A DNA stretch of 64,000 bases from an uncultured cyanobacterium (GTDB lineage Bacteria; Cyanobacteriota; Cyanobacteriia; Cyanobacteriales; CAWUOF01), in assembly GCA_963744145.1 (NCBI GenBank), contig CAVUSO010000001.1:1934831-1998830 (forward strand), in the 5' to 3' direction. The translations under genes were made by a program, and so were the position numbers. The first letter of the stretch is position 1, and the number at the start of each line of letters is the position of its first letter. This document shows positions 1 to 64,000 of this stretch, piece by piece. The notes below the pieces were generated by a model. That model saw nothing but the letters and a program-made list of their open reading frames with translations, did not search any database and was not told the DNA's origin.

Positions 1-588
1 AATGATTTTGCTTTAAGTCCAGATAACGAAACTATAGCTTTTGGTACTTGGGATAAAAAAATTAAAATATGGGATCTAAATGCTGGAAAACTATTAAAAA
101 CCCTTAATGATAGCCCTCGTTCCCTTGTGATCAGTCCAGATGGAAAAGCCTTAATTAGCGGTGGTAATGATGGCACAATAAAGATTTGGAATCTTGCTAC
201 AGGAAATTTGCTGAATACACTCTATGATAACTATAATAATAATTGGGTTGGCGCTCTGGCCATCACTCCAGACGGAAAAACTTTAGTTAGTGGTGGTGAT
301 TTACAGAGGATTAAGTTGTGGGATTTAGCTACAGGTAAATTATTAAATACCCTCGATGATCATCGTGGTTCTATTACGGCGATCGCCATTAGTTCTGATG
401 GTAATAAAATTGTGAGCGGTAGTGGTGATGGTGATAAAGCCATCAAAGTATGGGATTTGACTACAGGAAAATTACTATACTCTCTTAAAGGTAATGAGTG
501 GCCTACTTGGTCTGTTGCTATCGCCAGAGATGGAAAAACAATCGTTAGTAGTGATAGTATTCACATTAATATATGGCGATTACCTTGA
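1..588 (+). CDS. WD40-repeat protein, 5'-truncated at window edge (C-terminal beta-propeller; probable paralog of the downstream kinase-WD40 gene)
   Basis: Frame 1 is open from nt 1. Translation (NDFALSPDNETIAFGTWDKKIKIWDLNAGKLL...) parallels residues about 530-723 of the 898..3069 protein. Multiple 'K[IV]W[DN]L.TG' WD40 repeats. Stop at 586-588. Confidence 0.8.
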   Translation, partial: NDFALSPDNETIAFGTWDKKIKIWDLNAGKLLKTLNDSPRSLVISPDGKALISGGNDGTIKIWNLATGNLLNTLYDNYNNNWVGALAITPDGKTLVSGGDLQRIKLWDLATGKLLNTLDDHRGSITAIAISSDGNKIVSGSGDGDKAIKVWDLTTGKLLYSLKGNEWPTWSVAIARDGKTIVSSDSIHINIWRLP

Positions 589-592
589 CTAA

Positions 593-614
593 GGGTGAGT
601 TCACCCAGATTTTT
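593..614 (+). terminator. putative rho-independent terminator (GGGTGAGTTCACCC hairpin followed by T-run)
   Basis: Inverted repeat gggtga/tcaccc immediately after the stop at 588, followed by agatttttg. Also resembles a fragment of the dispersed repeat family. Confidence 0.35.
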
Positions 615-897
615 GAAATTTACCTACTAATCATAAAAACCCACCCTCACCTACAGAGCAATCTTATTAATGGATCGTCGATCGCATTTCTCAGAGTGAG
701 CAATCCCCACCCTGATTGAGATACTAGAGCTAAAATATCCCACATTCCGCACCCTCAAATTAGAGTTTTTGCATCTGTATTGCATTTATTTGGTGAGGAT
801 AATTGCTAAAAACCTTACTCATAAAAGAATTAAGATGTGTGACACTTAGGGTGTGGAATCTGGGAAATATAGATAGATATATCAACCAGTAACCGAT

Positions 898-3069
898 ATG
901 GGTATCTGTATTAACCCGGACTGTCTGACTCCCAATTACCCCCATGACCCCGCTCACCGCTACTGTCAAAGTTGTGGTTCTGATTTACTGTTAGTGGGAC
1001 GTTATCGCGTGACATCTCTGTTGAGTGATAATAGTGGTTTTGGCACCATCTATGAAGCTGATGAACAGAATATCCCCAAAATTCTCAAAGTTCTCAAAAA
1101 ACAGCTCAATCATCAGCCCAAAGCGGTAGAATTATTTCAGCAGGAAGTAGAAGTTTTGCAACAGCTAGATCATCCTGGGATTCCCAAAGTGGATGGTTAT
1201 TTTCAGTATCAGACTAAGCATAATCTATCCCTACATTGTTTTGTGATGGAAAAAATTGATGGTCTCAATCTTGAACAGTGGTTAGAACTACGGCTAAATC
1301 AACCTATTGATGAAAAAACAGCGATTAAATGGCTCAAGCAAGTTACAGAAATTTTAGATAAAGTTCATCAAAAAGACTATTTTCACCGGGATATTAAACC
1401 ATCAAATATCATGGTACGCGGGAATGGGCAATTAGTTTTAATTGATTTTGGAACAGCGAGAGAAATTACAGGTACTTATCTAGCCAAAGTCAGTCGAAAA
1501 AAAGAAGAAGTTACAGGAATTATTACGCCAGGTTATACACCTTTAGAACAAGCTAATGGTCAAGCATTACCCCAATCAGATTTTTTTGCATTAGGACGTA
1601 CTTTTGTATATTTAGTAACAGGAGAATCGCCAAATTTCATGAAGATAAATCCTTATACAGGAGAATTAATTTGGCAAGATCAAACTAAACATATATCACC
1701 GCAATTGATAGATTTAATCAATTATTTAATAGCTCCATTTCCCGGACAACGTCCCAAAAATGCTCAAGAAATTTTATCTCGATTGACAGAAATTGAGCAA
1801 AAAAACAAAACTTTATATCAATCTCAAAATCTTTCATCTAAAAAAATAAATCTTTCTCAAAAACATAAAAATATTCAACATCAAGCAGTTTCCCCTACTC
1901 TAATCCAAGGGAAAAAACCTACTCATGTGTCAAGAAACTCGTTATCAATTTTTTGGATATCAAGTTATTTCTGGATAAAATTAATAGAAGTGTTATTAAG
2001 TGCTTTGATAGCAATGTTATTGGTAGGATCGATAATATTTATTAGTATACGGGGACATGAGATTGATATTGATAATCGTCTAGTACCGATTAAGCATGTT
2101 GATCCATCTCAAGTACCGGTTTATCCCTATAATCATCGTAATAAATATTTAATTAAACAGATAAATGTACCATATCAAGTCTATTCGCTAGTAATTAGTC
2201 CAGATATAAAAACTCTAGTTAGTAGCCATCCCGAAAGAGTCATCATGTGGGATATAAACACAGGAATGATATTAAATCAGATTCAGGTTACTTGGGAATC
2301 TATTACACCTAAAAAATATTCTAATTCAGATATTTCTATTGCGATCAGTCGGGATAGTAAAACGGTCGTTTGTAGCTGTGTTGATCATACAATTAAAGTT
2401 TGGAATTTGGTTACAGGTGAGTTAATTAAAAGTTTTCCAGGAGGAGATAATACTCTAATTAATGTGCTTTCTGATATTAATATTAATAAGTTTGCTTTAA
2501 GTCCGGATAACGAAACTCTAGCTCTTGGTACTTTGGGTAAAATTAAAATATGGGATCTAAATGCTGGAAAACTATTAAAAACTCTTAATGATAGCCCTAG
2601 TTCCCTTGTGATCAGTCCAGATGGAAAACTCTTAATTAGTGGTGGTAATGATGGCAAAATTGGCAAAATAAAGATTTGGAATCTTGCTACAGGAAATTTG
2701 CTGAATACACTCTATGATAACTATAATAGTTGGGTTGGCGCTCTGGCCATCACTCCAGACGGAAAAACTTTAGTTAGTAGTGGTTCAAAGGGGATTAAGT
2801 TGTGGGATTTAGCTACAGGTAAATTATTAAATACCCTGGATTATCGTGGTGGTTATATTACAGCGATCGCCATTAGTTCTGATGGCCAGAAAATTGTGAG
2901 CGGTGGTGATATTGATAAAGCCATCAAAGTATGGGATTTGACTACAGGAAAATTACTATACTCTCTTGAAGGTAATGAGTGGCATACTTTGTCTGTTGCC
3001 ATTGCTAGAGATGGAAAAACAATTGTTAGTAGTGATAGTATTCACATTAATATATGGCGATTACCTTAA
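898..3069 (+). CDS. Ser/Thr protein kinase with N-terminal zinc-ribbon, TM segment and C-terminal WD40 repeats
   Basis: CxxC...CxxC at N-terminus (CINPDC...CQSCGS). Hanks kinase motifs HRDIKPSNIM and DFG. Hydrophobic stretch (ISSYFWIKLIEVLLSALIAMLLVGSIIFISI). C-terminal WD40 repeats. Confidence 0.85.
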   Translation: MGICINPDCLTPNYPHDPAHRYCQSCGSDLLLVGRYRVTSLLSDNSGFGTIYEADEQNIPKILKVLKKQLNHQPKAVELFQQEVEVLQQLDHPGIPKVDGYFQYQTKHNLSLHCFVMEKIDGLNLEQWLELRLNQPIDEKTAIKWLKQVTEILDKVHQKDYFHRDIKPSNIMVRGNGQLVLIDFGTAREITGTYLAKVSRKKEEVTGIITPGYTPLEQANGQALPQSDFFALGRTFVYLVTGESPNFMKINPYTGELIWQDQTKHISPQLIDLINYLIAPFPGQRPKNAQEILSRLTEIEQKNKTLYQSQNLSSKKINLSQKHKNIQHQAVSPTLIQGKKPTHVSRNSLSIFWISSYFWIKLIEVLLSALIAMLLVGSIIFISIRGHEIDIDNRLVPIKHVDPSQVPVYPYNHRNKYLIKQINVPYQVYSLVISPDIKTLVSSHPERVIMWDINTGMILNQIQVTWESITPKKYSNSDISIAISRDSKTVVCSCVDHTIKVWNLVTGELIKSFPGGDNTLINVLSDININKFALSPDNETLALGTLGKIKIWDLNAGKLLKTLNDSPSSLVISPDGKLLISGGNDGKIGKIKIWNLATGNLLNTLYDNYNSWVGALAITPDGKTLVSSGSKGIKLWDLATGKLLNTLDYRGGYITAIAISSDGQKIVSGGDIDKAIKVWDLTTGKLLYSLEGNEWHTLSVAIARDGKTIVSSDSIHINIWRLP

Positions 3070-3380
3070 CCCACCAACGATTCCCAATCCAGCCAAGCAA
3101 TCATCATGATTAGAGTCAAACTTATGGATCACCAATATTCTGGGATAGGAAAGTCTTTGGGTAGCAGTAATTGATTGGAATCAAATTAGAGAAATAGAGG
3201 ATATTATTCCCAGCAATTTTAGCTTGCCTGAAAGTGATATAGCTCTACCAATATCCTGATTACTACTCTGATCCGCAACGGTAATTTATTAGATCGATAG
3301 CGATCGCTTGAAAAATGGCCTGGGAAATATCCCAATTTTTGATCACCTCCACAGTTTTCCAGGGACTACAATAAAATGCT

Positions 3381-5273
3381 CTACTTCCGCAAAATTACTA
3401 ACTCGTGGTTGCAGCTTTTTAACACCGTGATTCTGATTTTTAAAACTTCTTGCCATATTTTTATGCTGCAATATTTTTTGATCGGTTTATAATACCAGTC
3501 ATCATCTTCGACCCTGAGAACCACTGCAAAAATACCACCTGGTTTGAGAATCCGAATCAGTTCCTCAAAGCTTTCTAAAGGAACTTGATTGCGAGTAAAA
3601 ACGCCTGTTGATACTAAAGCATCAAACTGATGATCTGCAAAAGAAAGAGTTTTACCCAACTCTTCTAGATGCAAAGTATTGTATATACCCTGATCTCTTA
3701 ATATATCTAAAGATTTTTGGCTGATGTCGAGACCTTGGATATTTTTGAAGCCATAAGAATTGAGTTCTCGACCCAATAATCCTGTCCCACATCCAATATC
3801 TAAAATTAAAGCATCTTTCTTTAAATATGATGTGAGGGTGTAAGCAATATGGTTGAGTAAAACTGTCCAGCCGTTATCGTAATGTTCCCGATCGTAAAAT
3901 GATACCCAAGTATCGTATTTACCCTTCACTTCTTCGATATTTTCAAAGTAGTCTGTTAATCCATTGGGATAATCTTGATGCTCGTCTTGTCTCAAAATTT
4001 TATACAGAACATCTTTGATAATATAGCCGATTAAATTAAGGTCATCGCCATCAAAATAAGATGGCAATCTCAGATCGCAAGCCGCAGAAATAATCGCTTC
4101 AGTTTTTGCCAGACTGGGTATTTCTGTAAATGAGTATTGCCAGTTTTTGTAATAACGAGAATTATCGTCTCTGCCAAAAATCTGGATAGCCACACCCCTT
4201 TCGTTAGTTTGTTCAACAAATTGATCGACCTGTTCTGAAGTTACTCCTAACAGATTAAATTGCAAACTGTCAGGCGCAGGTTTCACTTTTGCCAAAGGAG
4301 AGGGAATATAAATATTTTTGACGGAACTGAGAATTTCTACTAATCGATCGTACTTTTGTATACCTTGAGATATCTTGGTTTCTAAAAATTCTAGTTGAGG
4401 TCTTAAGACAGCAGCAGTTAAGTTACTCATTCGCAAACTAAAATTGGGAACATGAGGCTTCAATTCTTCAAATAAATTGTCATCATCAGGACGAGCTAGA
4501 TGTTTCTTATACAACTTTTCGTAAGAACCTGATCCTAGAATACAATAGGCAGCAAATTGGGGATGATTAGTGGCAATTAAACCACCTTCACCAGAGTTGA
4601 GTAATTTATAACTTTGGGTACTAAAGCAAGCAATTTCTCCATGATGTCCTACTAAGTTGCCATCCCATTCAGCACCTAAACTATGAGCGCAATCTTCGAT
4701 TAAATAAATTCCAGCGTTATCGCAAATATTCTTGACAGCATCTATATCTGAAATATGTCCCCTCATGTGGGACAAAACCAAAAACTTGGCGTCTGGATAA
4801 TTTGCTACTTGATGTTTTAAATCTTCAATATCAATTCCATATTCAGAGTTACACTCAACATAGAGTGGAACTCCACCAGCATGAACAATACTACTAGGAA
4901 CTGCGGTAAAGGTAAAAGCATTAGTCAATACTTTGTTTCCCGACTTTACCCCAATTGCTTTCAGGGCTAAAAAGAGCGCACTTCCACAAGAATTAACTGC
5001 AATCACATACTTGTGTTTCGTGTAGAGACTAAACTCATATTCCAGATTAGCTACTTCAGTTGCTAATTGTTCATCTTCATCTTTTAACCCATAAACATTA
5101 CTATAATTGCTCAAATCATCTGAAAAATTATAGCGATAAAGTCTTCCTGTTTGCATCAATTTGATTGCTTGCTGAATACCTGCTTGAGGAATTGGATCGG
5201 GGGTTTTGAAACTTTTATTAAATTTAGTTACTGATTTTTGTTCTTTTTGTGATTCTGTAATATTGGTTTTCAT
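3381..5273 (-). CDS. bifunctional fusion: DegT/DnrJ/EryC1/StrS-family PLP-dependent aminotransferase (N-terminal) plus class I SAM-dependent methyltransferase (C-terminal)
   Basis: N-terminal region with GSALFLALKAIG, EDCAHSLGA and FSTQSYK (PLP lysine region) typical of DegT family. C-terminal LDIGCGTGLLG...ILKPGGIFAV methyltransferase motifs I and post-I. Confidence 0.7.
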   Translation of the reverse strand: MKTNITESQKEQKSVTKFNKSFKTPDPIPQAGIQQAIKLMQTGRLYRYNFSDDLSNYSNVYGLKDEDEQLATEVANLEYEFSLYTKHKYVIAVNSCGSALFLALKAIGVKSGNKVLTNAFTFTAVPSSIVHAGGVPLYVECNSEYGIDIEDLKHQVANYPDAKFLVLSHMRGHISDIDAVKNICDNAGIYLIEDCAHSLGAEWDGNLVGHHGEIACFSTQSYKLLNSGEGGLIATNHPQFAAYCILGSGSYEKLYKKHLARPDDDNLFEELKPHVPNFSLRMSNLTAAVLRPQLEFLETKISQGIQKYDRLVEILSSVKNIYIPSPLAKVKPAPDSLQFNLLGVTSEQVDQFVEQTNERGVAIQIFGRDDNSRYYKNWQYSFTEIPSLAKTEAIISAACDLRLPSYFDGDDLNLIGYIIKDVLYKILRQDEHQDYPNGLTDYFENIEEVKGKYDTWVSFYDREHYDNGWTVLLNHIAYTLTSYLKKDALILDIGCGTGLLGRELNSYGFKNIQGLDISQKSLDILRDQGIYNTLHLEELGKTLSFADHQFDALVSTGVFTRNQVPLESFEELIRILKPGGIFAVVLRVEDDDWYYKPIKKYCSIKIWQEVLKIRITVLKSCNHELVILRK

Positions 5274-5533
5274 TGTTAATCATCTCCCGATGTATAAGTT
5301 TTTAATCATTATTGAGATTGAAACGCTGTTATTGACATTGACTTTCATATAAAAACAGTATCATGTTATTTCCGTTACATGAACATTCCAAAATTCCAAC
5401 TTTTTAATATCGGAATAATAGGCCAAATAAAGTATAATTTGGGAATTATCTAGCCAAAGCTCGCCAAAGCTAACTTAAGCCTCCTAATCAAACCGGATAA
5501 TCCTAGGTCGATGTCTAGAACCATAACCCACGG

Positions 5534-6295
5534 TTATGAATCGAATTCCGATTCCATGAGGTTAGGGTTTAGAATCGACACTGGAAAATTAATTGGCTCA
5601 GTATCCGCAACTGACAGTGCTGCAACAATCGGCTCGTTGACTTGGATTTCGCCATACTTCTCCATATCCTGAGATTTGCTCTGACCGAAAACCATTGCCA
5701 CCAGTACAAGAGTTGCACCAATCAGACCTCGTACTCCCAGTTTCTCTCCCAGTAGTAAAAACGAGAAAACCGCTCCGAAAATCGGATCAAGGGTATAGAT
5801 TAGCGCCGTTTCGTAAGCGTTAACCCATCGTTGAGCCACTGCTTGGAGAACAATAGTAGCAGCAGTATCAAATAAACCAAGGTATAAGAGTAAACCAAAG
5901 TTCGTACCAATTACCTCATGTTGTCTAACCAAATCTGGAGCTGCCCAGATTAAAGATACTACCGCGATCGCCCAAATCTGGATCGCTGTGAGTGGCAAAA
6001 TGGGGTGGCGCAACGTGATGCACTCAAGCTTGAGAATGTAGATCGAGTAAAGGAAGGCGTTACCTAACATCAAGAGATCGCCGATAACTATTTCTTCACT
6101 CTCCCAACACATCACTCCTACACCCAAGATGGCAATTCCTGCGGCTCCGAAAGTTTTCAGGAACACCTGCCGACCTAGCAATTGCCCCAACAGAGGAACT
6201 AGGATGACATTGAAACTGGCAATGAATGCAGCATGATTTGCCGAGGTAGTTTCAAGGGCAAATGTTTGGAGCGTTAAGGTACTAAAGATGATCAA
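5534..6295 (-). CDS. DMT-superfamily (EamA-like) membrane transporter
   Basis: Multi-TM hydrophobic protein with EamA-like repeats (GAAGIAILGVGVM..., LLGEKLGVRGLIGATLVLVAMV). The true start may lie upstream of the annotated M. Confidence 0.55.
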   Translation of the reverse strand: MIIFSTLTLQTFALETTSANHAAFIASFNVILVPLLGQLLGRQVFLKTFGAAGIAILGVGVMCWESEEIVIGDLLMLGNAFLYSIYILKLECITLRHPILPLTAIQIWAIAVVSLIWAAPDLVRQHEVIGTNFGLLLYLGLFDTAATIVLQAVAQRWVNAYETALIYTLDPIFGAVFSFLLLGEKLGVRGLIGATLVLVAMVFGQSKSQDMEKYGEIQVNEPIVAALSVADTEPINFPVSILNPNLMESEFDS

Positions 6296-6493
6296 TCCTA
6301 AGAAGACTCCATCCCTTAGTAGGGAAAGATTAAGGAAGCGTAAATAGGGGGTGAAAGATTATTGACATTAATTTCCAAGCAAAATAAAGTATAATTTTAT
6401 TTCTGCAAAAGGAACATTCCAGATTTTCAACTTTTTTATATCTGTATAATCGACAAAATCGAGGATATTTTAAAGCCCATCGCCGCTCATCTG

Positions 6494-7480
6494 ATGTCAA
6501 TCTCTAGGATTTGTGAAAACCAACCTGACTCTGCCCCTGTTGTCGTCACGCGCCAGTTCGACGATATTGATGTTTGTGCCCAAGCCATCAAACAGTTAAA
6601 CATCACTGGCACCCAGTTAACCTCTGGTCAGTTTGCGGGGAGAGTTAGTTTTGCTGACTTGGGGAGTCTGAAGTTTACCGATGCTACCTATAATCAAGGG
6701 ATAAGAATAAAAGGGTTAAAGAATCCTCATCTGCTAGGATTTACGATCGCACTTCAAGGTGAGCAGACCCAGGTTCTAGCCCATGGTTGCCCGATTAAAA
6801 AACACGATCTATTTGGGTTCGATCCCACGAAAGAAAACGATGTGATCACAGGAAAAGATGCTCACATAGTCCTGGCTAACGTTGATTTGTTCTTTTTCCA
6901 GTCCCTAGCCGAGCAAATGGGATACCATGACTTAGGGCAAAAGTTTTTCCAGCAAAATTTACTCCATTTCGATCTCGCTTCATTTCGCCATCTCAGAGCT
7001 TATTATCAGCAAGTCTCTCAAATATTGATTCATAAACCATCATTATTCGAGTCGCAAGCACAATCTTACATCATTGAAAATTTCTTGCCGTTGCTGATGG
7101 ATACGATCGGAGCGAGTATCCGACAAAAAAGGCCGATCATAAAAACTTTACGCCGTTATCCTATAGTGAAAAAAGCCGAAGAAATTTCCCAATCCTACAT
7201 TAACAAACCCTTAACCCTTAAACAATTGTGTGACGCATTGGAAACTAGCAGTAGTGCATTATATTATGGATTTCAAGACATTTTTGGTATGAGTCCAATG
7301 GCAGTTTATATCAAGATTCAAAGACTGAATGGGGTACGTCGCGCTTTAAAAAAAGCTGACCCTAGTGCAATAATGGTGATGAAGTTGGCTCATGAGTGGG
7401 GATTTTGGAGTCCAGGGCATTTTGCTAGAGATTACCGACAAATGTTTGGTGAGTTGCCATCAGAAACACTGCGACGGTAA
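6494..7480 (+). CDS. AraC-family transcriptional regulator
   Basis: C-terminal AraC-type HTH (LKQLCDALETSSSALYYGFQDIFGMSPMAVYIKIQRL...WGFWSPGHFARDYRQMFGELPS). N-terminal cupin/ligand-binding-like region. Confidence 0.8.
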   Translation: MSISRICENQPDSAPVVVTRQFDDIDVCAQAIKQLNITGTQLTSGQFAGRVSFADLGSLKFTDATYNQGIRIKGLKNPHLLGFTIALQGEQTQVLAHGCPIKKHDLFGFDPTKENDVITGKDAHIVLANVDLFFFQSLAEQMGYHDLGQKFFQQNLLHFDLASFRHLRAYYQQVSQILIHKPSLFESQAQSYIIENFLPLLMDTIGASIRQKRPIIKTLRRYPIVKKAEEISQSYINKPLTLKQLCDALETSSSALYYGFQDIFGMSPMAVYIKIQRLNGVRRALKKADPSAIMVMKLAHEWGFWSPGHFARDYRQMFGELPSETLRR

Positions 7481-7579
7481 TTTGAAATAATCGGTAGTGT
7501 CTGTCCTAGTTATTTTTAATTTCTTGTTTAATCTGCTTCTGGAGGGCGATCGCCTGTATAATTCAGAAATATCTAGCTG

Positions 7580-10500
7580 ATGTCTGTCAAGTCTGAAACT
7601 ATGCTGTCATCTATTTTTACAACCTGTGATCCACGCGATGAAGTCCTTGGTGGTAACTTATCCGAGGATATTTTTGCAGCTAAACTGAAGCAAGTAGTAG
7701 ATGGTAACGCACCTTTAGTTTACCAAGATCCACAGATATTTTTTGCTAATACATTTCCTACCAACGGACTCAAAACACTTATTTCAGAAGTATTTGGACG
7801 TTTAACAGGTGTTGATACTGGTTCCCCTGTAATTCGGTTAGAAACAAGCTTTGGTGGTGGAAAAACCCACGATGAAATCGCCCTTTGGCATATTGCTAAA
7901 AATGGACGGTGTATTAGTGGGTTAGATCGATTTATTAATGACATCAATATTATTCCAGATCAGCCGATTCAAGTAGCAGCGATCGCTTGTCAAGACCTAG
8001 ATCCGGTCAATGGTGTTTTCCATGAAGAATCAGGGATAAAAATTCATACCCTTTGGGGAGAAATAGCTTATCAAATTGGTGGAATAGAAGGTTATAGTTT
8101 ACTGAGAGGTTCGGACGAGCAGAAAGTTAGCCCAGGTACAGTTGTATTAGAAAAACTGACTAAAAAAGAACCAACAGTAATTATCCTTGATGAAATCGCT
8201 CAGTATCTGCGTCGCGCTAAAGCAATTCCTATTGGTAATAGTGATCTATCTGAACAAGTAGTTGCATTTCTATTTGCACTGATGGATTTAACTGCTGCTT
8301 GTAATAATATAGTATTTGTCTACACCCTAGCATCAATATCCGATACATTTGGCACTGAAACCGCAGATATTAAAGAAGCATTACAAGCATCAGCTCGACA
8401 AGAAAGGGTACTTAGTCCTAGTACGGATATGGAAATTTACAACATTGTTAAGCAGCGGATTTTTAAGAGGATTGAGGATAAAGCTGCTGATCTTGCTGCT
8501 AAGGATTATTTTAGTGTTTACCAAAACAGTCGGTTAAATCTACCTGATAGCTGTAAAGATGCTAACTATACTCAGGTATTAAAGTCTAGCTATCCCTTTT
8601 CACCGGAACTCTTTACTCTATTAACTAAAAAAATTGCTTCAATTCCTAATTTTCAACGCACCAGAGGAGCTTTACGATTACTTGCAATGGTAGTAAGACA
8701 TCTTTGGTTGGATACATCGGTATGGATACCAATGATTCATCCCCATCATATTCCTATTGGTGTAGATGAAGGTGTCACCAGTGAATTTACTTCTCGGTTA
8801 GAACGTCCCTTAATGCGAAACCCGATTCAAGCAGATATTTTTAATCCTGATGGTAAACTTGCTCATGCTCAAATATATGATGAAGAGTGGTTAGTAGCAG
8901 GAAAACCACCTTTTACAACATGGGTAGCAAGGACTATTTTTCTTCATTCAATTAATCAAGGGACTGTCGCAGGAATTCGACGCGCTGAGTTAAATTTAGC
9001 GTTACTTACTCCCAAGATTGAGATTAGTTTTATTGAACCGGTACTAGAACGTTTGACGACTGTAGCATGGTATTTAGATATTGATCCGGTGACAACGATC
9101 GCTCGTTTTAAAGAAGAGCCATCAATTAATAAAATTATTGCTGAGGAAAAAGAACAGATTCACACACTAGCTGCTAAAGAAACTCTGCGATCGCGACGGG
9201 ATAGTATTTTTGCTAATCAAGTATTTACCTTAGTTACTAATCCGGAAAGTGCGGGAGATGTGGATGATCAACCTGATGATATTGCTCTGTGTATAATTGA
9301 CTTTGATCAAGAAACTGTATCAGCACCAACGGATGGAGTACCTCCTCTAGTAGAACAAATTTTTCATAATACCGGGGAGTCTGGTAAGTTCCGGATATTT
9401 CGGAATCGGCTGCTTTTCTTAGTAGCAAATAAACATGAATTACAACGAGCGATCGAGATTACTAAAGAATATTTGGCAATCCAAAATATTTTGAAGTCAC
9501 CAAACCGTCTCGAAGATTTGTCTGAGTATCAGCGGAAGCAACTGCGAGAAAGGAGTGGAGCTAAAGATTTAGATGTAAGAGTTTCTTTAACTAATACCTA
9601 TCGTCATCTTTTTTATCCAACTAGCGATGCTGTCAAAGCACCAAAGGGATTATTACACTTCACTTTACCCGCTGAAGCTACAGGATATATAAAAGGAAAT
9701 AAGAATCAGCAGGATGTTATTCTCAAAGCTTTAAAAGATTGCGAAAAAATTCGCAAGGAAGATTTAGCTCCTGTTGCTCCTGCTTACATTTTGCAAAAAG
9801 TTTGGTTAGCAGGAATTGATCACTGGACGACCAAAGCTTTGCGCGAAGAATTTGCTAAGAAGCTTTCTCTAAATATGCTCCTTGATGCAGATATTTCCAA
9901 ACTAAGGGAAACCATCCGCACTGGAATAGAGAAAGGTCAATGGGATTTGAAAGTTGGTAATAAAGTCTATATTCTCTCTGACGATGGAAAATTACCAAAT
10001 TTGCCAGATACAATTGAGTTTTCTGATCGGATGGAGTTATATCGACGTGGGATTCTAAAACCTCCTGAACCCCGTGTGATTGAGTTTAATGCTCAAGTTA
10101 TGTCTAGTAGTAATTTAGCTAAACCTGTTCGTCTACGATGGCGATCGCTAGGTGCTTTATCAATTCAAGTTTATCAGGATAATATCCCGCTAACTGGTGA
10201 ATTTTCACCAACAGATAATTATGAAGTTGAAATTACCCAAACCACAACTTTCAAAATTGTCGCTGACTATGGTAATGGTGAAACCGCAGAAAAAGAAACT
10301 CAGGCTACAATTGCTTCCTATTCGACCCCAATCAGTGCAAAGACTAAGTTTCATGATACACCATCAATTTTTGAGGTTAAACCTGAGATCATAGAAGAAA
10401 ATGGGACTGTTAATGCTGCTTTTACCGCATTTAGCGATCGCTGTTCTGATGACAAAGTTAAAGGAGTTAAGAGTTTAGAAATTGCGGTGGATCAGGTGAT

Positions 10501-10819
10501 GGATTATCGTCGAATTACCACGGCTTTTTCCTTAATAGGGAAATTTAATTTTTCGATTGACCAAAAAGCAACTATTCAAATAGACGAGCAGTTTGTCCGA
10601 TTAGATTATCAAGGGAAATTGCGCGGTTTTCAAGGATTTCTTACAGCAATTAATGCGCTGCTAAGTAATGATCAAGTTAGGGCAAATGTGAGTCTCAAGT
10701 TGATATTTACTTTTGATCCGGCGATCGCCCATGATAGTAATGAGTTGATCACACTACAGCAAGCACTTAAGCGCAATCCTGTAGAGCGTCTATCTCTAAC
10801 AGCGAGGGTAAGTTACTAA
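7580..10819 (+). CDS. large Walker-type ATPase, COG1483/DUF499-like (BrxC/PglY-like) defence-associated protein
   Basis: Walker A SFGGGKTH and Walker B VIILDEIAQY near the N-terminus. About 1080 aa. TAATG stop/start overlap with the next ORF. Genomic association with a DUF1156 MTase and SNF2 helicase. Confidence 0.6.
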   Translation: MSVKSETMLSSIFTTCDPRDEVLGGNLSEDIFAAKLKQVVDGNAPLVYQDPQIFFANTFPTNGLKTLISEVFGRLTGVDTGSPVIRLETSFGGGKTHDEIALWHIAKNGRCISGLDRFINDINIIPDQPIQVAAIACQDLDPVNGVFHEESGIKIHTLWGEIAYQIGGIEGYSLLRGSDEQKVSPGTVVLEKLTKKEPTVIILDEIAQYLRRAKAIPIGNSDLSEQVVAFLFALMDLTAACNNIVFVYTLASISDTFGTETADIKEALQASARQERVLSPSTDMEIYNIVKQRIFKRIEDKAADLAAKDYFSVYQNSRLNLPDSCKDANYTQVLKSSYPFSPELFTLLTKKIASIPNFQRTRGALRLLAMVVRHLWLDTSVWIPMIHPHHIPIGVDEGVTSEFTSRLERPLMRNPIQADIFNPDGKLAHAQIYDEEWLVAGKPPFTTWVARTIFLHSINQGTVAGIRRAELNLALLTPKIEISFIEPVLERLTTVAWYLDIDPVTTIARFKEEPSINKIIAEEKEQIHTLAAKETLRSRRDSIFANQVFTLVTNPESAGDVDDQPDDIALCIIDFDQETVSAPTDGVPPLVEQIFHNTGESGKFRIFRNRLLFLVANKHELQRAIEITKEYLAIQNILKSPNRLEDLSEYQRKQLRERSGAKDLDVRVSLTNTYRHLFYPTSDAVKAPKGLLHFTLPAEATGYIKGNKNQQDVILKALKDCEKIRKEDLAPVAPAYILQKVWLAGIDHWTTKALREEFAKKLSLNMLLDADISKLRETIRTGIEKGQWDLKVGNKVYILSDDGKLPNLPDTIEFSDRMELYRRGILKPPEPRVIEFNAQVMSSSNLAKPVRLRWRSLGALSIQVYQDNIPLTGEFSPTDNYEVEITQTTTFKIVADYGNGETAEKETQATIASYSTPISAKTKFHDTPSIFEVKPEIIEENGTVNAAFTAFSDRCSDDKVKGVKSLEIAVDQVMDYRRITTAFSLIGKFNFSIDQKATIQIDEQFVRLDYQGKLRGFQGFLTAINALLSNDQVRANVSLKLIFTFDPAIAHDSNELITLQQALKRNPVERLSLTARVSY

Positions 10820-11247
10820 TGCAAGAGTTTCAATTAAGGGTTGTCCCGACAGATAACAATAATTTTGCTTTAGAATTATATCAATGTGCTTATAAGCAAG
10901 CGGGAGCAAAAAAACGTCCTGCTGCTAAACGGATTGGTAAAATTAAGGGTAATGCTTTGGTACTGACTAGACAGATGATCTATACAGTGCTGAAAACTAA
11001 TAAATATGATCCGAAAACTTTGAAATGCGATCGCCAAACGCCCTATATCCTTGATGAACAGTCAGGAGTAAGTTTAGCTTTGCTATTTCAAACAGTGCAA
11101 CCACTCTCAAAAGAAGACCGAATTGCTAACATTGCTAATGGTGTAATGGCGATGAGTAATGAGGAGGCACATTATTGGTTTGCTAAAGTTTCTAATGGGC
11201 ATAAAAAAAATGCACTCAAAGCGATTCGGGTGCTGTTGGGTGATTAG
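10819..11247 (+). CDS. small basic protein translationally coupled to the DUF499-like ATPase (possible DUF3780-like system component)
   Basis: ATG overlaps the upstream TAA (TAATG). Lys/Arg-rich. No recognisable catalytic motif. Confidence 0.4.
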   Translation: MQEFQLRVVPTDNNNFALELYQCAYKQAGAKKRPAAKRIGKIKGNALVLTRQMIYTVLKTNKYDPKTLKCDRQTPYILDEQSGVSLALLFQTVQPLSKEDRIANIANGVMAMSNEEAHYWFAKVSNGHKKNALKAIRVLLGD

Positions 11248-11278
11248 ATAAAAATTTTATAAACAATCGGAGAAAATC

Positions 11279-11998
11279 ATGATCGCTCCCACCAATCCCC
11301 GCCGCATCACCATTCCACCGCTAGAAAATGGCGATTTACTCTCCTGTCAAGAATTTGAACGGCGCTACACAGCTATGCCCAATCTCAAAAAAGCTGAACT
11401 AATCGAAGGAATTGTTTATATGGCTTCACCTTTACGGTTTGAACCCCATGCTGAACCTCATGCTGATTTAATTGGCTGGTTTTGGACTTACAAAATTAGT
11501 ACCCCTGGTGTGCGTCTAGGTGATAACCCCACTGTCCGTCTAGATGTGGATAATCAACCCCAGCCCGATGCGGTGTTGTTGATTGATACCCAAAAGGGAG
11601 GTCAAAGTTGCTTAAGTGATGATGGCTATATCAAAGGTGCGCCAGAACTTGTGGCTGAAATTGCTGCTAGTACCGCGACGATCGATCTACGGGACAAAAA
11701 GCGAGTTTATTGTCGCCATAGAGTTAAAGAATATTTAGTTTGGCAGGTAAGCGATGACCGCTTCGATTGGTTCTGCTGGCAAAATGGAGAATACATTGCT
11801 CTTACTCCTGATGCAGAAGGAATTATCCGCAGCCAAGTTTTTCCTGGTTTATGGTTAGCAACTTCAGCACTGCTAGCGGGAGATATCCCCCAAGTTATTG
11901 CTACCTTGCAAACTGGATTAGCAAGCACTGCCCATCAACAGTTTGTCCAAAAATTAGCCACCTTTTCTAACCACAATTCTGAAACGGGTAAAAAATGA
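11279..11998 (+). CDS. Uma2-family (DUF820) PD-(D/E)xK endonuclease
   Basis: Motifs ELIEGIVYMASP, PDAVLL, PELVAEIAASTATIDLRDKKRVYCRHRVKEYLVWQV typical of cyanobacterial Uma2 proteins. ATGA overlap with the next gene. Confidence 0.7.
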   Translation: MIAPTNPRRITIPPLENGDLLSCQEFERRYTAMPNLKKAELIEGIVYMASPLRFEPHAEPHADLIGWFWTYKISTPGVRLGDNPTVRLDVDNQPQPDAVLLIDTQKGGQSCLSDDGYIKGAPELVAEIAASTATIDLRDKKRVYCRHRVKEYLVWQVSDDRFDWFCWQNGEYIALTPDAEGIIRSQVFPGLWLATSALLAGDIPQVIATLQTGLASTAHQQFVQKLATFSNHNSETGKK

Positions 11999-12582
11999 TT
12001 ACTGTACCTAATAATCAAAAACTCTCACCTGATGAATATTTTGCATGGGAATCACAGCAAGAAATCCGTTATGAATATATTGATGGTAAGGTATTTGCAA
12101 TGGTAGGAGTAACGATAGCCCATAGCACGATCGCTACTAATTTGATTGCTTTACTGCGACCACATTTACGGGGACGAAATTGTCGAGTATTGGGGTCAGA
12201 TGCGAAAGTGGGTATTTCTCCAAGTGGTGAATTTTTCTATCCAGATTTATTGGTAACTTGTGACGATCGCGATCGCAATTTTGCTAAGGCGGTATTTTAT
12301 CCAAAGCTGATTATTGAGGTATTATCCCCTAGCACAGAAGCATACAATCGCGGTGGTAAGTTTGCGCGTTATCGACAGTTAGCAAGTTTGAACGAATATG
12401 TGTTAGTTAGCTCGGAAAGTATTGGGGTTGAGGTATTTCGGCTTAATGAGCGGAGCAAGTGGGAATTAACACCCTTTGGGGTTGGGGATTTGGTGCAGTT
12501 TGCTAGTATTGAATTTGAATGCGCGATCGCTGCAATTTATGAAGACGTGGATTTTTTAGAATACAGCGGATTCGGTGGCTGA
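11995..12582 (+). CDS. Uma2-family (DUF820) PD-(D/E)xK endonuclease
   Basis: YEYIDGKVFAMVG, YPDLLV, PKLIIEVLSPSTEAYNRGGKFARYRQLASLNEYVLV are Uma2 hallmarks. Confidence 0.75.
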   Translation: MITVPNNQKLSPDEYFAWESQQEIRYEYIDGKVFAMVGVTIAHSTIATNLIALLRPHLRGRNCRVLGSDAKVGISPSGEFFYPDLLVTCDDRDRNFAKAVFYPKLIIEVLSPSTEAYNRGGKFARYRQLASLNEYVLVSSESIGVEVFRLNERSKWELTPFGVGDLVQFASIEFECAIAAIYEDVDFLEYSGFGG

Positions 12583-12892
12583 TGAAGTACAGTAAGATTT
12601 GGCATGAATGGTGGGACAGGCATCTTGCCTGTCAGAGATTGTAAGTGATCTGTGTTGGTTGGGCAGGTTTATGATAGTTATCTGTTTGGAGCAGAATTGA
12701 TTGGTGAACCTGCCCCTACAAATCCTGTTAATCTTGTAATCCTCTCATCCTGATCGATTTTTTGGTAAATCCCTGTAGGGGCGGGTTCACCGATGAACTT
12801 GCCACACACAAATAACCCTTGTGCCGAGCGCAGTCGAGGTATTAATGAACCCGCCCTGCCCCACAGATCACCTTGATGAACTTCATAAACCT
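12583..12892 (+). repeat. MITE-like dispersed repeat (GGTGAACCCGCCCCTAC core family), about 310 bp copy with nested inverted repeats
   Basis: Contains ggtgaacctgcccctacaaatcc ... ctgtaggggcgggttcacc and gatctgtgttggttgggcaggtttatgat ... aacccgccctgccccacagatcacc pairs. Direct copy at about 17895-18160, inverted partial copy at about 14014-14165. Confidence 0.7.
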
Positions 12893-12922
12893 GGAATAGG
12901 CTGTAACCATTGAAGCTGTACA

Positions 12923-13369
12923 TTATTTAGTTTCTGTAAGCAATTGTTCTAGAGTCTCAGGAAAATCACCATTAAAAACCATGCGAGAGAATACATTGTA
13001 ACAGTCATTTTTATCGCCTTCTTTGCGTGGAAATCCTAGCCAAAGAATAATCAAAACCTTACGATCATCTGCTTCAAAAGCTCGAAAAAATAAACGGTAG
13101 CGATCGCTTAGTCCCATACCCTTTAAGCGTCCGTAATGTCTGAGGGAACCTTTGAGGGCAAATTGAGGTGCAAAGGGATCAAGAACTATTTTCTCTTTGA
13201 TCCCTATCATCACTGCGGCTAGTAATTTAACGGTGGGATGTTTGACAAATTCTTCCCTAGGGAGACTGAGTTTTAGTTGGTTAACTTGTGCCTTTAGTTG
13301 TCGTCTTTGTTCCCCAAATAAGTTGTCATGGAAGTAGATTTCCCAGCCATTACGGACGATGACGCTCAT
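12923..13369 (-). CDS. yhaV: type II toxin, YhaV-family ribonuclease-like
   Basis: About 148 aa. 4 bp overlap with an upstream AbrB/SpoVT-type antitoxin. Size, arrangement and sequence character match PrlF/YhaV modules. Confidence 0.5.
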   Translation of the reverse strand: MSVIVRNGWEIYFHDNLFGEQRRQLKAQVNQLKLSLPREEFVKHPTVKLLAAVMIGIKEKIVLDPFAPQFALKGSLRHYGRLKGMGLSDRYRLFFRAFEADDRKVLIILWLGFPRKEGDKNDCYNVFSRMVFNGDFPETLEQLLTETK

Positions 13370-13695
13370 GGGTCAAGCTCAACTCCTGCAAGAAGTTCAT
13401 CATCTTCCTGGGCCATTGCTTCTGTATAGGCTTCTAACTTATCGCTATTTTTGAGAGCATCTTTGGTGATGAAGTCCAGAAATAAACTCAACATTAAATT
13501 ATCGTCTTCTTCTTCCTCATCTGCTTCAGGTGTAACTGGTTCAAGCTTTACCAACAAAGTATTATCAGGTAGCACTTTCACCCATCCAGTAGCATTGGCA
13601 AATTGGGGGTTGTCATGATAAAACGAGGCTGGCAATCTAAAGCCTAAAGAGTTGCCAATTTTGGCTGGTGAGAGGGTGTAGGTTTTGGAACTCAT
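13366..13695 (-). CDS. prlF: type II antitoxin, AbrB/SpoVT (PrlF-like) with acidic C-terminal tail
   Basis: N-terminal swapped-hairpin motif IGNSLGFRLPASF. Acidic C-terminus (EADEEEEDD). Overlaps the toxin start. Confidence 0.55.
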   Translation of the reverse strand: MSSKTYTLSPAKIGNSLGFRLPASFYHDNPQFANATGWVKVLPDNTLLVKLEPVTPEADEEEEDDNLMLSLFLDFITKDALKNSDKLEAYTEAMAQEDDELLAGVELDP

Positions 13696-14013
13696 ATATG
13701 TTAGTACAAATTGTAATAACGATAATGCTATACTAGCACGAAAGTTTAAGGTGGTTACAATCTAGGTATGGACAAGTTCAATCTATGAAAATTCGGGAGT
13801 TATGAGCGATCGCTATTTCTATGCTTGAAAGCTATAGACAAAATAAATATATTAAATTTTAACCATCTCCGTTAGTCAGATGGGGTGGATTCATCCATGT
13901 GATCTGTAAGGTTGGGCGGTGCAATTGTATGACCAAGGGAATAATTTCCAAACAATCAAGATTAAATTAGATGATCAGAATAGATGGTCGATAAATTTAT
14001 GATTACAATTAAC

Positions 14014-14165
14014 CAGGATTTGTAGGGGCGGGTTCACCAATTAATTTTGTGACAAACCGATCACCATTATAAACCCGCCCAACCAACACAGATCAATCAC
14101 AATCGACTTTAACTGATCGGACAGGCAAGATGCCTGTCCCACAATCTTACTGTACTTCATCAATA
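14014..14165 (-). repeat. MITE-like dispersed repeat, partial inverted copy
   Basis: tgtaggggcgggttcacc ... aaacccgcccaaccaacacagatc ... gacaggcaagatgcctgtcccacaatcttactgtacttcatca is the reverse complement of the 12583-12650/12700 segments. Confidence 0.65.
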
Positions 14166-14499
14166 TAGAAATCCGCTGTAAATCAATCAATTTCCTCTCT
14201 AATCTCATATTCACCTTGGGGATATCGCACCAATATCTCATCAGCTAAACATCCTGCTGTCTGTTCAAAAAAACTAGAAGGCCAGCCTAATTCTTCAGAA
14301 GTTTGAGGTGGAGTTTGATTGCTCAAATCGTTCATGATATTTTCTGGTAGATGATGAGCAAAATCAGGATAAATTATTATTTTACTAAATTTAACCTACT
14401 TTATAGGTCGGCACAGATTCCCATGATGCTATAGTATAGCAATTACCCAGGAAAGTCAAGGGGTAATTTCTTTTTACTTCACTTACTCGAAAATTAATT

Positions 14500-17436
14500 A
14501 TGACTAACCCTAGTTCCCAGCGTCCTCAAGTTTTTATTGAAAAAATTATGCCCGTGAAGTTACTCAACGAGCAGGTATATTACGAACATGGGGGTAATCC
14601 GTTTAAGGGTTTACATCGGTGGTATTCGCGCAAACCTTTGTCCTTTAGTCGAGCCAGTGTGTTAGCTTCCTTGTTACCTGGGGATGTGACGATCGAGGAG
14701 TTTAAATATCTGTTAGGTTTGTACCCAGAACAAGAAGGTTTAAAACCAGATCCTGATATTAAGCTGTATAAAACACCTCCTGGTAAATTGAGAATTAAAA
14801 AGGTGCAGGATTATTGTGAAAAATTGTGGGGAACTCGAACTCCTACAGTTTTAGATGCGTTTGCAGGTGGTGGGAGTATTCCCTTTGAAGCAGCAAGATA
14901 TGGGTTTAATGTATTAGCATCGGATTTGAATCCTGTTGCAGTTGTGACAATGAAAGCTGCGATGGAATATCCCCTAAAGTTTGGACCGGATTTGCAGCAG
15001 GATATTGATCAATGGGTGAAGTGGGTAGGTGATGAAGCCGAGAAACGGTTAGCTGAGTTTTTCCCTTCTTTACCTGGGGAAACTGTACAGAATTATCTGT
15101 GGGCGCATACAGTGGTTTGTCCGAATTGTGAATCGGTTGTACCTTTGAGTCCGAATTGGTGGTTATATAAACGTCCAGAAAAGCAGAATTTACATAAATG
15201 GTGTGCAGTAAAGCCAATTCCTAACATTGAGAATAAGCGGGTTGATTTTGAATTGGTGAAGGGGAAGAAGGGAAAAGGAACAACTATTCAAACTGATGAT
15301 GGGGAATATGATCCTGATACTACAACTACTATTGGTCGAGGTGTTGGTAGATGTCCTAATTGCGACAATGTGATCGAAGATGATGTAATTAAATCTCAAG
15401 CGCAATCAGGTATTTTAGGACATCAACTTTATGCAGTTGCTTATAAAAAAGGTAAAGGAAGTTTAGAATTTAGAATTCCCGAAGAATTAGATTTAGAAGG
15501 AATTGATAAATCTCAATGTTATTTAAAATCACAATTTTTGGAAATTCAAGCTAATGGTATTTTGCCTGATGTTGCAGTTACTCATGGACAAGAAACTGAA
15601 AGATTATTCTCAATTGGGATTGATAGCTGGTACAAATTCTTTAATCCACGCCAACTTTTAACACTTGTTACATATTTAGAAATTATCAATGAAGCAAAAG
15701 CACTAATTCAGACTAAATGTGAAGAAGAAAAAGAAACAGCGATCGCTAAATTAAAATCTAATCCAGAAGTAGAGGATATCCAGAGGGCGATCGCAAATAT
15801 TGAATCCTACTATCAGAATAAAATTGAGGCGATCGCCACTTATTTAGCTTTGGTATTTGATAGATGTGTTGACAGAAATTCTAGGCTTGGACATTGGCAT
15901 TCAGCTAGAGGCTATGCAGAGATAGCAATGGCTCAACATTCTCTAAATCTAAATTGGAATTATCCTGAAACTAGCGGTGCAGGTGAACTCTGGCAATCAT
16001 GCGCTGATGCCTTTATATCAGATTATCAAAATCTTTGTGCCTTATTCGGAACTAAACCAGATTCAACAGGTATTTTAGGAATAGAACAACACAATCTCAA
16101 ATCCATTCAAATTGATTCAGCATCTGCTGACAGTCTAACGCATATTCTTGATAACTCAGTAGATGCAATTATCACCGATCCACCTTATTACGCAACCATC
16201 CAATATGCGGAACTATCAGACTTTTTTTATGTCTGGCAAAAACGCACCCTCGGCGATATCTTCCCCGATCTCTTCTGGATGGAACTTACAGACAAAGATC
16301 GCGAAACTGTAGCCAATCCTTCACGCTTTCGCAACATGGGAGCATCCCCCGAAGAACTCGCCAACCAAGACTATGAAGCAAAAATGGCAATGGCATTTGC
16401 TGAATATCATCGTGTCTTACGAGAAGACGGAGTAATGACCGTGCAATTCAATCACAAAGAATCAGGAGCATGGGATACCCTAGCATATTCCTTAATTAAT
16501 GCAGGTTTCGAGATCACCGCATCATGGTCAGTCAGCACCGAAAACCCCCAAAACCTCCACCAAGCCCAAAAGAACTCCGTCGCTAGTACAGTATTACTCG
16601 TGTGCCGCAAACGCGACCCCAACGCTGAACAAGCCTGGTGGGATGACCTCCGCCCCGAAGTCTCCAACCTAGTCGAACAACGCGCCCCAGAATTTGAAGC
16701 CAATGATATTCAAGGGATTGACCTTTATCTCAGCGCCTTTGGTCCGGCCCTCAACGTCTTCTCCCGCTCCTGGCCAGTTCTTGATAGTACAGGTAACGAA
16801 GTCCGCCCCGAAGTTGCATTTGCTGAAGCTCGCAAAGCTGTTGCTAACTACCGCTTCCGCAAACTCGCTCAAACCGACACAATGGGTTTTGACCCCGTTA
16901 CCCAATGGTATTTTCTCGCTTGGGATGCTTTCCGCGCCCGCGAATTTCCCTTTGATGACGCTCGACAACTTGCCCTAGCAGTAGGTGGTTTCAATGTCGC
17001 AGACCTAGGAAAAAGCTACAAAATCCTCGACATCAAAAGCGGTACTTGTAAATTCCTCAGCCCCGAACAACGCTACAAAAAACACGCATTCTCGATCGCA
17101 GACAATGAATTTTCTGCCCGTTATCTCATTGACGGACTCCACGCGATCATTGCTATCTATCAACAAGAACAAACCATCGAACCAATCCGCCGTTTTATGA
17201 AAGCCACAGAACTAATCAGCAATGATAAGTTTATGCGAGCTTGGGAAATAGCATTAAAAGTTATCCCTCGCATCGGAGACGATCGCAAACGCATCCCCGA
17301 AGAAAAAGCCTTATTAAATTTATGGTTAGCAATGGATGAAATCAAAGCCAAAGTAGTTTATGTGCAGCAGGAATTGCTTTTAGGACCTGGACAATTGACT
17401 TTAGATTTAAAAAGTGTTATTGATGAAGATAAATAA
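14500..17436 (+). CDS. DUF1156 / COG1743 Zn-ribbon N6-adenine DNA methyltransferase (defence-associated)
   Basis: N-terminal GGNPFKGLHRWYSRKP (DUF1156 signature). Zn-ribbon CPNCES...CPNCDN. Motif IV DPPY (IITDPPYYATIQY). Confidence 0.8.
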   Translation: MTNPSSQRPQVFIEKIMPVKLLNEQVYYEHGGNPFKGLHRWYSRKPLSFSRASVLASLLPGDVTIEEFKYLLGLYPEQEGLKPDPDIKLYKTPPGKLRIKKVQDYCEKLWGTRTPTVLDAFAGGGSIPFEAARYGFNVLASDLNPVAVVTMKAAMEYPLKFGPDLQQDIDQWVKWVGDEAEKRLAEFFPSLPGETVQNYLWAHTVVCPNCESVVPLSPNWWLYKRPEKQNLHKWCAVKPIPNIENKRVDFELVKGKKGKGTTIQTDDGEYDPDTTTTIGRGVGRCPNCDNVIEDDVIKSQAQSGILGHQLYAVAYKKGKGSLEFRIPEELDLEGIDKSQCYLKSQFLEIQANGILPDVAVTHGQETERLFSIGIDSWYKFFNPRQLLTLVTYLEIINEAKALIQTKCEEEKETAIAKLKSNPEVEDIQRAIANIESYYQNKIEAIATYLALVFDRCVDRNSRLGHWHSARGYAEIAMAQHSLNLNWNYPETSGAGELWQSCADAFISDYQNLCALFGTKPDSTGILGIEQHNLKSIQIDSASADSLTHILDNSVDAIITDPPYYATIQYAELSDFFYVWQKRTLGDIFPDLFWMELTDKDRETVANPSRFRNMGASPEELANQDYEAKMAMAFAEYHRVLREDGVMTVQFNHKESGAWDTLAYSLINAGFEITASWSVSTENPQNLHQAQKNSVASTVLLVCRKRDPNAEQAWWDDLRPEVSNLVEQRAPEFEANDIQGIDLYLSAFGPALNVFSRSWPVLDSTGNEVRPEVAFAEARKAVANYRFRKLAQTDTMGFDPVTQWYFLAWDAFRAREFPFDDARQLALAVGGFNVADLGKSYKILDIKSGTCKFLSPEQRYKKHAFSIADNEFSARYLIDGLHAIIAIYQQEQTIEPIRRFMKATELISNDKFMRAWEIALKVIPRIGDDRKRIPEEKALLNLWLAMDEIKAKVVYVQQELLLGPGQLTLDLKSVIDEDK

Positions 17437-17450
17437 GTGAAGCTAAAATT

Positions 17451-17774
17451 ATGAAAATTAAAGGTATTAAACGCGGTATCATGATTGAATTATTTGAAGA
17501 AATCGATATTCCTGATGGGATGGAAGTGATGGTTGAAATTCAAAATAGTCATCCTCTTGCAGGACTAAGTAAAGAAGAAATTCAAAAACGGATCAATAAA
17601 GTAGCAGGAGTCTGGAAAGACGATCCAGAAATTGAGCAAATCTTTGCAGAAATAAATCAAGAACCTTTGGAAATTGAGCGATCGGCTACAACCATCTCGC
17701 AACGAATGAAGCAATTTGCCCAAGATGGTATTGATCTAGATGCTAAAGAAGGCTTAACACAATTGAGAGAATAA
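17451..17774 (+). CDS. hypothetical small protein downstream of the MTase
   Basis: ORF 14 nt after the MTase stop. A partial duplicate of its 5' end (MKIKGIK...) follows at about 17769-17885. Confidence 0.35.
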   Translation: MKIKGIKRGIMIELFEEIDIPDGMEVMVEIQNSHPLAGLSKEEIQKRINKVAGVWKDDPEIEQIFAEINQEPLEIERSATTISQRMKQFAQDGIDLDAKEGLTQLRE

Positions 17775-17894
17775 AATCATGAAAATCAAAGGTATTAAAC
17801 AGGGTGTAACAGCGGTAGATCGTGGCAACCCAAACGCGATCGCGCAATTTAGTCATAAAACTGAATTACCACAAAAATACAGCGGATGACCCGT

Positions 17895-18160
17895 TGATGA
17901 AGTACAGTAAGATTTGGCGCTAATAGCGATAAGTTAAAGTCAATTGTGATTGATCTGTGTTGGTTGGGCGGGTTTATGATGTTGATCTATTTGTGTCAGA
18001 ATTAACTGGTGAACCCGCCCCTACAAATCCTGGTTTATTGTCCTCATAAATTCATCGACAATACATTTTTATGAGCTAGTAGGGGCGGGTTCACCGCTGA
18101 ATTTGCCACACACAAATAACTTTAATAAACCCGCCCAACCTCACAGATAACCTTGATGAA
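17895..18160 (+). repeat. MITE-like dispersed repeat (same family as 12583-12892)
   Basis: tgatgaagtacagtaagatttgg ... gatctgtgttggttgggcgggtttatgat ... ggtgaacccgcccctacaaatcctgg ... gtaggggcgggttcaccg ... aacccgcccaacctcacagataacc. Confidence 0.7.
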
Positions 18161-18300
18161 AACTACCCCATCTTACATCACAGACAACACTGCTATACTT
18201 CATAAATAGGTCATACGCTAGATCTCATCCAGATTGAGAGTCTTTAAAATGTCACAAGGCACATCAAAGATAACGATGCTGGACTTTTAAGGTATTTTTT

Positions 18301-21300
18301 ATGAAAAAATTGCGCGATCGCTATTGGAAAATCGGTTATGGTAGTGATGAAGATAACCTAATCGTTGATTTTTATATCCCGGCTCTTGAATGTGCCCTCC
18401 AATACGATCGCAAAGCCGGATTTTTTAATAGTACCATACTCAGTCGCGTCGCCAGAGGATTAGGAGCATTATTAGCAAATCAAGGACGAATGCGCTTAAT
18501 TATGGGTTGTCAGTTTTCTCCTGAAGACTTACAAGCGGTTCAACAAGGTTACGCATTACGAGAAACCCTAACTCATCGACTAGATCAAGAACTTACTCCA
18601 CCTGTCAACTTTGCCCAGCTCAAACATTTTGAAATCCTCAGTTGGTTGATTCAAAATGAATATCTCGATATTCGCATTGCAATTCCCCTCAAACCTAATG
18701 GTAATCCTGAATCCTCAGAATTGGTATTAGATCCAAAGCATTTATTTCACGAAAAAGTAGGCATTATTTCCGATGTAAATGGCGATCGCCTAGCTTTTAA
18801 TGGTTCCAATAATGAATCAATCGGTGGATGGCAATCTAACCTAGAATCATTTCATGTATTTTTTTCCTGGGATGGTGGTAGCGATTTACAAAGAGTACAA
18901 CATGAATGCGATCGCTTTGAGCGTCTTTGGAATGATGAACTTCCCAATGTGCGAGTATTTGAAATTCCTACAGCAGTAAAACAAAAACTATTAAATTATA
19001 CCCCAAACCAAAAACCCGACTGGAATCCGCAAGCAGAATTTAATACCAGCCCCATCACTTATTTAGAAACAATAAATGAGTTCCAAATCTCTGAAGAAGA
19101 ACTACAAAAAGAACGAGAACAATTTACCCAACTTGCTAATATTCATCACCATCCTGGTTGTCTAGACTTCTCAGTTAAATCAATTCCCATCAAACCTTGG
19201 GCACATCAACTAAAAATCTTGCGACGGATAGCAGCAGAGTTTCCCCGTAATGCTTTAATTGCTGATGAAGTAGGTTTAGGTAAAACCATTGAAACCGGTT
19301 TAATATTGCGTTACTTGCTGCTCTCGAAAAAAGCAACGCGAGTGTTAATTTTAGTACCAGCTAGTGTACAACCTCAGTGGCAAGAAGAAATGCGGGAAAA
19401 ATTTAACTTGCACTTCTGGTCCTATGGCAAAAATGAACTGGTTGATCCGTACCAACAATCAGTCGCGATCGCCGGAAATCTTTGGAATCAGAAAAACCTG
19501 ATCCTTGCATCTAGTCATCTAGTCAGACGCAAAGAACGAATGCAAGAATTACTAAACTCTGAAGCATGGGATTTAATCGTTTTAGATGAAGCACATCACG
19601 CAAGAAGAAAAAGCCCTCAAAATCACAAAGATACTCCCAACCGTCTACTTGAACTAATGGAGCGTCTGAGAACAAATACTCAAGCTTTGCTACTCCTTTC
19701 TGCAACACCAATGCAAATTGATGCGATCGAAATGTTTGATTTAATCAAGTTACTTGGTTTAAAAGGTCATTGGGAATTTCCTGATAATTTTTGTCATTAT
19801 TTCGCCACTCTATCTGAATCACCTAATAAAGATATGCTCAACTTTTGGCAAACCATGTCTACAGATTATTTTGATCATGGTGGTCAGCCTTGTAGTAAAA
19901 TTCAGAAAGGATTAGAAACTAGCGATCGCCTGTTATTTTATCAACTTGAGGATATTTGGCGCAATGGTCAGAAAATAACTAATCCTCAGAAATATCTAGC
20001 CGATGATAATTTTATCAGTGCATCTCAAAGATTTCTGGCAACTAATACACCGATTAAAGACTTAATGTTTCGCCACACCCGCGATACATTGCGAGAATAT
20101 TTTAAACGTGGTTTATTAGCTCAAGATGTACCGATAAGAGAGGTATTTGATCATGCAATTGCTCTCGAAGCAAATCGCGAAGTTCATCTCTATATTGCTG
20201 TTAGTGATTACGTGCGACATTTTTACCGTCTCGCGCAAAAGGAAAACCGCAAAGCCCTGGGTTTTCTAATGACCCTATATCGTAAACGTCTCACCAGTTC
20301 TTTCTATGCGATCGAGAAATCATTACAACGTAGATTAGATTATTTACTTACTCAACAGGGTAGCTTATTAGGAGATGATGACTACAGCGATCTAGAAGAT
20401 GCCGATGATGCTATTATTGAAGGCTTAGAATCCTTCATGGAACCCATAGATCCAAAGGAAATTGAATATTTACAAGATTTATTGCATCAATTTGACAATA
20501 CAGGGGAAGATACCAAGCGATCAAAATTTATCAACAAATTAAGACAAGAATTCTTAGAGCGTGATAGTGCGATCATCTTTACCCAATATACCGATACAAT
20601 GGACTATTTGCGCGATATCTTAACTCAATTATATGGTTCATCAGTTGCCTGTTATTCAGGAAGGGGTGGAGAAATCAATTATGATGGTAAATGGCAAATT
20701 ATCCCCAAGGAAGAAATCAAAAGACGGTTTCGTGATGGGGAAATTAAAATCTTGCTATGTACCGAGTCAGCTAGTGAAGGGCTAAATTTACAAACTTGTG
20801 GAGTTTTATTTAATTATGATATGCCTTGGAATCCGATGCGAGTGGAGCAGCGGATCGGACGGATTGATCGGATTGGTCAAAAATTCTCTCAAGTCAGAAT
20901 CCATAATTTTTACTATGACGGAACAGTAGAAGCAAAAGTCTATCGTAAATTGCGCGATCGCATCCAAGCATTTACCACAGTAGTTGGTAATCTGCAACCC
21001 ATCCTCGCTCTTGTACCTACTTTTATTGAAAAAGCAGTAATGAGTGCCGATCCCTTAGAAGAAAATGTCTTGCTGTCGGAATTTGAGCAAACTTTGGATA
21101 TATCACCTTTACAACCTGCACTTAATGATGCTGTCGCAATGGATGTGGAAGCCGATCTTACTGAACTTCGTCAACCAATCCCATCATCTCCCTTTAATGC
21201 TGAAATAATCGAACAGGTTTTGACGCGATCGCGACTATTACAGAAAGCCGGAATTAGGTTTGAGAAGATCGCAGAAAAGCTGTGGAAATTACAATTAGAA

Positions 21301-21426
21301 GATCAATCTTATCAAGTTACCTTTTATGCCGATACTTTTGACGAACATCCATCTTTGCGATTAATGACTTTTGGTGATCCTATTTTTGAGCTCCTGTTGC
21401 ATAAACGTTTAGCGTCAGCAACCTGA
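18301..21426 (+). CDS. PLD-family nuclease domain fused to SNF2/DEAD-like helicase (defence-associated)
   Basis: HxKxxxxD motif (HEKVGIISD) at the N-terminus. Helicase motifs I (DEVGLGKTIE), II (VLDEAHHARR), III (SATPMQ) and C-terminal helicase block (LLCTESASEGLNLQ, QRIGRIDRIGQ). Confidence 0.8.
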   Translation: MKKLRDRYWKIGYGSDEDNLIVDFYIPALECALQYDRKAGFFNSTILSRVARGLGALLANQGRMRLIMGCQFSPEDLQAVQQGYALRETLTHRLDQELTPPVNFAQLKHFEILSWLIQNEYLDIRIAIPLKPNGNPESSELVLDPKHLFHEKVGIISDVNGDRLAFNGSNNESIGGWQSNLESFHVFFSWDGGSDLQRVQHECDRFERLWNDELPNVRVFEIPTAVKQKLLNYTPNQKPDWNPQAEFNTSPITYLETINEFQISEEELQKEREQFTQLANIHHHPGCLDFSVKSIPIKPWAHQLKILRRIAAEFPRNALIADEVGLGKTIETGLILRYLLLSKKATRVLILVPASVQPQWQEEMREKFNLHFWSYGKNELVDPYQQSVAIAGNLWNQKNLILASSHLVRRKERMQELLNSEAWDLIVLDEAHHARRKSPQNHKDTPNRLLELMERLRTNTQALLLLSATPMQIDAIEMFDLIKLLGLKGHWEFPDNFCHYFATLSESPNKDMLNFWQTMSTDYFDHGGQPCSKIQKGLETSDRLLFYQLEDIWRNGQKITNPQKYLADDNFISASQRFLATNTPIKDLMFRHTRDTLREYFKRGLLAQDVPIREVFDHAIALEANREVHLYIAVSDYVRHFYRLAQKENRKALGFLMTLYRKRLTSSFYAIEKSLQRRLDYLLTQQGSLLGDDDYSDLEDADDAIIEGLESFMEPIDPKEIEYLQDLLHQFDNTGEDTKRSKFINKLRQEFLERDSAIIFTQYTDTMDYLRDILTQLYGSSVACYSGRGGEINYDGKWQIIPKEEIKRRFRDGEIKILLCTESASEGLNLQTCGVLFNYDMPWNPMRVEQRIGRIDRIGQKFSQVRIHNFYYDGTVEAKVYRKLRDRIQAFTTVVGNLQPILALVPTFIEKAVMSADPLEENVLLSEFEQTLDISPLQPALNDAVAMDVEADLTELRQPIPSSPFNAEIIEQVLTRSRLLQKAGIRFEKIAEKLWKLQLEDQSYQVTFYADTFDEHPSLRLMTFGDPIFELLLHKRLASAT

Positions 21427-21512
21427 AACAGGGTGAGTAAAGCCCACCCTGATCGATCTATTCTGCTCCGACAATTGGTGCAAATCCTTGACGTTGAACA
21501 TTCTCAGTCATA
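21427..21512 (+). repeat. about 85 bp direct duplicate of the putA 3' end plus downstream hairpin (att-like remnant)
   Basis: Near-identical to 33553-33645. Minus-strand reading gives ...TENVQRQGFAPIVGAE*, identical to the PutA C-terminus. Contains hairpin cagggtgagtaaagcccaccctg. Confidence 0.7.
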
Positions 21513-21540
21513 GTTCGCGATCGTCTTAACTTGGGGGTCT

Positions 21541-22044
21541 TTGGGTTTAGATCCTAAACTGATGCAAGTGACCTATAAGCAACAGGAAATCACCTTCAGA
21601 CCCAAAGAATATGCTCTGCTCCAACTATTTCTGCAACATCCTCAGCGCATTTTTAGCCGCAATACCATTATCGATCAGCTTTGGTCGATCGACCAATCGC
21701 CAACGGAAGCAGCCGTAACAACTTTGATCAAAGACTTGCGTCGTCGGTTAAAAGCCGCAGGAATTACCGAAGAAGTGATTGAGACAGTTCATGGGTTGGG
21801 ATATCGACTTACAACAGCACCAACAGTTGAAAAGAGCAGTTCTCCGACTTCTTTGGGAAAATCTAGATTGCCTGGATGTGAATCTGAATCAAAAATCGGG
21901 GAACTACCGAAAGTTTCAGAGGATAGTTTAGTAGAGCGATTTAGAGTGTCCTTAAAGCAGAGATTAAGAGTCTTAGAGGAAATGGAAGTCGCGCTACACC
22001 ATCAACTCAGGAGATCAGTTCAAATTCTCTTGTGCTGGCAATAG
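21541..22044 (+). CDS. stand-alone OmpR/PhoB-type winged-helix DNA-binding domain protein (no receiver)
   Basis: trans_reg_C-like segment EITFRPKEYALLQLFLQHPQRIFSRNTIIDQLW...VTTLIKDLRRRL...VHGLGYRL. Start codon is a non-ATG in the track; the true start may be the MQVTYK Met. Confidence 0.55.
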   Translation: MGLDPKLMQVTYKQQEITFRPKEYALLQLFLQHPQRIFSRNTIIDQLWSIDQSPTEAAVTTLIKDLRRRLKAAGITEEVIETVHGLGYRLTTAPTVEKSSSPTSLGKSRLPGCESESKIGELPKVSEDSLVERFRVSLKQRLRVLEEMEVALHHQLRRSVQILLCWQ

Positions 22045-22385
22045 TCAGCGATGCTACATTTGCAAAAAGACTTCAGCAGGAAGCACCACGATGGGGACTG
22101 AGGCTGGAAGTCATCAGCGATCGTTCAACAGTGCAACATCGATTAACACAAACCACCCCAGAAGTAATTCTGCTGGCTCTAGATGGTGATGGGGCGGACA
22201 ATCCCTTGGCGCTATTGCAAACAATAAAGGCAGATTATCCAGCCATGCCGATTGTCATCCTGTCAGATCCTGAATCAATGCGACGAGCATTTGCCGTTGG
22301 AGCCAATGATGTGCTTGGAAAACCTGTGGTTGAAGCCGAGTTGGTGACAAGGATGATCAGCCGAATCAAGCAATTAGGCCAATAA
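22032..22385 (+). CDS. stand-alone receiver-like (CheY-like) domain, partly degenerate acid pocket
   Basis: LAIVSDA...ILLALDGDG...IVILSD...GANDVLGKP matches the receiver topology but the N-terminal DD pair is reduced to SD. GTG start. Confidence 0.45.
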   Translation: MLAIVSDATFAKRLQQEAPRWGLRLEVISDRSTVQHRLTQTTPEVILLALDGDGADNPLALLQTIKADYPAMPIVILSDPESMRRAFAVGANDVLGKPVVEAELVTRMISRIKQLGQ

Positions 22386-22392
22386 GCAGATT

Positions 22393-22773
22393 TTGCTCAT
22401 TGACCATGAGGCTTCTGTTCGAGAAGTTTTGCAGCTTTGCTTAAGCAGTGTTGATGGTTGGCAAATTATATCCGTTGCTTCTATCCAAGCCGGCTTAGAA
22501 AAGCTGTGCATTGAGCGTGTAGATGCTATTCTTCTAGATACAGAAAACTTAGAAACTGATGGAATTAGTTTTATTAAAAAACTTAAAAATGACCCATTTA
22601 CTCGATCGATTCCAGTTATCTTCATTACAGCTAAGGCAAAAAGCTTTTTGTCGCATCAACTGCAAGCATTGGGGATTGCGGGTGTGATGGCGAAACCATT
22701 TAATGCCAGGACTTTACCGATTCAATTGGCTGGAATGTTGAATTGGAGTCTGGGTTCTAAATTTGTTGATTGA
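22393..22773 (+). CDS. stand-alone response-regulator receiver domain
   Basis: ILLIDHEAS...AILLDTENLETDGISF...PVIFITAK...GVMAKPF. TTG start. Confidence 0.5.
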   Translation: MLIDHEASVREVLQLCLSSVDGWQIISVASIQAGLEKLCIERVDAILLDTENLETDGISFIKKLKNDPFTRSIPVIFITAKAKSFLSHQLQALGIAGVMAKPFNARTLPIQLAGMLNWSLGSKFVD

Positions 22774-22926
22774 GCGATTCTTTATGATTTTATTTCTTGT
22801 TTATAAGGGCAGGGTAAACGCATCTAAATTGGGATAAATTGTCCTTGATAAAAAAGCACTGATCATGATAATCATTCAACAACTATCCTGGCTAACTCTC
22901 TTCATCTGAGGTAATGCTTCCATGTC

Positions 22927-23490
22927 TCAATGCTTTAAAATCACTTTGGCAGGAATCCCTATTGCAATTGAATTTGGCGGGATATCTTTGGTTACTACCG
23001 CACCAGCAGCAACAATAGAATTATCTCCAATTGTTACACCAGCTAAAATAGTTGCCCTAGATGCAATCCAAACATTATTACCAATAACAATTGGTTTATA
23101 TTCATGCTCTCTCGGATATTCTTTAACAGGCAAAGAGAAGTTGATCAGATTTTTTAAGCTTAAATATTCTGTGGGCAATTGCTCATTTTCCACCGCAGCT
23201 ATTTCATGCACTTTTAATCGACCAGTTTCCAGAATTACATAAGAAGAAATACTCACATATTGACCGATATCAATTCCACCTCCACCACCCATAACTACAC
23301 CATAATTAATAGATGTATAATCACCAATTTTAATTTTTTCAGGAGAGTACATTCTTGGCCACGCATATACTAATACTGATTTACCTAACTCCTTAACCAG
23401 AAGAGATAAAAATATATATCTGATATAGAGCAAGATGACATCGGTACTATTAAATATCCCTAGGGCTATTTTTTTGAATATGTTACTCAT
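22927..23490 (-). CDS. hexapeptide-repeat (left-handed beta-helix) acyl/acetyltransferase
   Basis: [48 protein letters not shown] hexapeptide repeats (WcaF/MAT-like). Confidence 0.75.
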
Positions 23491-23541
23491 AATCCATTTA
23501 ATTGCTAATGTTCAAAGTTCTCAGACTTGCTTAAATCTTTT

Positions 23542-24279
23542 TCAAAGTCTCTTGGCTAAAATAGTTACATATTTGAGATTTTCACCATTAAAAAAACTCC
23601 GATGATTATAAACATGAGTATCATGCAGTTTTAAAGTGCCTTCTGAGATCGCCTGACGGTAAAAGCGGATAAATTCAGGAGGATTACTTTGATTTTCGTA
23701 GCTAGTCTGGGCAATATTAAACATTACCCATGCCCCGGCTTGAATAAGATTCAATGCCAACTTAAAAGCATCAACAGGGATGTGATCGGAACTCAGAGCA
23801 GAACAACAGACTAAACAATTTAATTGTTGCTCTTTAATCCGGTTTTTGGTTGATTCTGATAACTGAGTTAAATCTTCAACGATATAATCTTGGTAAACCC
23901 CTGGACATTCTCTATTCGCGGCTACTGCTGCTTCAGGAACAATATCTATTCCGACAATAGCAGTAATACCCAATTTGGCTAATGCTTTACCAAATAAACC
24001 ACTACCCGCACCAAGTTCTAATATTTTGAGTTTGTCAATTGGTAAGCCTGTTTCTTTTACTTTTTCCACTAACAGAGATGACATGATTTCAGGCGATCGA
24101 TATTTGAGTATTTCAATAGCAATATATTCATACAACCCTGGAATACTATATACATCGCCATAGTCGTGTAATCTTAAGCGACGCTCTTGGCCATTTTGAG
24201 TAAGGAAAAAATACTCTTCATTAATAGATAAATTTCCTACATGATCGGGCAATCTGATTTGAAAATTAGTTTGAGTCAT
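23542..24279 (-). CDS. class I SAM-dependent methyltransferase
   Basis: Motif I ILELGAGSGLFGKALAKLG. Acidic residue after beta2 (GIDIVPEA). Confidence 0.7.
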   Translation of the reverse strand: MTQTNFQIRLPDHVGNLSINEEYFFLTQNGQERRLRLHDYGDVYSIPGLYEYIAIEILKYRSPEIMSSLLVEKVKETGLPIDKLKILELGAGSGLFGKALAKLGITAIVGIDIVPEAAVAANRECPGVYQDYIVEDLTQLSESTKNRIKEQQLNCLVCCSALSSDHIPVDAFKLALNLIQAGAWVMFNIAQTSYENQSNPPEFIRFYRQAISEGTLKLHDTHVYNHRSFFNGENLKYVTILAKRL

Positions 24280-24357
24280 AATATCAATTAGCTAAATTTT
24301 TGCTAGAGCTGAAGCAGGAAAAATCAATTGTCACCCAAGTAAAGAGTCGATTAATTA

Positions 24358-25050
24358 TTATCCTGTCGGAATTGCTAACGCTTTACCGTTATCGCTAGCA
24401 CCAATCTGTAAGATAAAAGGAATAGCTCTAATTACCCAATCTTGATCAGAAATGTAATTAGCTGCTTTTTCCTTACCATAGATAGTTTCTAAGGTATCAG
24501 TGTGAATTGTTCCGGGCCAAAGGGAAACTGTAGCCATACCAGATGGTAATTCTTGAGCAAAGGCTTTAGTTAATCCTTCAATAGCCCATTTACTAGCGCA
24601 GTAAGGAGTAGCATTAGCAGTGGTATAACGTCCCCAACCAGCACTAAAGTTAATAATTATTCCCCTATTTTGCTCCACCATTGCAGGGACAAAATGGCGA
24701 ATTACGTTAGCTACGCCTTTGATATTAATATCAATAACGCGATCGAATACTTCACTTTTAATTTTCCAGAGGGGCAAAAGTTCGTGAACGATACCTGCAT
24801 TATTTATGATTAAGTCAGGAGGTTCATATTGGGAGAGTATGGTTTTACTCCAAGCTTCTACTTGAGCTTCATTGGCAACATCTACAGAGGTAAAGTGATG
24901 ATGGGGCTGGGGGAATTGCTGTTGCAGATTTGCGATCGCTTCATGGTTAGTAGCACAACCTATTATAGTATGTCCTAACTGGATCAACTGTTCAGTCATT
25001 ACTCTACCTAAACCCCGACTTACGCCAGTAATTAGAATGATTTTGGTCAT
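24358..25050 (-). CDS. short-chain dehydrogenase/reductase (SDR) family oxidoreductase
   Basis: TGxxxGxG (ILITGVSRGLGRVM), NNAG, catalytic YxxxK (YCASKWAIEGL). Confidence 0.8.
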   Translation of the reverse strand: MTKIILITGVSRGLGRVMTEQLIQLGHTIIGCATNHEAIANLQQQFPQPHHHFTSVDVANEAQVEAWSKTILSQYEPPDLIINNAGIVHELLPLWKIKSEVFDRVIDINIKGVANVIRHFVPAMVEQNRGIIINFSAGWGRYTTANATPYCASKWAIEGLTKAFAQELPSGMATVSLWPGTIHTDTLETIYGKEKAANYISDQDWVIRAIPFILQIGASDNGKALAIPTG

Positions 25051-25059
25051 AATTATAGA

Positions 25060-26022
25060 TTAACCCACAGATAACAAGCTTCTGTTCGCAACACAGTAGT
25101 TGCTATACCAATAACTCATTGGCTTTGACCAAAAATATTGGGCATAACCTTCGCTCACAGCTTCACTACTTTCTCGGTACAGAAGAGAAGGAGAGTTATC
25201 AACCACATAAAATGTATGTCCTTGCCGATCTTGGTAGATCGGATTTTCTATTTTGGTGGCATGAGTACCTTGAATTGCTCTGCCGGTATCGGCTGCTGCA
25301 TCGATAATCCAGCCCGTAGATTTCATGGAATTAAGCATTTGCAAAGTAACAATTGGTGCATCAGATTCAGCTATTTCTACCGTATTAATAAAAATATCAT
25401 AATTTTGAAACTCTTGCTTGAGTAAATCCACATTACTTCTTCTACGCAACAATGGTTCGATTCCTTTACTAGCCAAATATTTTAATACACCATAAGCTAC
25501 ATTACCAGAACCAAATACTGCTACTTGGTCTTTTTCTATAATCCCGCCTCGCAACATAATTGCCTGCATAACTGAGGCATAACCAGCCAAAATACTATTT
25601 TTGTAGGTTATGTCTCTAGGAATATTCAGCTTTTCGGATTTTCCTTGATAAACGCGAATAGAAATTCGATTTGTCACATCAAAAAGTTGGAGCTTTTTCG
25701 GTTTAGCACAATGTTCTGTAAAGTGCTTTCCTGATGCACCAAACGGATGAATCCAACCAGCTAATCCTTGGTTTTCTCTAAAGTATTGATAGTCTTGGGG
25801 TTGAGGTACTTTAATACAGTAAATTACATCTGCCCAAGCAAAGAGACTTTCTCTGGAATAACCGCCAGCTTCTCCATACGCCCAATCGGGAATACCTAAA
25901 TTTTCTCCATAACCTTGTTCAAATCTACGTTCGTCTTCTGTGCTACAATAGGGTAAATCTTTCGGTAATAAACCGACTCTTTTTTCATTAGGGAAACTTG
26001 GCTTGATATAGGCAATCTTCAT
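25060..26022 (-). CDS. AlaDH/PNT-family NAD(P)-dependent enzyme (alanine dehydrogenase / saccharopine dehydrogenase / N5-(1-carboxyethyl)ornithine synthase-like)
   Basis: N-terminal KIAYIKPSFPNEKRVGLLP resembles the AlaDH/PNT N-terminal domain. Rossmann motif VAVFGSGNVAYG. Confidence 0.5.
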   Translation of the reverse strand: MKIAYIKPSFPNEKRVGLLPKDLPYCSTEDERRFEQGYGENLGIPDWAYGEAGGYSRESLFAWADVIYCIKVPQPQDYQYFRENQGLAGWIHPFGASGKHFTEHCAKPKKLQLFDVTNRISIRVYQGKSEKLNIPRDITYKNSILAGYASVMQAIMLRGGIIEKDQVAVFGSGNVAYGVLKYLASKGIEPLLRRRSNVDLLKQEFQNYDIFINTVEIAESDAPIVTLQMLNSMKSTGWIIDAAADTGRAIQGTHATKIENPIYQDRQGHTFYVVDNSPSLLYRESSEAVSEGYAQYFWSKPMSYWYSNYCVANRSLLSVG

Positions 26023-26039
26023 TTGATTTTCCTCAACTA

Positions 26040-27149
26040 TTAAAATTCTTGGTGTTGAAAATTTCTTCTGCCGACAAAGAAGTCCCAGTCTACATAACCT
26101 GAATTGAGCTTTCTGTCTCCTGTTGAGGGGTCAAAAGCTGTTCTTCCATGAAGGATTCTAAAGTTTTGGAAGAGTAGACAGTTATGTGGCTTCAGACGAA
26201 ACTGATATTGATAATCTGGTTTTTTGAGATAGCGGAAGAAAGTATTAAAAGCTTGGTAGAAATCTTCTAATTGCTCGAAGGGTAAATGAGGTCTACAGTT
26301 TCTTTTGCTAAATCGCACTGTACTAACATTACCATCTCGATCGCATTCCAGGATGGGAGAAGTGTTACAAAAACGATATTGATGATGGCGATCGACTAAC
26401 CAAAATTGTACGGGAGTTTCTCCTAATAGTTGAAAGTAATTTGGATAATCTTGGCGAAAGTCTTGAGCCACTCGAAATCCATCTACCAGAGTAGATTCAC
26501 CCCCGATTGCTTGGTGTTCTAAACAATAGAGAAACTGGACGAGATGATGTCCTCCCCAGTAACTGAGATCGTTATGGAGGGGTAAACTACATCCATCACG
26601 AGGAGGTAAAGATTCTTTCGTTTTGGCTTGGGGTTGTAGAGCAAATATTGTCCCGTAATCAACGTTATGAATTGGCCCAATAGATGAAATAAAAGATTCT
26701 AATTCGTCAGGTGGGATGTTTTCTAAAACGACGAATCCGAGACTAAATAATTGATCAATCCAAGAATTATCATTAATCGCCTGAACATCATAGCTTTTGG
26801 GCGATGGTAATTCTAGTTGTGTCCGATCCCATAAAATATAGCTCTCAGACTTTACTTGTGGTTGAGGATCGTAAGCATTCTTTAGTAACCAATCAACAGA
26901 GAATATACTACGATAGGCAGGAGTTTCATCCCAGTCAATGATTAAGGTTTCCCCATTGAACTCCACTGATAAAGGCTGCGGTTGTTCTGGGCGATCGCTA
27001 ATATTAGGATCGGAGAGTTGTTGATAGGGTGCTGGATACCGACAACTCGGACAATTTTCCCGTAACCAGATGTAATGAAAGCGTTTATCACCAACAGTAA
27101 TAAACTTTTCTGAGGTCATAGTTGTGGTTTTTTCTTTTTGAAGTTTCAT
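26040..27149 (-). CDS. Fe(II)/2-oxoglutarate dioxygenase, gamma-butyrobetaine hydroxylase-like (TauD/BBOX family with DUF971-like N-terminal domain)
   Basis: N-terminal FHYIWLRENCPSC (BBOX/DUF971-like). HxD...H facial triad region HNDLSYWGGHH...ILHGR. Paralog of 27166..28287. Probable real start at about 27119 (MTSEKF). Confidence 0.65.
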   Translation of the reverse strand: MKLQKEKTTTMTSEKFITVGDKRFHYIWLRENCPSCRYPAPYQQLSDPNISDRPEQPQPLSVEFNGETLIIDWDETPAYRSIFSVDWLLKNAYDPQPQVKSESYILWDRTQLELPSPKSYDVQAINDNSWIDQLFSLGFVVLENIPPDELESFISSIGPIHNVDYGTIFALQPQAKTKESLPPRDGCSLPLHNDLSYWGGHHLVQFLYCLEHQAIGGESTLVDGFRVAQDFRQDYPNYFQLLGETPVQFWLVDRHHQYRFCNTSPILECDRDGNVSTVRFSKRNCRPHLPFEQLEDFYQAFNTFFRYLKKPDYQYQFRLKPHNCLLFQNFRILHGRTAFDPSTGDRKLNSGYVDWDFFVGRRNFQHQEF

Positions 27150-27165
27150 ATTACTCTAGGATTTT

Positions 27166-28287
27166 TTACCGACTAAGAATAGATAAGCGACTGAGTAATT
27201 CTGTCCGTTCGATAAACGTACTTTGCATAAAGCGTTCTCCGGTATATTCGGTACGCCCATGTAGCACCCGATGGTTATCAAAAATCAGCAGATCTCCTGA
27301 ATTGAACTTGATCTTAACTCTATATTCATTGCAGTTACACAGTTCCATAAAGGTGCGGTATGCCTCGTAATAAGGCTTTATTATCTCTGAAGGGAAGTTA
27401 AAGGGCTGAATAGCACGCGAAGAAAAGCGAATTAACTTTACTTCGCCCAAACAATTGAGTTCGATAATCGCGCCTTCTCCCATTAAATCCGCATCAGTGT
27501 GTTGGAAGCGAAATTGTACAGGTAAAGTTGAGAGCAGTTTAAATTTCTCTGGGGCTTGTTGGCGTAATACTTCTGCTATTTTAAAACCATCAATCAGACT
27601 ATTCTCTCCTCCAGTAGCACCAGTGATTAAGTAGTGAAAGAGTAAATAAGCAGGTGGAGAAGCAAAATAAGATAAATCGGTATGGGGTAAAATCCTTAAA
27701 TTAGTAAACGCATCGGTTTCAGGATTCGCTACATTTTTAACATTATTACACTTACCCCAATAGGTTTCACGCACACAACCTAGCTGAGATGCTATTTCTA
27801 AGATAGTACCTGGCTCGGTAGGAACATTTTGTAGTACAGCAATTCCCTCATCACGTACAGCTAATAACCAGTCTTTCAGTTGGGCTTCATTCTGCCAAAT
27901 ATCGCGATAGTCAGCTTTGGTTATTGAAGTTGCTTTTTCTGAACCCCATAATTTAGGTTGCCAAGATTTGGACTGTGTTTTATTAGAGTAGGAATGTTCG
28001 CGTAACCAGAGCGAATCGAATTTGCTAACATGACTTTCATTAGCCCAGACAATTTCGATTTGTTGTTCGTGATTGATGCTGACTTGATCGGGATAGGGTT
28101 CAAGCGGAAGAGTCAAAGGATCGATGGTACGCTGACAGTTGACACGGGGGGTTGCTGGGCAATTGTCTCGTAGCCAAACATAATGAAATTGACTGTGAAA
28201 TCCATCTTCCCATTCAACCTGAAGCAAGTCTTTTTCAGTTTTCAGTTTGAGGACAGATCTATCTGAATTAGTTGCTACTGTTAACAT
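27166..28287 (-). CDS. Fe(II)/2-oxoglutarate dioxygenase, gamma-butyrobetaine hydroxylase-like (paralog)
   Basis: FHYVWLRDNCP, HTDLSYFASPP, RVLHGRTEY. Same architecture as 26040..27149. Confidence 0.65.
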   Translation of the reverse strand: MLTVATNSDRSVLKLKTEKDLLQVEWEDGFHSQFHYVWLRDNCPATPRVNCQRTIDPLTLPLEPYPDQVSINHEQQIEIVWANESHVSKFDSLWLREHSYSNKTQSKSWQPKLWGSEKATSITKADYRDIWQNEAQLKDWLLAVRDEGIAVLQNVPTEPGTILEIASQLGCVRETYWGKCNNVKNVANPETDAFTNLRILPHTDLSYFASPPAYLLFHYLITGATGGENSLIDGFKIAEVLRQQAPEKFKLLSTLPVQFRFQHTDADLMGEGAIIELNCLGEVKLIRFSSRAIQPFNFPSEIIKPYYEAYRTFMELCNCNEYRVKIKFNSGDLLIFDNHRVLHGRTEYTGERFMQSTFIERTELLSRLSILSR

Positions 28288-29281
28288 CGGTTTCTCCTGA
28301 TTGTGTCATTAATGTTTTAACGATTTCTTGCCAAGCTAGATCGCAAATTCGACTACGACTATCTTGGGTATTGGTGGCAATGTGAGGAAAAATTAAGCAA
28401 TTATCAAGCTTATGCAGAGGATCATTAACAGGTAGGGGTTCTGGTTCGGTGACATCTAACAGTGCCATCGCGATTAAACCCTTTTCTAAGGCTATATATA
28501 GGTGATCTTGATTACAAATTGCTCCTCTGGCAATATTGATAAAAATTCCCGATCGCTTCATCTTCTCAAATGCTTTTGTGTCAAACATATTTTGGCTAGA
28601 GTTGTTGAGAGAACAGCAGACGATCACAGCATCTGATTCAGTAAGCAGTTGCTCAAAACTGACATATTCAAGTGAATACTGATGTTCTAATTCTGGCTTC
28701 TGATGTGGAGAAAAATAGAGGATACGAGAATTAAATCCCACCAGACGTTTAACGATCGCACTGCCAATCTTACCCATACCAACGATCCCAATTGTCAGTT
28801 GTGATAAAGCAAACCCATCTAAATTCCACAAATAATATGGCGTTACATTATTATCACTTAGTTGGAGATTTTTGTCAATACGTCTAATCCCAATTAATAA
28901 AAGAGCGATCGCGTAATCGGCAATAGCATCTGTGGTTACTCCGGGTACATTAGCAACCTGAACACCATGTTTCTGACAAGCATTGAGATCGACATTTTCG
29001 ATCCCATTACTCATCACTGAAACTATTTTAAGAGTCTCTCCCGCAGCTTGAATTAAGGTGGCATCAATTCGATCTTCATAGGTGCATAAAATAGCATCAT
29101 AGTTGTTTTGAGTAACTTTGCTCAGTAGTTCTTGATAAGTCATCTGACGTTTTTCGGTAAAACAATCAATAGCAAAGTAATCGGGAAATTTTTCTCTTGA
29201 TTGCTGAGGAATCAGAGCAGTTATTAGAATTCGATAATGCACAATATTGGTTTTGGTTTTTACCTGTTCTAAGGGTTTCAT
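28268..29281 (-). CDS. D-isomer-specific 2-hydroxyacid dehydrogenase family (glyoxylate/hydroxypyruvate reductase-like)
   Basis: NAD-binding GIVGMGKIGSAIVKRL. Catalytic region ...FINIARG...HIATNT. Confidence 0.75.
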   Translation of the reverse strand: MKPLEQVKTKTNIVHYRILITALIPQQSREKFPDYFAIDCFTEKRQMTYQELLSKVTQNNYDAILCTYEDRIDATLIQAAGETLKIVSVMSNGIENVDLNACQKHGVQVANVPGVTTDAIADYAIALLLIGIRRIDKNLQLSDNNVTPYYLWNLDGFALSQLTIGIVGMGKIGSAIVKRLVGFNSRILYFSPHQKPELEHQYSLEYVSFEQLLTESDAVIVCCSLNNSSQNMFDTKAFEKMKRSGIFINIARGAICNQDHLYIALEKGLIAMALLDVTEPEPLPVNDPLHKLDNCLIFPHIATNTQDSRSRICDLAWQEIVKTLMTQSGETDVNSSN

Positions 29282-29300
29282 TTGCTGATGTTAGCAATGT

Positions 29301-29879
29301 TTATTTAACTGGGATAAATTGATATTGAGGTTTTGGTTGAGCAAAAATTTGTTTGACTATAGGGACAAAAAAATCTAGGTCGAAAGAGTCATAATTGGGA
29401 TCGAAGCTGTTTTGATCATATTTTTCACAGAAATCTATTGTGGCTTGATAATAGGGAGAATCTCGATATTTTTCTCGGACATCGCGATCGCCTCCCAGAT
29501 AGTGGGCGCAATAATACTTTTGAAACAAGGAGTGATGTTTAACTATCCAATAAGTCTGTTCTGACACATAGGGCTTAAGAATAGCAGCAGCCATTTCTCC
29601 ATGATTGTAAGGAGCTAAGATATCGCCAATATCGTGAAGTAAAGCAGCAGCAATTGTCTCGACGTTTTCACCTTCCCGAGCAGCTCTGGTAGCTGCTTGC
29701 AGAGAATGTTCATAACGAGTTACTTGGTAGCCATCAAAGGAAGTTTTCAATGGTTCTAAAGCTTTTAAAATCCGTTCTGGAACATCTTGTGTTGCTTCAG
29801 CGGCTAAGGCATATAGAAGCACAAAGTCTTCTTTTGTTCCATGTTCCATAGCAGTAAAATTAACTTGGTTCATGCTCAT
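29301..29879 (-). CDS. HD-domain protein (PhnZ/TmpB/MIOX-like mixed-valent diiron oxygenase candidate, or phosphohydrolase)
   Basis: HD motif AALLHDIGD with upstream His (YEHSLQAATRA) and downstream HH (VKHHSLF). About 190 aa, the size of PhnZ-like proteins. Confidence 0.5.
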   Translation of the reverse strand: MSMNQVNFTAMEHGTKEDFVLLYALAAEATQDVPERILKALEPLKTSFDGYQVTRYEHSLQAATRAAREGENVETIAAALLHDIGDILAPYNHGEMAAAILKPYVSEQTYWIVKHHSLFQKYYCAHYLGGDRDVREKYRDSPYYQATIDFCEKYDQNSFDPNYDSFDLDFFVPIVKQIFAQPKPQYQFIPVK

Positions 29880-31273
29880 ACCTCCTGAAAAAAAGGTGTT
29901 AAATTATTCGCTGGAGTTTCGACAAAAGGTAACTTTTGATTCTCGAAGAAATCTTCAACCTTTCCTAACTCACGAATAACTTCAATTTTTCCTTTGCTAT
30001 AAGCTATTTCCGCCGGATAATTATGGAGAGCAAAATTAGTTACGGAGTGATTGAAACCATAAGCTCCACAATTATAAATTACTAGGCGATCGCCTATTTC
30101 TACATCTTGAGGTACTTCCACATCTTCTACCATAATGTCTAAAGGTGTAGGTAGTTTTCCGGCGAGAGTTACTGTTTCGGTATTGAATTTCTCTTTACCC
30201 AAAACATCCATAAATTTGCTGGCTTTTTTCATAGACATAGATATTCTTAACAGTTGATGAATGCCACCATCCAAAATTAAAAACTTTTTGCCTTGGGATT
30301 CTTTGATGTCAAGAATTTCTGCAACATAAGAACCAGATTCGCAGACTAAATAACGACCTAATTCAAAAAAATAGTCGTATCGATAGGGATTATTATCACT
30401 AATATTCTGCATTTGCTTGCCAAATTCTTCAAGATTAAATTCGGCATCAATAGCATTGTAAGGAACACCCATTCCCCCACCGAAATCGACTATAGATATC
30501 AGATAGCCTTGATCTCGCAGACGATTAGCAATTCTAATAGTATTCTGACAAGAAGCAACCAATAGTTGGTAATCAAGAATATTACTTTCGGTAAAAATAT
30601 GAATACCTTTGAGGTTAATATTTGGCAGAGATACAATCTCCCCGATCGCTTCTGAAACTATCTGTTCATCAATCCCAAATTTACTAGCACTTTGGCAAAT
30701 TAATTGGATCGGAGCAGTTGATTCTGTATTCAGAGTACAACTACTACTTCCTTGACTTACTTCACAACTATTACTGGTGCGATATAAGGGATTAATTCTT
30801 ACCAGGATATCTTGAATGATTCCATATTTTGCTGCCAAAGAATTTAAACGACGTGCTTCATTGATAGATTCAACAACAATTAAACGAATGCCTTGTTTCA
30901 AGGCAAATGATAATTCTCGGTTGGTTTTCCCTGGACTTGTAAATACAATCTGTTGGGGAGAAAAACCAGCTTTAATAGCTGCAACTAATTCGCCAATAGA
31001 ACTAATATCTGCTGAAGCTCCCAGCTTAGCTAAATGATGACAAATAGACAAATTACTATTTGCCTTGAGAGTGTAATGAACTCGAAAATGCTCTGGCAAA
31101 AAGGTTGTCAAACTATTAAATTGACGTTCAATTTTGTCAAAGTCATAAAAATATAGTGGAGTTTCATATTGCCCAACTAATCTTTCAATTTTTTGGTGCT
31201 GCCGAGATGTAGATTGTATAAATTCAGTCATCATATTGATTGTTGTTGTAACATTGACCAGTGAACTGAACAT
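29876..31273 (-). CDS. PLP-dependent decarboxylase, Orn/DAP/Arg decarboxylase family 2 (fold-type III, LysA-like)
   Basis: PLP-lysine motif YTLKANSNLSICHHLAKLG. C-terminal beta-barrel motifs (CESGS, GAYGF). Confidence 0.75.
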   Translation of the reverse strand: MFSSLVNVTTTINMMTEFIQSTSRQHQKIERLVGQYETPLYFYDFDKIERQFNSLTTFLPEHFRVHYTLKANSNLSICHHLAKLGASADISSIGELVAAIKAGFSPQQIVFTSPGKTNRELSFALKQGIRLIVVESINEARRLNSLAAKYGIIQDILVRINPLYRTSNSCEVSQGSSSCTLNTESTAPIQLICQSASKFGIDEQIVSEAIGEIVSLPNINLKGIHIFTESNILDYQLLVASCQNTIRIANRLRDQGYLISIVDFGGGMGVPYNAIDAEFNLEEFGKQMQNISDNNPYRYDYFFELGRYLVCESGSYVAEILDIKESQGKKFLILDGGIHQLLRISMSMKKASKFMDVLGKEKFNTETVTLAGKLPTPLDIMVEDVEVPQDVEIGDRLVIYNCGAYGFNHSVTNFALHNYPAEIAYSKGKIEVIRELGKVEDFFENQKLPFVETPANNLTPFFQEV

Positions 31274-31421
31274 TTTGGACCAGGTGGTTTCAACCGCAGG
31301 CAGCTACAAAAACGAAATTTGCCTGTGCAGGTGACAAAACCCTTGATTGGTTAGTCAAGACTGATAATAGAGGAAAAATATAAGAAATATATGAGAAGGA
31401 CAAGATTTCCAATTCTCTTAA

Positions 31422-33215
31422 TCATTCCGCTTCCTGCTGAACGGGTAGCCTGAAATAAAAGGTGCTTCCTGCTCCCAACCCACTCTCTACCCAAATCTGT
31501 CCTTGGTGCTGTTGCACAATACTCTTGCAAATGGCAAGTCCTAACCCCGTTCCTCGCTTCTTTTGGGAATCCTGCACATCCACTTGCTGAAATCGACCAA
31601 AGATGGTTTCGAGTTTATCCGCAGGAATCCCAAGTCCCTGATCCTGAATGGAGAAGAGAATATAGGGTAGTGGGGTATGGATGTTTTCCCTGACTTTCTC
31701 GCTCTCCCAATCCTTCGCTTCGACAACCTCTGCTTTTACCCACACTGTACTATTAGCCGGAGAAAACTTGATGGCATTGCTCAACAGGTTGGTTAATGTT
31801 TGCACGATCGCATCTGGTGCAGCCCATACCGAGACGGTCAGCGGTGTTCAATCCAGATGGATTTTGGCAGCATCGGCGATCGGCTGTATGGTTTCAACTC
31901 CTTGCTGGATCAGATCCGTCACCTCACAAGCTGCCATCTCCAGCGCGGTTGTGCGAGACTCTAACCGCTCCAGATCGAGGATGTGATTAACTAATCGCAC
32001 CAGTCGCTCGCTATTATTGAGGGCGATCGAAATCAGATGGTTAAACTTTTCAGAATTGTTGTGATAGAGCCCTGATTCCAGGATGCCGAGAGAACCGTGA
32101 ATAGCAGTCAGTGGGGTTCGGAGTTCATGACTAACAATGGAGATAAATTCATCTTTCATCTGCTCGATCACATGGCGATCGCTAATGTCTTGAATTTGAG
32201 CAATAAAGTAGATCGGTTCTCCCTGGTGATCTCGGACAAGTGATAAATTCAACAGAGACCAAACCACATAACCTTGTTGATGGAAATACCGCTTCTGTAC
32301 TTGGTAGGTTTGAATTTCACCTGCCAGGACTCTTTGGATTTGCTCTAAATTAATGACCAGATCATCAGGATGGGTAATTGCTTGAAAGGTTTTGGTCAAC
32401 AATTCGGCTTGACTGTAGCCCAGAATTTCTGAAAGCGATCGATTGACGCGAATCAATTGACCTTCAAGTGCTATTAATGCAATACCAATGGGAGCATCTT
32501 CAAAAGCACTGCGGAACCGTTCTTCAGTACGTTGGAGTTCCTGGGTGCGTGCCGCGATCTGGTCCTCTAGCTCTCTGGAATAATCGGTTAAAATTCGCTC
32601 GGCTTCTCGTCGTTTCGTGATGTCTTGAAAGGCATTAATAGCATAGAGAACCTGCTCTACCGGATAAAGTTGATTGGTTCCTGCTTGGTAGATTTGATCG
32701 GCTTGAGACTGTCGTAAAGGCGACAAGTTGAAAATATTTCCTCCTCCTAAAATGGTTTCACCCACTTGATTGAGGAGAATTTGATTTCCAGTGGCATCAA
32801 AGACGCTGATTCCGACTGGAACATTACTCAGGAGCTTCTCAAATCGTCGTTCGCTCTTTTGCAGCGATCAGAACGACGTTTCAATCTGATGCGCCATCCG
32901 TTGAAAAGCGTTCGTTAGACCTGCGACTTCACTGACGACCGAGTTTTCGACTGGATCATCTAACTGTCCGGTGGCGATCGCCACTGCTGCTTGCTGCAAG
33001 CGATAAATCGGTCTGGCAATCCAACCAGCACTCAACATTCCTGTCCCCGCAGCGATGAGTAGAGTCAGCCCACACAAGAGCCATGTTCGCTGGGTATTAG
33101 CCTGAATTTTTGCCATGAAATCGGATTCGGGAATGATCACCACCACCAGCCAATCCAACCCGTATTGATCTTGGTAAGGAGTTACCTGGACAAACTGCCG
33201 CTGGTGGTTACTCAT
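31422..33215 (-). pseudogene. sensor histidine kinase (TM-HAMP-PAS-HisKA-HATPase) interrupted by two in-frame TGA codons
   Basis: Three consecutive same-frame ORFs (33215-32868 HAMP, 32765-31848 PAS+HisKA with SHELRTPLTAI, 31805-31422 HATPase with NLLSNAIKF...GLGL). The first two each end in TGA. No frameshift between them. Confidence 0.65.
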
Positions 33216-33363
33216 CAGCGTCAGTTGTTGGGTTATTTGCAGGGTGCTTCTCCTGTCTCGTTGCTAAAGAAGATAGATTGGAGGGAGGGATTCAGGATGA
33301 TTTATTGCCAAAATTGCTGTTGCAGTTGCTTAAAGTCTTTAAATTGCCACTCCCACCCCTAAA

Positions 33364-33548
33364 GCAGGGCTGTTTCATGCTCGATTCTCAGATAATCGAC
33401 CTAACCCCCCAACCCTCTTCCCTGCGAGGGAAGGGGGAGTAATTCTTATGGTTAAATTGATCGGATTTAATCAGAGTCATTCTGCTCCCCTTTCCTAAAA
33501 GGAAAGGGGTTGGGGGAGAGGTGTTCTGGTAGCATGAAACAGCCCTGC
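33364..33548. repeat. about 185 bp palindromic MITE-like element with 18 bp perfect terminal inverted repeats and internal G/C-rich hairpins
   Basis: gcagggctgtttcatgct ... agcatgaaacagccctgc termini. Internal ccccaaccctcttccctgcgagggaaggggg and ctcccctttcctaaaaggaaaggggttggggg hairpins. Confidence 0.6.
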
Positions 33549-33552
33549 TAAA

Positions 33553-33645
33553 ACAGGGTGAGTAAAGCCAACCCCGATCGATCTATTCTGCTCCGACAAT
33601 TGGTGCAAATCCTTGACGTTGAACATTCTCTGTTACTGTTCGCGG
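33553..33645 (+). repeat. putA 3' end / downstream segment duplicated at 21427-21512
   Basis: About 85 bp near-identical direct repeat. This copy is part of the intact putA gene. Confidence 0.7.
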
Positions 33646-36558
33646 TTCTAAGAATTGCAACAAATAATCAGGACCGCCAGCTTTAGAACCAACTCCCGAT
33701 AACTTAAATCCACCAAAAGGTTGTCGAGATACGATCGCACCAGTAATCCCACGATTGATATATAGATTACCGACTTCAAATTCAGTTTGGGCTTGTTGAA
33801 TATGAGAAGGTGTGCGAGAATATAAACCACCAGTTAAAGCAAAGTTAGTGCTATTCGCGATCGCGATCGCTTCAGCAAAGTCTTTAGCTTTAATTACTGC
33901 TAAAACCGGTCCAAAAATTTCTTCCTGAGCAATCTTAGCGGTGGGTGACACATTGGTAAAAACTACCGGTCCAATAAAATAACCTGAATCTGGTGCAGGT
34001 ATTTCTACAGCTAACTCTGCTTCTTGACGACCGATTTCAATATATTCACGAATTTTTTGATGAGCATTAGCATCAATTACCGGACCGACTTGAGTGCTAG
34101 GTAACTCAGCAGCACCAATATTTAGCGATCGGGTAGCTTCTACTAAACGTTGCACAAAAGTATCATAGATTGATTCTAACACAATCACCCGTGAACAAGC
34201 GGAACATTTCTGACCACTATAACCAAATGCGGACTGAACTACTCCTGCAACTGCTTGATCTAAATCAGCACTTTCATCAACAATTATTCCATTCTTACCA
34301 CCCATTTCTGCAATTACTCGTTTCAGATGTTTCTGTCCTGGTTGTAAAATTGCTGCATCTGCATAGATCCGACAACCAACTTCTTGAGAACCAGTAAAAG
34401 TAATCATCTGTACATCAGGATGCTTGACCATATAAGCACCTACACTTGATCCTTTTCCCGGTACAAATTGAAATACTCCCGGAGGAATTCCTGCTGCTAC
34501 TAAAATATCAGCGATTTGAGCAGCAATCACTGAGGAAACTTCTGCTGGTTTGAGTAAGGTACAATTTCCTGCTACTAAAGAAGCTACTGTCATTCCCGTC
34601 GGAATTGCTAAGGGGAAATTCCAAGGAGAGATAATTAAAGAAATCCCACGGGGTTGATAGGTATAGCGATTAGTTTCTCCAGCAACATCATAATTATATC
34701 CTTGTTCTAACCGTTCCATTTCTGCTGCATAATAACGACAGAAATCGATCGCTTCGGAAACTTCCCCATCACATTCACGTAGAGGTTTACCAACTTCTAA
34801 CATCATCCAAGCACATAATTGTGCCCGTCTGGTTTCCATTATATCTCCAGCTTTTCGCAATATTTCCGCTCGTTTTTGGACGGGAGTTTTGCGCCAATTA
34901 TGAAATGCTTTTTTAGCAGCAGTAATTGCAGTTTCCGCTTGTTCGATGGAAATTAATCCAAGTTTACCAATCACTTCACTAGGATGAGAAGGATTAATTG
35001 AATCCACTGTTTGGGCGGTATTTTGGTATTCACCATCAATTAAAGGTAAATAGGTTTTCCCCAATTGCAGACGGATTTCTTGCAAAGCTTGGTGAGCTTT
35101 TTTCCGATTATTTACATCAGCATAATCTGTATCCGCAGCATTAGGAAATACTTGATGTTTTTCGTAAACTGCGTTAGGATCTTTAACAACTGGTGGTGCT
35201 AGTAATTCATCGATCGGACGTTCTTCCAAACTTTGACGCAAAAATGAGCTATTAGCCGTATTTTCTAATAAACGACGAATTAAATAACCCATTCCTGGCA
35301 GTAAATTACCATAAGGAGCATACACCCGCACCCGATGACCACAATCTACTAATCCTTTAGCAATTTTATCACCCATCCCGTATAAAACTTGCATTTCAAA
35401 TCGACGACGGGGGATATTTAGAGTTTCGGCGATCGCCATTGCTTTAGCTTGCGATCGGACATTATGACTAGCGATCGCTCCATAAAGATACTGATGATTT
35501 TCTAATAAAATCTGAGTGAGTTTCTCATAATTAGCATCAGTAGCAACTTTATCATTAAAAACTGGTTGATGCCAATCTTTTTGAGCAGATTTAATGGTTT
35601 CTTGATCCCAATATGCACCTTTAACTAAACGTACAGTTACCGGATTTCCGCGTTCTTTAGCCCAAACAATTAAATCTTGTAAATCTTTTTCTGTATCGCG
35701 CAAATATCCTTGGAGAGTCATTCCAATATCAGTGCGATCGCGAAATTCTGGTTCGAGCAGGATTTGTTTAAGAGTAGCTAGAGTTAAGTCTTTATAGCAA
35801 TATTGTTCCATATCGAAGTGAACTGCTGCTCCGACTGCTTGAGCATGACGTAATAGAATCCGGATGCGATCGCTAACTTTTGCTTGACTTCCCTGATCAT
35901 TGAGGGGATCGAATTGGGAATAAAAGGCAGTTAACTTGACAGATACTTGAACTTGTGGTATAGATTCTCCATCTGCTTGATCAATTACTGGTACAGATGA
36001 CCATTTTTTGGCAGCTTCGGCAAGTTGGGTCATCAAATCTAAGTAGCGATCGAGATAGGATTGTGCTTCCACCTCAGTAATGACAGCTTCCCCTAACAAA
36101 TCAATAGAGAAAGCCATTTTTTCTTTGCGGAGACGTTCAACAGTTTTAATCACAGCGGAAATATTTTCCCCAGCAATATACTTATGTGCTAAGGTTTCAA
36201 CTGCGGTAGCCACAGTCGTAGCAGCGACTTGACCAGGAATAGAATCAGCATGAGCAAAATTGAGTATACCTTTCAAAGCCGAAGGAAGTTCAACTTCTGC
36301 CGTCGTTAGATATTCTTGGAGATGACGGGCAATTTCAGCTTTACTACGCAAAGCAGGTAAACAATCAATAAAACGAAATAGTTGGACCCTTAGTCCTGGA
36401 TTACTCATGGCCCAAGCGAGTAATTTATCATCCCAGCGCATTTGTTCTTGTAATTGTCCGAACAGGGAGCGTTTTTTCTCCTGAGTAGCGGATAAAAGTT
36501 CTTGAGCGATTACTTGAGTTTTAGCTTCGTAGGTGCTATTTGATACTTGTACGACCAC
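33583..36558 (-). CDS. putA: bifunctional proline dehydrogenase / delta-1-pyrroline-5-carboxylate dehydrogenase (PutA, no DNA-binding domain)
   Basis: N-terminal proline dehydrogenase domain. C-terminal aldehyde dehydrogenase motifs EMGGKNGIIVDESADLD and FGYSGQKCSACSR. 991 aa. Confidence 0.85.
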   Translation of the reverse strand: MVVQVSNSTYEAKTQVIAQELLSATQEKKRSLFGQLQEQMRWDDKLLAWAMSNPGLRVQLFRFIDCLPALRSKAEIARHLQEYLTTAEVELPSALKGILNFAHADSIPGQVAATTVATAVETLAHKYIAGENISAVIKTVERLRKEKMAFSIDLLGEAVITEVEAQSYLDRYLDLMTQLAEAAKKWSSVPVIDQADGESIPQVQVSVKLTAFYSQFDPLNDQGSQAKVSDRIRILLRHAQAVGAAVHFDMEQYCYKDLTLATLKQILLEPEFRDRTDIGMTLQGYLRDTEKDLQDLIVWAKERGNPVTVRLVKGAYWDQETIKSAQKDWHQPVFNDKVATDANYEKLTQILLENHQYLYGAIASHNVRSQAKAMAIAETLNIPRRRFEMQVLYGMGDKIAKGLVDCGHRVRVYAPYGNLLPGMGYLIRRLLENTANSSFLRQSLEERPIDELLAPPVVKDPNAVYEKHQVFPNAADTDYADVNNRKKAHQALQEIRLQLGKTYLPLIDGEYQNTAQTVDSINPSHPSEVIGKLGLISIEQAETAITAAKKAFHNWRKTPVQKRAEILRKAGDIMETRRAQLCAWMMLEVGKPLRECDGEVSEAIDFCRYYAAEMERLEQGYNYDVAGETNRYTYQPRGISLIISPWNFPLAIPTGMTVASLVAGNCTLLKPAEVSSVIAAQIADILVAAGIPPGVFQFVPGKGSSVGAYMVKHPDVQMITFTGSQEVGCRIYADAAILQPGQKHLKRVIAEMGGKNGIIVDESADLDQAVAGVVQSAFGYSGQKCSACSRVIVLESIYDTFVQRLVEATRSLNIGAAELPSTQVGPVIDANAHQKIREYIEIGRQEAELAVEIPAPDSGYFIGPVVFTNVSPTAKIAQEEIFGPVLAVIKAKDFAEAIAIANSTNFALTGGLYSRTPSHIQQAQTEFEVGNLYINRGITGAIVSRQPFGGFKLSGVGSKAGGPDYLLQFLEPRTVTENVQRQGFAPIVGAE

Positions 36559-36687
36559 AGTTTTTAGACCCTCGATTGGGCAAGAGGTTGAATAAACCGA
36601 AGTGACCCAATCTCTATGTCACTTCGACTATACTATTTTAAGTGGAGAAAGTAGACTTAAAGGATGAATTTAGCAATTAGGAATTGA

Positions 36688-36810
36688 TGGCTCAAATATC
36701 AAAGGTCATACCGAGGGGTCTTTTCTCAATGATGCCCACAAGGATTTAAAAGCAGATTTTGTGATGGCGAATTCCCCTTTTAATAATAGTGACTGGGCAA
36801 TTATTGGATG
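36688..36810 (+). pseudogene. remnant of an N6-adenine DNA methyltransferase (HsdM-like motif IV region)
   Basis: Short ORF encodes ...[30 protein letters not shown], resembling the DFVLANPPFNxxxW motif IV block of type I/IIG MTases. Truncated on both sides. Confidence 0.35.
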
Positions 36811-36888
36811 AGGAGATTAAAAAGCAGTTGGCTAAGGTTGGTTTCAGTCTTGGTGATTAGTTGGTCAAGTAATGGTTAGGTCGGTTTT

Positions 36889-37116
36889 ATGTTGACTTTG
36901 CAAGAAATTATTAAGTCTATTGATAGTCTGTCTATAAACGATCAGCAATATTTATTTGAGTTTCTGCGTAAAAAGCAGGAACAGCCTAAAGCAAATAATT
37001 TCTGGGCGGGTTTACAAAAATTTAGACAGACAATTCAACGTGAGGGAATTGTTTTTACTGATGAAGATTTTGCGGATTTGCGCGATCGCAGTCCTGGGAG
37101 AGAAATCGATCTATGA
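36889..37116 (+). CDS. type II antitoxin (VapB-like, uncharacterised family)
   Basis: 75 aa ORF immediately upstream of a PIN-domain gene, with 4 nt overlap. Confidence 0.5.
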   Translation: MLTLQEIIKSIDSLSINDQQYLFEFLRKKQEQPKANNFWAGLQKFRQTIQREGIVFTDEDFADLRDRSPGREIDL

Positions 37117-37544
37117 GTTTGAAGTTTTTACTTGATACAAATATCCTCTCAGAACCATCACGTCCTATTCCTAATGCTAATGTTCTAGCCAAATTAGATA
37201 TTCATCAGTCAGAAATTGCTGTCGCTAGTGTGGTTGTGCATGAGCTTTTACATGGTTGCTTGCGTTTACCAGAGTCAAAAAGACGAGAAAATCTTTGGGA
37301 ATATATTAATGAATCAGTTTTAAATTTACCAATTCTAAGTTATGATCTACATACGGCGCAGTGGCACGCGAATGAAAGGGCGAGGTTATCGAAGATTGGT
37401 AAAACTCCTGCATTTGTGGATAGTCAGATTGCGAGTATTGCTTACAGTAATAATTTAATTTTAGTGACTAATAATGTGCCTGATTTTCAGTTTTTCGATA
37501 GTTTAAAGATTGAAAATTGGTTCGTTAGTGGTGAGGATGGCTAA
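37113..37544 (+). CDS. vapC: PIN-domain ribonuclease toxin VapC
   Basis: N-terminal LLDTNIL PIN signature. About 143 aa. Coupled to the upstream small ORF. Confidence 0.75.
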   Translation: MSLKFLLDTNILSEPSRPIPNANVLAKLDIHQSEIAVASVVVHELLHGCLRLPESKRRENLWEYINESVLNLPILSYDLHTAQWHANERARLSKIGKTPAFVDSQIASIAYSNNLILVTNNVPDFQFFDSLKIENWFVSGEDG

Positions 37545-37690
37545 ATTATGGTTGTTTTCAAGTCCGTTATTAGAATTTGCCAAACGCTGTCTGGCATTTT
37601 CGCAGGAAATATAAGCTTTATTTGTCTGACTTGCTTTCGGGCGATTGCTAGTATGTCTAATCAATTTTTGCAAGATCCATCAGGTAATTA

Positions 37691-37843
37691 ATGACAAATA
37701 AATCAATCCCACGCATAGAATATCTCCAAGTGCAAAACTACCGTGCCTTAAAAAAGGTAGAGCTTAAAGATATTAAGCCAATTAGCGTTTTTTTAGGTCC
37801 TATACCAAAACTAATGAGCGGTCAACTCCGGGTTAAGGAATAA
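37691..37843 (+). pseudogene. N-terminal fragment of an ABC/AAA_15-AAA_21-type ATPase (defence-type, truncated at Walker A)
   Basis: MTNKSIPRIEYLQVQNYRALKKVELKDIKPISVFLGP then IPKLMSG instead of NGSGKS. ORF ends after 50 codons. Confidence 0.45.
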
Positions 37844-37846
37844 CCT

Positions 37847-38083
37847 ATGACTACAACAAAACCAGAATTATTTGACATCATAGAACTTCTTGTTAATTTA
37901 CCAGAAGATAATCAAGCAATCGGCGATAAAGGAACCATTGTTGAATGCTACGACAGCGATAATTTTGAGATTGAATTTATCAATAAAAACGGTAAAGCGA
38001 TCGCATTATGTACCCTATTTTCTCAACAATTTATAGTTGTCTGGAAAGCCAGCACCAAAACTCAATCTTGTCGCAGCTATTGA
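37847..38083 (+). CDS. DUF4926-like small protein
   Basis: Pattern LPE...GDKGTIVE......FEIEF....G..IAL.TL resembles the DUF4926 family. Confidence 0.4.
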   Translation: MTTTKPELFDIIELLVNLPEDNQAIGDKGTIVECYDSDNFEIEFINKNGKAIALCTLFSQQFIVVWKASTKTQSCRSY

Positions 38084-38165
38084 AAAACGCTTTACCCATC
38101 TAGGCGATTTTGAACTACCCGAAATCACTAGAAAATAATTGCATGAGTATCTAATAAAAACCTCA

Positions 38166-38381
38166 TTACTGTTTGCCATAGAACATAAAATTAATCTCCT
38201 CTGACTCATCGTCAAAATCATCAGCAATCCAAACGCGCCCTTCCCAAGCACCTGGAGTACGTGGCTCAAGTTTTCCCTGATCACTAAGCTCCAATGGTTG
38301 ATCAAAATCATCTGAACCACAATTTAAACCCATGATCGCCGCTTCCGAAAAAATTTCCCTTAAATCATACCAATTCACCAT
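38166..38381 (-). CDS. hypothetical small acidic protein
   Basis: ORF starting at the internal Met (MVNWYDLREIF...). The annotated longer N-terminus lies inside a repeat copy. Acidic C-terminal half. Confidence 0.3.
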   Translation of the reverse strand: MVNWYDLREIFSEAAIMGLNCGSDDFDQPLELSDQGKLEPRTPGAWEGRVWIADDFDDESEEINFMFYGKQ

Positions 38382-38557
38382 GAAGATACATTGATGTATA
38401 TTGATCTGTGGGTGAGGGTGGGTTTTGATGATTAGTAGGTAAATGTCAAACATCTCGGTGAACCCGGGCGGGTTTTTCTAATTAATTGGTAAATTTCAAA
38501 AATCTGGGCGAACCCGCCCCTACTACAGAAATCCGCAAATTGAGGATAAAATTGGTA
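38368..38557 (+). repeat. left half of a MITE-like element split by IS insertion
   Basis: Identical to 58765-58957 (...gaggataaaattggtag). Continues at 40288 after the IS. Confidence 0.75.
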
Positions 38558-40290
38558 GATACTGTCTTGATTTGTCAAGGGGTAGCGATCGCCAAATTGC
38601 CTAATTAGGGTCAAAGAGTTTAGCAGATTTGAAAATCGCCAAAATATGGTTAGGGATTTTACCATTAAAGCACTAATCTCCTGGATTTTTACCTGACCCA
38701 CGCAGCCATCATCTCTCACTCATTAATGGGAGTAATGAGTGGTGAAGCATCGTGACTGTGGGCAGAAAGGCGAGCATTTTTGGCACTGGAAACCCGACGG
38801 ATTGACCCTAACTATAGAGCCACCGTTTGTTCACCCATACTGGGAATAGAAGTCAACCAGTTCCGTAGTTGTTTAAGCGAGATCCTCTCGATGCACAGTC
38901 GTCAGTTTCGTCTGTTCATCTTGGTTGAGGGATGAACATGTTCTGGTGGCGAGATTTCGCCCGCCAGATCCCATCTAGACGGGTAAAGGGGTAGCGCTCG
39001 CATAATTGGGGTCAAAAGGTGTTTGGGATTTTAAAATCCCAAACGCCAAATGTAGGAGTTTTCGCATCAGGGCTCCAACCACCTGCATTTTCACCTTGCC
39101 ACGCTCCAATAATCGCTCACTCATTGCCTTGAGTAATGGGTTATGACTCATCGCTACTACGGCGGGCATATAAGCGCGCTTTTCGCAGTCGAGTATTGCC
39201 TATACAAGACAAGCGAGTTTTACCATGAACTGAAGTTCCTGAACTCCGCTCGCAGGGATTTAACCCAACATAAGCAACTAATTGGCGGGCATTTTTATAA
39301 TCGGTAATCCGACCAATTTCAGCTAACAATACAGCCGCAGTTTGTTCGCCAATTCCCGGAATTGAAGTCAACAGCTCACGTTGTTTTTTCAAATGGGGAT
39401 GTTGGTCAAAATGGTCGCGAATTAATTGTTTGATCTCAGCTTGTTGTTGGGCGAGATATTCTAGATGCTTTCTCGTTATCAGCGCGACAGATTCGCTCTC
39501 GGTTTCGAGCCGATTCTGCTCCTGTTGCGCGATTTCGATGAAGGATTCTAGTCGTCTGAGTAGGGCTTGTAATTCCTTAACTTCCGGTGCTGTTGGTTTC
39601 CAAAATGACGGCTTCATCGCCACACAAAAACGCGCAATTAAGCCTGCATCTACCGCGTCGGTTTTCGTTCGCAGGAGTTCACTTTTGGCAAATCCTTTGA
39701 TCCGCGCTGGATTAACGATACTTACCTGATAACCAGCCTGGTAGAGGAATTCAGCTAATGCTTCCCCATAAATACTGGTCGCTTCTAAGCAAGCATGAAG
39801 TTCTACCACACCTTGACATTTGAGCCATTGTGCTAAACTTTCAAACCCTTCTAGATCATTAGTAAACTTTTTTGGTTTTGGCTTTTTCCCACAGTCCAGT
39901 TTCAATAAAACGACATGAAAGTCTTTTTTACTGATGTCTATTCCTAAGACTGTAGATGTCATAAGTTTCTCCTGATGTCGAGTTGATGGGTGAGAACTTG
40001 ACAGACATTAAACTAACCTTGTTAATACAGGCTATCTCGTGACCACGAGTGCCTTAGATACTGTCGAGTTTTCTGTGCGTCTGTCATCAGCGACTGGGAG
40101 CTTATCTACAAAACAGACTTATGAGGTCTGAGGGGCGGGCCAACTTCACCACTTGCTGATGTTCTTCAGCACACTTTCTCATCTCTACTGAGCTGAGGTC
40201 GAAAACTTTTCTAGTTTCTTTAGATTTCTCACTAATCCTTGATGTACCTGCATCTTGGTAGTCCAATTATCTGTATCCTTTAAAGATACA
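38558..40290 (-). mobile_element. IS110-family insertion sequence (about 1.7 kb) inserted into a MITE-like repeat copy; carries a partially duplicated 3' segment
   Basis: Transposase gene on the minus strand. Insertion point defined by comparison with the uninterrupted repeat at 58765-59070 (ggtag|gggcagg). 38560-38960 resembles the transposase 3' end (GQVKIQEISALMVKSL... versus GKVKMQVVGALMRKLL...). Confidence 0.7.
38975..39962 (-). pseudogene. IS110-family transposase, frameshifted (273 aa N-terminal ORF plus 64 aa C-terminal ORF)
   Basis: N-terminal DEDD_Tnp_IS110 (LGIDISKKDFHVVLL). Transposase_20 (IPGIGEQTAAVLLAEIG). C-terminal LLERGKVKMQVVGALMRKLLHLAFGILK in a different frame. Frameshift in the gcgcgc run near 39150. 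Confidence 0.75.
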
Positions 40291-40410
40291 AGGGGCAGGT
40301 TCACCAGTCAATTTTGCTACCAACAGATCACCATTATAAACCTGCCCTGACTTAACAGATCAACCTCAGATTAAGTGCAATTTCATAGTTAATTGGTATC
40401 AGCACCACCA
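40288..40410 (+). repeat. right half of the MITE-like element split by the IS
   Basis: gggcaggttcaccagtcaatttt...caacagatcaccattataaacctgccctg...tcaacctcagattaagtgcaatttcatagttaattggtatca matches 58958-59066. Confidence 0.75.
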
Positions 40411-40419
40411 AAGTTCAGA

Positions 40420-41214
40420 TTATAAATTTTTATCCCATTCTAACTGATGACTTAAACCATATTTAATAAATTCTTCTGGGGTCACTCGATCATTTTTACC
40501 AAACACCCCTAAACTATAAGGATTTTCTTGCATTCTTTCTCTGACTAATTCCTGTTCAAATTGTTTCACTTCGGCTCTAGGTTGATCAGGTTTAAAGAAA
40601 TCTACAACTAAAACAGTTCTGTCATAGTTGGTGTAATTATGAGGACAATGGGGGTAGCTATGATCTAAAACTAAAAATTCGCCTTCATGCCAATAAAATT
40701 TGTCATGGCATATTTTCATTGCCACATCTCCAACCGGAACAATCAATCCTAAATAACCGCGATTCATGTGGGGATTATAGTTAACATGAAGTTTAACATC
40801 TAATCCGGGATGAAATGTGCCAAAATAGACATTTCTGAGAATATGATCATTGATAGAGTTGGTTTGAGCGATCGCCTGACTTAACTGAGGAAAGTATCTT
40901 TCTCGTAATTCCAGTGCTGTTTGCTGGACATCCTGCGACTCATATTGCGGATATTGAATTTGATGGACTTGAATATATTCTTCAATAAATATTCCTTGAA
41001 ATAATACCCCAAAAGCGCTATATTTAGCGTTACCTTTAGTTTTAATCGTTTTATTTTTCGGTCCCATGACATCAATACTAAACTGTAACTCTTCCTGAGA
41101 AGCTTGATTTTTAAAGTGAGTAAATTCATCTCTAATCGCTTCCCAGTTTTCTTGGAGATTGTTTAGAAAAGTAAATTGTTTGGGGTCTAAATTGTACTCG
41201 GTAAAATTTGCCAT
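40420..41214 (-). CDS. aspartyl/asparaginyl beta-hydroxylase-family (AspH/LpxO-like) 2OG-Fe(II) oxygenase domain protein
   Basis: Conserved His-rich core (HPGLDVKLHVNYNPHMNRGYLGLIVPVGD...WHEGEFLVLDHSYPHCPHN) resembles the Asp_Arg_Hydrox domain. Confidence 0.45.
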   Translation of the reverse strand: MANFTEYNLDPKQFTFLNNLQENWEAIRDEFTHFKNQASQEELQFSIDVMGPKNKTIKTKGNAKYSAFGVLFQGIFIEEYIQVHQIQYPQYESQDVQQTALELRERYFPQLSQAIAQTNSINDHILRNVYFGTFHPGLDVKLHVNYNPHMNRGYLGLIVPVGDVAMKICHDKFYWHEGEFLVLDHSYPHCPHNYTNYDRTVLVVDFFKPDQPRAEVKQFEQELVRERMQENPYSLGVFGKNDRVTPEEFIKYGLSHQLEWDKNL

Positions 41215-41296
41215 GGTCTTTTCTCTTGAATCTGATTGAATCGCAGGTGCTATAATTTGATTTTAGAAGTTTTATTTTAATTGATCAAGAGGTGCT

Positions 41297-42790
41297 GTGT
41301 CAGAAATTACATTTTTGGATCTAATTATTAAGAACGTCCGCGTAGTTCGTCCCAATCAATCATCCATAGAATGCTGGGATCTGGGAATTAAGGATGGTAA
41401 ATTTAGCCAAATTTCGCCGCAAATCAGTCCAGATCAGGGTAAAGAAGTGTTTGATGCACAAAATCTGCTCGGTTTTCCCGGAGTCGTTGATGCTCATACA
41501 CATATTGGAATTTATCAACCTCTGGAACAAGACGCGATTACCGAAAGCAAAGCAGCAGCAATGGGAGGAGTAACTACTACTCTAACCTATATTCGCACGG
41601 GTCAGTATTATCTGAATAAAGGTGGTTCTTACCGGGATTTTTTCCCAGAAGTATTAGCTTTGTCATCGGGCAATTTTTTTGTTGATTATGGTTATCACAT
41701 CGCTCCAATTAGTTCTCAGCATATTGAAGAAATGCAGTGGTTATTTGATGAATATGGAGTTGCTTCATTCAAAATTTTTATGTTTTATGGGGGATATGGT
41801 CTCCATGGACTTTCCGATCAACAAAATCTATTTTTAATGATTAATAAAGACGATCGCTATGATTTAGCCCATTTTGAATTTATTATGAGGGGACTGTCGC
41901 AACTCCGAGAACGCTACCCCAGTCAGAAAGATATCATCAGTCTCAGTTTGCATTGTGAAACCGCTGATATTCTTAATGCTTACACTAAAATTGTGCAGCA
42001 AGACCCTAATCTCACCGGACTTAATGCTTATAGTGCAGCACGTCCTCCCCACTCAGAAGGGTTAGCAATTTGCATTGCATCTTATCTGGCTCACGAAACG
42101 AATTGTGTTAACATTAATTTGCTACATCTCAGTTCTCGTAAAGCTGTGGAAGCAGCGTTGATGATGCAAAAAACTTTTCCCCACATCAATTTTAAGCGAG
42201 AAGTTACAGTCGGTCATTTGTTGTTAGATGTAGATGTATCTACGGGTAAATGGGCAAAAGTTAATCCTCCTATTCGTCCCCGTGCTGATGTGGAATTTTT
42301 ATGGAATGCAATATTAGAAAATCAGATCGATTGGATTGTGAGCGATCATGCTTGTTGTGCTACGGAGCAAAAAGCTAGTTTAAGAGATCCGAATAATATT
42401 TGGCTGGCTAAATCTGGTTTTGGTGGTACTGAATATCTCCTTTCTGGTATGATTAGTGAAGGCAGCAAACGGGGAATGTCTTATAATCAAATAGCAAAGC
42501 TACTTGCTTGGAATCCTGCACAAAGATTTGGCTTATTCCAAAAAGGTGACATCGCGATCGGCTATGATGCTGATTTGGTGCTAGTAGATCCTGATGAAAC
42601 TTTTGTTGTTCGTGCTGCGGAATCATTTTCTCAACAGGGTTATACTCCCTTTGAGGGAATGGAGTTAACGGGACGAGTTAAAAATACGTTTTTGCGAGGG
42701 AATTTGATTTACGATCGCACCCAAGTAATAGGTTTACCTCAAGGGCGTTATTTAAAGCGATTGCTTGTAGGCGATCGCCGATTTTCATAA
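41297..42790 (+). CDS. cyclic amidohydrolase (dihydropyrimidinase/hydantoinase/allantoinase family)
   Basis: Metal-binding GFPGVVDAHTHIG. About 497 aa. C-terminal YDADLVLVDP...GRV typical of D-hydantoinase-like enzymes. Confidence 0.7.
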   Translation: MSEITFLDLIIKNVRVVRPNQSSIECWDLGIKDGKFSQISPQISPDQGKEVFDAQNLLGFPGVVDAHTHIGIYQPLEQDAITESKAAAMGGVTTTLTYIRTGQYYLNKGGSYRDFFPEVLALSSGNFFVDYGYHIAPISSQHIEEMQWLFDEYGVASFKIFMFYGGYGLHGLSDQQNLFLMINKDDRYDLAHFEFIMRGLSQLRERYPSQKDIISLSLHCETADILNAYTKIVQQDPNLTGLNAYSAARPPHSEGLAICIASYLAHETNCVNINLLHLSSRKAVEAALMMQKTFPHINFKREVTVGHLLLDVDVSTGKWAKVNPPIRPRADVEFLWNAILENQIDWIVSDHACCATEQKASLRDPNNIWLAKSGFGGTEYLLSGMISEGSKRGMSYNQIAKLLAWNPAQRFGLFQKGDIAIGYDADLVLVDPDETFVVRAAESFSQQGYTPFEGMELTGRVKNTFLRGNLIYDRTQVIGLPQGRYLKRLLVGDRRFS

Positions 42791-42912
42791 AGACGGACGA
42801 TCAATCTCTTGACCAAGATTAAAGGGGCGCGATCGCCGAGTTTCATGCTGCACACAGATCTCAGATCACCGCACCCCTAATTTGTTAAATTTTTTGTTAG
42901 TTTAACAACAAC

Positions 42913-43116
42913 TTACAGCAGTCCAGTATTAGTTCCTTGCTTACCTGTGGCAAGTTCAACCTTCACAATTTTGCCACCCATTTTCATAATCCGTTGTTGT
43001 TCACTAAACCAGTTTTCGTAAGGAACTAGCTTGGTAAAGAAAGTATTTTGTAATTCTCTTTGAGTGCGAATGCGTGTCTGACTAGGGACACAAGCGGTGA
43101 TTTTAAATGTCCGCAT
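42913..43116 (-). CDS. apcC: phycobilisome core linker protein Lc (7.8 kDa), ApcC
   Basis: MRTFKITACVPSQTRIRTQRELQNTFFTKLVPYENWFSEQQRIMKMGGKIVKVELATGK matches the CpcD-like ApcC family. Downstream of apcA-apcB on the same strand. Confidence 0.85.
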   Translation of the reverse strand: MRTFKITACVPSQTRIRTQRELQNTFFTKLVPYENWFSEQQRIMKMGGKIVKVELATGKQGTNTGLL

Positions 43117-43415
43117 GAGTTAACTTCTCCTAATTGGGTTCACAAAATTCTGAATCTGAATTGAGGTTTAGCGGATAGAAACCAAAACTATTCTGCAATT
43201 TTGCCAATAGTCGGGAGAGATCTAGAATAGAGCCACAGCCAGCACATCAATTATGCTTTCACCACTGTGCTACATCACCTGATCTGTCTTAACTATCAGC
43301 CTAAAACTTATAAAACTGAAGGCAGGGAGTCCAGAGTAAATACTAGATCGCCTAGACTCATTATTTTTGGTTAACGAGCCTTTGATGAGCTAGCACTCAC
43401 TCTTGACATCCCTAC

Positions 43416-43464
43416 CCTTCGGCTTCGCTCAAAACAAGCCCTTCGGCTTCGCTCAAGACAAGCC
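43416..43464. repeat. 2 x 24 bp tandem direct repeat in the apcB-apcC spacer
   Basis: cccttcggcttcgctcaaaacaagc / ccttcggcttcgctcaagacaagcc. Confidence 0.5.
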
Positions 43465-43505
43465 TTACCAGTTGGAAGTGAAGCAACCTGCTTCGTCGGA
43501 ATTGT

Positions 43506-43991
43506 CTAGCTCAAACCAGAGCTAATATAGTCGAGGTAGACGCCCATTTCTTTGCCAGCGTCAGCACCAACCAAACTAGCAGTGACTTCTTTGATCGCTT
43601 GAATTGTTTGAACGGTAGATCCAATGGGTACACCTAAAGAGTTATAGGTTTCTTTAAGACCATTGAGTACGCGCTCATCCAAAATGGAAGGATCGCCAGC
43701 TAACATGGCATAGGTAGCATAGCGGAGGTAGTAGTCTAAGTCGCGGATGCAAGCAGCATAGCGACGGGTGGTGTACATGTTGCCACCGGGACGGGTGACA
43801 TCAGTATAAAGCAGGGATTTGGCAACTGCTTCTTTGACGATCGTGGCAGCATTAGCACTGATAGTGTTAGCAGCACGAACACGGAGTTCCCCGGTCTTGA
43901 AATAGTTCTTCAGTTTTTCCAGAGCGTTGGCGTCGAGGTATTTACCTTGAACGTCTGAAGAATTAATTACAGCGGTAATTGCGTCTTGCAT
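43506..43991 (-). CDS. apcB: allophycocyanin beta subunit
   Basis: 161 aa. [20 protein letters not shown]...[49 protein letters not shown] is canonical ApcB. Confidence 0.95.
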
Positions 43992-44058
43992 TCTTGTGGT
44001 TCCTTACGGTCTTTTAGGTTTACGTTAGTTGGCTATCATCAGGAGGCAGAAAACTACC

Positions 44059-44544
44059 CTACTGGATGGCACCGATAACATAGTCGAAGTAAGAACCGGC
44101 TTCAGCAGCGTCATCTCCAGAAAGTAAGGAGGTAGCAGCGCTCTTAGCCGCACGGATTCCTTCAGCTACTGCTTCGATGGGAGTACCCAAGGATTTGTAC
44201 ATTTCCCGGACACCGACAACCCCAATCTCTTCGATCGGAGTAACATCGCCAGCTACGACACCGTAGGTGATCAAGCGGAGGTAATAGTCTATATCGCGCA
44301 GGCAGGTGGCGGTCATTTCTTGACCGTAGGCATTGCCACCGGGAGAAACGATGTCAGGACGTTTTTGGAATAGTTGGTCGCCAGCTTGCTTGACAATGCG
44401 TTCACGAGATTCTGTCAGCACTTGAGCGATGCGGATGCGACGTTCGCCAGAGGTGACGAAGCTTTTAATCCGATCTAATTCGCCAGGGCTGAGATAACGA
44501 GCCTCAGCATCAGCATTCACGATCGATTTCGTGACGATACTCAT
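44059..44544 (-). CDS. apcA: allophycocyanin alpha subunit
   Basis: Start at the internal Met ([26 protein letters not shown]...), canonical ApcA 161 aa. The 10-codon upstream extension in the ORF track is rejected. Confidence 0.95.
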
Positions 44545-44887
44545 TAATAGTTTCCTCCAAAGAGAGAATGTCAACCAGATGTGTGAGTTTTTGGGCTTTC
44601 TAAAATTAGCTTCACAACTTAAGTTTAAGTTTTGAAGCCATTCAGAACCCCCTAAAGCATTTTAGGGGAAGTTGCAACCCACCCGACTGCACATGGTGGT
44701 TTTCGCAAATACGGATATTTTGCAGCATGAGGTTTACACTTTGATTGTCAAGTTCACATTTTGTAACAAAAAGCCTCATTTTTCCCTTTTTTCCCGAAAA
44801 TATGTCCCACGATCGGCAAATCTAGACGCAGATCAGGGTGGAGTTGATAAGTAAATATGCTCATTCAGCCAAATTTAAAATAATTAG

Positions 44888-46519
44888 GTGTTCCAGACGC
44901 GAACTTTTTTTCGCGTTAAACTTTCAATATTAAATAAATCGGGATTACTTAAATTTTTATTAAATCCTCTTTTAACTATTGGGAGTGATAGTACAATGAT
45001 AGAGAGACTCTTGCTGCCTTTAGATCGGCACAATTTAATTAACCGCAGCAATATTCCCCAATGGCAGATGACTTTTGATCTGATCCAGGAAGCGGTTTGT
45101 TGGCTAGATGGGGAAGGGCAGATGATCCACAGCAATCGTGCCCTGTGTAGGTTATGCCATCAGCTCGAACCAGAAAATCGCGATCGCCTCGCTCATGAAC
45201 TACATCAAGCTGTTAAAAATCAACTCTTAGGTCAGGAAGATGAGCCAGAGTTAAGCTATGAGTTACCTTTGGGCGATCGCTGGTTGCAAATTACCACCAC
45301 TCAAATCAACGATGAAGCCAGTGAACAAATCATCACAGTTTGTCTGATCGTGGATCTTACCATGCCTAAACTCAGCCAATTAGCGACTGAGAAACTAGCA
45401 GCTACCAATCAAGAACTGCTCCAGCAAATAGTCCAGGGTAAACAAGCTCAAGCTGAATTACAACGTCAACAACAGGTTATGCAAGCTTTAGTCGAAAATT
45501 CTTCTGAATTCAAGCGGATTGAATTAGCTTTACGACAAAGTGAAGCCCGGTTTCGACGTTTACTTGAATCTAACATGATTGGGATGGGCTTTTGGAATAT
45601 TCAAGGTCAAATCACCGCAGCTAACGATGCTTTCTTAAAAATTATCGGCTATGCTCAAGCTGATCTGCTGGGTGGAAAATTAAATTCACGACTCATTACA
45701 CCCCCAGAATATGCTCATTTAGATCGACGCTATTATAAGCAAATTTTAAAATCCGGCTATTGCTCTCCTTATGAAAAAGAATTTATCCGCTCAGATGGTA
45801 ACCGTATTTCTGTTTTAGTTGGGGGTGCATTATTCGAGGAAACTACTGATAGCGGTGTATTTTTTGTCCTGGATTTAACCGAACGTAAACAGCTAGAATT
45901 GATGCTCAAACAAGTTAATCTAGAATTAGAAACCCGGGTGCAAGAACGGACAGTCGCACTCCAACAGGCAATTAAACAATTAGAACAGGAAATCACCGAA
46001 CGTTTATTAGTTGAAGAAGCACTTCAAGCCTCAAATGAGGAATTGGGTAGTATTAATATGGAGGTGATCGCTTCTAATCGAGAACTCCAGCATTTGAATG
46101 CTCAATTAGCAGCTAGCTATCGTGATTCTAAGGCCGAAAGTTTACATTATTGGGAGTTGTGTAACTTTATTCCCGATGCTTATTTACTTACTGGTCTAGA
46201 TGGAATAATCTTAGAAGCTAATCAGGCTGCGGGAGTTTTATTTGGCAGTCAGCCAATCACTTTAGTTGGCCAAAATATCGCTAGTTTAGTGGTGGAAAAC
46301 GATCGGGAAAAATTACAACTTTATCTGGAACAGTTTCGCCAACCTCGATGCGACTCAGGTCAGATTAATCCATCATTAAAAGAACAGCGTTCATCATTTC
46401 AACTTCAATTAGCGACAAAATCATTTCAGATTGGTAATTTTACTATTGCTTACCGGTTCAATATTTATGGAGAGATTATTGGGTGGCGCTGGTTGTTACA
46501 AACGGTGATAAAAGATTAA
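44888..46519 (+). CDS. PAS-domain / coiled-coil signalling protein without recognisable output domain
   Basis: PAS/PAC-like segments (FDLIQEAVCWLDGEGQMIHSNRA, GMGFWNIQGQITAANDAF, YLLTGLDGIILEANQAAGVLFG) and a long coiled coil. The true start may be Met at about 44996. Confidence 0.55.
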   Translation: MFQTRTFFRVKLSILNKSGLLKFLLNPLLTIGSDSTMIERLLLPLDRHNLINRSNIPQWQMTFDLIQEAVCWLDGEGQMIHSNRALCRLCHQLEPENRDRLAHELHQAVKNQLLGQEDEPELSYELPLGDRWLQITTTQINDEASEQIITVCLIVDLTMPKLSQLATEKLAATNQELLQQIVQGKQAQAELQRQQQVMQALVENSSEFKRIELALRQSEARFRRLLESNMIGMGFWNIQGQITAANDAFLKIIGYAQADLLGGKLNSRLITPPEYAHLDRRYYKQILKSGYCSPYEKEFIRSDGNRISVLVGGALFEETTDSGVFFVLDLTERKQLELMLKQVNLELETRVQERTVALQQAIKQLEQEITERLLVEEALQASNEELGSINMEVIASNRELQHLNAQLAASYRDSKAESLHYWELCNFIPDAYLLTGLDGIILEANQAAGVLFGSQPITLVGQNIASLVVENDREKLQLYLEQFRQPRCDSGQINPSLKEQRSSFQLQLATKSFQIGNFTIAYRFNIYGEIIGWRWLLQTVIKD

Positions 46520-46717
46520 CATTTATCCTACTTATCTTTGATTTTCCTGCTCATTTATTCTCCGGTCTATTTCCATCAAAACTTGGCTCGAATTAATCTC
46601 TAAAGTTTCTACTTGCTCAAAATGCTAAGTTTTATTAAGGTTGCTAAACCAGCAATTAATTGTGATAATTAAGGGATCAGAAAAGCCGGGAAATTGTAAA
46701 TGTGTAAAAATAAGAGC

Positions 46718-47381
46718 ATGGACAAAATATTAGTTGTTGATGATGAACCAGGTTTTGTGATCGTTTTGGTCCAGATATCTAGAAACCCAAGGATACCAGG
46801 TAAAATGTGCAAAATCTGGGGTGGAGGCTCTGCAAATTTTTGGACAAGAAGCACCAAGTTTAGTAATTTCCGATGTCCTGATGCCCGAAATGGACGGATT
46901 TGAGTTTTGTCGTCGTTTACGAGCCATGCGGGAAGGTCAGCTAGTCCCTTTCATATTTTTATCTGGTCAAAATGAAATAGATGCTAAAGTTGAAGGTCAT
47001 TCCATCGGAGCAGATGATTATCTAGTGAAACCTTTTCAACCCCAGGAAATCTTGGCCAAAATCAAGGCCCAATTAGAGCGATCGCACCGAATTCACGCAG
47101 AAATAGTCCGTCTGCTCCAAACCAGTAACTCACCAACTACTACACCGAGCAGTCCAACCTTAGATCCCTTACCCTTAACTCCTGCCGAAGAAAGAGTTTT
47201 TTGGGAAGTGATTGAAGGCTATACTAATAAACAAATCAGCGATCTGTTATTTATTAGTCCCCGCACAGTCCAAGCTCATCTGAGTAGTATTTTTAGTAAA
47301 CTAAATTTAACTAATCGTTCTCAATTAGTTCGTTTTGCTATGGAAAGAGGCTACAAACCAGTTTCAGGCAAACAAATATAA
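46718..47381 (+). pseudogene. NarL/FixJ-family response regulator (receiver plus LuxR HTH) with a frameshift in the receiver N-terminus
   Basis: MDKILVVDDEPGF in one frame (ORF 46700-46903), then GYQVKCAKSGVEALQIFGQEAPSLVISDVLMPEMDG...YLVKPF and LuxR HTH (ISPRTVQAHLSSIFSKL) in another frame. Shift near the tttt run at about 46770. Confidence 0.65.
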
Positions 47382-47400
47382 CGGGGGCTACAATAAAATT

Positions 47401-49338
47401 TTAATTGATTAACTGATCAAATTCAAAACTATGGACAGTTCGACCGAGAACATTAGACAAAGTTTTTAACAAATTTATGCCTGTATAAGGTTTTTGTAAA
47501 AAAGCTTGGAGATCAACATGATGTGATTGGGCGATCGCAATACTAGGAGCAACTCCACTCGCAGCAATAATTTTTACCAAGCAATTAATTTTTCGCAAGG
47601 CTCGAATGGTCGCGTTCCCATCCATAATCGGCATTTTCATATCCACAATTACCACCTGAATTTCGGTCCGATACTGCACATATAAAGCGATCGCTTCTGT
47701 CCCATCTTCAGCTGTTAAAACCCGATAGCCATATTTTTCTAAAGTTTCTTTAGTCACCTCAAGGATCGAGACTTCATCATCAACTACTAGAATTAATTCT
47801 CCCGTTCCTAAAAACATTGGTTCGATGTGAGCATGAGTTAAATTAAGCTGATTTGTCAACTGAGCTGGGAAGTAAACCTTAAAAGTTGTCCCCATCCCAG
47901 GATCACTAGATACATGAATAACTCCACCGTGACTTTTCACAATCCCCATCACAGTAGAAAGACCTAAACCAGTGCCTTGATCAACTGGTTTAGTCGTAAA
48001 AAATGGTTCAAAAATTTTATCTATTAATTCGGGAGGGATACAGCCACCCAGATCAGAAACTGAAAGTAATACATAGTGTCCTGGTTTAGCAGTAGAGCTG
48101 ATCCCAGGACAATCTTGATCGAGATAAATATTTTCAGCTTTAATAGTTAAAATCCCACCATTAGGCATAGCATCACGAGCATTAACACACAAATTTAACA
48201 AGACTTGCTGTAATTGAGTAGCATCTCCAGAAATTAGCCAAAGTTCTCTTTTGATATCAACAACTATTTCAATCGATTTGGGAAAAGTATGTTTAGCCAT
48301 CTGCACTATTTCGCGAATCAGATGGTTAATTTGAATATCGGCTTTTTGTCCTTCTAATCCTCTGGCAAAAGCCAACACCTGTTTAACAATATCTACTCCT
48401 TGTTGAGCGCTACATTCAAGGGTATTGATCAGATTTTGACTAGCCGGATCGGGTAATTTCATTTTCAATAGTTCTAACCCCATCAGAATCGGAGAAAGCA
48501 CATTATTTAAATCATGAGCGATCCCACCAGCTAGAGTGCCAATACTTTCTAATCGCTGGGTCCGCAGAAATTGAGCTTCAATCAGTTTTTTCTCAGTAAT
48601 ATCTGTATTGATGACCAAAATAGACTTGGGCTTGCCCCGATGATCCAGTAACAATTTCCACCGACTTTCTACAATAATAGCTTTTTTAGATTTAGTAATC
48701 TGATGCCATTCACCCTGCCATTCACCCTTTTCTTTGAGAGTCAATTGGATTGATTGATATTCCGGCGGGATCATGGCAAATAGTAGTGTTGCTGCTTGCC
48801 AACCAAAAGCTTCGATCGCTGTCCAGCCATACAAACGTTCGGCACTTTTATTCCAGTAGGAAATCTGATCTTTGAGGTTTAAAACTAGAATCGCATCTTG
48901 AGCAACATCAAGCAAAGCCGCTTTTTCTCGTAGTTCTTCTTCTGCTAATCTACTTTCTCTTCTCAGAGTCGCTTCCCGTAATTCTCTTTCGACCGCAGGC
49001 ACTAGTCGTGCTAAATTGCCTTTCATCAGATAATCATGGGCACCTGCTTTCATGGCTGCTACTGCCATTTCTTCGTTAATTGTACCTGAGACAATCAAAA
49101 ATGGCAGGTCAACCCCAATTTCTTTCAGCAGTTGTAAAGCTGCAATCCCACTGAAGTGGGGGAGGGAATAATCAGAAATAATTACATCCCAGGGCTGTTG
49201 TAAAAGAGCAGCTTCCATTGCATCGGCAGTTTCGACTCGTTGAGAATTCGGCTCATAGCCTCCACGTCGTAGTTCACGTAGAAGCAATAAAGCGTCATTT
49301 TCTGAATCTTCGATTATTAAAGTGCGTAACTGGATCAC
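47401..49338 (-). CDS. hybrid sensor histidine kinase (REC-PAS-HisKA-HATPase-REC)
   Basis: N-terminal receiver (LIIEDSENDA...ISDYSLPHFSG). H-box LAGGIAHDLNNVLS. HATPase G-boxes (DQGTGLGL). C-terminal receiver (LVVDDEVS...VDMKMPIMDG). Confidence 0.85.
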   Translation of the reverse strand: MIQLRTLIIEDSENDALLLLRELRRGGYEPNSQRVETADAMEAALLQQPWDVIISDYSLPHFSGIAALQLLKEIGVDLPFLIVSGTINEEMAVAAMKAGAHDYLMKGNLARLVPAVERELREATLRRESRLAEEELREKAALLDVAQDAILVLNLKDQISYWNKSAERLYGWTAIEAFGWQAATLLFAMIPPEYQSIQLTLKEKGEWQGEWHQITKSKKAIIVESRWKLLLDHRGKPKSILVINTDITEKKLIEAQFLRTQRLESIGTLAGGIAHDLNNVLSPILMGLELLKMKLPDPASQNLINTLECSAQQGVDIVKQVLAFARGLEGQKADIQINHLIREIVQMAKHTFPKSIEIVVDIKRELWLISGDATQLQQVLLNLCVNARDAMPNGGILTIKAENIYLDQDCPGISSTAKPGHYVLLSVSDLGGCIPPELIDKIFEPFFTTKPVDQGTGLGLSTVMGIVKSHGGVIHVSSDPGMGTTFKVYFPAQLTNQLNLTHAHIEPMFLGTGELILVVDDEVSILEVTKETLEKYGYRVLTAEDGTEAIALYVQYRTEIQVVIVDMKMPIMDGNATIRALRKINCLVKIIAASGVAPSIAIAQSHHVDLQAFLQKPYTGINLLKTLSNVLGRTVHSFEFDQLIN

Positions 49339-49459
49339 AATAGTTGAAAAAAAATTATTTAATGACTATAATCAATTTAAGCATGGTTTTTTTTAACAAA
49401 TGTTTAAATTAATCTAATCTTGTTGAAAGTATTACATAGTTTTGGTACGATCGTCTGCT

Positions 49460-49915
49460 TTATGTCTGATCAGAAGAATTAATCGGGGGAGACTCGTTAA
49501 AACGAAGCCAATATAAGCCTAATTTTTCAATTACCTCCGTAAATTCCAGGAAGTTGACAGGTTTGCGAATATAGCTATTACACCCAAAGTCATAACCAGC
49601 GATTAAATCGGTCTTTTCGATGGAGGTAGTCAGCATGACGACTGGGACAAGCTTGGTATTTTGGTGAGCCCGGATTTGCTTTAAAACTTCTAACCCGTTG
49701 AGTTTGGGAAGTTTTAAGTCCAGCAGAATTAATTTTGGAATAATTTGGGGATCGCGATCATGATAATTACCCCGAGCAAATAAATAATCTAATGCTTCCA
49801 CCCCATCCCGGACGACGATCACTTGATGGGCAATTTTACATCTTCTCAGCGCTCGCAGAGTTAGTGCTTCGTCATCACGATTATCTTCTACTAAAAGAAT
49901 AAGTTTATTATCCAT
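49460..49915 (-). CDS. single-domain response regulator (CheY-like receiver)
   Basis: ILLVEDNRDDEAL...LILLDLKLPKLNGLEVL...SYIRKP. Confidence 0.85.
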   Translation of the reverse strand: MDNKLILLVEDNRDDEALTLRALRRCKIAHQVIVVRDGVEALDYLFARGNYHDRDPQIIPKLILLDLKLPKLNGLEVLKQIRAHQNTKLVPVVMLTTSIEKTDLIAGYDFGCNSYIRKPVNFLEFTEVIEKLGLYWLRFNESPPINSSDQT

Positions 49916-49986
49916 TTATATCAGGATGGGTAATTATCATGAATATCTTTATTATATGCAGTACCGACCTGAAAATTTTTGCTAGC

Positions 49987-52440
49987 TTAAGTATGATTTG
50001 ACCGGGGGATGAGAGAAGATATGGTAAAATAAAATGTAGCACCTTGTTCAATCGCACCTTCGGCCCATACTTGACCCCCATGTCGATGAATAATCCGCTG
50101 CACGGTTGCTAATCCGATTCCAGTCCCTTCAAATTCTTGCATCCCATGTAAGCGTTGAAAAACACCAAATAATTTATCAACATAAGCCATATCAAATCCA
50201 GCTCCATCGTCACGCACAAAATAAGTGAGTTGAGCGGAATTATTTTTGACACAAGCACCAAATTCGATCTGAGCATGAGGATGTTTAGAGGTGTATTTCC
50301 AAGCATTTCCCAATAAGTTTTCTAAAACTACTCGCAATAGTCTTCCATCTCCAGTGGCAAAAATTTCGGGATGGATGATAAATTCTACTTGTCGATCGCT
50401 ATGATTTTGCTGTAAATAAGTAGCAATTTCGGTAGCAATTACACTTAAATCGACCTGTTCTTGTTTAATTTCACCACGACTGATGCGAGAAAATTCTAAT
50501 AAATCATCTATTAATTCTCCCATTCTTTGGGCGGCACTTCTCACCCGTTGTAAATAATCTTTGCCAAATTCATCCAGTTGATCTTCATAATCTTCTAGTA
50601 ATGCTTGACTAAATCCATCAATACTCCGTAATGGCGATCGCAAATCGTGGGAAACGGAATAGGAAAAAGATTCTAATTCCTGATTAGCTGCTTCTAATTG
50701 CTTAGTGCGTTCAATTACCCGCTGTTCTAATTCAGCATTCAAATGGCGAATTTCTAATTCTGCTTGCATTCTGCGCTCAATTTCCTGAGTTAATGTAGCA
50801 TTAGATTTAGCCAGTTCAACGGTTCTCTTTTCAACGCGGATTTCTAACTCATCATTAGCTTTTTTTAACGCTAATTCTGCTTGCTTACGTTCAGTTAGAT
50901 CCCTTGCTATACCCGCAATTCCAATAATTTCACCATCTTGATTATAAATAGGTGTTTTAATTGTTTCAATCCAGATCGTTTCTCCTGATGCTTTGACAAA
51001 AGGTTCTTCAAACCGCTTCCGAGTCTTGGTTCTAATTACTTCTAAATCATCTGCTCGATATTTTTCGGCTAATTCTAAAGGTGCAATATCAAAATCGGTT
51101 TTACCAATTAATTCTTCCAGACTGGTAGCATTAACTGATTTGACTAAGCATTCATTCACCGCAATAAATTTACTTTCAGGATCTTTTAACCAAGCCATAT
51201 CTGGGATATTATTAAAAATCGCTTTAGTTAAATGATCACTCTCTTGCAAAGCAATTTCGATTAACTTGCGCTGGGTAATATCCGTTGAAGTACCCGTGAT
51301 CCGATAAGGTTTATTATCAACATCCCAAATCGCATTACCACGAGCAAGAAACCAACGGATCTCACCATTTCTATGCACCATCCGATATTCACTTTCGTAA
51401 TTAGCTGTATGACCTTGGAGATGTTCTGCTAATTCTGTCCTCATTTTTAGAACATCATCCTTATATACTAAAGCATACCAATCATCCGGGTTATTAGCAA
51501 TGTCATAATCAGAATATCCCAGCATGGCTTTTAAGATAAAATCTAGATAAATTTCATTTGTTTCTAAGTTCCAATCCCAGACTCCCACATTACCAGCACT
51601 GACAGCTAGAGCATATCTTTCTTGACTAATTTTTAGCTGTTCTTCTACTTGTTTGCGTAAACGTAATTCACTGCTAGCATCACTAATATTAATCGCTACA
51701 CCGTGCCAAATTACATCTCCACAGTCTAATCTTTCTGGTTGAGCAATCCATTGAATCCATTCCGTCTCCCCAGATTGTTTGACAACCCTTCCTTCCCATC
51801 TCCAAGGTTCTAATCTAGTTGCACTTGCTTCTAATTCATTAACTAAACTATGACGATCATCTCGATGAACCATTTTTAGAATCGGCACCTGACTATCGGG
51901 TTGAATTTCCCCTGATTCTAACTCAAATAATTTGCTACCACCCGAACTAATAAATGGAAAAGAAAAATCCCCATTAGGTTGCATTAAAAATTGAAAAACC
52001 ATCCCCGGTAAACTATCTACAGCTTTGGCTAATCTGGTGGTATTTTTTTCAATTTCAGCAGCAGCGATCGCTGATTTTACAGTTAATGGTAAAACCTTTA
52101 GATAATTAAGCTCTGCATCTTTCTTCAGATAATCTTTTGCTCCCATTTTCATAGCTTTGACAGCTATTTCTTCACTACCTTTATTAGTTAATATTATTAC
52201 AGGAATGTCAATTTTTACCTGGAAAATATCAAAAATATTACCATCGCTCAATCGATATTCAGAAATAATTAGGTCAAAGCTATTAAGAGATGAAATTTGG
52301 TTATATTCAGCAATAGATCTAATTATTTGGTAATCATAATTTAGATTTATTTCTTTTACCTGATGCTGAAAAGCAAGTTGGTAAAATTGGTCATCTTCAA
52401 TCAGCAAAATTTTGTAAACAGCTTTCATCTGATCATCCAA
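49987..52440 (-). CDS. multi-PAS sensor histidine kinase with N-terminal receiver
   Basis: Receiver (ILLIEDDQF...[10 protein letters not shown]). Several PAS/PAC blocks. H-box [11 protein letters not shown]. HATPase ([17 protein letters not shown]). Confidence 0.85.
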
Positions 52441-52545
52441 TCCTTGATAATTTGTGCTGACAAATTATTAGGGGCATAGACTAAAAATTGGTTAATTTAT
52501 ATAAAGGCAATTATTCTGTCTAGATGCACCCTAAATATGGCGGAG

Positions 52546-53406
52546 CTATTGAGGATAAATAGCACTATATAGTGCGGCGTAATCTGCGTCAGAAAATCCC
52601 AACTCATTCGTGATTTCTAAGATTTGACGAACTCCCTCTAAACTGTTGGTATTTAAGCCATTTGAATTAGCCTCAGCTAGAAATAAGTTGGTATCTTTGA
52701 GCAAATGTTTAGTCGGAAAATTAGGATTATTATAATCTCGCTGAATCATGCGTGGCAACTTTTTGTCAAAAGTAGGAGCATAAAGGGCACTTTGGCGCAA
52801 AATTTGCATAAAAGTGTCTACTTCTAGTCCTTGTTGTTCAACAAAACTCAAGCTTAGAGCAAAAGCAGTTGTCAAGGAACTAATTAGTTGATTGAGAGCT
52901 AGTTTAACACTAGCAGCCAATCCAACCGGACCAATTAAACGTGGTTCTGGTCCAAAATTTTGCAGCAAACTAGACCATTTTTGAAATTGGACAGGGTCAG
53001 CTCCCACCATCACCATTAATTTTCCTGATGTTGCTTCGGGAATACTCCCTAACACAGGTGCTTCTAAATACTCACCTCCAAGAGCGACAATTTCAGCCAA
53101 GAGCGCTCGACTTTGGGTAGGAGAAATAGTCCCCATTTGAATAATAGTGCGATTTCTCAGCTTTAGTTTAGCATGATCTGACAATAAAGTTTCTGCGATC
53201 GCCTGAGCATCTTGTAGCATCAGAATGATACAATCAGATTGCTCAATCATCTCTACCCCAGAAGCAGCAACAATTGCCCCAGCACTTTGTAAAGATTCTA
53301 GTTTAGAGCGGGTACGATTGTAGACAATCACCGGTAATTGAGCTGACAAAAGTCTTCTCACCATTGGCTGTCCCATCAGTCCTGTACCTAAAAATCCTAT
53401 GTTCAC
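52546..53406 (-). CDS. NAD(P)-dependent oxidoreductase, 3-hydroxyisobutyrate/6-phosphogluconate dehydrogenase-like family
   Basis: N-terminal Rossmann MNIGFLGTGLMGQPMVRRLL. About 286 aa. Confidence 0.75.
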   Translation of the reverse strand: MNIGFLGTGLMGQPMVRRLLSAQLPVIVYNRTRSKLESLQSAGAIVAASGVEMIEQSDCIILMLQDAQAIAETLLSDHAKLKLRNRTIIQMGTISPTQSRALLAEIVALGGEYLEAPVLGSIPEATSGKLMVMVGADPVQFQKWSSLLQNFGPEPRLIGPVGLAASVKLALNQLISSLTTAFALSLSFVEQQGLEVDTFMQILRQSALYAPTFDKKLPRMIQRDYNNPNFPTKHLLKDTNLFLAEANSNGLNTNSLEGVRQILEITNELGFSDADYAALYSAIYPQ

Positions 53407-53464
53407 GCTTCATCCTGACCAAATAACGACAACTAGCAAATATGCTTAAATCTTGCTTTTCTAG

Positions 53465-54736
53465 ATGATAATCGATCAGGGGGGAAAAAATAATCCTGAT
53501 CTACCGGATAAATTTTTTCAAGGAGAAATAATGATGAATCTTGAACAAATTGATCAATTGCTAGCTGACTGGCAACATAAAATCAACCTAATTAGTCAAA
53601 ATCTGATCGATTTACAAGCATTTCCAACCTACCAAAGACTATCTGGTGATCCTGGTTATCCTCTGCTCCAATTAAAGGGAGTAACCCAAGCCAGAGTAAA
53701 TCCAGCATTACAGAGCATGAATGAATTATTTCAACATTTTGATTTATTGTTAAATACACTTAATCAAGCCACTGATTTAAGAAAGCAAATCCTAAGATTT
53801 TTAGGTTCAGAATCCAAAATTAGAGAAATTGAAAAGATTTTAAAATCACCATCAATTAAATTACCAGCTGTCCAAATTCCCCTAGCAATGAGACATTTAC
53901 TGAGTGCGACAGAAACGGTTAATGCGATCGCTCCGGAACAGTTACTGATGGAAATGATCAAAGCATTTCAAATTGCTAAAGATGCTGTATTAGCAGTTGA
54001 TAGTGCTTGGTCAACTTTAGAAGAAAAACTAGCCCAAGCTGAACTGGAAGTTAGCACCCTGCAAAAATTAGCCAAATCTTTGGGTGTAAATATAGAAAAT
54101 GAATTATTGATCACCAGACAAAAGATTGATTGTTTACGCGATCGCATTGATACTGATCCCCTAGGAGTTAGTGCCGATTTCGACCAAGAGATTCGAGCGA
54201 CACTTGCCCAAATAAAAACTAATCTCGAAAATTTAGTCAAACAACAAAACCAGATTAAAGATAACTTAGCGATCGCCCATAATCTGTTCAATCAGTTAAC
54301 TCAAATTCACCACCAAGCTGAAATAGCTTTTCAAGAAAGTTATGAAAAAATCCTGGAACAGTCTCATTTACAGAGTCCTCTACCGATCGCCCAAATTGAC
54401 GCATTAGGTCAATGGTTAAGTAGACTAGAAACTAAATTTTCTGAAGGTATATTAAATCCGGTTAGCGTTGGATTAGCAAACTGGATGATTAAAGCTCAGG
54501 AATATATTACTATAGAAAATAAAGCTTATACTGCCAATAATGCTCCTTTAGCAACTAGAAAAGAGTTAAGGGGAAGACTCGAAGCACTGAAAGTGAAAGC
54601 AGTAGCAAGGGGTTTAGCAGAAGATCCGACTATTGCGGAATTAGCTGAAAATGCTAAACAGCTTTTATATACAAGTCCGACACCTTTAGATCAAGCATTA
54701 GATTTGGTATCGCGATATGAAAAAAAAATTAAATAG
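53465..54736 (+). CDS. hypothetical coiled-coil protein
   Basis: Long helical/heptad-like sequence. No catalytic motifs. Probable start at MMNLEQ (about 53531). Confidence 0.4.
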   Translation: MIIDQGGKNNPDLPDKFFQGEIMMNLEQIDQLLADWQHKINLISQNLIDLQAFPTYQRLSGDPGYPLLQLKGVTQARVNPALQSMNELFQHFDLLLNTLNQATDLRKQILRFLGSESKIREIEKILKSPSIKLPAVQIPLAMRHLLSATETVNAIAPEQLLMEMIKAFQIAKDAVLAVDSAWSTLEEKLAQAELEVSTLQKLAKSLGVNIENELLITRQKIDCLRDRIDTDPLGVSADFDQEIRATLAQIKTNLENLVKQQNQIKDNLAIAHNLFNQLTQIHHQAEIAFQESYEKILEQSHLQSPLPIAQIDALGQWLSRLETKFSEGILNPVSVGLANWMIKAQEYITIENKAYTANNAPLATRKELRGRLEALKVKAVARGLAEDPTIAELAENAKQLLYTSPTPLDQALDLVSRYEKKIK

Positions 54737-54761
54737 TTAATCCTAATTTACTCGGTCAGAT

Positions 54762-54965
54762 CCATTGATGAGATTGATCTGTGGGTGGGGGTGGGTTTTT
54801 ATAATTAGTGGGTAAATTGCCAAAATCCGGGTGAACCCACCCCTACAATAATCGGCAAATTGAGGATAAAATTGATGGAAAAATATGTGATTAAATTGGT
54901 AGGGAGAGGTTCACCAATAAATTTGTTACCAACAGATAACGATCATAAACCTGTCCCGTTCTCCC
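54762..54965 (+). repeat. MITE-like dispersed repeat, divergent copy
   Basis: gatctgtgggtgggggtgggttt...ccgggtgaacccacccctacaa...gaggataaaattgatgg...gagaggttcaccaataaattt...cagataacgatcataaacctgtccc. Confidence 0.65.
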
Positions 54966-54993
54966 AAATCAAACTAATTTAAAGGAGTGTTCC

Positions 54994-57171
54994 ATGAACT
55001 CAGAAAAATGTCAAAGACCAGGATGTAACGGTATCATAGAAGATGATTACTGCAATATTTGTGGACTTGCAGCACTAAAAAAGTCAGACATAAATACCTC
55101 TTCACCAAGTAGAGCAACTAAACCAAGCGATCGGATTACGACCGGTACAGGTTCCTCACCCCTCACCAATCGTTCTTCTAAAGGTTCTCGACGTACCAGT
55201 ACCTCAGCTAGAAGTAGTCGTAAACAACTCGGTGCTGGACTGGTATCAATTCCAGAATTACCTTCAACCGAACCAGAAAAAGCGATTATGCTAGAAGCAA
55301 AAGTGCCAGAAAATAAGCGCTTTTGCTCAAATTGTGAAAACCCCCTGAAACGAGAACAGGGATTCTGTAGTAAATGTGGCAAAAAATTTTCTTTTATTGC
55401 TACACTCCATTCTGGTGATTTAATTGCTGGTCAATATGAAGTAAAAGGAGCGATCGCTTATGGAGGATTAGGTTGGATTTATCTTGGGTTTGATCGGACT
55501 TTATCTCGTTATATAGTTCTCAAAGGGTTACTCAATACTGAAGATGCTGCTAGTGCAGCAGTTGCAGTAGCAGAACGCAAATTTCTTGCTGCGGTTAAAC
55601 ACGCTAATATTGTCGGAATTTATAACTTTGTCAATCATGGAAACGAAGGTTTTATCATCATGGAATATGTTGGTGGTAAAACTTTAAAACAAATTCGGAA
55701 AGAACGCGGACCACTACCAGTTACCGAAGCGATCGCTTATATTCACCGAATTTTAGGTGCATTTGCTTATCTCCATTCCTTGGGATTAGTATATTGTGAC
55801 TTTAAACCTGATAACGTGATGCTCGAGGGAAATGATGTCAAATTAATTGATTTAGGTGGTGTGAGACGGATTGATGATTTAGAGGGTGATATTTATGGGA
55901 CAGTTGGTTATAGCGCTCCCGAAGCAGGTGAAGGACCAACTGCAAGTTCTGATTTATTCACGATCGGAAGAACATTAGCTGTTCTGATTGCTGACATTAG
56001 AGGTTTTAGTAAAGAACATCTTTATACTTTACCCAACGCGATTGAAGAACCTGTATTTGCTCAACAAGAATCCTTATATCGATGGTTAATTAAATCCACC
56101 GCTGAAAATCCAGACGATCGCTTTCAATCTGCGGATGAAATGGCTGATCAATTATTAGGAGTATTGCGAGAAATAGTTGCAAAAGAAACAAATACTCCCC
56201 GTCCGAGTGATAGTAATATCTTTGGGGGAGATCTATTATCAATGATCACTAGCAATGATTTTGAACCGATCGCTCCTAGTTATCAACAACTACCTATTCC
56301 CATGATTGACTCAACTGATCCTGGGTTTAATGTAGTAATCAACGCAAGTGCTATTGCTAATCCACACCGACAATTTGAGAGTTTTAAACAAATTGTGCAA
56401 CAATTTCCTACTTCTACTGAGGGAGTTTTACGTCTAGCTAATAGTTTAATTAATCTTGGTGCTTATGATGAAGTAGAAAAAGTTTTAGCGCAAATTGAGG
56501 AAAAAGATCCTTGGGATTGGAGAGTGCTATGGTATCGAGGACGATCATTAATGTCTCAAGGTAAAGCAAAGGAAGCAGAAGCAGCTTTTGATCAGGTTTA
56601 TTTCGATTTACCAGGAGAATTAGCACCAAAATTAGCCCTAGCTTTAGCCGCAGAGTTAGCTCATAATTATCAACTAGCAATTAAAATGTATGATGTGGTA
56701 TCACGGACTAATCCAAGTTTTACTACTGCTGCTTTCGGTTTAGCCCGTTGTTTAAGCGCAATTAGCGATCGCAATGGTGCAGTAAAAGCTTTAGAACGAA
56801 TACCACAAACATCATCTTTATGGGTAAAAGCGCGGGTAGAAATAGCCCGGACTTTAATCGATCGTCAACATCAAACACCGGGAATGGAGGAATTACAAGC
56901 AGCAGCATCAGCAATTGAAGCGATCGCTCTAGAAGGAATGGATCACCATAAACTAACCTTACAGGTTTTAGAAACAGCTTTACATTTAATTTCTTCCCAA
57001 GCATTAGCACCAAATTCCAGGATCTCAATTTTCGGACAACCTCTGCAAGAATTACATCTGAGAAAAGGGTTAGAAAAATCTTTGCGAGCGATGGCACATT
57101 TAACAACTGGAGATGATAAAATTCGGTTAGTGGATCAAGCTAATCAAGTCCGTCCAGTCACCTGGGTTTAA
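54994..57171 (+). CDS. PknG-like Ser/Thr protein kinase: double zinc-ribbon N-terminus, Ser/Thr-rich linker, kinase domain, C-terminal TPR-like domain
   Basis: CQRPGCNG...CNICG and CSNCEN...CSKCG. Kinase motifs CDFKPDNVML and DLGG. TPR-like C-terminal helices. AAAGGAG RBS upstream. Confidence 0.8.
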   Translation: MNSEKCQRPGCNGIIEDDYCNICGLAALKKSDINTSSPSRATKPSDRITTGTGSSPLTNRSSKGSRRTSTSARSSRKQLGAGLVSIPELPSTEPEKAIMLEAKVPENKRFCSNCENPLKREQGFCSKCGKKFSFIATLHSGDLIAGQYEVKGAIAYGGLGWIYLGFDRTLSRYIVLKGLLNTEDAASAAVAVAERKFLAAVKHANIVGIYNFVNHGNEGFIIMEYVGGKTLKQIRKERGPLPVTEAIAYIHRILGAFAYLHSLGLVYCDFKPDNVMLEGNDVKLIDLGGVRRIDDLEGDIYGTVGYSAPEAGEGPTASSDLFTIGRTLAVLIADIRGFSKEHLYTLPNAIEEPVFAQQESLYRWLIKSTAENPDDRFQSADEMADQLLGVLREIVAKETNTPRPSDSNIFGGDLLSMITSNDFEPIAPSYQQLPIPMIDSTDPGFNVVINASAIANPHRQFESFKQIVQQFPTSTEGVLRLANSLINLGAYDEVEKVLAQIEEKDPWDWRVLWYRGRSLMSQGKAKEAEAAFDQVYFDLPGELAPKLALALAAELAHNYQLAIKMYDVVSRTNPSFTTAAFGLARCLSAISDRNGAVKALERIPQTSSLWVKARVEIARTLIDRQHQTPGMEELQAAASAIEAIALEGMDHHKLTLQVLETALHLISSQALAPNSRISIFGQPLQELHLRKGLEKSLRAMAHLTTGDDKIRLVDQANQVRPVTWV

Positions 57172-57198
57172 TCAAACCTATAGTCAAAAATTAATTTT

Positions 57199-58146
57199 AT
57201 GCAATGTCCAAAATGTCATAATTCCGTCCAAATTACCGACCGTTTTTGTGAAGAATGCGGGACAGAACTAATGGTAACTAATTTGAGCAGTGCGATCAGC
57301 AACTGTGAAAAATGTGGTGCAGATGCGGAGCAAATTGATCAGGAAGGATACTGCTCTAATTGTGGATTTCGTCGAGAAGAAAGAGAAACAGATCGGATTG
57401 AAATAAATTGCTCTCCCTGTTTAGCTGGGATCAGCGATCGGGGACTTAGACATCATCATAATCAAGATTATATCGCTGTTCAACATATAGAGCATACGGA
57501 CATATTAGTTGTATGTGATGGAGTTTCCAGTTCCGAATCACCAGAATTAGCAGCAAAAGCTGCTGCTGTAAGTGCTTGTCACAGTTTAGTAACTGCGGTT
57601 GAAAATAATATTCCCTTACCAGCAGCAATCAAACAAGCGATCGCAGCAGCACAAGCAGCAGTATGTGCTGTTCCTTATACCACACCGACAGAAAACTCAC
57701 CATCAACTACCATTGTCGCAGCGATCGTGCAAAATAGTATGGCTGTAATTGGTTGGTTAGGAGATAGTCGTGCTTATTGGATTTCTGACCAAGATTCACA
57801 ACAATTAACCACTGACGACTCTTGGTTAAATGATATGATCGCATCCGGTCAATTGACCGAAGCAGAAGCAATCCAATCAGACAAAGCACACGCAATTACT
57901 CGTTGGTTAGGAGCAGATAATAGCGACACTGAACCATCGATTATTACTTTTCCTTTTGCTAATTCTGGATATTTGTTACTATGTAGTGATGGTCTATGGA
58001 ACTATTTACCTAAATCTGCACAAATTGCTGAACTTGTCAAGCTCAATATCAAATCAGATACCATAACAATTTCGCGCTCGTTAGTTGAATATGCGCGACA
58101 CTGTGGCGGGCATGATAATATTAGTGTGGCGATCGCAAAAGTATAA
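57199..58146 (+). CDS. PP2C-family Ser/Thr phosphatase with N-terminal double zinc ribbon
   Basis: CPKCH...CEECG and CEKCG...CSNCG. PP2C motifs (GISDRGLRHHHNQD, VCDGVSSS, LLCSDGLWN, GGHDNISVA). Confidence 0.8.
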   Translation: MQCPKCHNSVQITDRFCEECGTELMVTNLSSAISNCEKCGADAEQIDQEGYCSNCGFRREERETDRIEINCSPCLAGISDRGLRHHHNQDYIAVQHIEHTDILVVCDGVSSSESPELAAKAAAVSACHSLVTAVENNIPLPAAIKQAIAAAQAAVCAVPYTTPTENSPSTTIVAAIVQNSMAVIGWLGDSRAYWISDQDSQQLTTDDSWLNDMIASGQLTEAEAIQSDKAHAITRWLGADNSDTEPSIITFPFANSGYLLLCSDGLWNYLPKSAQIAELVKLNIKSDTITISRSLVEYARHCGGHDNISVAIAKV

Positions 58147-58149
58147 TAT

Positions 58150-58262
58150 TTGATAAATTGTTGAAGCAAACGTAAATTATCTAGCATCCGAATATAAGCT
58201 TTCACTTGGGGATATTTTTGATTAATTTTCCAGGAGAAACTAGCGATCGCTACTAAATATTT
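58150..58262 (-). repeat. diverged/truncated copy of the about 140 bp peptide-encoding repeat
   Basis: caaacgtaaattatctagcatccgaatataagctttcacttggggatatttttgattaattttccaggagaaactagcgatcgc. Confidence 0.6.
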
Positions 58263-58341
58263 TTGCTCTGATATTTACTCCTCAATAAAAAGTCCATTCT
58301 ATTATCCCAATTCAGGCGATCGCCCTTTTAATCCAACAACA

Positions 58342-58611
58342 CTAACCCCGGATCGGACAAAGACTGAGAGTGGAACAATCAACTTTAATTCTCGGACGCA
58401 GTTCAACTTGAACCAAAGTCTTTAACTCTTCATTTTGTGGTGCTACAAAAAATTCTAATTTGCCGTTAATATAGTCAGTAATTTTAATCATATTCACCAA
58501 TTCAAAACACATAATTCCTATCGTTGCATCGGCTATTTTTAATTGAATTTGAACTGATTCTTGAATAATATTTATTCCCAACTTGAGAGTAACACCTAAC
58601 GAATCTGTCAC
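58342..58611 (-). CDS. hypothetical protein (weak)
   Basis: ORF only. An upstream same-frame segment is separated by TAA. Confidence 0.2.
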   Translation of the reverse strand: MTDSLGVTLKLGINIIQESVQIQLKIADATIGIMCFELVNMIKITDYINGKLEFFVAPQNEELKTLVQVELRPRIKVDCSTLSLCPIRG

Positions 58612-58764
58612 TTCATAACACCAATAACCATCGGACGGTTGAGATTTTTTCGGTTCTTCACAAAATAATTATAGGAAAGCTAGTTCATCAAATCCACCTT
58701 GCAGATTGATTTTTGTCATTTTTTTACCTAAGATATCAGGTCATTTTCCATATATTATAGCACT

Positions 58765-59070
58765 GATACCAATTCACCATGAAGATACATTGATGTATAT
58801 TGATCTGTGGGTGAGGGTGGGTTTTGATGATTAGTAGGTAAATGTCAAACATCTCGGTGAACCCGGGCGGGTTTTTCTAATTAATTGGTAAATTTCAAAA
58901 ATCTGGGCGAACCCGCCCCTACTACAGAAATCCGCAAATTGAGGATAAAATTGGTAGGGGCAGGTTCACCAGTCAATTTTACCACCAACAGATCACCATT
59001 ATAAACCTGCCCTGGCCTAACAGATCAACCTCAGATTAAGTGCAATTTCATAGTTAATTGGTATCACCTC
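58765..59070 (+). repeat. intact about 300 bp MITE-like element (reference copy; equals 38368-38557 plus 40288-40410 joined)
   Basis: Continuous identity to both flanks of the IS110 insertion. Confidence 0.8.
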
Positions 59071-59317
59071 AATATCTACTTCACCCTCTTCTCCTGTATT
59101 GTTATTTATAAAAGTCTCAGTAAATCGTTTAACAATATTGCTTTCTTGCTGCACAGTTTGCTCAAGATGAGTTTGAATAAATTGACGAGATTCTGAATGT
59201 CAAGGGCTTATTTTTAATATATAGGTTTTAGGAATTGTAAAATTATATCATTTTTAGCAAATAGGCGGGAAGTATTGAATAATAACAAGATTATGCTGGC
59301 TGAGTTTTTATTTTAAC

Positions 59318-59470
59318 TCTGAATTTACCTACTGATTATGATTTTTGGATCGATCGCTCATCATCCTGATGTCCAAGGATCAGCAAACGTAAATAATCTA
59401 GCATCCGAATATAAGCTTTCATTTGGGGATATTTTAAATTAATTTCCCAGTAAAAACTAGCGATCGCGGG
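59318..59470 (-). repeat. about 150 bp repeat whose minus strand encodes MKAYIRMLDYLRLLILGHQDDERSIQKS; here forms the 3' end of the 142 aa ORF
   Basis: Near-identical to 60304-60444. Confidence 0.7.
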
Positions 59471-59764
59471 AATATCAAACACTCGCATTCTTTGCAATCG
59501 CTCAATTGCTTCCTGTTCATTTTCAATCCAACCTCGTACTTGAATTTGACTAGCATAACCACGGATATCTGATGTTAACAGATCAATTTCCTCTAAAACC
59601 GTAAAGTCTTCATTGGTAACTAAAGGTAAAGCCGCTATCTCTTTTCGTTCTTGCTTGGTATTCTGGTAATCGATAGTTAATTGCTCTAACAGGTGAGTAA
59701 TATAGCTTCTAGTGCTTGGAGAACTTTTAGGATTAAACGTTGCTTCAGTCATCATTAACTCCAT
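59336..59764 (-). CDS. hypothetical protein (C-terminus contributed by repeat)
   Basis: 142 aa ORF, 20 nt overlap with the upstream 114 aa ORF. The last 28 codons are identical to the stand-alone peptide ORF in the repeat copy at 60315-60401. Confidence 0.4.
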   Translation of the reverse strand: MELMMTEATFNPKSSPSTRSYITHLLEQLTIDYQNTKQERKEIAALPLVTNEDFTVLEEIDLLTSDIRGYASQIQVRGWIENEQEAIERLQRMRVFDIPAIASFYWEINLKYPQMKAYIRMLDYLRLLILGHQDDERSIQKS

Positions 59765-60089
59765 AGGTGACTATTTTTTCAATTCCAAATTGATTGGGTC
59801 TTACAATTAGATATTCATTTCCTTTTCGATAAACGGCTGAACTATCTCGACGATATCCAGTCGGTGGGACTCGGTTTGCTCTCTTCTTATTGAAGTTATG
59901 GGCTTTGCGTAGATATTTTAATGGATCAAATTCTTTTCTTAAAGCATGGTCTAAAATATTTTGAGCTACACTGATATAAGTAGAAGCATCCCACTCAGCC
60001 ATATACTGCATTATTTCGGTAACTTCTGTCTCACTGTATCCTTCATATAGCTGGGTTAAAAATGGATCGATAGACTCATTCGACATCAA
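59745..60089 (-). CDS. hypothetical basic protein
   Basis: 114 aa. Lys/Arg-rich C-terminal half (RKAHNFNKKRANRVPPTGYRRDSSAVYRKGNEYLIVRPNQFG). Coupled to the next ORF. Confidence 0.4.
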   Translation of the reverse strand: MMSNESIDPFLTQLYEGYSETEVTEIMQYMAEWDASTYISVAQNILDHALRKEFDPLKYLRKAHNFNKKRANRVPPTGYRRDSSAVYRKGNEYLIVRPNQFGIEKIVTYGVNDD

Positions 60090-60303
60090 TTTTTAACTCT
60101 AATTGAGTGAGTGGTTTGATCATAAAAAATGAGATATTTATCCAAACCTCAGCATTTTCTGATGGCTGTGACGTTATCATATAGGTTGATCGCTTTGCCT
60201 AAATTTGTTTCTCCCTCAACTGCGAATTATCCTCTATATCTATATTATGATAACCTATTTTTGGAAAAATTTATGATAGGTAATGTCCATTTTAGCTCCA
60301 AAT

Positions 60304-60444
60304 TTACCTAGGGATTATGATTTTTGGTGCGATCGCTCATCATCCTGATGTCCAAGGATCAGCAAACGTAAATAATCTAGCATCCGAATATAAGCTTTCA
60401 TTTGGGGATATTTTAAATTAATTTCCCAGTAAAAACTAGCGATG
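60304..60444 (-). repeat. about 140 bp repeat copy immediately downstream of the vWA gene; contains a free-standing 28-codon ORF (about 60315..60401)
   Basis: Near-identical to 59318-59470. The repeat edge supplies the TAG stop of the vWA gene. Confidence 0.7.
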
Positions 60445-61722
60445 ATCATCACTCAATACAGTTTTAGAAACAATCCGGGTTTTCTTGCGATCGCTTTGGG
60501 AAAGTTCTTTTCCTGACTGTAACTGAGTAGCACTACTTTGTAACACTGTCGCAGCACTTTGATCACCCATTTGTAAAGCAGTTTTTGCCGCAGTTTGCAA
60601 CATGGTTGCAGCACCTGCTCGGTCTCCTTGTTCTAATTTTATCTCTGCTAACTGAGTTTGTCGATATTTCGCTAAAGCTAATATATATTGTTGTACCTCT
60701 GCATCTTGCATTGGTTGATAATTCCGTACCACATTTGCTTCAACTGGAACAATTTGTGATAATAAACCTTCCTGATTGCTCCCAGGATCATCATAGCGAA
60801 TTTGGACTTGTGCGATCGTATTTTTTCCTTCTGATAAAGCTCCAATATAAATATTCCCCAATAATATTCTAGGATTATCCTTCATTAAATCTCCCACTCG
60901 TATTTGCCATCGATTACCTAATTTCTCCACAGGTAATTCAATCACATCTGGTCGAATTTGGGCGATCGGTTTCAGTTCAGCTAGACGAATATTATCACTT
61001 AGAGATAGAAGGAGATAAGCATTAGTTAAACCTACAGATTGTAACCGATTAAACAGACGACTAAACTCAGTTACAGCTTGTTCTGGATGCTCAATATAAC
61101 ATAAACTTCCTCCACCCGCATCAGCGATATTTTCCAGCAAATCTTGATTCCAATCTGAGCCAAAACCTAAAGTATTAATAGTAATATTTGTTAAAGCAGC
61201 AGTGCGTAGTGCTAATTCACGACAGCGTCGATTATCATCATTACCAATTTGCCAATTAAAAATCTTGAAACCGCTTTCTCCATGTCCATCCGTGAGTAAA
61301 AATGCGTGGGAAATTGCTTGATTTGTTCCCTTATTCAATTCTTCCAGTCCCTGATTTAAACCAGCATAAATAGAAGTGCTACCCTCAGCTACCAAATTTT
61401 TGACTTGCGATTTTACTTGTGCTGGTGATTGCATCAGTTGATTGGGAACAATCACTTTAGCTTCTTCATTAAAAGCGACTATGGAAATGCGATCGGTAGG
61501 TTTAAGCTGATCCAATAATTTTTCAACTGCTAATTTCACAGTTTGGAGAGGTTTTCCGGACATCGAACCACTCCGATCCAAAATTAACCCCAAATTCAGG
61601 GGAATATTTTGATCTAGTGCTTCCGAAATTGCCGCAATAGAAATACCTAATTGACGCTGACTATTCTTTTGATTAGCATCAATATTAGCATCATTTAAAA
61701 TCGCTTGTAATTTAATTTTCAT
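60436..61722 (-). CDS. von Willebrand factor type A (vWA) domain protein with C-terminal helical (TPR-like) region
   Basis: MIDAS DxSxS (ILDRSGSMSG) and T/D (LLTDGHGE). Start taken at MKIKLQAILND by homology with the paralog. The track ORF is extended upstream. Confidence 0.75.
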   Translation of the reverse strand: MKIKLQAILNDANIDANQKNSQRQLGISIAAISEALDQNIPLNLGLILDRSGSMSGKPLQTVKLAVEKLLDQLKPTDRISIVAFNEEAKVIVPNQLMQSPAQVKSQVKNLVAEGSTSIYAGLNQGLEELNKGTNQAISHAFLLTDGHGESGFKIFNWQIGNDDNRRCRELALRTAALTNITINTLGFGSDWNQDLLENIADAGGGSLCYIEHPEQAVTEFSRLFNRLQSVGLTNAYLLLSLSDNIRLAELKPIAQIRPDVIELPVEKLGNRWQIRVGDLMKDNPRILLGNIYIGALSEGKNTIAQVQIRYDDPGSNQEGLLSQIVPVEANVVRNYQPMQDAEVQQYILALAKYRQTQLAEIKLEQGDRAGAATMLQTAAKTALQMGDQSAATVLQSSATQLQSGKELSQSDRKKTRIVSKTVLSDDHR

Positions 61723-62971
61723 GACGAGGTTTATCCTGCAAAACAGTTTTCGATACAATCCGAGTTTTCTTACGTTCAGCTTCAGAAAGTTGTTGACCAG
61801 ATTGAAGACGAGTAGCACTACTTTGTAATACCGTCGCTGCACCTTGATCACCCATTTGCAAAGCAGTTTTTGCCGCAGTTTGTAACATTGTAGCTGCACC
61901 AGCGCGATCGCCTTGTTGTAATTTCATTTCTGCTAATTGAGTTTGTCTATATTTCGCTAAAGCTAAAATAAACTGTTGTACTTGAGGGTGAGGAGCAGGT
62001 TGATAAGACTTGACAACATTAGCATTAACTTGAATCACCTCAGACAATAACCCTGTCATCCCAAAAGTTGGATCATCGTAGCGAATTTGCACTGTAGCGA
62101 TCGGTTGTCTACCTTCTGGAAACTTACCAATATAAAGATTAGCTAAAATTACCTTTTCGACATCCTTCATTAAATCTCCCAACCGGATGACAAACCTACC
62201 ATCTTCTACTTGGGTGGGTAATTCAATTACATCTGGTGCTACCTGAGCGATCGGTTTTAGATCCGCAAGACGCACATTAGGAACTAGAGATAAATACAAA
62301 AAAGCATTAGTTAATCCGACCGCAGAAATCCGGTTAAATAAACGACTAAAAGCTTCTACGGCTTGTTCTGGACGTTCAATATAAGATAAATTACCACCAC
62401 CACCATCTGCAATTTTTTCCAGAATATCTTGATTCCAATTATCACCAAAACCTAAAGTATTTAAAGTAATATTATATTCAGCCGCTAAAGCAGCTAACTT
62501 TAAACAACGCTCATTATCACCATGTTCATTTTCCCCATCAGTCAACAAAAAAGCTTGAGAAGTAGCATCTTTTTTCCCCTTAGCTAACTCTTCAATTCCT
62601 AATTTTAAACCTTCATCAATAGCTGTTCCCCCGTCAGCCCGTAAACCACTAATTGCACTATTAATCTTACTCGGTTCTTCAATTAACTGATTTGGCACAA
62701 TAATCTTAGCTTTATGATCAAATGCTACTACCGACAGGCGATCGGTAGGTCTGAGTCGTTCCACAATTCGTTTAGCCGCATTTTTGACTGTATCAAGGGC
62801 GCGTCCACCCATTGACCCACTATGATCCAAAATTAAACAGAGATTGAGGGGGACATTACCATCCAGCTCACCAGCGATCGCGGAAATCGAAATGCCTAAC
62901 TGACGTTGACTCGTCGCTTGATTAGCATCAACATTGGTATCATTTAACATCGGCTGCAAATTAACTTTCAT
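61712..62971 (-). CDS. vWA domain protein (tandem paralog)
   Basis: ILDHSGSMGG, LLTDGENE. C-terminus ...AGAATMLQTAAKTALQMGDQ...KKTRIVSKTVL shared with the paralog. 11 nt overlap with the downstream paralog start. Confidence 0.8.
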   Translation of the reverse strand: MKVNLQPMLNDTNVDANQATSQRQLGISISAIAGELDGNVPLNLCLILDHSGSMGGRALDTVKNAAKRIVERLRPTDRLSVVAFDHKAKIIVPNQLIEEPSKINSAISGLRADGGTAIDEGLKLGIEELAKGKKDATSQAFLLTDGENEHGDNERCLKLAALAAEYNITLNTLGFGDNWNQDILEKIADGGGGNLSYIERPEQAVEAFSRLFNRISAVGLTNAFLYLSLVPNVRLADLKPIAQVAPDVIELPTQVEDGRFVIRLGDLMKDVEKVILANLYIGKFPEGRQPIATVQIRYDDPTFGMTGLLSEVIQVNANVVKSYQPAPHPQVQQFILALAKYRQTQLAEMKLQQGDRAGAATMLQTAAKTALQMGDQGAATVLQSSATRLQSGQQLSEAERKKTRIVSKTVLQDKPRHEN

Positions 62972-63148
62972 AAACCCAAAGTCCTAGCAACATCAAAGAT
63001 TCTATTCCAATTCTAAGGGTTAAACAGATTCACCGCACCAGCCAGCCTCACCAATGACCCATAAATGATCCCAATCCCGATCTGCTGCTCATCCCAGAAG
63101 CAAGCTACTATGTTTTAAAGATAGCGACATCATTACAGGCTACAGGCT

Positions 63149-63814
63149 ATGGACTCATCGATTCAGGCTGTTCAATCTCCCTACTATGGAGATGCTTACT
63201 ACCGAACACCTCCTCCCGATTTACCCTCCCTACTATTAAAGGAGCGAATAGTTTACCTTGGCATGCCTTTGGTGCCGGCTGTCACCGAACTAATTATCGC
63301 CCAACTTCTGTATTTGCAATACGAAGACCCCGAAAAGCCGATCAAAATCTACATCAACTCCATTGGTACTACTGGCTACGAAGGTAAACCAGTCGGCTTT
63401 GAAACAGAAGCCTTTGCCATCTGCGATACGATGAGCTACGTTAAACCTCCGATTCATACTATCTGTCTGGGATCGGCAATGGGTATGGCTGCGATGTTAC
63501 TTTCAGCCGGGACAAAAGGTTGCCGTGCTAGCTTGCCCAATGCTTCGATCGTTTTACACCAACCGATGATGTATTACCGAGGTATGGCCCAGGCTACCGA
63601 TATCCAAATTCGGGCTAAAGAAGTGCTGGCTAATAAAGCCACCATGATGAGTATTTTGTCTCGCACCACCGGTCAGTCAGCGGAAAAAATTGCTAAAGAC
63701 ATGGATCGGTTATTTTATCTAACTCCCCAAGCAGCGAAAGAGTATGGTTTGATTGACCGAGTTTTAGAAAGCAAGGAAGATTTACCTGTACCACTACCCG
63801 CTGGGGCGATCTAA
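63149..63814 (+). CDS. clpR: ClpP-like non-catalytic subunit ClpR
   Basis: ClpP fold (ERIVYLGMPL...IKIYINSIGT...ICLGSAMGMAAMLL...IVLHQP) but the catalytic Ser position is Gly (GSAMGMAA versus GQAASMGA). Immediately upstream of a clpP. Confidence 0.7.
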   Translation: MDSSIQAVQSPYYGDAYYRTPPPDLPSLLLKERIVYLGMPLVPAVTELIIAQLLYLQYEDPEKPIKIYINSIGTTGYEGKPVGFETEAFAICDTMSYVKPPIHTICLGSAMGMAAMLLSAGTKGCRASLPNASIVLHQPMMYYRGMAQATDIQIRAKEVLANKATMMSILSRTTGQSAEKIAKDMDRLFYLTPQAAKEYGLIDRVLESKEDLPVPLPAGAI

Positions 63815-63916
63815 TGGTGAGGGGTCGGCGATTAGTCCCAGGTCTAAGTCCGGGCGATCGGGACCTACTCACTTTATGGGTCATAATTCAATCAGATCAA
63901 AACGGAGTGCTGCTTT

Positions 63917-64000
63917 ATGCCTATCGGTGTCCCTAAAGTCCCCTACCGGATGCCGGGGGACTCTTATACCCAGTGGATCGACATCTACAATCGTCTTTAC
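63917..64000 (+). CDS. clpP: ATP-dependent Clp protease proteolytic subunit, 3'-truncated at window edge
   Basis: [28 protein letters not shown] is the canonical ClpP N-terminus. Likely clpP3, the partner of clpR. Confidence 0.8.

What the first reader, a model, noticed from the sequence alone, without database searches (positions are those of the whole stretch)
7580..21426. Composite defence island: DUF499-like ATPase, coupled small ORF, DUF1156 Zn-ribbon N6-A methyltransferase, PLD-SNF2 helicase, with embedded nuclease, TA and MITE passengers
Four genes form the core. The first is a roughly 1080 aa Walker A/B ATPase (SFGGGKTH, VIILDEIAQY). A 142 aa ORF is coupled to it by a TAATG overlap. 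The third is a 978 aa methyltransferase with the DUF1156 N-terminal signature (GGNPFKGLHRWYSRKP), Zn ribbons and a DPPY motif. The fourth is a 1041 aa protein fusing a PLD HxK nuclease motif to a complete SNF2 helicase. The COG1483 ATPase / COG1743 MTase / COG0553 helicase combination was predicted from comparative genomics as an RM-like or BREX-like defence module. To my knowledge it has not been mechanistically characterised, and it may relate to methylation-associated systems such as MADS or BREX variants. This locus is unusual because the core is physically interrupted. Between the ATPase and the MTase lie two coupled Uma2 PD-(D/E)xK nuclease genes and a PrlF/YhaV TA pair. Three copies of a MITE-like repeat sit at the module junctions. 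The PLD nuclease is fused to the helicase rather than encoded separately. This may be an undescribed variant of a methylation-based defence system in which the restriction function is supplied by PLD and possibly Uma2 nucleases.
Basis: partly seen in the sequence, partly recalled or inferred. Interest (0 to 1): 0.85.

Follow-up and report, generated by a model that had tools for sequence, protein, structure and literature searches.

The report
BREX-related defence operon carrying passenger genes
This cyanobacterial locus is an intact four-gene anti-phage system of an already described kind (ATPase, small protein, DNA methylase, nuclease-helicase), and the passenger genes interrupting it are the normal state for such systems; the only new point is that its small subunit belongs to the unstudied DUF7680 family.

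Summary
The core is a DUF499 ATPase, a 142-aa protein, a DUF1156 N6-adenine methylase and an HKD(PLD)-SNF2 helicase. This is the system published as Hma, as DUF499-centred BREX-related (BR) systems, and as Gao_RL/MANTIS.

Published surveys find 63-67% of Hma loci interrupted, and 77-82% of the 80 cyanobacterial relatives I examined are interrupted at the same two junctions. The HKD-helicase fusion is the defining trait of published Type-2 BR systems. The Uma2 pair, the YhaV/PrlF pair and the three palindromic MITEs are exchangeable cargo, not core parts.

The modestly new point concerns the small gene. It is DUF7680, not DUF3780. DUF7680 sits in the same operon slot in cyanobacteria, alphaproteobacteria and haloarchaea. 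It is the most conserved of the four proteins and matches no solved structure. It shares DUF3780's order of secondary-structure elements, an EE-x-(Y/W)W motif and ASCH-domain fusions. No paper in the searchable library mentions it, and the lineage falls far below the PADLOC and NCBIfam models of the canonical system.

Verdict: a divergent, widespread, unnamed variant of a known defence type. Interest is low to moderate.

The parts
7580..10819 (+). Core gene 1: DUF499 / BrxC-like AAA+ ATPase (HmaC-like), 1079 aa
   Evidence: Pfam DUF499 5e-33; PADLOC HmaC 6e-103 and DUF499 4.5e-36; NCBIfam DUF499_antiphage 170 bits against a cut-off of 1200. Walker A and B are intact. The C-terminal 280 aa are the least conserved part, at median 52% identity.
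10819..11247 (+). Core gene 2: DUF7680 small subunit, 142 aa, coupled to the ATPase by a TAATG overlap
11279..11998 (+). Cargo: Uma2-family PD-(D/E)xK nuclease a, 239 aa
   Evidence: Pfam Uma2 6e-28; PADLOC candidate PDC-S03 1e-11. No homologue at this position in related loci.
11995..12582 (+). Cargo: Uma2-family nuclease b, 195 aa. Its stop codon is the first triplet of MITE copy A.
   Evidence: Pfam Uma2 1e-36; PDC-S03 6e-29. An 81%-identical homologue occupies the same slot only in L006.
12580..12885 (+). MITE-like palindromic repeat, copy A
   Evidence: Folds as one long hairpin, -119 kcal/mol.
12923..13369 (-). Cargo: YhaV-family toxin, 148 aa
   Evidence: Pfam Toxin_YhaV 1e-43.
13366..13695 (-). 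Cargo: PrlF-like antitoxin, 109 aa (weak match), joined to the toxin gene by an ATGA overlap
   Evidence: Pfam PrlF 7e-4 and NCBIfam 3e-5, both below cut-off. Junction shown.
13885..14165 (-). MITE-like repeat, copy B (inverted, partial). Together with copy A it brackets the TA pair.
14183..14335 (-). Orphan 50-aa ORF resembling the small partner gene of VapC toxins; a likely remnant of earlier cargo
   Evidence: ORF found. Its DNA matches the 'hypothetical protein | VapC toxin' junction on several Nostoc plasmids.
14500..17436 (+). Core gene 3: DUF1156 N6-adenine DNA methyltransferase with a nested target-recognition insert and a 4-Cys Zn ribbon, 978 aa
   Evidence: Pfam DUF1156 1e-7, MethyltransfD12, N6_N4_Mtase; PADLOC HmaB 3e-78 and DUF1156_MTase 1e-53; NCBIfam DUF1156_antiphage 243 bits against a cut-off of 1000. 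FAGGG, DPPY and two CxxC pairs.
17451..17774 (+). Cargo: 107-aa ORF, probably a VapB-like antitoxin without its toxin
   Evidence: No family hit. Its N-terminal 71 aa recur in 12 related loci, and one sampled PIN gene (L037, cluster found in 4 loci) lies just downstream of such a copy.
17779..17889 (+). 36-aa stub that duplicates the start of the 107-aa ORF and ends at MITE copy C
   Evidence: (repeat D9).
17894..18165 (+). MITE-like palindromic repeat, copy C
   Evidence: hairpin -103 kcal/mol.
18301..21426 (+). Core gene 4: N-terminal HKD (PLD-type) nuclease fused to an SNF2/RapA-like helicase, 1041 aa
   Evidence: Pfam SNF2-rel_dom 2e-20, Helicase_C 2.5e-19, PLDc_2 0.0066; PADLOC PbeA (N-terminus) 1.6e-78, PLD_Helicase 1.4e-75, HmaA 5.6e-63; NCBIfam phospholipD_antiphage 375 bits against a cut-off of 1100. 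The HxK...GSxN motif is conserved in Aminobacter, Bradyrhizobium and Halobacterium homologues. The closest solved relative is RapA, 3e-41.

Best explanation
The locus is an intact four-gene DUF499-centred BREX-related (Hma / Gao_RL-MANTIS-type) restriction-modification-like defence system. It belongs to a lineage whose small subunit is DUF7680. Exchangeable passenger genes occupy its two standard insertion junctions.

Inferred mechanism, by homology and from the literature:
1. The DUF1156 N6-adenine methyltransferase marks host DNA at a site read by its nested Zn-ribbon recognition insert.
2. The BrxC-like DUF499 ATPase, whose C-terminus varies fastest, assembles the surveillance complex and senses invading or unmodified DNA.
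3. The SNF2 motor translocates on that DNA, and its N-terminal single-HKD nuclease cuts it. The nuclease would need to dimerise.
4. DUF7680 is the counterpart of DUF3780 in the canonical system. It is a small, strongly conserved alpha+beta adaptor or modified-base 'reader' that couples the ATPase to the methylase and helicase.

The Uma2 pair, the YhaV/PrlF pair, the orphan antitoxin-like ORFs and the three palindromic MITEs are cargo. They landed in the DUF7680->MTase and MTase->helicase junctions. They act independently or, at most, as back-up effectors.

Shown here: gene content, motif integrity, conserved gene order, cargo turnover, and the family placement of each protein. Inferred: every biochemical step.
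For: - Domain and family assignments and intact catalytic motifs.
- Gene order ATPase-DUF7680-[gap]-MTase-[gap]-helicase in all informative loci among 80 cyanobacterial species-level loci (203 such loci were found). The ATPase->DUF7680 gap has a median of 51 bp. The other two gaps have medians of 1322 and 1044 bp and reach 8.1 kb.
- The same four genes occur compactly, without cargo, in Aminobacter, Bradyrhizobium and Methylosinus. In an Azospirillaceae contig an ABC-ATPase cassette sits at the same junction.
- The canonical Acinetobacter system has the identical order with DUF3780 in the DUF7680 slot. All three large window proteins align collinearly with it at 23-26% identity, against 30-38% for members of the DUF7680 lineage.
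- Cargo in related loci includes known defence or TA modules: IetA/IetS, a TIR-Mrr fusion, ThiF, MazF, ParE, zeta toxin, RES, PIN, Macro, Uma2, DUF4058 and an IS200 transposase.
- DUF7680 and DUF3780 share the secondary-structure order b-b-b-a-a-b-a-a-a-a. An invariant EE-x-(Y/W)W motif starts the equivalent helix in both. DUF7680 has N-terminal ASCH fusions, as reported for DUF3780.
- Literature for the system type, for embedding and for the mechanistic model. MANTIS title and term counts.
Against: - No experiment exists on any DUF7680-type system.
- Profile-profile comparison finds no significant DUF7680-DUF3780 similarity (Prob 0.1-0.2%). The DUF3780 model is low-confidence (pLDDT 50), so homology of the two small proteins is not established.
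- The opposite-strand TA cassette and the hairpin-forming MITEs break the operon. The MTase and helicase would therefore need their own promoters, and the promoter scan was no better than chance.
- HmaB methylation could not be demonstrated in the one Hma study.
- I could not read the MANTIS preprint, so using it rests on its title and term counts only.
Confidence: 0.8

Rival explanations
1. One reading: an integrated composite system in which the Uma2 nucleases, and perhaps the TA pair, are functional parts of the restriction machinery. This would make it an undescribed variant defined by its interruption.
For: The Uma2 genes are on the same strand, immediately after DUF7680 and translationally coupled to each other. 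Uma2 matches the PADLOC embedded-candidate family PDC-S03. PMC12839542 proposes that standalone PD-(D/E)xK nucleases inside BR loci act as auxiliary effectors. Uma2 recurs in about 10 other loci of the clade.
Against: Uma2 is absent from most relatives, including the five closest Pseudanabaena-type loci. When present it is found at either junction. The proteobacterial systems have no cargo at all. The TA pair is on the opposite strand, bracketed by MITEs. In the closest plasmid relative a different TA family (MazF/RHH) sits at the same place.
Confidence: 0.1
2. It is simply a classical Hma / Type-1 BR system (TUDOR-SNF2 helicase with a C-terminal PD-(D/E)xK nuclease), and the small gene is irrelevant.
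For: The ATPase and MTase score higher on PADLOC HmaC and HmaB (344 and 262 bits) than on the Gao_RL-type DUF499 and DUF1156_MTase models (122 and 181 bits). The same holds for the Aminobacter ATPase and MTase.
Against: The helicase carries an N-terminal HKD domain that is conserved across the lineage. It aligns collinearly with the canonical PLD-helicase from residue 13. A small gene in the DUF3780 slot is universal in the lineage. Both traits define Type-2, not Type-1. In the one non-HKD, Hma-like locus I sampled (Klebsiella, L089), neither small ORF tested (339 and 166 aa) matched any Pfam family, including DUF7680.
Confidence: 0.07
3. The locus is a decaying relic. MITE and TA insertions have uncoupled the genes, and the system no longer functions.
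For: There are three MITEs, a truncated duplicate ORF, orphan antitoxin-like remnants and an opposite-strand cassette between core genes. No promoter signal stands above chance.
Against: All four core ORFs are full length relative to homologues, and every catalytic motif is intact. Occupied junctions are the majority state in a clade whose core proteins remain 60-92% identical, which implies continued selection.
Confidence: 0.08
4. DUF7680 is not related to DUF3780. It was recruited independently and does something different in this lineage.
For: hhalign probabilities are 0.1-0.2%. Pfam keeps the two as separate families. The DUF3780 model is too poor for a real fold comparison.
Against: The two share the operon slot, the order of ten secondary-structure elements, the position of the EE-x-(Y/W)W motif and the ASCH fusion partner. 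The published description of the DUF3780 fold, a 4-stranded sheet plus 5 helices, also fits.
Confidence: 0.25

Closest known systems
Type-2 DUF499-centred BREX-related (BR) system, also known as Gao_RL or 'MANTIS' (DUF499 / DUF3780 / DUF1156 / PLD-helicase). Example: Acinetobacter baumannii pSSMA17_1.
   Same: Same four-gene order. It has a BrxC-like DUF499 ATPase, a DUF1156 N6-MTase with a nested recognition insert, and an SNF2 helicase with an N-terminal HKD nuclease. A small alpha+beta protein lies between the ATPase and the MTase. All three large proteins are collinear with the window's.
   Different: The small protein is DUF7680 (142 aa), not DUF3780 (195 aa), and the two show no detectable sequence similarity. 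The large proteins are only 23-26% identical. They score 122-253 bits on PADLOC models where the canonical proteins score 1758-1972, and 170-375 bits against NCBIfam cut-offs of 1000-1200. The canonical example is compact, whereas this locus carries cargo at both junctions.
Hma / Type-1 BR system (HmaA helicase-nuclease, HmaB methylase, HmaC ATPase; Payne 2021; Liu 2024)
   Same: The ATPase, MTase and SNF2 triad is the same. The window's ATPase and MTase give their best PADLOC hits to HmaC and HmaB. Embedded defence genes between the core genes are very common.
   Different: The Hma helicase has an N-terminal TUDOR domain and a C-terminal PD-(D/E)xK nickase, and no small fourth gene is described. 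Here the nuclease is an N-terminal HKD domain and DUF7680 is universal.
Type-3 BREX (BrxC, BrxXI/PglXI, BrxHII, PglZ and others)
   Same: The ATPase, the N6-MTase with a nested TRD and the RapA-like SNF2 helicase are homologous.
   Different: No PglZ, BrxA, BrxB/F or BrxL is present in or near the locus. The effector here is the fused HKD nuclease.
Genes 'embedded' in defence systems (guilt-by-embedding; Payne 2024 preprint)
   Same: Cargo lies between core genes, and much of it is known defence or TA modules. Uma2 matches their PADLOC candidate PDC-S03.
   Different: In this clade 32% of cargo ORFs are on the opposite strand, against 3.3% in their data set (96.7% co-oriented). TA modules and MITE/IS200 elements are prominent.

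Membership tests
Type-2 BR / Gao_RL / MANTIS-type system | DUF499 (BrxC-like) AAA+ ATPase | tested here: met
   Pfam DUF499 5e-33, with Walker A and B intact. Collinear with the canonical ATPase at 23% identity, E 3e-26.
Type-2 BR / Gao_RL / MANTIS-type system | DUF1156 N6-adenine MTase with a nested TRD | tested here: met
   DUF1156 1e-7. FAGGG at 121 and DPPY at 560 are separated by a ~430-aa insert containing two CxxC pairs.
Type-2 BR / Gao_RL / MANTIS-type system | SNF2 helicase with an N-terminal HKD endonuclease in place of TUDOR | tested here: met
   HEK...GSNN at residues 150-171 is conserved across the lineage. PLDc_2 is weak (0.0066). The alignment to the canonical PLD-helicase starts at residue 13.
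Type-2 BR / Gao_RL / MANTIS-type system | Standalone DUF3780 gene within the locus (98% of taxa) | tested here: not met
   The gene in that slot is DUF7680 (3e-46) with no DUF3780 hit. hhalign Prob 0.1-0.2%. The shared secondary-structure order, motif and ASCH fusions suggest equivalence.
Type-2 BR / Gao_RL / MANTIS-type system | Scores above the NCBIfam 'anti-phage' equivalog cut-offs | tested here: not met
   170 against 1200, 243 against 1000 and 375 against 1100 bits.
Hma / Type-1 BR | HmaA, HmaB and HmaC homologues co-located on one strand | tested here: met
   PADLOC HmaC 6e-103, HmaB 3e-78, HmaA 5.6e-63.
Hma / Type-1 BR | Helicase with a C-terminal active PD-(D/E)xK nuclease and an N-terminal TUDOR domain | tested here: inconclusive
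   No nuclease family hit in the C-terminal 140 aa, and the N-terminus is an HKD domain.
Type-3 BR and BREX types 1-6 | PglZ, plus iSTAND/BrxB and BrxL where applicable, in the locus | tested here: not met
   No such domains in any ORF from 3.4 to 24.3 kb.
DISARM | DrmA helicase plus DrmB (DUF1998), with DrmC or DrmD | tested here: not met
   The only resemblance is a DrmD-like score for the SNF2 core (NCBIfam 293 bits against a cut-off of 610). No DrmA or DrmB.
MADS | The mad1-mad8 gene set | tested here: not met
   Only a weak mad2 hit to the MTase core (2.6e-7). No other mad genes.
YhaV/PrlF type II TA | YhaV toxin with an upstream, overlapping PrlF antitoxin | tested here: inconclusive
   The toxin is clear (1e-43). 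The antitoxin hit is below the curated cut-offs (7e-4 and 3e-5). The ATGA overlap is typical.

The most novel reading that the evidence does not exclude
DUF7680 systems are a fourth, unnamed subtype of DUF499-centred BREX-related defence. They span cyanobacteria, proteobacteria and haloarchaea, and have no dedicated model in PADLOC or NCBIfam. In this subtype DUF7680 would be an obligatory adaptor or modified-base reader. It has a fold without a solved relative and is the most conserved subunit. The cyanobacterial branch would serve as a standing landing pad for TA and defence cargo, with both junctions occupied in about 80% of species.
Probability: 0.45. Interest if true: 0.45.

Novelty: new variant of a known kind. 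Interest (0 to 1): 0.32.

Why it matters
The system type is already catalogued, so the locus itself does not open a new field. Three things have practical value.

1. Current defence-finder models (PADLOC v2, NCBIfam r20) are tuned to the DUF3780 and Hma lineages. They recognise this widespread DUF7680 lineage only weakly, so it is probably under-counted or mislabelled.
2. DUF7680 is a compact, highly conserved, structurally confident protein of unknown function. It sits at the heart of a methylation-based defence system. Comparing it with DUF3780 could show what the small subunit does in MANTIS/BR systems.
3. The cyanobacterial clade offers a dense natural catalogue of cargo at two fixed junctions. 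It includes several unannotated families present in 9-15 species each, which could be mined for new defence or TA genes.

Tried and rejected
- The MANTIS preprint (10.64898/2026.09.23.753747) is indexed but could not be opened under either DOI form. I used only its title, the start of its abstract and term counts.
- The Foldseek afdb50 library was unavailable, so I could not test whether DUF3780 models are structural neighbours of DUF7680.
- Sequence searches of the PDB found no relatives of the ATPase, MTase or DUF7680.
- hhalign of DUF7680 against DUF3780 was negative, both with a single sequence and with family profiles.
- The DUF3780 AF2 model had low confidence (pLDDT 50) and is usable only for secondary-structure order.
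- Rfam found nothing in 6-23 kb.
- The promoter and terminator scan was no better than shuffled sequence.
- The supplements of PMC12839542 and of the embedding preprint, as held, did not contain the accessions or the PDC-S03/Uma2 terms I searched. I therefore could not see how those authors classified this lineage.
- The two Uma2 proteins are not recent paralogues.
- DISARM, BREX proper, MADS and Type-3 BR were considered and rejected because their defining genes are absent.

Full report
**Observation.** Profile searches confirm each assignment.
- 7580-10819 is a DUF499 ATPase (Pfam 5e-33) with GGGKT and VIILDE.
- 10819-11247 overlaps it as TAATG and is Pfam DUF7680 (3e-46). It is not DUF3780.
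- 11279-11998 and 11995-12582 are two Uma2 nucleases.
- 12923-13369(-) is a YhaV toxin (1e-43). The overlapping antitoxin at 13366-13695(-) is only weakly PrlF-like.
- 14500-17436 is a DUF1156 methyltransferase with FAGGG, DPPY and two CxxC pairs.
- 18301-21426 is an SNF2 helicase with an N-terminal HEK...GSNN motif.

The MITE-like repeat is real. Three copies lie at 12580-12885, 13885-14165 (inverted) and 17894-18165. Copies A and C fold as single long hairpins. Core fragments occur at about 40.3, 54.9 and 59.0 kb. The 17-mer core occurs 9 times against 0 expected. With 69 HIP1 octamers, the window is cyanobacterial.

**What the core is.** PADLOC matches the three large proteins to HmaC (6e-103), HmaB (3e-78) and HmaA/PLD_Helicase/PbeA. 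NCBIfam matches the 'anti-phage-associated' DUF499, DUF1156 and PLD-helicase equivalogs, but far below their cut-offs.

The literature has described this triad three times:
- As Hma, with 1,638 instances in 26 phyla (PMC8565338).
- With HmaA shown to defend against T4 through a nickase domain (PMC11232893).
- As 'DUF499-centred BREX-related (BR) systems' of three types (PMC12839542).

Type-2 BR is defined by an N-terminal HKD nuclease on the helicase (83% of taxa) and a standalone DUF3780 gene (98%). A September 2026 preprint is titled 'Dual ATPase-activated DNA hemimethylation and cleavage by the MANTIS defence system'. It names Gao_RL in its abstract and mentions DUF499, phospholipase D and BrxC. 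I could not open it.

**Interruption is the norm.** Published surveys find embedded genes in 62.7% and 66.5% of Hma loci.

I fetched 80 of the 203 species-level cyanobacterial loci that encode a DUF7680 homologue and mapped the window's proteins onto them. The order ATPase-DUF7680-MTase-helicase is invariant. The ATPase->DUF7680 gap has a median of 51 bp. The DUF7680->MTase gap exceeds 600 bp in 54 of 66 loci (median 1322 bp, maximum 8132 bp). The MTase->helicase gap exceeds 600 bp in 41 of 53 loci (median 1044 bp). The window's gaps of 3252 and 864 bp are unremarkable.

The 254 cargo ORFs fall into 95 clusters. Identified families are:
- known defence genes: IetA/IetS, a TIR-Mrr fusion, ThiF, PD-DExK, ImmA/IrrE-HTH;
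- toxin or TA components: MazF, ParE, zeta-toxin-like, RES and PIN proteins;
- nuclease-like families common in cyanobacteria: Uma2, DUF4058;
- others: Macro-DUF6508, an IS200 Y1 transposase.

Several unannotated families are present in 9-15 species each.

The closest annotated relative is Pseudanabaena galeata plasmid pPg_04. It has a MazF/RHH pair on the opposite strand exactly where the window has YhaV/PrlF. A close homologue of the window's Uma2b is embedded only in L006, and more divergent Uma2 genes occur in about 10 other loci, at either junction. The Uma2 pair, the TA pair and the MITEs are therefore passengers.

Remnants point to repeated turnover. These are a 36-aa duplicate stub at 17779 and a 50-aa orphan ORF at 14183-14335 whose DNA matches VapC-partner genes on Nostoc plasmids.

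**The small subunit.** DUF7680 is the part not covered by the literature I could search: no paper in the library holds the term. It follows the ATPase in every cyanobacterial locus. It does the same in Aminobacter pMET2, Bradyrhizobium, Methylosinus, an Azospirillaceae contig and Halobacterium pHSAL2.

The family is large:
- 335 clusters at 90% identity from the cyanobacterial query and 2,443 from the Aminobacter query, compared with 1,327 for DUF3780 from an Acinetobacter query;
- 725 clusters at 50% identity.

It is the most conserved of the four core proteins in 27 of 27 loci, with a median of 75% identity against 62-70% for the others. The C-terminal 280 aa of the ATPase are the least conserved region, at 52%. 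This fits the published 'hypervariable C-terminal sensor' idea.

The canonical Acinetobacter system has DUF3780 in the same slot. Sequence and profile comparisons between the two families are negative. Three observations nevertheless suggest equivalence:
- The DUF3780 model, although low-confidence, has the identical order of ten secondary-structure elements. This also fits the published description of its fold.
- The invariant EE-x-HYWF of DUF7680 and PEERWWLY of DUF3780 both start the penultimate helix.
- Four DUF7680 clusters carry an N-terminal ASCH domain. ASCH is one of the 'reader' fusion partners reported for DUF3780.

**Placement.** The window's ATPase, MTase and helicase align end to end at 30-38% identity with the proteobacterial and archaeal DUF7680-lineage proteins. 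They align collinearly at only 23-26% with the canonical DUF3780 system.

On the PADLOC models, the canonical proteins score 1758-1972 bits. The window's score 122-253 bits on those models and 211-344 bits on the Hma models. The lineage thus has the Type-2 architecture, but it is a separate, deep branch without a dedicated model. PglZ, iSTAND, DrmA/B, BrxL and the mad genes are absent. That excludes Type-3 BR, BREX proper, DISARM and MADS.

**Mechanism.** This is inferred from homology and the cited papers and is not shown here.
- The MTase marks self DNA.
- The BrxC-like ATPase assembles and senses.
- The SNF2 motor with its single-HKD nuclease restricts unmodified DNA.
- DUF7680 acts as a conserved adaptor or reader.

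All catalytic motifs are intact and all four ORFs are full length. The opposite-strand cassette and the hairpin MITEs imply internal promoters for the MTase and helicase. The consensus scan could not demonstrate them.

**Verdict.** The locus is a divergent, widespread but unnamed variant of a known defence type. Its interest lies mainly in the DUF7680 subunit and in the cargo catalogue of the cyanobacterial clade.

Noticed in passing
window 12580-12885, 13885-14165, 17894-18165; fragments at 40291-40363, 54895-54956, 58950-59028 and about 38507: A palindromic MITE of about 270-306 bp that begins and ends with TGATGAA. Copies A and C fold as single long hairpins (-119 and -103 kcal/mol). It is absent from all 80 related loci, so it is specific to this genome lineage. 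Copy A starts exactly at the Uma2b stop codon. Copies A and B bracket the TA pair like a composite element. IS200-type Y1 transposase genes occur as cargo in 4 related loci, which hints at a possible mobilising enzyme.
   Followed up: partly
window 17451-17774 and 17779-17889: A 107-aa ORF with no family hit. Its N-terminal 71 aa recur in 12 related loci, and one sampled PIN gene (L037, cluster found in 4 loci) lies just downstream of such a copy, so it is probably a VapB-like antitoxin. Here the toxin is missing. A 36-aa duplicate of its start abuts MITE copy C.
   Followed up: partly
window 14183-14335 (-): A 50-aa ORF (MNDLSNQTPPQTSEELGWPSSFFEQTAGCLADEILVRYPQGEYEIREEID) just upstream of the MTase. 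Its DNA matches 'hypothetical protein' genes next to VapC toxins on several Nostoc plasmids. It is a likely orphan antitoxin remnant.
   Followed up: partly
window 12678-12923 (-): An 81-aa ORF that lies entirely within MITE copy A and has no family hit. It is probably not a gene.
   Followed up: yes
window 21541-22773 (+): Three short ORFs immediately downstream of the helicase. The first has only a Trans_reg_C output domain and a TTG start. The next two have response-regulator receiver domains. They may be fragmented or unusual two-component regulators.
   Followed up: no
L032:10449-10976, L049:842-1384, L060:10855-11247, L005:11633-12259 and their clusters: Four cargo families with no Pfam annotation (175, 180, 130 and 208 aa) recur on the same strand at the system's junctions in 9-15 cyanobacterial species each. 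The 208-aa family hits a PADLOC Cas-associated PD-DExK model. The other three have no PADLOC hit either and are candidates for new accessory or defence genes.
   Followed up: partly
L010 and L016 (same contig JBHYDF010000001.1, about 32 kb apart): One Nostocaceae MAG contig carries two copies of the whole system with identical layout and identity values. This could be a large duplication or an assembly repeat.
   Followed up: no
L084 17252-19817 (Pseudanabaena galeata pPg_04): Directly downstream of the homologous system lies a multiubiquitin / E2 / ThiF(E1) / DUF6527 cluster, followed by CRISPR-Cas genes. In this close relative the system sits in a plasmid defence island.
   Followed up: no
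P0477, P0480, P0506, P0510: ASCH-DUF7680 fusion proteins of 296-340 aa exist in four separate 50%-identity clusters. Their genomic context could not be looked up with the tools available.
   Followed up: partly

Follow-up and report, generated by a model that had tools for sequence, protein, structure and literature searches.

A YhaV/PrlF-family toxin-antitoxin cassette in a predicted defence operon of an uncultured cyanobacterium lies between two inverted copies of a non-coding, palindromic, MITE/REPIN-like repeat. This two-copy architecture mimics a composite transposon. Its origin is probably a juxtaposition, in which a horizontally acquired cassette and independently inserted repeats have come to share an insertion-tolerant junction of the operon. 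(The window, in what follows, is the whole stretch of DNA that was analysed, 64,000 nucleotides of GCA_963744145.1, CAVUSO010000001.1:1934831-1998830, with positions counted from its first letter.)

Anatomy of the repeats

The inverted repeat around the toxin-antitoxin pair is genuine and far above chance. Repeat detection yields three pairs of matching arms (12580-12599 against 14143-14162, 20 nt, 100%; 12608-12636 against 14117-14145, 29 nt, 93%; 12637-12727 against 14014-14104, 91 nt, 86%), and both sequence strings quoted in the initial annotation of this DNA are present, with 0 matches expected in shuffled sequence (motif searches). The computational alignment of the two flanks that had been proposed as a check was run, and bears out the statement that they are inverted copies of one element. 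The limits of both copies have been redrawn. A left copy does lie where it had been placed, at 12583-12892, and its refined extent is 12562-12905: alignments start it at TACAGCGGATT, 12562, 18 nt before the earlier start, and its 3' end is set by paralogous copies elsewhere in the genome. The right copy is inverse and partial, as had been said of 14014-14165, and is more than a 150-bp fragment. It occupies ~13875-14180 (-), with TACAGCGGATT reverse-complemented at its outer end (14170-14180, alignments); its distal core arm is still recognisable at 13890-13919, and similarity to a third copy fades near 13875. Other sequence has replaced its interior, and neither the inner core arm nor the inner terminus survives. 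The third copy (17878-18215, +), a full one found by motif search and alignment 3.7 kb downstream, has the DUF1156 methylase region on one side and the PLD/SNF2 helicase gene on the other. The copies and their parts are:

12562-12905, + strand: left copy, palindromic MITE/REPIN-like element of 344 bp (alignments, paralogous ORFs, fold)
12562-12573: left copy, 5' terminal inverted repeat (TIR), TACAGCGGATTC
12580-12599: left copy, block A, 20 nt
12613-12633: left copy, nested small hairpin H
~12647-12722 and 12774-12872: left copy, inverted ~70-nt GTAG-tagged core units (n = 2)
12894-12905: left copy, 3' TIR, GAATAGGCTGTA
13875-14180, - strand: right copy, inverted (alignments; weak fold)
14170-14180, 14143-14162, 14120-14140 and 14014-14104: right copy, intact parts, respectively outer TIR, block A, H and proximal core unit
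13890-13919: right copy, outer arm, which alone remains of the distal core unit
17878-18215, + strand: third copy, without hairpin H, long palindrome intact (motif search, alignments)

Block A is an invariant 20-mer, TGATGAAGTACAGTAAGATT, separated from TACAGCGGATT by a variable spacer of 8 nt, and H is a small perfect hairpin, GGGACAGGCATCTTGCCTGTC. The TIRs, TACAGCGGATTC and the reverse complement TACAGCCTATTC, match in inverted orientation at 10/12 positions, and each starts with TA. The left and third copies start and end with TA, which is compatible with a TA duplication of the kind made by IS630/Tc1-type elements. The ends of the element can be written TA/CAGCGGATTC...GAATAGGCTG/TA, and ends of the form TA/CAG...CTG/TA are reminiscent of the IS630/Tc1 type. 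Since the TA repeat is 2 bp long and identical at all copies, it proves no target duplication.

The motif TGTAGGGGCGGGTTCACC stands head-to-head in the left copy, at 12703-12720 (-) and 12774-12791 (+), and in the third, at 18008-18025 (-) and 18078-18095 (+) (motif search). For each of these two copies a long hairpin is predicted as single-stranded DNA (-59 kcal/mol, z = -5.2, for the left copy; -72 kcal/mol, z = -10.8, for the third), and the predicted fold of the right copy is weak (z = -2.5). Core identity is about 85-86% between the left and right copies, which have large, differing indels, 89% between right and third, and 78% between left and third. The copies are mosaic: H is common to the left and right copies, at the same position, and missing from the third; a 15-nt segment is common to the right and third copies and absent from the left; the inner core arm is common to the left and third copies and absent from the right. 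The outer termini of the flanking pair (12562-12599 and 14143-14180) are identical (11/11 plus 20/20). In sharing H, the left and right copies form one subfamily, which fits a shared origin or a composite. The idea that the cassette had split one palindromic element, leaving an arm on either side, was rejected, both arms being near-full elements.

The only ORFs in the element are spurious, and they have no relatives apart from further copies in this genome. One of the ORFs, of 81 aa and in the left copy, has 8 paralogues, each of them on the 7,634,710-bp source contig but encoded outside the window (that is, elsewhere on the 7.63-Mb source chromosome). They become similar to the left copy exactly at codons TAC AGC, window position 12905, and the 3' terminus is placed there for that reason. 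The 3 copies in the window and these 8 paralogues outside it put the number in the source genome at at least 11, and the left copy has closer relatives among those elsewhere in the genome (91% aa over the spurious ORF). A scan of 185,579 species genomes for the exact 20-mer of block A gave a single match, in Halobacillus, judged to be due to chance. Blastn with the element finds no match in plasmids, block A has none in plasmids or viral contigs, and among 5.8 billion protein clusters the spurious ORF finds relatives on the source contig alone. To judge by these searches, the full element is apparently confined to the source genome and lineage-restricted. Rfam has no family matching it, a sub-threshold miRNA match being put down to chance. 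The earlier description of the repeat as MITE-like holds good: it is multi-copy, non-coding and short, and has terminal inverted repeats.

Two modules of the element also occur on their own account. Hairpin H is an independent small repeat with 18 occurrences in metagenome loci, among which its closing base pair covaries (G-C, A-T, T-A, C-G). Small hairpins nested inside larger repeats are a likeness to the small dispersed repeats of Nostoc, whose nesting was reportedly described by Elhai et al. in 2008. The other module is the ~70-nt core unit, which is the only part common to the element and a large set of metagenome contigs; it is abundant on many contigs of cyanobacterial origin. The pattern GGGCRGGTTTAT-N25-35-GGTGAACCYGCCCCTAC is found on more than 120 such contigs among the matches listed; the consensus of 140 metagenome units is GTTGGGTGGGGGCGGGTTTAT...GGTGAACCCGCCCCTACAG, and a profile search locates 255 units in 0.94 Mb of these contigs. 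Within the unit, GTAG lies beside a G+C-rich arm (TGTAGGGGCGGGTT...AACCCGCCC), and the GTAG-tagged palindrome occurs as inverted head-to-head doublets that fold into hairpins, which is the mark of REPs and REPINs. On one metagenome contig (L047) arrays of core units flank a 180-aa Y1_Tnp gene (E 4e-9), IS200-like and RAYT-like. GTAG beside a G+C-rich arm, the head-to-head doublets and the arrays on L047 place the unit among GTAG-tagged REP/REPIN-like elements, which filamentous cyanobacteria are known to carry (PMC3733652, PMC3116915). If the core units are a guide, the mobiliser would be a RAYT-type transposase; the window encodes none.

The cassette and the operon around it

The genes of the cassette and of its surroundings are, in order of position:

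7580-21426, + strand: Hma-like defence operon (PADLOC, Pfam, NCBIfam), predicted
7580-10819, + strand: DUF499 ATPase
10819-11247, + strand: DUF7680
11995-12582, + strand: Uma2-family (putative restriction endonuclease) gene (PF05685, E 1.2e-36)
12923-13369, - strand: YhaV-family toxin gene, 148 aa (PF11663)
13366-13695, - strand: antitoxin gene, 109 aa, PrlF-like C-terminus (sub-threshold PF15937, NF007429)
13696-13738, - strand: conserved leader upstream of the antitoxin, predicted promoter/operator (end of the blastn-shared region)
14183-14335, - strand: 50-aa ORF (no family match)
14500-17436, + strand: DUF1156 methylase
18301-21426, + strand: PLD/SNF2 helicase

The initial annotation placed a PrlF/YhaV-like pair at 12923-13695, the coordinates are correct, and the assignment is supported. 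The toxin matches PF11663 at positions 1-137 of 138 (148.8 bits, cut-off 35; E 1.3e-43). The antitoxin gene lies upstream and overlaps the start of the toxin gene by 4 nt; its product matches PF15937 (20.1 bits, cut-off 32) and NF007429 (23.8 bits, cut-off 125) below threshold and in the C-terminal part only, a PrlF C-terminus. These matches identify a predicted type II system of full-length YhaV toxin and PrlF-like antitoxin. Where the upstream DNA of homologous loci was covered, it has a called gene of 108-130 aa directly before the toxin gene. A PDB sequence search found no solved relative of either protein.

The toxin has 481 homologues, the closest of them (85-89% aa) in metagenomes and in MAGs labelled Leptolyngbyaceae, Pseudanabaena and Snowella, and the nearest relatives of the pair belong to other cyanobacterial orders. 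One entry in the homologue list is from the source contig (what this means is that the toxin is single-copy there), and the unit has therefore not duplicated. In blastn comparison with 6 homologous loci, the shared DNA is 12922-13738 only, made up of the two genes and the 43-bp leader, which is probably a promoter/operator. The homologous cassettes occupy tight intergenic spaces in fixed, population-stable contexts. A search for the repeat around toxin-antitoxin genes of other cyanobacteria, also proposed at the outset, went against the idea behind it: flanking inverted repeats are absent from the homologous cassettes (6 loci, other cyanobacteria), and the cassette thus spreads among cyanobacteria without this repeat. 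Plasmids gave weak matches to the toxin gene only. The G+C content of the cassette region, ~42% against a background of ~39%, was set aside as not diagnostic. Spacers of 17 and ~136 bp separate the cassette from the repeats.

The setting had been called a defence island, which PADLOC and Pfam support. By their family matches, the ATPase, methylase and helicase genes of the operon make up a predicted Hma-like defence system (PADLOC: HmaC 6e-103, HmaB 3e-78, PLD_Helicase 1e-75 / HmaA 6e-63), and NCBIfam anti-phage models match the operon below their curated cut-offs. The DUF7680-to-DUF1156 junction contains two Uma2 genes, the left repeat, the toxin-antitoxin pair, the right repeat and the 50-aa ORF; the next junction contains a 107-aa ORF, a truncated duplicate of the start of that ORF, and the third repeat. 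In related operons, foreign genes of other kinds occupy these places: in Dolichospermum, DUF4365 genes lie between DUF7680 and DUF1156, and a 76% relative has DUF4365 upstream of DUF1156 and a Uma2 gene between DUF1156 and the helicase. The foreign genes in related operons, together with the third copy at the next junction, mark these junctions as insertion-tolerant. A search for empty sites by way of DUF1156 orthologues turned up no close relative: the best non-self orthologue is at 76% aa, and the 90% cluster of PutA, another protein of the window, has no further member. An in-genome paralogue of the DUF1156 methylase, P0122, also exists.

Origin of the arrangement

Juxtaposition would have proceeded as follows. 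An 815-bp YhaV/PrlF-family cassette (leader, antitoxin and toxin) would have been acquired horizontally into the DUF7680-to-DUF1156 junction. The two diverged, non-autonomous palindromic repeats of ~340 bp that flank it tail-to-tail would have been inserted separately, into permissive DNA just beyond the ends of neighbouring ORFs, and the third copy at the next junction; the repeat family, which is genome-specific, would have expanded recently. Independent insertion, like the chemistry of transposition, is here something that we infer. It is favoured because the repeat is multi-copy, dispersed and lineage-restricted and cassettes elsewhere are repeat-free; because the left and right copies have diverged (indels, a lost inner terminus) and the left has closer relatives elsewhere; because the junctions are insertion-tolerant and core unit pairs divide evenly between the two orientations; and because the nearest relatives of the toxin-antitoxin pair are in other cyanobacterial orders. 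Moreover, the third copy at the next junction indicates that these junctions collect copies anyway.

The orientation count comes from the 0.94 Mb of metagenome contigs, in which core unit pairs 0.4-3.5 kb apart (n = 8) are inverted in 4 cases and direct in 4. The genes bracketed by such pairs are HicAB (1), a DUF433 gene (1), a DUF29 gene (1) and a RAYT-like gene (1). Small toxin-antitoxin-type genes and core units occupy the same variable DNA, in random orientation and with no sign of joint movement.

The initial annotation saw in the arrangement a small composite transposon, and its form is indeed that of a MITE-based composite, with outer termini intact and identical; that it was inserted or moved as one unit is the part that is not supported. 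It is unlikely that 12562-14180 is a MITE-based transposon which moved the toxin-antitoxin pair as one 1.6-kb unit by means of a trans-acting transposase, and doubtful, likewise, that it is a functional MITE-COMP-type transposon with the pair as sole cargo, mobilised via its TACAGCGGATT/block-A termini. The anatomy has much that would suit such a transposon. Two inverted copies bracket a cargo consisting of the cassette and its two spacers only; the outer termini, TACAGCGGATT plus block A, are preserved and the right copy is decayed at its inner end, which is the pattern expected if the outer ends alone mattered; and hairpin H is nested in both flanking copies. In Pseudomonas, DNA that lies between two MITEs can be mobilised by them (TIME-COMP, PMC4133298), HicAB and DUF433 genes lie between related core units in other cyanobacterial contigs, and three copies within 5.7 kb are more than a uniform scatter would give, unless copies number in the hundreds genome-wide. 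On the other hand, the unit and the toxin-antitoxin pair each occur once in the source genome, homologous cassettes elsewhere lack such repeats, and the repeat keeps to this genome, in contrast to the pair, whose closest relatives are in other orders. The flanking copies are ~14% diverged, with large indels, and the window has no transposase bearing matching ends. The wider suggestion of MITE-mediated mobilisation of addiction cassettes is not supported either, given the repeat-free homologous cassettes, the single-copy pair and the divergence of the flanking copies.

The TA duplication is uninformative on this question. The repeat starts, at 12562, inside the end of the Uma2 ORF, the last 7 codons of which (YSGFGG*) come from the left repeat. 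Deleting the left copy in silico, with one TA kept, leaves ...GAA TAA CCATTG, and deleting the whole of 12564-14180 leaves ...GAA TAA ATCAATC (the junction expected with all of 12564-14180 absent is Uma2 ...GAATAAATCAATC... running directly into the 50-aa ORF). Both deletions restore the TAA stop of Uma2, so the duplication cannot tell the two origins apart.

The elements might instead have been retained as useful, their hairpin serving as transcript insulator, terminator or RNA-processing site and their bracketing of the toxin-antitoxin pair being a by-product; this is quite improbable. Such insulation would let selfish genes sit in an operon without polar effects, and 3/3 copies abut a co-oriented ORF, starting 0-20 nt from its stop codon: Uma2 (12582), the truncated ORF that ends at 17890, and the 50-aa ORF (14183), where 2 nt separate the stop codon from the right copy's outer end. 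The chance probability of such co-orientation in 3/3 copies, however, is ~1/8. Strong hairpins are predicted for the left and third copies (z as given above), and REPs are reported to be found mostly 3' of coding regions, with a possible role as RNA elements (PMC3733652), but no intrinsic terminator signature was found in the elements, the palindrome of the right copy is decayed, and the lack of an Rfam family match weighs on the same side.

It is very improbable that the inverted arms act as substrates of homologous recombination that make the toxin-antitoxin segment invertible, or exchangeable between repeat-sharing strains: repeats are known to drive rearrangement (PMC3184786) and the flanking pair has ~190 nt of inverted similarity with exact runs of 20-23 nt, but an identity of ~86% and a longest exact run of 23 nt are poor for RecA-dependent exchange, and identical short metagenome contigs from ERR11571142 show the present orientation only, with no alternative arrangement seen. 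(The ends of the ERR11571142 contigs, 12901-13857 and 11688-12590, were set aside as markers of repeat borders, since the run looks like a low-coverage metagenome.)

Juxtaposition does not make the unit inert in principle. A cognate transposase could mobilise it, and recombination between the arms could invert the segment; there is no sign of mobilisation or inversion of the unit at this locus.

Known systems and significance

The arrangement is most readily compared with TIME-COMPs, the composite transposons formed from two Tn3-derived miniature elements in Pseudomonas (PMC4133298), and with IMUs, the MITE-flanked integrons (PMC3184786). In these, as here, two short non-coding inverted-repeat elements flank a small cargo that is devoid of a transposase, the copies may be inverted, and a transposase is needed in trans. 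Unlike the unit described here, TIME-COMPs and IMUs have been caught transposing, with target duplications of 5-6 bp. Their copies have identical 38-bp inverted repeats matching known Tn3-family transposons, whereas the copies in the window are diverged.

The core unit has its counterpart in the REPs and REPINs mobilised by RAYT tyrosine transposases (PMC3116915), with which it shares the GTAG tag, the head-to-head doublets and the hairpins; GTAG-tagged REPs include the cyanobacterial families GTAG-12/15/16 (PMC3733652). In contrast with a typical REP, however, the arms of the core unit in the window are ~40 nt apart, which is longer than REP loops, and the 344-bp element adds further modules and its own TACAG...CTGTA termini, in a window without a RAYT. 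As a whole, the element resembles the cyanobacterial MITEs Nezha and MaeMITE and the MITEs of Anabaena (PMC3184786), which measure 130-435 bp and have TIRs and stable predicted hairpins. It is also like them in its intergenic or gene-end sites, high copy number and lineage restriction, the likeness being one of features.

The toxin-antitoxin pair resembles E. coli PrlF/YhaV in its full-length YhaV-domain toxin, its upstream antitoxin gene with 4-nt overlap, and the PrlF-like C-terminus of the antitoxin. It differs in that the antitoxin falls below both curated thresholds and in that the cassette is chromosomal and lies inside a defence operon.

A demonstration that the unit moves would provide a compact natural case of non-autonomous repeats carrying toxin-antitoxin modules into defence loci. 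MITE-composite mobilisation, as known from the TIMEs of Pseudomonas and from integron-mobilisation units, would then extend to cyanobacteria; the unit would be a minimal vehicle seeding cyanobacterial defence islands with addiction cassettes, and the HicAB and DUF433 cases would be further instances. The juxtaposition favoured here has a different bearing. Selfish DNA is tolerated and accumulates at the junctions of a defence operon, in this case Uma2 genes, a toxin-antitoxin pair and three copies of a repeat, and a repeat-rich genome sometimes yields transposon-like architectures through juxtaposition alone. The repeat family itself, lineage-specific, modular and built from widespread GTAG-tagged units, may be of interest for the evolution of REPs and RAYTs.

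Modular composition of the repeat family

The repeat family is modular, with alternative end modules, since two copies of its core unit (the ~70-nt GTAG-tagged REP-like hairpin unit), at 40247-40363 and 58950-59065 of the window, carry a common ~50-nt 5' module (TGATACCAATTAACTATGAAATTGCACTTAATCTGAGGT) instead of block A, the invariant 20-mer near the 5' end of the window repeat. A block-A-like 20-mer with 3 mismatches (TGACGAAGTTCAGTAAGATC) lies at 21154-21173 (-), within the helicase gene; about 0.004 such chance matches are expected in the window (our own estimate), and no further part of the repeat adjoins it in the surrounding sequence.

The small hairpin N-ACAGGCATCTTGCCTGT-N', which the window repeat contains at 12613-12633 and 14120-14140, is an independent dispersed repeat of many cyanobacterial contigs, with 18 sites in loci L016, L020, L027, L032, L034, L065, L100, L117 and L124 from outside the window. 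Its closing pair covaries (G-C, A-T, T-A, C-G), which suggests selection on the hairpin itself.

Elsewhere in the source genome, P0242 and P0245, spurious ORFs in other copies of the element outside the window, have 29 aa in common past the element terminus; both copies therefore sit within a larger duplicated or repeated segment.

Junctions and genes of the defence operon

At one junction of the operon, a truncated ORF continues into the third repeat, from which its final codons and stop codon derive:

17771-17890 (+): truncated second copy of the first part of the 107-aa ORF (17451-17774; MKIKGIKQGV vs MKIKGIKRGI)

Within the DUF1156 methylase gene, GC content rises to 50-54% at 16400-17000, against a background of ~39%. 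The source genome encodes a second DUF1156 protein, P0122 (1226 aa), whose 84% identity extends over just 53% of the query. Taken together, these observations hint that the methylase is recombinant or mosaic.

The equivalent DUF7680-to-DUF1156 junction of two Dolichospermum assemblies is occupied by an ~80-bp tandem array that differs in length by ~560 bp (seven units) between the two strains (L145:7886-9001 vs L146:8446-9001). The window repeat is unrelated to this array in sequence.

Core units beside transposase genes

Two transposase genes have core units nearby:

L047 1845-2384: Y1_Tnp (IS200-like, RAYT-like) gene, 180 aa
Window 39141-39962 (-): IS110-family transposase gene, 273 aa, possibly truncated (DEDD_Tnp_IS110 and Transposase_20 domains)

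In L047 (metagenome contig Ga0209591_10064382, 1368-3146), core-unit arrays lie on both sides of the Y1_Tnp gene. This REPtron-like layout suggests that the unit belongs among the cyanobacterial REP/REPIN elements. The IS110-family gene is ~330 bp away from a core-only copy of the unit (40291-40363); REP-like sequences are reported targets of IS110-family elements (PMC3184786).

Toxin-antitoxin genes in the neighbourhood of REP-like units

The repeat does not bracket a second TA-like pair of the window, whose closest core-unit fragment (38440-38600) is ~900 bp downstream:

36889-37544 (+): VapBC-like, with a 75-aa ORF that overlaps the gene for a 143-aa PIN-domain protein

On other metagenome contigs, a HicA/HicB pair lies between two core units in direct orientation (L012:313-1401), and a DUF433 gene between two in inverted orientation (L026:298-1199). 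These arrangements show that small TA-type genes and REP-like core units form a recurrent neighbourhood in other cyanobacteria.

Follow-up and report, generated by a model that had tools for sequence, protein, structure and literature searches.

The dispersed hairpin-forming repeats in a 64,000-nucleotide stretch of DNA from an uncultured cyanobacterium (the window) are very probably REP/REPIN elements. These are GTAG-tagged DNA hairpins of a known bacterial kind and not a new MITE family. A cyanobacterial RAYT/TnpA-REP system accounts for them with high probability, and the hairpins are probably copied by one domesticated tyrosine transposase (RAYT) that is encoded elsewhere in the genome. 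The original prediction was right that the family is real, and its mobilization in trans is still the most plausible reading; the repeat class that it assigned was wrong and, as a consequence, so was the mechanism.

The repeat unit and its distribution

The core GGTGAACCCGCCCCTAC was matched nine times in the window at two or fewer mismatches, compared to no matches in 100 shuffles (0 expected by chance). An nhmmer search with a 151-unit profile identified 14 repeat units. This profile and blastn-short searches with all copies as queries placed family members only at the seven loci named in the original prediction: 594–665 (copy G), 12563–12892 (copy A), 13895–14178 (copy C), 17876–18160 (copy B), 38367–38558 plus 40291–40401 (copy D), 54762–54965 (copy E) and 58766–59066 (copy F). 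Copy C reaches left to about 13895, further than originally described. An extra weak half-stem fragment at 37002–37031 is probably a chance match.

The unit was defined from the window and 119 further loci, which provided 510 strand-wise readings (approximately 255 units) with about 60 other cyanobacterial assemblies represented. All copies have in common GT(A/G)G followed by GGGCGGGTT, a loop of 35–38 variable bases and AACCCGCCC. The loop length was maintained in 96% of the readings, and the tetranucleotide before the stem was by far most commonly GTAG (248) or GTGG (62). In the consensus, GTaGGGGCGGGTTcaCc...ataAACCCGCCCC, the sole helix is a 9-bp stem and the loop sequence is not conserved. 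The stem consists of 9–10 bp of G+C (GGGGCGGGTT / AACCCGCCCC) and in the window it keeps pairing through double changes (GGGCAGGTT/AACCTGCCC and GGGTGGGTT/AACCCACCC). This internal GTAG stem-loop is conserved across cyanobacterial orders. At about 60 nt plus the tag, and with a 36-nt loop, the unit exceeds the textbook REP of 20–50 nt. The family has no match in Rfam and this consensus was not found in the searchable literature.

Most of the window units are arranged as head-to-head inverted doublets. These REP doublets, which are similar to REPINs or BIMEs, make up the "nested hairpins" of 150–300 nt, and with co-copied flanks they can fold into hairpins of this size. Copies A, B and F form long imperfect hairpins beyond those of shuffled sequences (z = -4.9, -9.9 and -4.6, respectively), but copy E no longer folds better than shuffled sequence (z = -0.3). 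Copies C and G are single units and not the nested pairs originally described.

The copies are intergenic as originally described, with the exception of copy A, which starts inside the last codons of a Uma2 gene. Several lie 6–28 nt from gene ends, and the genes beside each copy are unrelated from copy to copy. ORFs on the minus strand, such as 38166–38453, 38432–38719 and 14041–14241, run across repeats; this overlap with non-coding sequence agrees with the view that such ORFs would be artefacts. Outside of the window, individual related genomes carry the core on many of their contigs, for example on nine contigs of one Oscillatoria MAG, six contigs of Symploca SIO2E6 and four scaffolds of Tychonema bourrellyi. 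In other genomes, as many as 15 cores are arrayed in tandem (L015, L117). Copies in different genomes occupy non-orthologous sites and the units are found in both orientations relative to genes.

Two types of copy and an IS110 insertion

Copies A, B and C are type I. Copy A, supported by core matches, its fold and nhmmer, is a head-to-head doublet with an outer arm (12563–12660) that contains TACAGCGGAT and then TGATGAAGTACAGTAAGATT, an inverted REP (12661–12719, minus strand) with the compensated stem variant GGGCAGGTT/AACCTGCCC, a spacer (12720–12774), a REP (12775–12860, plus strand) with a loop insertion of approximately 25 nt at 12817–12841, and a short outer arm to about 12892. The Uma2 ORF ends at the first TGA of TGATGAAGTACAGTAAGATT; the stop codon at which copies seem to begin belongs to this conserved motif of the element itself. 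Nested in the outer arm is a GTGG-tagged perfect mini-hairpin, GTGG-GACAGGCA-TCT-TGCCTGTC (12610–12633, plus strand), which is a second, shorter REP-like element. It is also present in copy C (14120–14143, minus strand) and absent at the equivalent place of copy B. In the small dispersed repeats of Nostoc (Elhai et al. 2008), very small hairpins are reportedly likewise nested in larger repeats.

Copy B, identified by its fold and nhmmer, is also a head-to-head doublet, composed of an outer arm (17876–17965), an inverted REP (17966–18024, minus strand), a spacer holding a RAYT-like frame (18025–18078), a REP (18079–18140, plus strand) and a short outer arm to 18160. Copy C (plus strand), identified by nhmmer and by a comparison to RAYT 3' ends, is a single unit that begins with a fragment of the distal stem of an inverted REP (about 13895–13925), followed by a remnant of a RAYT gene 3' end (13940–14002; ...NNFQTIKIKLDDQNRWSINL, then a stop), a GTAG REP (14022–14084, plus strand) and an outer arm (14085–14178) that ends in ATCCGCTGTA. 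Copy G is a solitary, decayed REP unit on the plus strand (nhmmer E = 8e-6, also found by blastn-short) that begins 6 nt past the stop of ORF 127–588. It has the head CTAAGGGTGAGTT, the 3' stem AACCCACCC and a loop of the beta class.

The remaining copies are type II. Copy F (58764–59066; fold and nhmmer) is the intact, uninterrupted counterpart of copy D. It has a 20-nt outer inverted repeat (58764–58783 with 59047–59066), inverted units on the minus strand (58808–58865 and 58865–58922), a spacer (58923–58953) and a REP (58954–59016, plus strand). The left part of copy D has the outer inverted repeat, which starts (T)CATACCAATTCACCATGAA, and a truncated and a full inverted REP unit (38409–38466 and 38466–38523, both minus strand, in a 50-nt register). 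A spacer follows, and then GTAG, with which the right-hand REP head opens. The right part (plus strand) supplies the rest of this REP (GGGCAGGTT...AACCTGCCC, 40293–40347) and an outer arm ending in AATTGGTATCA, 18 nt from the stop of a gene at 40420–41214 (minus strand). Copy E (fold as above, nhmmer) is decayed, with an inverted REP (54781–54852, minus strand) that has the compensated stem GGGTGGGTT/AACCCACCC, a spacer (54847–54898) and a degenerate REP (54899–54957, plus strand; GTAGGGAGAGGTT...AACCTGTCCC). It lies between two genes of the same strand, 25 nt past a stop codon and 28 nt ahead of a start codon.

The left part of copy D is identical to 58766–58957 of copy F over 192 nt with no mismatches, in agreement with the 100% identity first reported. 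The right parts (40291–40401 and 58956–59066) are 96% identical with 4 mismatches over 111 nt. Identical copies point to a recent duplication, in line with the recent spread first proposed. The duplicated region is a 303-nt block in which the 20-nt outer inverted repeat reaches approximately 45 nt beyond the REP units. Target-site duplications, a suggested check at copy boundaries, were absent from the flanks of D and F, the two youngest copies.

The interruption of copy D, missed by the original prediction, is an IS110-family insertion sequence of 1732 bp (38559–40290, minus strand; NF033542, 202.9 bits versus a cut-off of 140). Its transposase is frameshifted (39141–39962, 273 aa, plus 38975–39169, 64 aa). 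No transposase is encoded for the movement of the family itself, but one is encoded in the 1.7-kb gap of copy D. The target is the CT of ...GCCCCTAC; since the element inserted at the CT of ...CCTGCCCCT, directly before AC..., AG is found at both plus-strand junctions. The same junction is present in L084. The non-coding left end (39963–40290, minus strand) has guide-like matches to the copy D target: it contains TGGTGAAGTTGGCCCGCCCCT, a sequence similar to that target, and GACAGTATCT, which is the same as the right end together with the CT core. In E. coli, IS621 is an IS110-family element that inserts into REPs, and insertion into REPs of Pseudomonas was reportedly described by Tobes and Pareja in 2006. 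PMC12288879 also describes IS110 insertion into Pseudomonas REPs, with ISPpu9 in P. putida as an example.

Association with a RAYT gene

A RAYT gene with the motifs NHIH...YIINNP lies within 250 nt of family units in six further lineages of cyanobacteria. Two of these, L074 (Microcoleus) and L026 (Calothrix), were among the loci fetched by the core pattern. The other four (Oscillatoriales CG2_30_40_61, Limnoraphis, Symploca and Rivularia) were retrieved through the protein alone, and all have GT[AG][AG]GGGCGGGTT units no further than 250 nt from the gene. Scoring against the NCBIfam REP_Tyr_transpos model (NF047646) covered the first two of the six lineages, giving 82.4 bits for L074 and 81.9 bits for L026, a margin of about 2 bits over the cut-off of 80. 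Both proteins match Pfam Y1_Tnp and both fall under the IS200 cut-off (24–27 versus 55). The NHIH, WQ and YIINNP motifs, together with a stem bottom of three or more G-C pairs, agree with subclass 2.4 and with its 'canonical long REP'; the units of L025 and L026 with GTAG...CTAC match the 'double foot' REP type of this subclass (PMC6006769).

For the RAYT ortholog P0015 and for the window protein P0121, the NCBI/ENA records each give a single contig, in both cases 7,634,710 bp long. P0015, which is recorded once, is the candidate RAYT for the window repeats, most likely encoded elsewhere in the same genome. On the minus strand of the copy B spacer (18079 to 18047, starting on the G of the adjoining GTAG), the frame reads LAHKNVLSMNL followed by TGA, and 10 of 11 residues match near the C-terminus of P0015. 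Upstream of the copy C REP, 11 of 20 residues match the P0015 C-terminal tail. Both remnants are 22 nt from GTAG. When compared to the 3' end of the L074 RAYT gene, the copy B spacer is identical at 40 of 54 nt (74%, z = 9.1) and the copy C remnant at 43 of 62 nt (69%, z = 7.0). For the spacers of A, E and F, similarity to the 3' end of the RAYT gene is not significant. The proposed pairing of the family with a RAYT in the source genome rests on orthology, the 7,634,710-bp contig records of P0015 and P0121, and these 3'-end remnants.

Comparison to known systems and proposed mechanism

TnpA-Y1 subclass 2.4 (Bertels group 4), with its 'canonical long' and 'double foot' REPs, is reported to be common in Cyanobacteria (PMC6006769; PMC5581495). 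The window family resembles these systems in the GT[AG]G tag at the hairpin foot, a stem bottom with at least three G-C pairs, inverted doublets, arrays and extragenic dispersal, and in an apparently single-copy NH[IFV]H / WQ / YIxNNP gene placed between its own REPs (a REPtron). It differs with respect to its unusually long loop, held at 35–38 nt while the sequence drifts freely, its dispersed copies that retain a piece of the RAYT gene 3' end, and its youngest copies that have an extra inverted repeat of about 45 nt outside the REP units. The E. coli REP/BIME system likewise pairs a REP and an inverted REP with a linker, with alternating head-to-head and tail-to-tail arrangements as seen for the present family in L074. 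However, the E. coli RAYT belongs to subclass 2.2 and needs a bulge in the stem, whereas the stem here is perfect, the loop is much larger and the host is a cyanobacterium. As in other IS110 elements found in REPs, the window IS110 occupies a CT core in a CTAC/GTAG head and has guide-like strings in its non-coding end. Among cyanobacterial repeats, GTAG-12, GTAG-15 and GTAG-16 (Di Nocera et al. 2013, PMC3733652), which are found in Anabaena, Nostoc and Cyanothece, are GTAG-tagged stem-loops, often dimers nested in longer palindromes. The GTAG-15 loops are 9–15 nt as opposed to 36 here, a distinction drawn from descriptions and not sequence.

If they were classical MITEs, the repeats would derive by internal deletion from an insertion sequence with a DDE transposase (IS630 type, as with Nezha, for instance), be recognized by terminal inverted repeats and move in trans by cut-and-paste with target-site duplication. 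This is quite unlikely, although the copies, like the Nostocales MITE Nezha (Zhou et al. 2008, cited by PMC3733652), are small (150–300 nt), non-coding, hairpin-forming, intergenic and most plausibly trans-mobilized. Copies D and F share the 20-nt outer inverted repeat TGATACCAATTCACCATGAA / TTCATAGTTAATTGGTATCA, their 192-nt identity suggests a recent unit-length move, and a TA beside CCAATT...AATTGG at both ends may be read as a TA duplication. The D/F block with its outer inverted repeat is MITE-like and is unexplained by known RAYT cleavage. Yet the flanks of D and F have no duplication beyond the inverted repeat itself, termini differ between type I and type II and are not conserved family-wide, and the conserved part, common to all copies and about 60 other genomes, is an internal GTAG stem-loop served by an HUH/Y1 enzyme instead of a DDE enzyme. 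No DDE transposase with these ends was found in the window or the 119 loci, the sole nearby transposase is that of the IS110 element, with unrelated ends, and the remnant in copies B and C is that of a RAYT gene and not of an IS. Since target-site duplications, shared termini and a DDE transposase were not found, the family is not a classical MITE.

It is quite unlikely that the hairpins are palindrome-associated elements, former left and right ends of ordinary, mobile IS200/IS605 elements, moved by a multi-copy TnpA-IS200 and not a domesticated single-copy RAYT. The RAYT shares its fold and chemistry with such elements (Pfam Y1_Tnp), the gene is likewise placed between hairpins, the gene 3'-end remnants resemble internal-deletion derivatives of a mobile IS, and IS200-type TnpA is common in cyanobacteria (PMC6006769); however, both of the flanked proteins that were scored pass the NCBIfam RAYT equivalog cut-off but not the IS200 one, NHIH / WQ / YIINNP belongs to subclass 2.4 and not 1.1 (DH[VI]H ... 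Y[IV]ENQ), P0015 is recorded once on a single contig, and the GT[AG]G tag is a REP signature. A primary role as functional structures (3'-end stabilizers, terminators or protein-binding sites), in which similarity reflects selection and not mobility, is very unlikely. While the copies are intergenic, several are 6–28 nt from gene ends, E. coli REPs stabilize mRNA 3' ends (PMC12642595; PMC8266576) and compensatory changes maintain the stems, there is no Rfam match, units face both ways relative to genes, the loop sequence is free, sites are non-orthologous across genomes with arrays of up to 15 cores (L015, L117), and some copies have decayed (E, G) or been interrupted (D). These roles are consistent with a REP/RAYT origin and come second to it. 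It is extremely improbable that a local segmental duplication or gene conversion, limited to this region, explains the repeats: seven loci do fall within 59 kb, and the 0/192 versus 4/111 mismatches either side of the IS110 element hint at conversion, but neighboring genes are unrelated at every copy and the unit is on many contigs of single genomes (the Oscillatoria MAG, Symploca SIO2E6 and Tychonema bourrellyi).

In E. coli, TnpA-REP requires GTAG and cleaves at CT dinucleotides, although the REP mobilization pathway is unresolved even in this model; RAYT activity has never been shown for subclass 2.4, nor in vivo REP mobilization for any RAYT (PMC8266576). The non-coding units are most likely recognized, in folded single-stranded form, by an HUH/Y1 tyrosine transposase of subclass 2.4 (Bertels group 4) that is encoded in single copy elsewhere in the genome. 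If it acts like its E. coli counterpart, this RAYT would use the GTAG motif and the stem as recognition features, and would cleave and rejoin single-stranded DNA. A doublet may in this way now and then be copied into a new intergenic position, leaving no target-site duplication. Copies A, B and C (type I) look like fragments of the RAYT locus itself ('REPtron') or versions of it with internal deletions, with B and C retaining the last 35–60 nt of the RAYT gene beside GTAG. The REP head, in turn, serves as an insertion target for an IS110-family element.

The repeat unit and its copies

The repeat family put forward in the original prediction is real. Its 17-nt core, GGTGAACCCGCCCCTAC, has nine matches in the window at two or fewer mismatches and none in 100 dinucleotide-preserving shuffles. 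Family members were sought by blastn-short with all copies as queries and by nhmmer with a profile of 151 related units; both methods returned only the seven loci that had been predicted. The exact core was also scanned against one genome per species, which gave at least 113 loci from approximately 60 assemblies. Among the matches listed, nearly all belong to filamentous cyanobacteria, including Microcoleus, Tychonema, Oscillatoria, Symploca, Planktothrix and Roseofilum, with others in some Calothrix, Nostoc, Trichormus, Chroococcidiopsis and Gomphosphaeria. The source genome is absent from these loci, and the genes it shares with them are only about 72% identical. The window itself is cyanobacterial, being rich in GCGATCGC with a G+C content of about 39%, and the related loci are all cyanobacterial.

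When the core matches were lined up in a GTAG-first orientation, one unit was found to be common to all loci and to every window copy. It may be written GT(A/G)G - GGGCGGGTT(CACC) - variable loop - (A)AACCCGCCC(C), or as GTAGGGGCGGGTT, and has the consensus GTaGGGGCGGGTT. Among 510 strand-wise readings (approximately 255 units), the tetranucleotide before the stem is GTAG in 248 and GTGG in 62, with any other at 20 or fewer; this is the GT[AG]G tag of REP and REPIN-RAYT systems, and the only window units without GTAG are decayed or truncated. The 9-bp stem GGGCGGGTT/AACCCGCCC is paired at every position in 139–151 of 151 distinct units, as befits a single-stranded stem-loop, and compensated variants are present as GGGCAGGTT/AACCTGCCC in the left unit of copy A and the right units of D and F, and as GGGTGGGTT/AACCCACCC in the left unit of E. 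Variation among the 151 distinct units is almost absent from the tag and both halves of the stem, and the loop has almost no conserved positions, although its length is 35–38 nt in 96% of the 510 readings from about 60 genomes. An RNAalifold analysis of the 151 units found the main stem only, with no helix inside the loop. The window contains units of two loop classes, CACCAnTnAATTnTG...ATA and CnCCCAGATTTTTGAAATTTACC...AAA. With 4 + 9 + 35–38 + 9 nt, the unit spans some 59–60 nt and exceeds the textbook REP size of 20–50 nt (PMC8266576) because of its long loop. In Symploca and Microcoleus, REP units also form regular long tandem arrays (L015:2900–5100; L117:1600–2900; L035) whose periods are close to 213, 150 and 96 nt and which pack as many as 15 cores into 2 kb; the array of L117 lies directly upstream of a RAYT (REP-associated tyrosine transposase) gene.

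The seven window loci may be considered in terms of two types and a solitary decayed unit, copy G (594–665). Type I comprises copy A (12563–12892) and copy B (17876–18160), both head-to-head doublets, and copy C (13895–14178), a single unit. Its ends are TACAGCGGAT...TGATGAAGTACAGTAAGATT, and its outer arm downstream of the REP reads CACAGATCAATCACAAT...AATCTTACTGTACTTCATCA...ATCCGCTGTA. Type II, with ends TGATACCAATTCACCATGAA, comprises copy E (54762–54965) and two head-to-head doublets, copy F (58764–59066), which is intact, and copy D (38367–38558 plus 40291–40401), which is split by an IS110-family element. The spacers of the doublets in A, B, D and F are 31–55 nt, and the two inverted REPs of each give the larger hairpin of a REPIN or BIME. 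A fragment at 37002–37031 was dismissed as a family member, being a bare GGGCGGGTT half-stem without a partner and probably a chance match.

The nested hairpins of the original prediction are two or three units placed head-to-head in inverted orientation (...CCCCTAC - spacer - GTAGGGG...) together with co-copied flanks, and what it called a core is the head of the GTAG-tagged stem-loop. Nesting in every copy was too broad a claim: A, B and F form long imperfect hairpins (z of −4.9, −9.9 and −4.6 relative to shuffles), E does not fold better than its shuffles (z −0.3), and C and G are single units. Short open reading frames running through the repeats are probably not genes.

Some of the copies carry further detail. 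A perfect mini-hairpin, GTGG GACAGGCA TCT TGCCTGTC, is found at 12610–12633 (+) in the outer arm of A, at 14120–14143 (−) in C and at L003:5225–5245, and is missing from the equivalent site of B; it has the look of a separate, short REP or SDR-like element that has inserted into the larger one. Relative to B, the loop of the right REP of A is extended to 60 nt by an insertion of about 25 nt at 12817–12841 (GCCGAGCGCAGTCGAGG / CCTTGTGCCGAGCGCAGTCGAGGTA), of which no second copy was found in the window or in 119 related loci. Next to copy B, the start of a 107-aa ORF at 17451–17774 (MKIKGIKRG...) is duplicated immediately downstream (17444–17477 / 17772–17805) as a 36-aa ORF at 17779–17889, which runs into the repeat and stops at a TGA directly after the TACAGCGGA motif. 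This suggests that copy B truncated a tandem paralog.

An Hma-like anti-phage defence island extends over 7580–21426, with an HmaC-like AAA+ ATPase/DUF499 protein (7580–10819), an HmaB-like DUF1156 adenine methylase (14500–17436) and an HmaA/DrmD/PbeA-like SNF2 helicase (18301–21426). The interval from HmaC to HmaB is occupied by a PDC-S03-like gene, a Uma2 endonuclease, a YhaV/PrlF toxin-antitoxin pair and copies A and C; the corresponding interval in Microcoleus F8-C3 (L100) measures only about 0.8 kb. Unrelated to the REP family is a 97-nt direct repeat of 93% identity, with one copy at the 3′ end of the SNF2 helicase gene (21423–21519) and the other (33548–33644) at the 3′ end of a 991-aa ORF (33583–36558) on the opposite strand. 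At 1–3070, a tandem duplication of about 2.48 kb (88–97% identity) lies within genes for repeat-rich proteins (ORFs 127–588 and 898–3069), with copy G between the two duplicates. Several direct repeats of 155–257 nt (62–95% identical) at 58093–62973 mark tandem paralogous minus-strand genes (59336–62971), which lie just downstream of copy F.

An associated RAYT and remnants of its gene

REPs are recognisable by a GTAG tag at the palindrome's foot and are associated with RAYT, or TnpA-REP, proteins (PMC8266576; PMC3733652). Screening every ORF of the retrieved loci for motifs identified two HUH/Y1 proteins, one from Microcoleus (L074:3529–4092) and one from Calothrix (L026:1193–1744). Both match Pfam Y1_Tnp, and in profile scoring, which covered these two proteins, they reach 82.4 and 81.9 bits respectively against the NCBIfam equivalog NF047646 ‘REP-associated tyrosine transposase’, a small margin over its cut-off of 80. 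The motif set NHIH, WQ and YIINNP corresponds to that of TnpA-Y1 subclass 2.4 (Bertels group 4). This subclass has been described as abundant in cyanobacteria with REPs that are ‘long’, in the sense of the stem (PMC6006769). Both the canonical long form and the double-foot form of REP are present, the latter in L025 and L026.

In both L074 and L026 the RAYT gene lies directly between REP units. At L074, 45 nt separate the end of the unit ...GGTGAACCCGCCCCTAC from the ATG, and a GTAGGGGCGGG unit begins 9 nt past the stop codon. These two loci had been preselected by the repeat, so an independent test was made with loci chosen by protein identity alone. There are 7,961 RAYT protein homologs at E ≤ 1e-10, many of them named RayT by JGI, and four lineages were taken: Oscillatoriales CG2_30_40_61, Limnoraphis robusta, Symploca SIO2G7 and Rivularia IAM M-261. 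All four have GT[AG][AG]GGGCGGGTT units no more than 250 nt from the RAYT gene, as a nine-unit array in the case of Symploca. A REPtron, that is, a RAYT gene flanked by its own REPs, is therefore present in six other lineages (L074, L026, L114/115, L116, L117 and L118/119).

Neither regular-expression searches nor tblastn found a RAYT gene in the window, where there are only two short remnants of a RAYT 3′ end. An ortholog, P0015, has 186 aa, is 78% identical to the L074 protein and retains NHIH and YIINNP intact. P0015 and the window protein P0121 (41297–42787) each have one NCBI/ENA contig on record, of exactly 7,634,710 bp in both cases, and for this reason P0015 and P0121, and hence the window, are very probably on the same chromosome.

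The two remnants belong to type I copies. The spacer of doublet B, read on the minus strand, encodes LAHKNVLSMNL followed by a stop, and 10 of its 11 residues match the C-terminal tail of P0015 (...LDHKNVLSMNLLS). Upstream of copy C is NNFQTIKIKLDDQNRWSINL followed by a stop, as compared to SNSQKINIKLDHKNVLSMNL in P0015. Among six-frame matches to the RAYT tail in the window and the 119 loci, these remnants rank next after the true genes, bar one unrelated match in L050, and each is 22 nt from a GTAG core. At the DNA level, identity to the end of the L074 gene plus the short gap before GTAG is 40 of 54 nt for B (z 9.1) and 43 of 62 nt for C (z 7.0) relative to shuffles. The spacers of A, E and F scored z < 1, and a RAYT-tail origin was rejected for them. 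In the array upstream of the L074 gene, the spacers are fusions of the RAYT leader with the RAYT 3′ end. Given the remnants in B and C and the composition of the L074 spacers, type I copies resemble pieces of a REPtron or internally deleted forms of one. The REP units as such are certain; they may have spread from the RAYT locus. A more specific proposal can be offered tentatively, and somewhat against the odds: type I copies might be miniature REPtrons, composed of an inverted REP, the last 35–60 nt of the RAYT gene, a REP and the downstream flank, such that the RAYT locus, whole or internally deleted, would have been copied around the chromosome and seeded new REP doublets as MITEs arise from insertion sequences.

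An IS110 element in copy D

The element that splits copy D occupies 38559–40290 on the minus strand. Its transposase matches Pfam PF01548 (DEDD_Tnp_IS110) and PF02371 (Transposase_20), scores 202.9 bits against NCBIfam NF033542 ‘IS110 family RNA-guided transposase’ (cut-off 140), and is frameshifted into ORFs of 273 and 64 aa. A comparison with the intact copy F places the element exactly in the REP head, at the CT of ...GCCCCTAC. In the orientation of the element the junctions are ...GGTGAACCTGCCCCT / IS / CTACCAATTT..., with CT at both; the target may be written CCCGCCCCTAC and the donor junction ...GACAGTAT-CT-TGTATC.... The element has the DEDD RuvC-like and Tnp domains, the core dinucleotide and the non-coding end with guide-like strings expected of the IS110 family, and has no terminal inverted repeats.

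The IS110 bridge RNA reportedly carries target and donor guide strings, according to the 2024 work on IS621. The non-coding left end of the present element holds CCCGCCCCT, which resembles the target. This left end includes the string TGGTGAAGTTGGCCCGCCCCT, close to the REP consensus TGGTGAACCCGCCCCT, and the string GACAGTATCT, identical to the right end of the element plus the CT core. By analogy, TGGTGAAGTTGGCCCGCCCCT and GACAGTATCT are guide-like, of the kinds expected for the target and donor guides of a bridge RNA. The predicted RNA fold of the left end has two stem-loop domains and is marginally better than shuffles (z −1.85), so a two-domain fold is weakly supported; an Rfam E-value scan of the left end gave no match. 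A 75%-identical IS110 in Oscillatoriales PH2015_09S (L084:1–1096) has the same junction, ...AAGATACAA|GGGGCGGGTTCGCC, and a third, at L064:3488 onwards, likewise follows ...TGTAG. Tobes and Pareja are said to have described IS110 insertion into REPs in Pseudomonas in 2006. Insertion of IS110 elements into Pseudomonas REPs is also described in PMC12288879.

The claim that two copies share a stretch of 100% identity was borne out, since 38367–38558 equals 58766–58957 over 192 nt. To the left of the IS110 point D and F thus have no mismatch, as compared to four in 111 nt (96% identity) in their right-hand parts (40291–40401 / 58956–59066). A 0/4 split has a p of approximately 0.02 if four differences are placed at random, and points to gene conversion or recombination, the breakpoint lying at the element.

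Interpretation and significance

The repeats are likely to be a REP/REPIN family whose units would be recognised as folded single-stranded DNA by the subclass-2.4 RAYT of the genome. The E. coli RAYT requires GTAG and a hairpin, and its cleavage sites are CT dinucleotides next to the REP (PMC8266576). If the cyanobacterial enzyme behaves as the E. coli enzyme does, it would recognise GTAG and the hairpin, cut at CT beside the REP, and occasionally copy REP doublets to new intergenic sites. What the sequences establish is the structure, its conservation, the link to a RAYT gene and the gene remnants; RAYT action on the units and the route of dissemination are proposed by analogy.

The MITE family of the original prediction, taken here as DDE-derived, now appears unlikely. 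Copies D and F are indeed duplicated as a 303-nt block with a 20-nt outer inverted repeat about 45 nt outside the REP units, which is MITE-like and not derivable from known RAYT cleavage. However, such ends are common to D and F only, and those of type I and type II are unrelated, so the family has no shared terminal inverted repeats; the parts conserved across the family and across cyanobacterial orders are the internal tag and stem. The flanks of D (...CCCTTAAA and GCACCACC...) also differ from those of F (...ATAGCAC and CCTCAATA...) and reveal no target-site duplication, and no parent DDE transposase with such ends was found in the window or the 119 loci.

Three other readings fare no better. 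Derivation from mobile IS200/IS605 elements is quite improbable: the L074 and L026 proteins share the Y1 domain but fall far below the cut-off of the IS200 model. That the repeats are primarily functional RNA or DNA structures is very doubtful despite the strong conservation of the stem; a scan of the whole window at Rfam gathering thresholds found no match. Local duplication is extremely improbable, as relatives carry the unit on many contigs per genome. The window itself has 14 units at seven intergenic loci in 64 kb.

The REP/RAYT reading does not overturn current understanding. REP/RAYT systems, the cyanobacterial subclass 2.4, long and double-foot REPs, and the targeting of REPs by IS110 are already described. 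A full-text literature search by the core and stem sequences yielded no pertinent paper; the unit may or may not be identical to one of the GTAG-12, -15 and -16 families of Di Nocera. Three details may appeal to specialists: RAYT-gene remnants in dispersed doublets, a loop of 35–38 nt with free sequence, and IS110 guide-like strings that match the REP head. For annotation, the loci are better treated as REP/REPIN elements of a RAYT system than as MITEs, and the IS110 in copy D needs an annotation of its own.

With these results, a conserved REP/RAYT pair of subclass 2.4 spans several cyanobacterial orders. No biochemistry of this subclass was found in the literature examined, and the invariant GTAG with its 9-bp stem, the length-fixed and sequence-free loop and the copies with RAYT remnants offer experimental handles. 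Copy D adds a natural cyanobacterial example of an IS110 with guide-like RNA strings that match a REP head. The current literature holds no evidence for tnpA-REP mobility (PMC8266576); if type I copies are miniature REPtrons, they would be direct sequence evidence for the birth of REPINs and for past REPtron mobility.

Follow-up and report, generated by a model that had tools for sequence, protein, structure and literature searches.

An apparently horizontally acquired operon islet between hmaA and putA of an uncultured cyanobacterium, flanked by a 98 bp direct repeat

Integrase-type islands insert at the 3′ ends of tRNA, tmRNA, and protein-coding genes; the target stays functional, its 3′ end is present twice in the form of direct repeats, and the foreign accessory cargo can be found in variable regions next to defence systems. 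Direct target duplications, typically 2–15 bp long, also flank transposons, IS elements, and MITEs. Among cyanobacterial chromosomal elements, the nifD, fdxN, and hupL elements (10–55 kb) interrupt open reading frames (ORFs), are bounded by direct repeats of 5–16 bp, and are developmentally excised with the recombinases XisA, XisC, or XisF. Illegitimate integration during natural transformation, either homology-facilitated or double illegitimate, has been described in Acinetobacter, Pseudomonas stutzeri, and S. pneumoniae, and the reported events usually delete or replace recipient DNA. Furthermore, in the transformation-induced merodiploidy of S. pneumoniae, donor DNA bridges two chromatids and leaves a duplication (Johnston et al., 2013; PMC3784515). 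In the present 64 kb window (the whole stretch of DNA analyzed, from an uncultured cyanobacterium), an insert of 11,838 bp (21520–33357, delimited by junction mapping) lies between the defence gene hmaA and putA with a 98-base duplication on either side; both of its ends fall inside genes, it carries a foreign signature, and it is devoid of integration machinery. We consider it somewhat probable that the insert was acquired horizontally, as an islet, through one illegitimate, i.e., non-site-specific, insertion, which would be an event of an ordinary kind with an unusually long footprint.

The direct repeat spans 21422–21519 and 33548–33644, with 90 of 97 positions identical and a perfect core of 55 nt. 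A repeat search of the window returned it as a family (D14) with two copies only (21423–21519 versus 33548–33644; 97 nt, 93% identity), and blastn aligned the copies over 80 nt at 97.5% identity (E = 1.5e-35). Ordinary putA ends excepted, a third copy was detected by blastn neither in the window nor in about 160 fetched loci (numbered L below). A hairpin-forming MITE of 185 bp (33364–33548) splits the right-hand copy after its first 6 nt; it is delimited by terminal inverted repeats (GCAGGGCTGTTTCATGC; a perfect inverted match of 17–19 nt) and a TAAA target duplication (33360–33363 and 33549–33552), folds at −103 kcal/mol, occurs once in the window, and was inserted later than repeat copy 2 was formed. 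With the MITE taken out, the repeat extends over 98 nt (21422–21519 versus 33358–33363 plus 33553–33644). The near-identity of two segments containing the putA 3′ end and a hairpin, reported in a preliminary description of this DNA, was hence reproduced at 97–98 nt and 93%; the coordinates given there (21427–21512 and 33553–33645, 85 bp) fall slightly short of its full extent. Within the repeat lie the stop codon of hmaA, a hairpin resembling a terminator, and the final ~20 codons of putA. In copy 1 (21422–21519), the last 2 nt and stop codon of hmaA are followed by a perfect 9 bp hairpin (21429–21451; −19.4 kcal/mol over 56 nt) and, on the minus strand, by the last ~20 codons of putA as a dead fragment ending in RTMTENVQRQGFAPIVGAE and a stop. 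In copy 2, the main part of which lies at 33553–33644 and the first 6 nt at 33358–33363, the hairpin is weakened and the final ~20 codons and stop of putA are functional. Inspection by eye located three mismatches in the hairpin part (21425, 21445, and 21450), none in the 55 nt core (21451–21505), and four within 7 nt at the right side (21506–21512).

Both copies encode the C-terminus IVGAE followed by a stop, an unusual putA ending of this lineage that is absent from 80 putA loci of other species and from L160, and the hairpin is homologous to those downstream of putA in L009, L036, L044, L071, and L074–L077. Since the IVGAE ending is common to both copies, they resemble a target-site duplication rather than a foreign attP, and judged from these sequences both look like derivatives of the lineage's own putA. 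Both inner junctions recur in an independently made short-read assembly of this organism (Logan ERR11571142), the contigs of which break within the perfect core (L085, 21476–22920; L165, 28260–33605), so that the structure did not arise as an artefact of assembly.

The left neighbour, hmaA (18301–21426, plus strand), encodes the SNF2/PLD-type helicase of a predicted Hma defence system (Pfam SNF2-rel_dom, Helicase_C, and ResIII) and is full length, its stop codon (21424–21426) falling within repeat copy 1. PADLOC identified its product as HmaA (6e-63; the PbeA, PLD_Helicase, and DrmD(-like) models were also matched), and the co-location of this predicted helicase with a predicted HmaB methylase (14500–17436; 3e-78) and HmaC ATPase (7580–10819; 6e-103) points to an Hma system at the left flank. 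HmaA terminates 8 aa past a C-terminal motif (SLRLM..G, then FE or IE ~4 residues on), and its C-terminus matches the ends of its closest homologues (56–70% identity). Because HmaA ends naturally, the Hma side looks like an undisturbed older neighbour of the insertion site, which speaks against the earlier alternative of a defence-island edge at the repeat. On the right, putA (33583–36558, minus strand; 991 aa) encodes a bifunctional proline dehydrogenase/P5C dehydrogenase (Pfam PutA_N, Pro_dh, and Aldedh), is full length and intact, and has its true 3′ end in repeat copy 2. It is best read as the right neighbour and the target of the insertion, and the duplication of its 3′ end is what has kept it intact; the horizontal-acquisition boundary suggested earlier at the putA terminus is borne out. 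The PutA of the window is 76–83% identical in amino acids to cyanobacterial PutA proteins, and the best nucleotide match of putA anywhere is 79%. In the synteny comparison proposed in the preliminary description, the neighbouring genes of the closest available PutA (83% identical) were different, with none in common with the window.

The insert begins with a 5′-truncated OmpR-family response regulator (21520–21999, plus strand), in which Pfam detected Trans_reg_C only and the receiver domain is missing. Homology to complete regulators starts at 21523, 3 nt past the end of repeat copy 1 and at codon ~111 of ~246, and from there on the nucleotide identity is 85% to the full-length regulators in L082, L083, and L084 and 92.6% to L161. 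The microhomology at this left junction is weak and imperfect (GTTCTAAG versus GTCTTAAC). Downstream of the regulator on the plus strand are a 22-residue Hpt stub (21934–21999), matching residues 6–27 of the Hpt in L083, and two stand-alone receiver ORFs, REC1 (22032–22385; a weak Pfam Response_reg match of 31.9 bits) and REC2 (22393–22773; 56.7 bits), the latter being 40% identical by tblastn to the receiver that follows Hpt in L082. The cargo of the insert is an intact nine-gene metabolic operon (22927–31273, minus strand), in which Pfam identified an Orn/DAP-type decarboxylase, an HD-domain protein, a 2-hydroxyacid dehydrogenase, two GBBH/TmpA-like dioxygenases, an AlaDH-like protein, an SDR, a methyltransferase, and a hexapeptide acyltransferase; the best NCBIfam matches of these proteins all fall under curated cut-offs, and homologous clusters are found in other genomic contexts. 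At the far end is a decayed, 5′-truncated sensor histidine kinase (31422–33346, minus strand) that is split into a dCache scrap with an in-frame stop, seen by frame translation (33245–33346), and, by Pfam, a HAMP ORF (32868–33215), a PAS-HisKA ORF (31848–32765), and a HATPase ORF (31422–31805). It aligns to the Gloeotrichia kinase in L082 at 83% nucleotide identity over 660 nt and 89% over 95 nt, and its dCache remnant (33346–33245) corresponds to residues ~94–127 of that kinase; once the MITE is removed, the remnant lies within ~11 nt of repeat copy 2, and the kinase is cut at residue ~90. The Pfam assignments agree with the gene inventory of the preliminary description (an ORF with Trans_reg_C only, two receiver ORFs, nine minus-strand metabolic genes, and a split histidine kinase). 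The position and orientation of the kinase in the insert are unlike those at other loci, where it precedes the regulator on the same strand (L082) or follows it on the same strand (L091–L093), and the donor or the insert must have been rearranged, a point that weighs against the explanation favoured here.

The GC3 of the two-component-system remnants is 0.39–0.54 (0.43–0.54 for those of the kinase) versus 0.23–0.33 for host genes (0.24 for putA), and the regulator and kinase orthologues in L082 and L083 have values of 0.43–0.49. The GC3 of the operon is host-like (0.25–0.34), so that composition alone marks only the two ends of the insert as foreign, and the GC and skew profile, a check advised in the preliminary description, is flat. 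The HIP1 octamer (GCGATCGC), which is abundant in cyanobacterial genomes, is sparser in the insert (0.58 per kb) than in putA (2.0), the Hma region (1.5), or the right flank (1.1). In other, distant cyanobacterial lineages, decaying pieces of the module show 83–93% nucleotide identity to the window, whereas putA reaches at most 79%. The contexts of the module or operon are unrelated (recO/ppdK in L086; PBP or recQ with mscS in L083 and L161; that in L082 differs as well), and the module occurs elsewhere without the ends of the insert and without putA. With its patchy distribution and affinities unlike those of its flanks, the enclosed DNA (21520–33357) appears to have been acquired horizontally from another cyanobacterium, and GC3, nucleotide affinities, and junction mapping together uphold the earlier view that the repeats bound a discrete segment of this kind.

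We infer the ancestral empty site, the joining mechanism, and the order of events as follows. Originally, hmaA and putA would have been convergent neighbours, 31 nt apart, with a common hairpin between them. The insert may have been a random linear fragment from another cyanobacterium, comprising the operon with portions of its two-component regulatory system on either side and broken at one end in the response-regulator gene and at the other in the sensor-kinase gene. The regulator end would have joined 62 nt inside putA and the kinase end 2 nt before the hmaA stop codon; because these two joins overlap by 98 nt, that stretch would now stand on both sides as a long target-site duplication. 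Each fragment end most likely joined a different sister or polyploid chromosome copy, so that hmaA and putA would both have kept complete 3′ ends. Afterwards, the crippled regulators would have decayed through frameshifts and internal deletions while the operon stayed intact, the MITE would have landed in the right-hand copy, and the two copies would have drifted to 93% identity. Both repeat edges coincide with the two insert ends, which one insertion explains and separate events could produce only by coincidences within ~2 nt. The distribution of mismatches, three at the left end, four at the right, and none in the core, is unlike simple neutral drift of an initially identical duplication, and the best explanation would have to invoke mutagenesis at the junctions, gene conversion of the central part, or crossing over of alleles at a later time. 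Since a 55 nt perfect core is still common to the copies, RecA-dependent recombination could precisely delete the islet.

Fragment ends that cut donor genes at random, the lack of element machinery, weak and imperfect microhomology, and the one-off nature of the event would all fit illegitimate integration in transformation, as would the intact hmaA and putA. However, a 98 bp target duplication is no described hallmark of that process, and there is no sign of a homologous anchor at this locus. In a brief survey of the literature, no case of such a duplication from illegitimate integration in bacteria came to light, and to our knowledge it is not a documented regular outcome. Merodiploidy (PMC3784515) is similar in that one donor molecule pairs with two different chromatids, with duplication of the intervening recipient DNA; it differs in being homology-driven via IS861 fragments and in duplicating 100–900 kb, whereas the joins here are non-homologous and the duplication is 98 bp.

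The preliminary description read the repeats as attL and attR of a site-specific integration. In this case the element would have carried an attP mimicking the putA 3′ end and later lost its tyrosine or serine recombinase, and direct repeats that rebuild the 3′ end of a conserved gene (97–98 nt, 93%, putA intact), together with foreign accessory cargo adjoining a defence system, are indeed what such islands display. We nevertheless judge this origin very improbable. As stated in the preliminary description, no integrase lies in the segment; Pfam scans of most ORFs of at least 100–110 aa across the 64 kb window found no integrase or other site-specific recombinase, nor an excisionase or a remnant, and the intergenic space of the insert consists entirely of gaps of ~150 nt and the MITE, which leaves too little room to hide a recombinase remnant. 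No tRNA or other Rfam RNA was found, and the target is not a tRNA gene. Inside each copy, where a non-coding attP arm would be expected, a gene is cut mid-ORF (regulator codon ~111 and kinase residue ~90), so that loss of an integrase would need a deletion ending exactly at an att boundary. Moreover, a second gene, the convergent hmaA, also has its stop codon within the repeat; the IVGAE ending in both copies fits duplication of the recipient's own target and not an element-borne mimic, and no such element was seen at putA in the 80 putA loci of other species. The nifD, fdxN, and hupL elements share with this locus short direct repeats at a gene of a cyanobacterial chromosome, but those elements interrupt the ORF and use Xis recombinases, whereas here the gene is intact and no recombinase is present. 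Transposition likewise leaves a direct target duplication, of which the MITE with its TAAA is a textbook example; the 11.8 kb insert, by contrast, has a 98 nt duplication, no transposase by Pfam, and no terminal inverted repeats (end-versus-end local alignment score of 19 versus 16.7 ± 2.3 for shuffles).

Readings without site-specific recombination were also weighed against a single illegitimate insertion. An unlikely one is that the illegitimate event took place earlier in another strain, and that the islet with one 98 nt copy circularized in a conspecific strain and re-integrated, by a single RecA crossover of the Campbell type, at the putA end of an empty hmaA/putA site. The 55 nt core seems sufficient for RecA-dependent recombination, and if two slightly different alleles had crossed over within it, the mismatches would be distributed exactly as they are; the lineage-specific IVGAE ending in both copies would also be expected. 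Yet the account adds steps and leaves the origin of the structure unexplained, since two illegitimate junctions are still needed once. It is quite improbable that the repeat is the scar of a local rearrangement, in which a module already beside putA was tandemly duplicated (from regulator codon 111 to putA minus 62 nt) and its left copy mostly deleted or replaced by Hma, or, in a variant, the Hma island brought a putA-end fragment at its edge. The junction of the putA end with the regulator interior does resemble the novel join of a tandem duplication, in a region where MITEs, an IS110 element, and eroded genes attest to rearrangement. However, at least three events would be required, the deletion or insertion endpoint in the left copy must agree to ~2 nt with the position of the kinase/repeat junction in the right copy, and the HmaA C-terminus is natural, neither fused nor truncated. 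Furthermore, no other scrap of a first copy lies left of 21422, matches of the window to homologous loci occur only inside the insert, and the sole repeat family linking the insert to the left flank is I15, an inverted match of 31 nt at 71%. Least likely of all is a templated filler, in which the putA end nearby served, through template switching or break-induced synthesis, as template for the 98 nt left copy while break repair linked the Hma region with the truncated regulator: source and copy are only 12 kb apart and the four mismatches in 7 nt beside the junction would suit error-prone repair synthesis, but the left edge must match the opposite kinase/repeat junction by chance, and long templated insertions are, as far as we know, poorly documented in bacteria.

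Beyond this locus, a single illegitimate insertion raises the conjecture, which we hold to be rather doubtful, that duplications of this kind are a regular footprint of integrase-independent uptake of foreign operons in polyploid, transformable cyanobacteria, the fragment ends joining different chromosome copies at nearby positions and the resulting repeat making the islet precisely excisable and re-integrable by RecA. If this were true, an operon could circulate within a species like a cassette, without mobility genes of its own. The only mobility gene found is an IS110 transposase (39141–39962), located ~2.6 kb beyond the start of putA, and with its MITEs, this IS110 element, and eroded genes the region as a whole is rearrangement-prone.

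A direct repeat of 97 nt was detected by a repeat search of the window in two copies of 93% identity, one beside hmaA (21423-21519; copy 1) and one at the 3′ end of putA (33548-33644; copy 2); the copies match in blastn with E = 1.5e-35, and a third copy is absent from the window. Copy 2 is interrupted, 6 nt within its left end, by a MITE (33364-33548; 185 bp), which is the sole copy in the window; its terminal inverted repeats (GCAGGGCTGTTTCATGC) are perfect over 17 nt, TAAA is duplicated, and it folds into a hairpin of -103 kcal/mol. These three features replaced a reading of the stretch from the kinase remnant to copy 2 as junk. With the MITE taken out, the repeat comprises 98 nt (21422-21519 vs 33358-33363 plus 33553-33644) and the enclosed DNA 11,838 bp (21520-33357). 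Two different inner segments of the MITE recur, one in a Scytonema locus (L056; 41 nt, 95%) and the other in a Nostoc locus (L072; 40 nt, 87.5%).

Copy 2 is the genuine putA end, and copy 1 is an isolated putA-end fragment, reading ...RTMTENVQRQGFAPIVGAE* on the minus strand. The near-identical two-copy repeat reported in the preliminary description is thus confirmed, and the contrary case named there, a widespread dispersed element, does not hold for a repeat with two copies only. In approximately 160 fetched loci, blastn matches to the repeat were confined to normal, more diverged putA 3′ ends, and the 98 nt unit was ruled out as a dispersed repeat (n = 2 copies, with outside matches being ordinary putA ends). 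The seven mismatches between the copies are unevenly placed: three are in the hairpin part, four fall inside 7 nt (21506-21512), and a core of 55 nt (21451-21505) is perfect. Independent short-read contigs of the same organism span the inner junctions (L085, 21476-22920; L165, 28260-33605), both breaking within the perfect core. Because both inner junctions were recovered in an independent assembly, the structure of repeat and insert is not an assembly artefact.

The Pfam domain content of the bounded segment bears out the earlier inventory of an orphan OmpR DNA-binding domain, two stand-alone receivers, a nine-gene metabolic operon and a decayed sensor kinase. At the left end, an ORF with only Trans_reg_C represents a truncated OmpR-family regulator whose receiver domain is missing; full-length regulators of Gloeotrichia echinulata (L082) and two metagenome contigs (L083, L084) align at 85% nucleotide identity beginning at 21523, i.e., 3 nt past the repeat end, at codon ~111 of ~246. 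The Hpt gene that follows the regulator in L082 and L083 is reduced to a 22-residue stub (21934-21999). At the right end, the kinase persists as HATPase, PAS-HisKA and HAMP ORFs and a dCache scrap (33245-33346), which aligns with the L082 sensor at residues ~94-127, contains an in-frame stop and ends at most ~11 nt from the repeat. Since the regulator is truncated at codon ~111 and the kinase is cut near the repeat, both inner junctions are mid-gene breaks; both truncated genes point inward. The left breakpoint is mapped to within a few nucleotides and the right one to ~11 nt. The left junction (21517-21524) reads TTCGCG, ATC and GTCTTAAC in succession and holds GCGATCG, a near match to HIP1, the octamer GCGATCGC that is abundant in cyanobacterial genomes. 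The putA sequence continuing at copy 2 (GTTCTAAG) is similar to that of the regulator at the join (window, GTCTTAAC; L082, GTCCTGAG), a possible case of imperfect microhomology in which the origin of 3 nt is uncertain. The place and orientation of the kinase in the insert are unlike those in L082 (kinase before regulator, same strand) and in the more distant loci L091-L093 (regulator before kinase, same strand). Single and double inversion models of the donor gene order were tried, and none fits without extra deletions.

Both flanking genes are complete. HmaA (18301-21426) belongs to an Hma defence system identified by PADLOC together with HmaC (7580-10819) and HmaB (14500-17436), and its stop codon is located 2 nt within copy 1. 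An exhaustive profile search indicates that HmaA ends 8 residues past its C-terminal motif, and its closest homologues (56-70% identity) terminate 4-9 residues past the same motif. The Hma (helicase-methylase-ATPase) system is complete. The HmaC-HmaB interval is invaded by a DUF7680 gene and two Uma2 endonuclease genes (11279-12582) and a YhaV-type toxin gene (12923-13369, minus strand); MITE-like inverted repeats lie at 12637-12727, 13968-14119 and 17927-18140. The putA gene (33583-36558, minus strand) encodes 991 residues with PutA_N, Pro_dh and Aldedh domains. Subtracting the insert and one copy of the repeat yields a putative empty site in which hmaA and putA would face each other across 31 nt that contain a single hairpin. 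This hairpin resembles those directly downstream of putA in eight loci of other cyanobacteria (L009, L036, L044, L071 and L074-L077). Neither repeat hairpin was called by a simple terminator scan, as the T-run is too short; given this result and the homology to T-rich hairpins 3′ of the putA of relatives, the hairpin is labelled terminator-like only.

Both copies encode the ending ...IVGAE*, which occurs in none of 80 putA loci of other species nor in the closest relative (L160), where IEG.., IAG.., IDG.. or IQG.. is found instead. This common ending indicates that both copies derive from the putA of this lineage, as expected of a duplicated target; an attP brought by an outside element would not be expected to match the local putA so closely. 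No operon, Hma or regulator genes lie near putA in the 80 loci, in which PutA identity is 76-81% and synteny is already lost, so that the comparison speaks neither for nor against an insertion. A kinase downstream of putA in two Coleofasciculaceae loci (L068, L079) was considered as a conserved adjacency and judged not orthologous: it matches the window kinase at 43-49% in the HAMP region and ~30% in PAS-HisKA, vs 77% for L082. Upstream of putA, none of its neighbours is shared with the 80 loci or L160, so putA resides in a region that is variable on both sides. A VapBC-like toxin-antitoxin pair (a small ORF and a PIN-domain gene; 36889-37544) lies immediately upstream of putA.

Several lines of evidence agree in pointing to a foreign origin of the insert, at least for its ends. 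Within the window, GC3 is 0.23-0.33 for host genes (putA, 0.24), with higher values only in phycobilisome genes, ClpP and a few such as EamA, AraC, Uma2a and HmaB. The regulator and kinase remnants have values of 0.39-0.54, and their orthologues in L082 and L083 of 0.43-0.49. Operon genes are host-like (0.25-0.34), their L086 homologues have comparably low values, and the foreign signature therefore rests chiefly on the two insert ends. The compositional check proposed in the preliminary description was thus informative only in part: profiles of GC fraction and GC skew are flat, and gene-wise GC3 separates the regulator and kinase ends but not the operon. HIP1 density in the insert is approximately half the window average. 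Nucleotide identity to the window is 86-93% for eroded scraps of the module (regulatory genes plus operon) in Oscillatoriales MAGs (L161-L164) and L083 and 83-89% for the Gloeotrichia kinase and regulator; the best match of the conserved putA in any collection searched reaches 79% (83% at the amino acid level). Elsewhere, the operon or module occupies unrelated contexts, namely a recO-ppdK interval (L086), a larger cluster containing NRPS-like genes (L088), or a position between PBP or recQ and mscS (L083, L161). A metagenome scan with the kinase yielded relatives at 45-52% only, with no close relative of the window; these show the order usual for this two-component family, with regulator, kinase and then receivers on one strand. 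Parallel decay of the regulator and operon module is seen in other Oscillatoriales, with scraps 80-93% identical to the window at the nucleotide level: in L083 (10001-12557), the regulator and Hpt persist along with four scraps of the operon, and L161-L164 (10001-10489, 15201-15445) retain a regulator stub of 162 residues and, from the genes for the acyltransferase and the 2-hydroxyacid dehydrogenase, scraps of 50-100 nt.

The cargo operon (22927-31273) comprises genes for an Orn/DAP-type decarboxylase, an HD-domain protein, a 2-hydroxyacid dehydrogenase, two GBBH/TmpA-like dioxygenases, an AlaDH-like enzyme, an SDR, a methyltransferase and an acyltransferase. All of its proteins score under the curated NCBIfam cut-offs, below which the best-scoring models are TmpA and gamma-butyrobetaine dioxygenase for the two dioxygenases and PhnZ/TmpB for the HD protein. 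Homologous clusters, mostly annotated as hypothetical, occur widely among filamentous cyanobacteria (Okeania, Moorena, Symploca, Roseofilum, Leptolyngbya, Spirulina, and Scytonema) and form a variable family. The decarboxylase, AlaDH-like protein, SDR and methyltransferase recur in the family of L086-L090, and accessory genes vary (ATP-grasp and DUF2785 in L086; NRPS-like A-PCP genes, sulfotransferase and PhyH in L088). This cluster family is uncharacterised, may merit biochemical study and is a reasonable separate lead. A short-read Logan contig of the same organism (L081) matches the window over 5,349 aligned columns at 99.94% and differs from it by one indel. Over positions 2237-3198 of L081 (25060-26022 in the window), gene calling splits the AlaDH-like gene into two ORFs, of 65 and 205 residues, whereas the window has an intact gene of 320 residues. 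Either one of the assemblies carries a sequencing error or the heterogeneity is real.

The repeats had been proposed to be attL and attR of a site-specific integration. The absence of an integrase, as originally remarked, was verified: Pfam scans of most ORFs of 100-110 residues or more revealed neither an integrase nor an excisionase or transposase within or next to the insert, mobility genes across the 64 kb are limited to one IS110 transposase gene (39141-39962), and tRNA, tmRNA and Rfam RNAs are absent. The locus shares with an integrase-type island only the direct repeats by which the target gene is kept whole; the recombinase is missing, and no defined element has these ends. Transposon tests also gave negative results, including a search for terminal inverted repeats at the insert ends (score 19 vs 16.7 ± 2.3 for shuffles). 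The att interpretation is thus not upheld, given truncated ORFs at the insert ends and two repeat copies from the lineage's own putA. Later loss of the recombinase from an integrated island would need a deletion stopping exactly at an att edge, and the truncated ORFs would have to serve as att arms. Separate events might also have produced the arrangement, i.e., tandem duplication followed by deletion, later arrival of Hma with a putA scrap, or templated filler. Each such model would have to place an independent breakpoint at most ~2 nt from the kinase/repeat junction and conflicts with the natural HmaA terminus. The same terminus counts against the alternative, also suggested earlier, that the repeat marks the edge of the defence island.

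A single illegitimate joining of a random linear foreign fragment at the hmaA/putA convergence is the simplest history accounting for all edges by one event, and it is favoured here with slightly better than even confidence. The regulator end of the fragment would have joined 62 nt inside putA and the kinase end 2 nt before the hmaA stop. These positions would overlap by 98 nt, and the overlap would become the direct duplication, owing to which both gene ends are intact. Target duplications as long as 98 bp are, to our knowledge, an uncommon outcome of illegitimate integration, and a search of the literature for long duplications of the target following illegitimate recombination turned up no directly relevant case. 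Such an overlap would arise if the two fragment ends joined different sister or polyploid chromosome copies. In pneumococcal transformation, interchromatid integration of donor DNA likewise leaves a duplication, but it is homology-dependent (PMC3784515). The four clustered mismatches near the left junction need a special explanation, namely junction-associated error-prone synthesis, central gene conversion or allelic crossover. Campbell-type RecA re-integration from a conspecific donor is a reasonable secondary step, which would neatly account for mismatches at the repeat ends alone. Under the single-joining history, the locus works like a genomic islet gained via illegitimate recombination, a known and ordinary kind of event whose footprint here is unusually long and well resolved.

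A duplicated gene end around foreign DNA is insufficient evidence of site-specific integration, and target duplications can be told apart from att sites by mapping the sequence directly inside and outside the repeats. In this cyanobacterium, the locus offers a clean natural case of a whole operon gained beside a defence system without an integrase. In annotation, the regulator and kinase ORFs should be treated as pseudogene fragments, the putA-like 20-codon fragment (21458-21519) should not be annotated as a gene, and the segment should carry neither the label of a prophage nor that of an integrative and conjugative element (ICE).

Other repeats in the window were also recorded. An insertion of 1.7 kb that carries the IS110-family gene (minus strand) divides a dispersed repeat of ~300 nt into halves at 38367-38558 (100%) and 40291-40401 (96%), as compared with the intact copy at 58766-59066; shorter relatives occur at 590-676, 14024-14134 and 54759-54960. 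The WD40 region of a Ser/Thr kinase-WD40 gene (898-3069) is partly duplicated upstream (1-590), and the repeat families of positions 1-3070 show a spacing of ~2481 nt and 88-95% identity. Furthermore, two adjacent, overlapping genes with von Willebrand factor A (VWA) domains are tandem paralogues (60436-62971), with repeat blocks of 257 nt at a spacing of 1285 nt and 76-82% identity.
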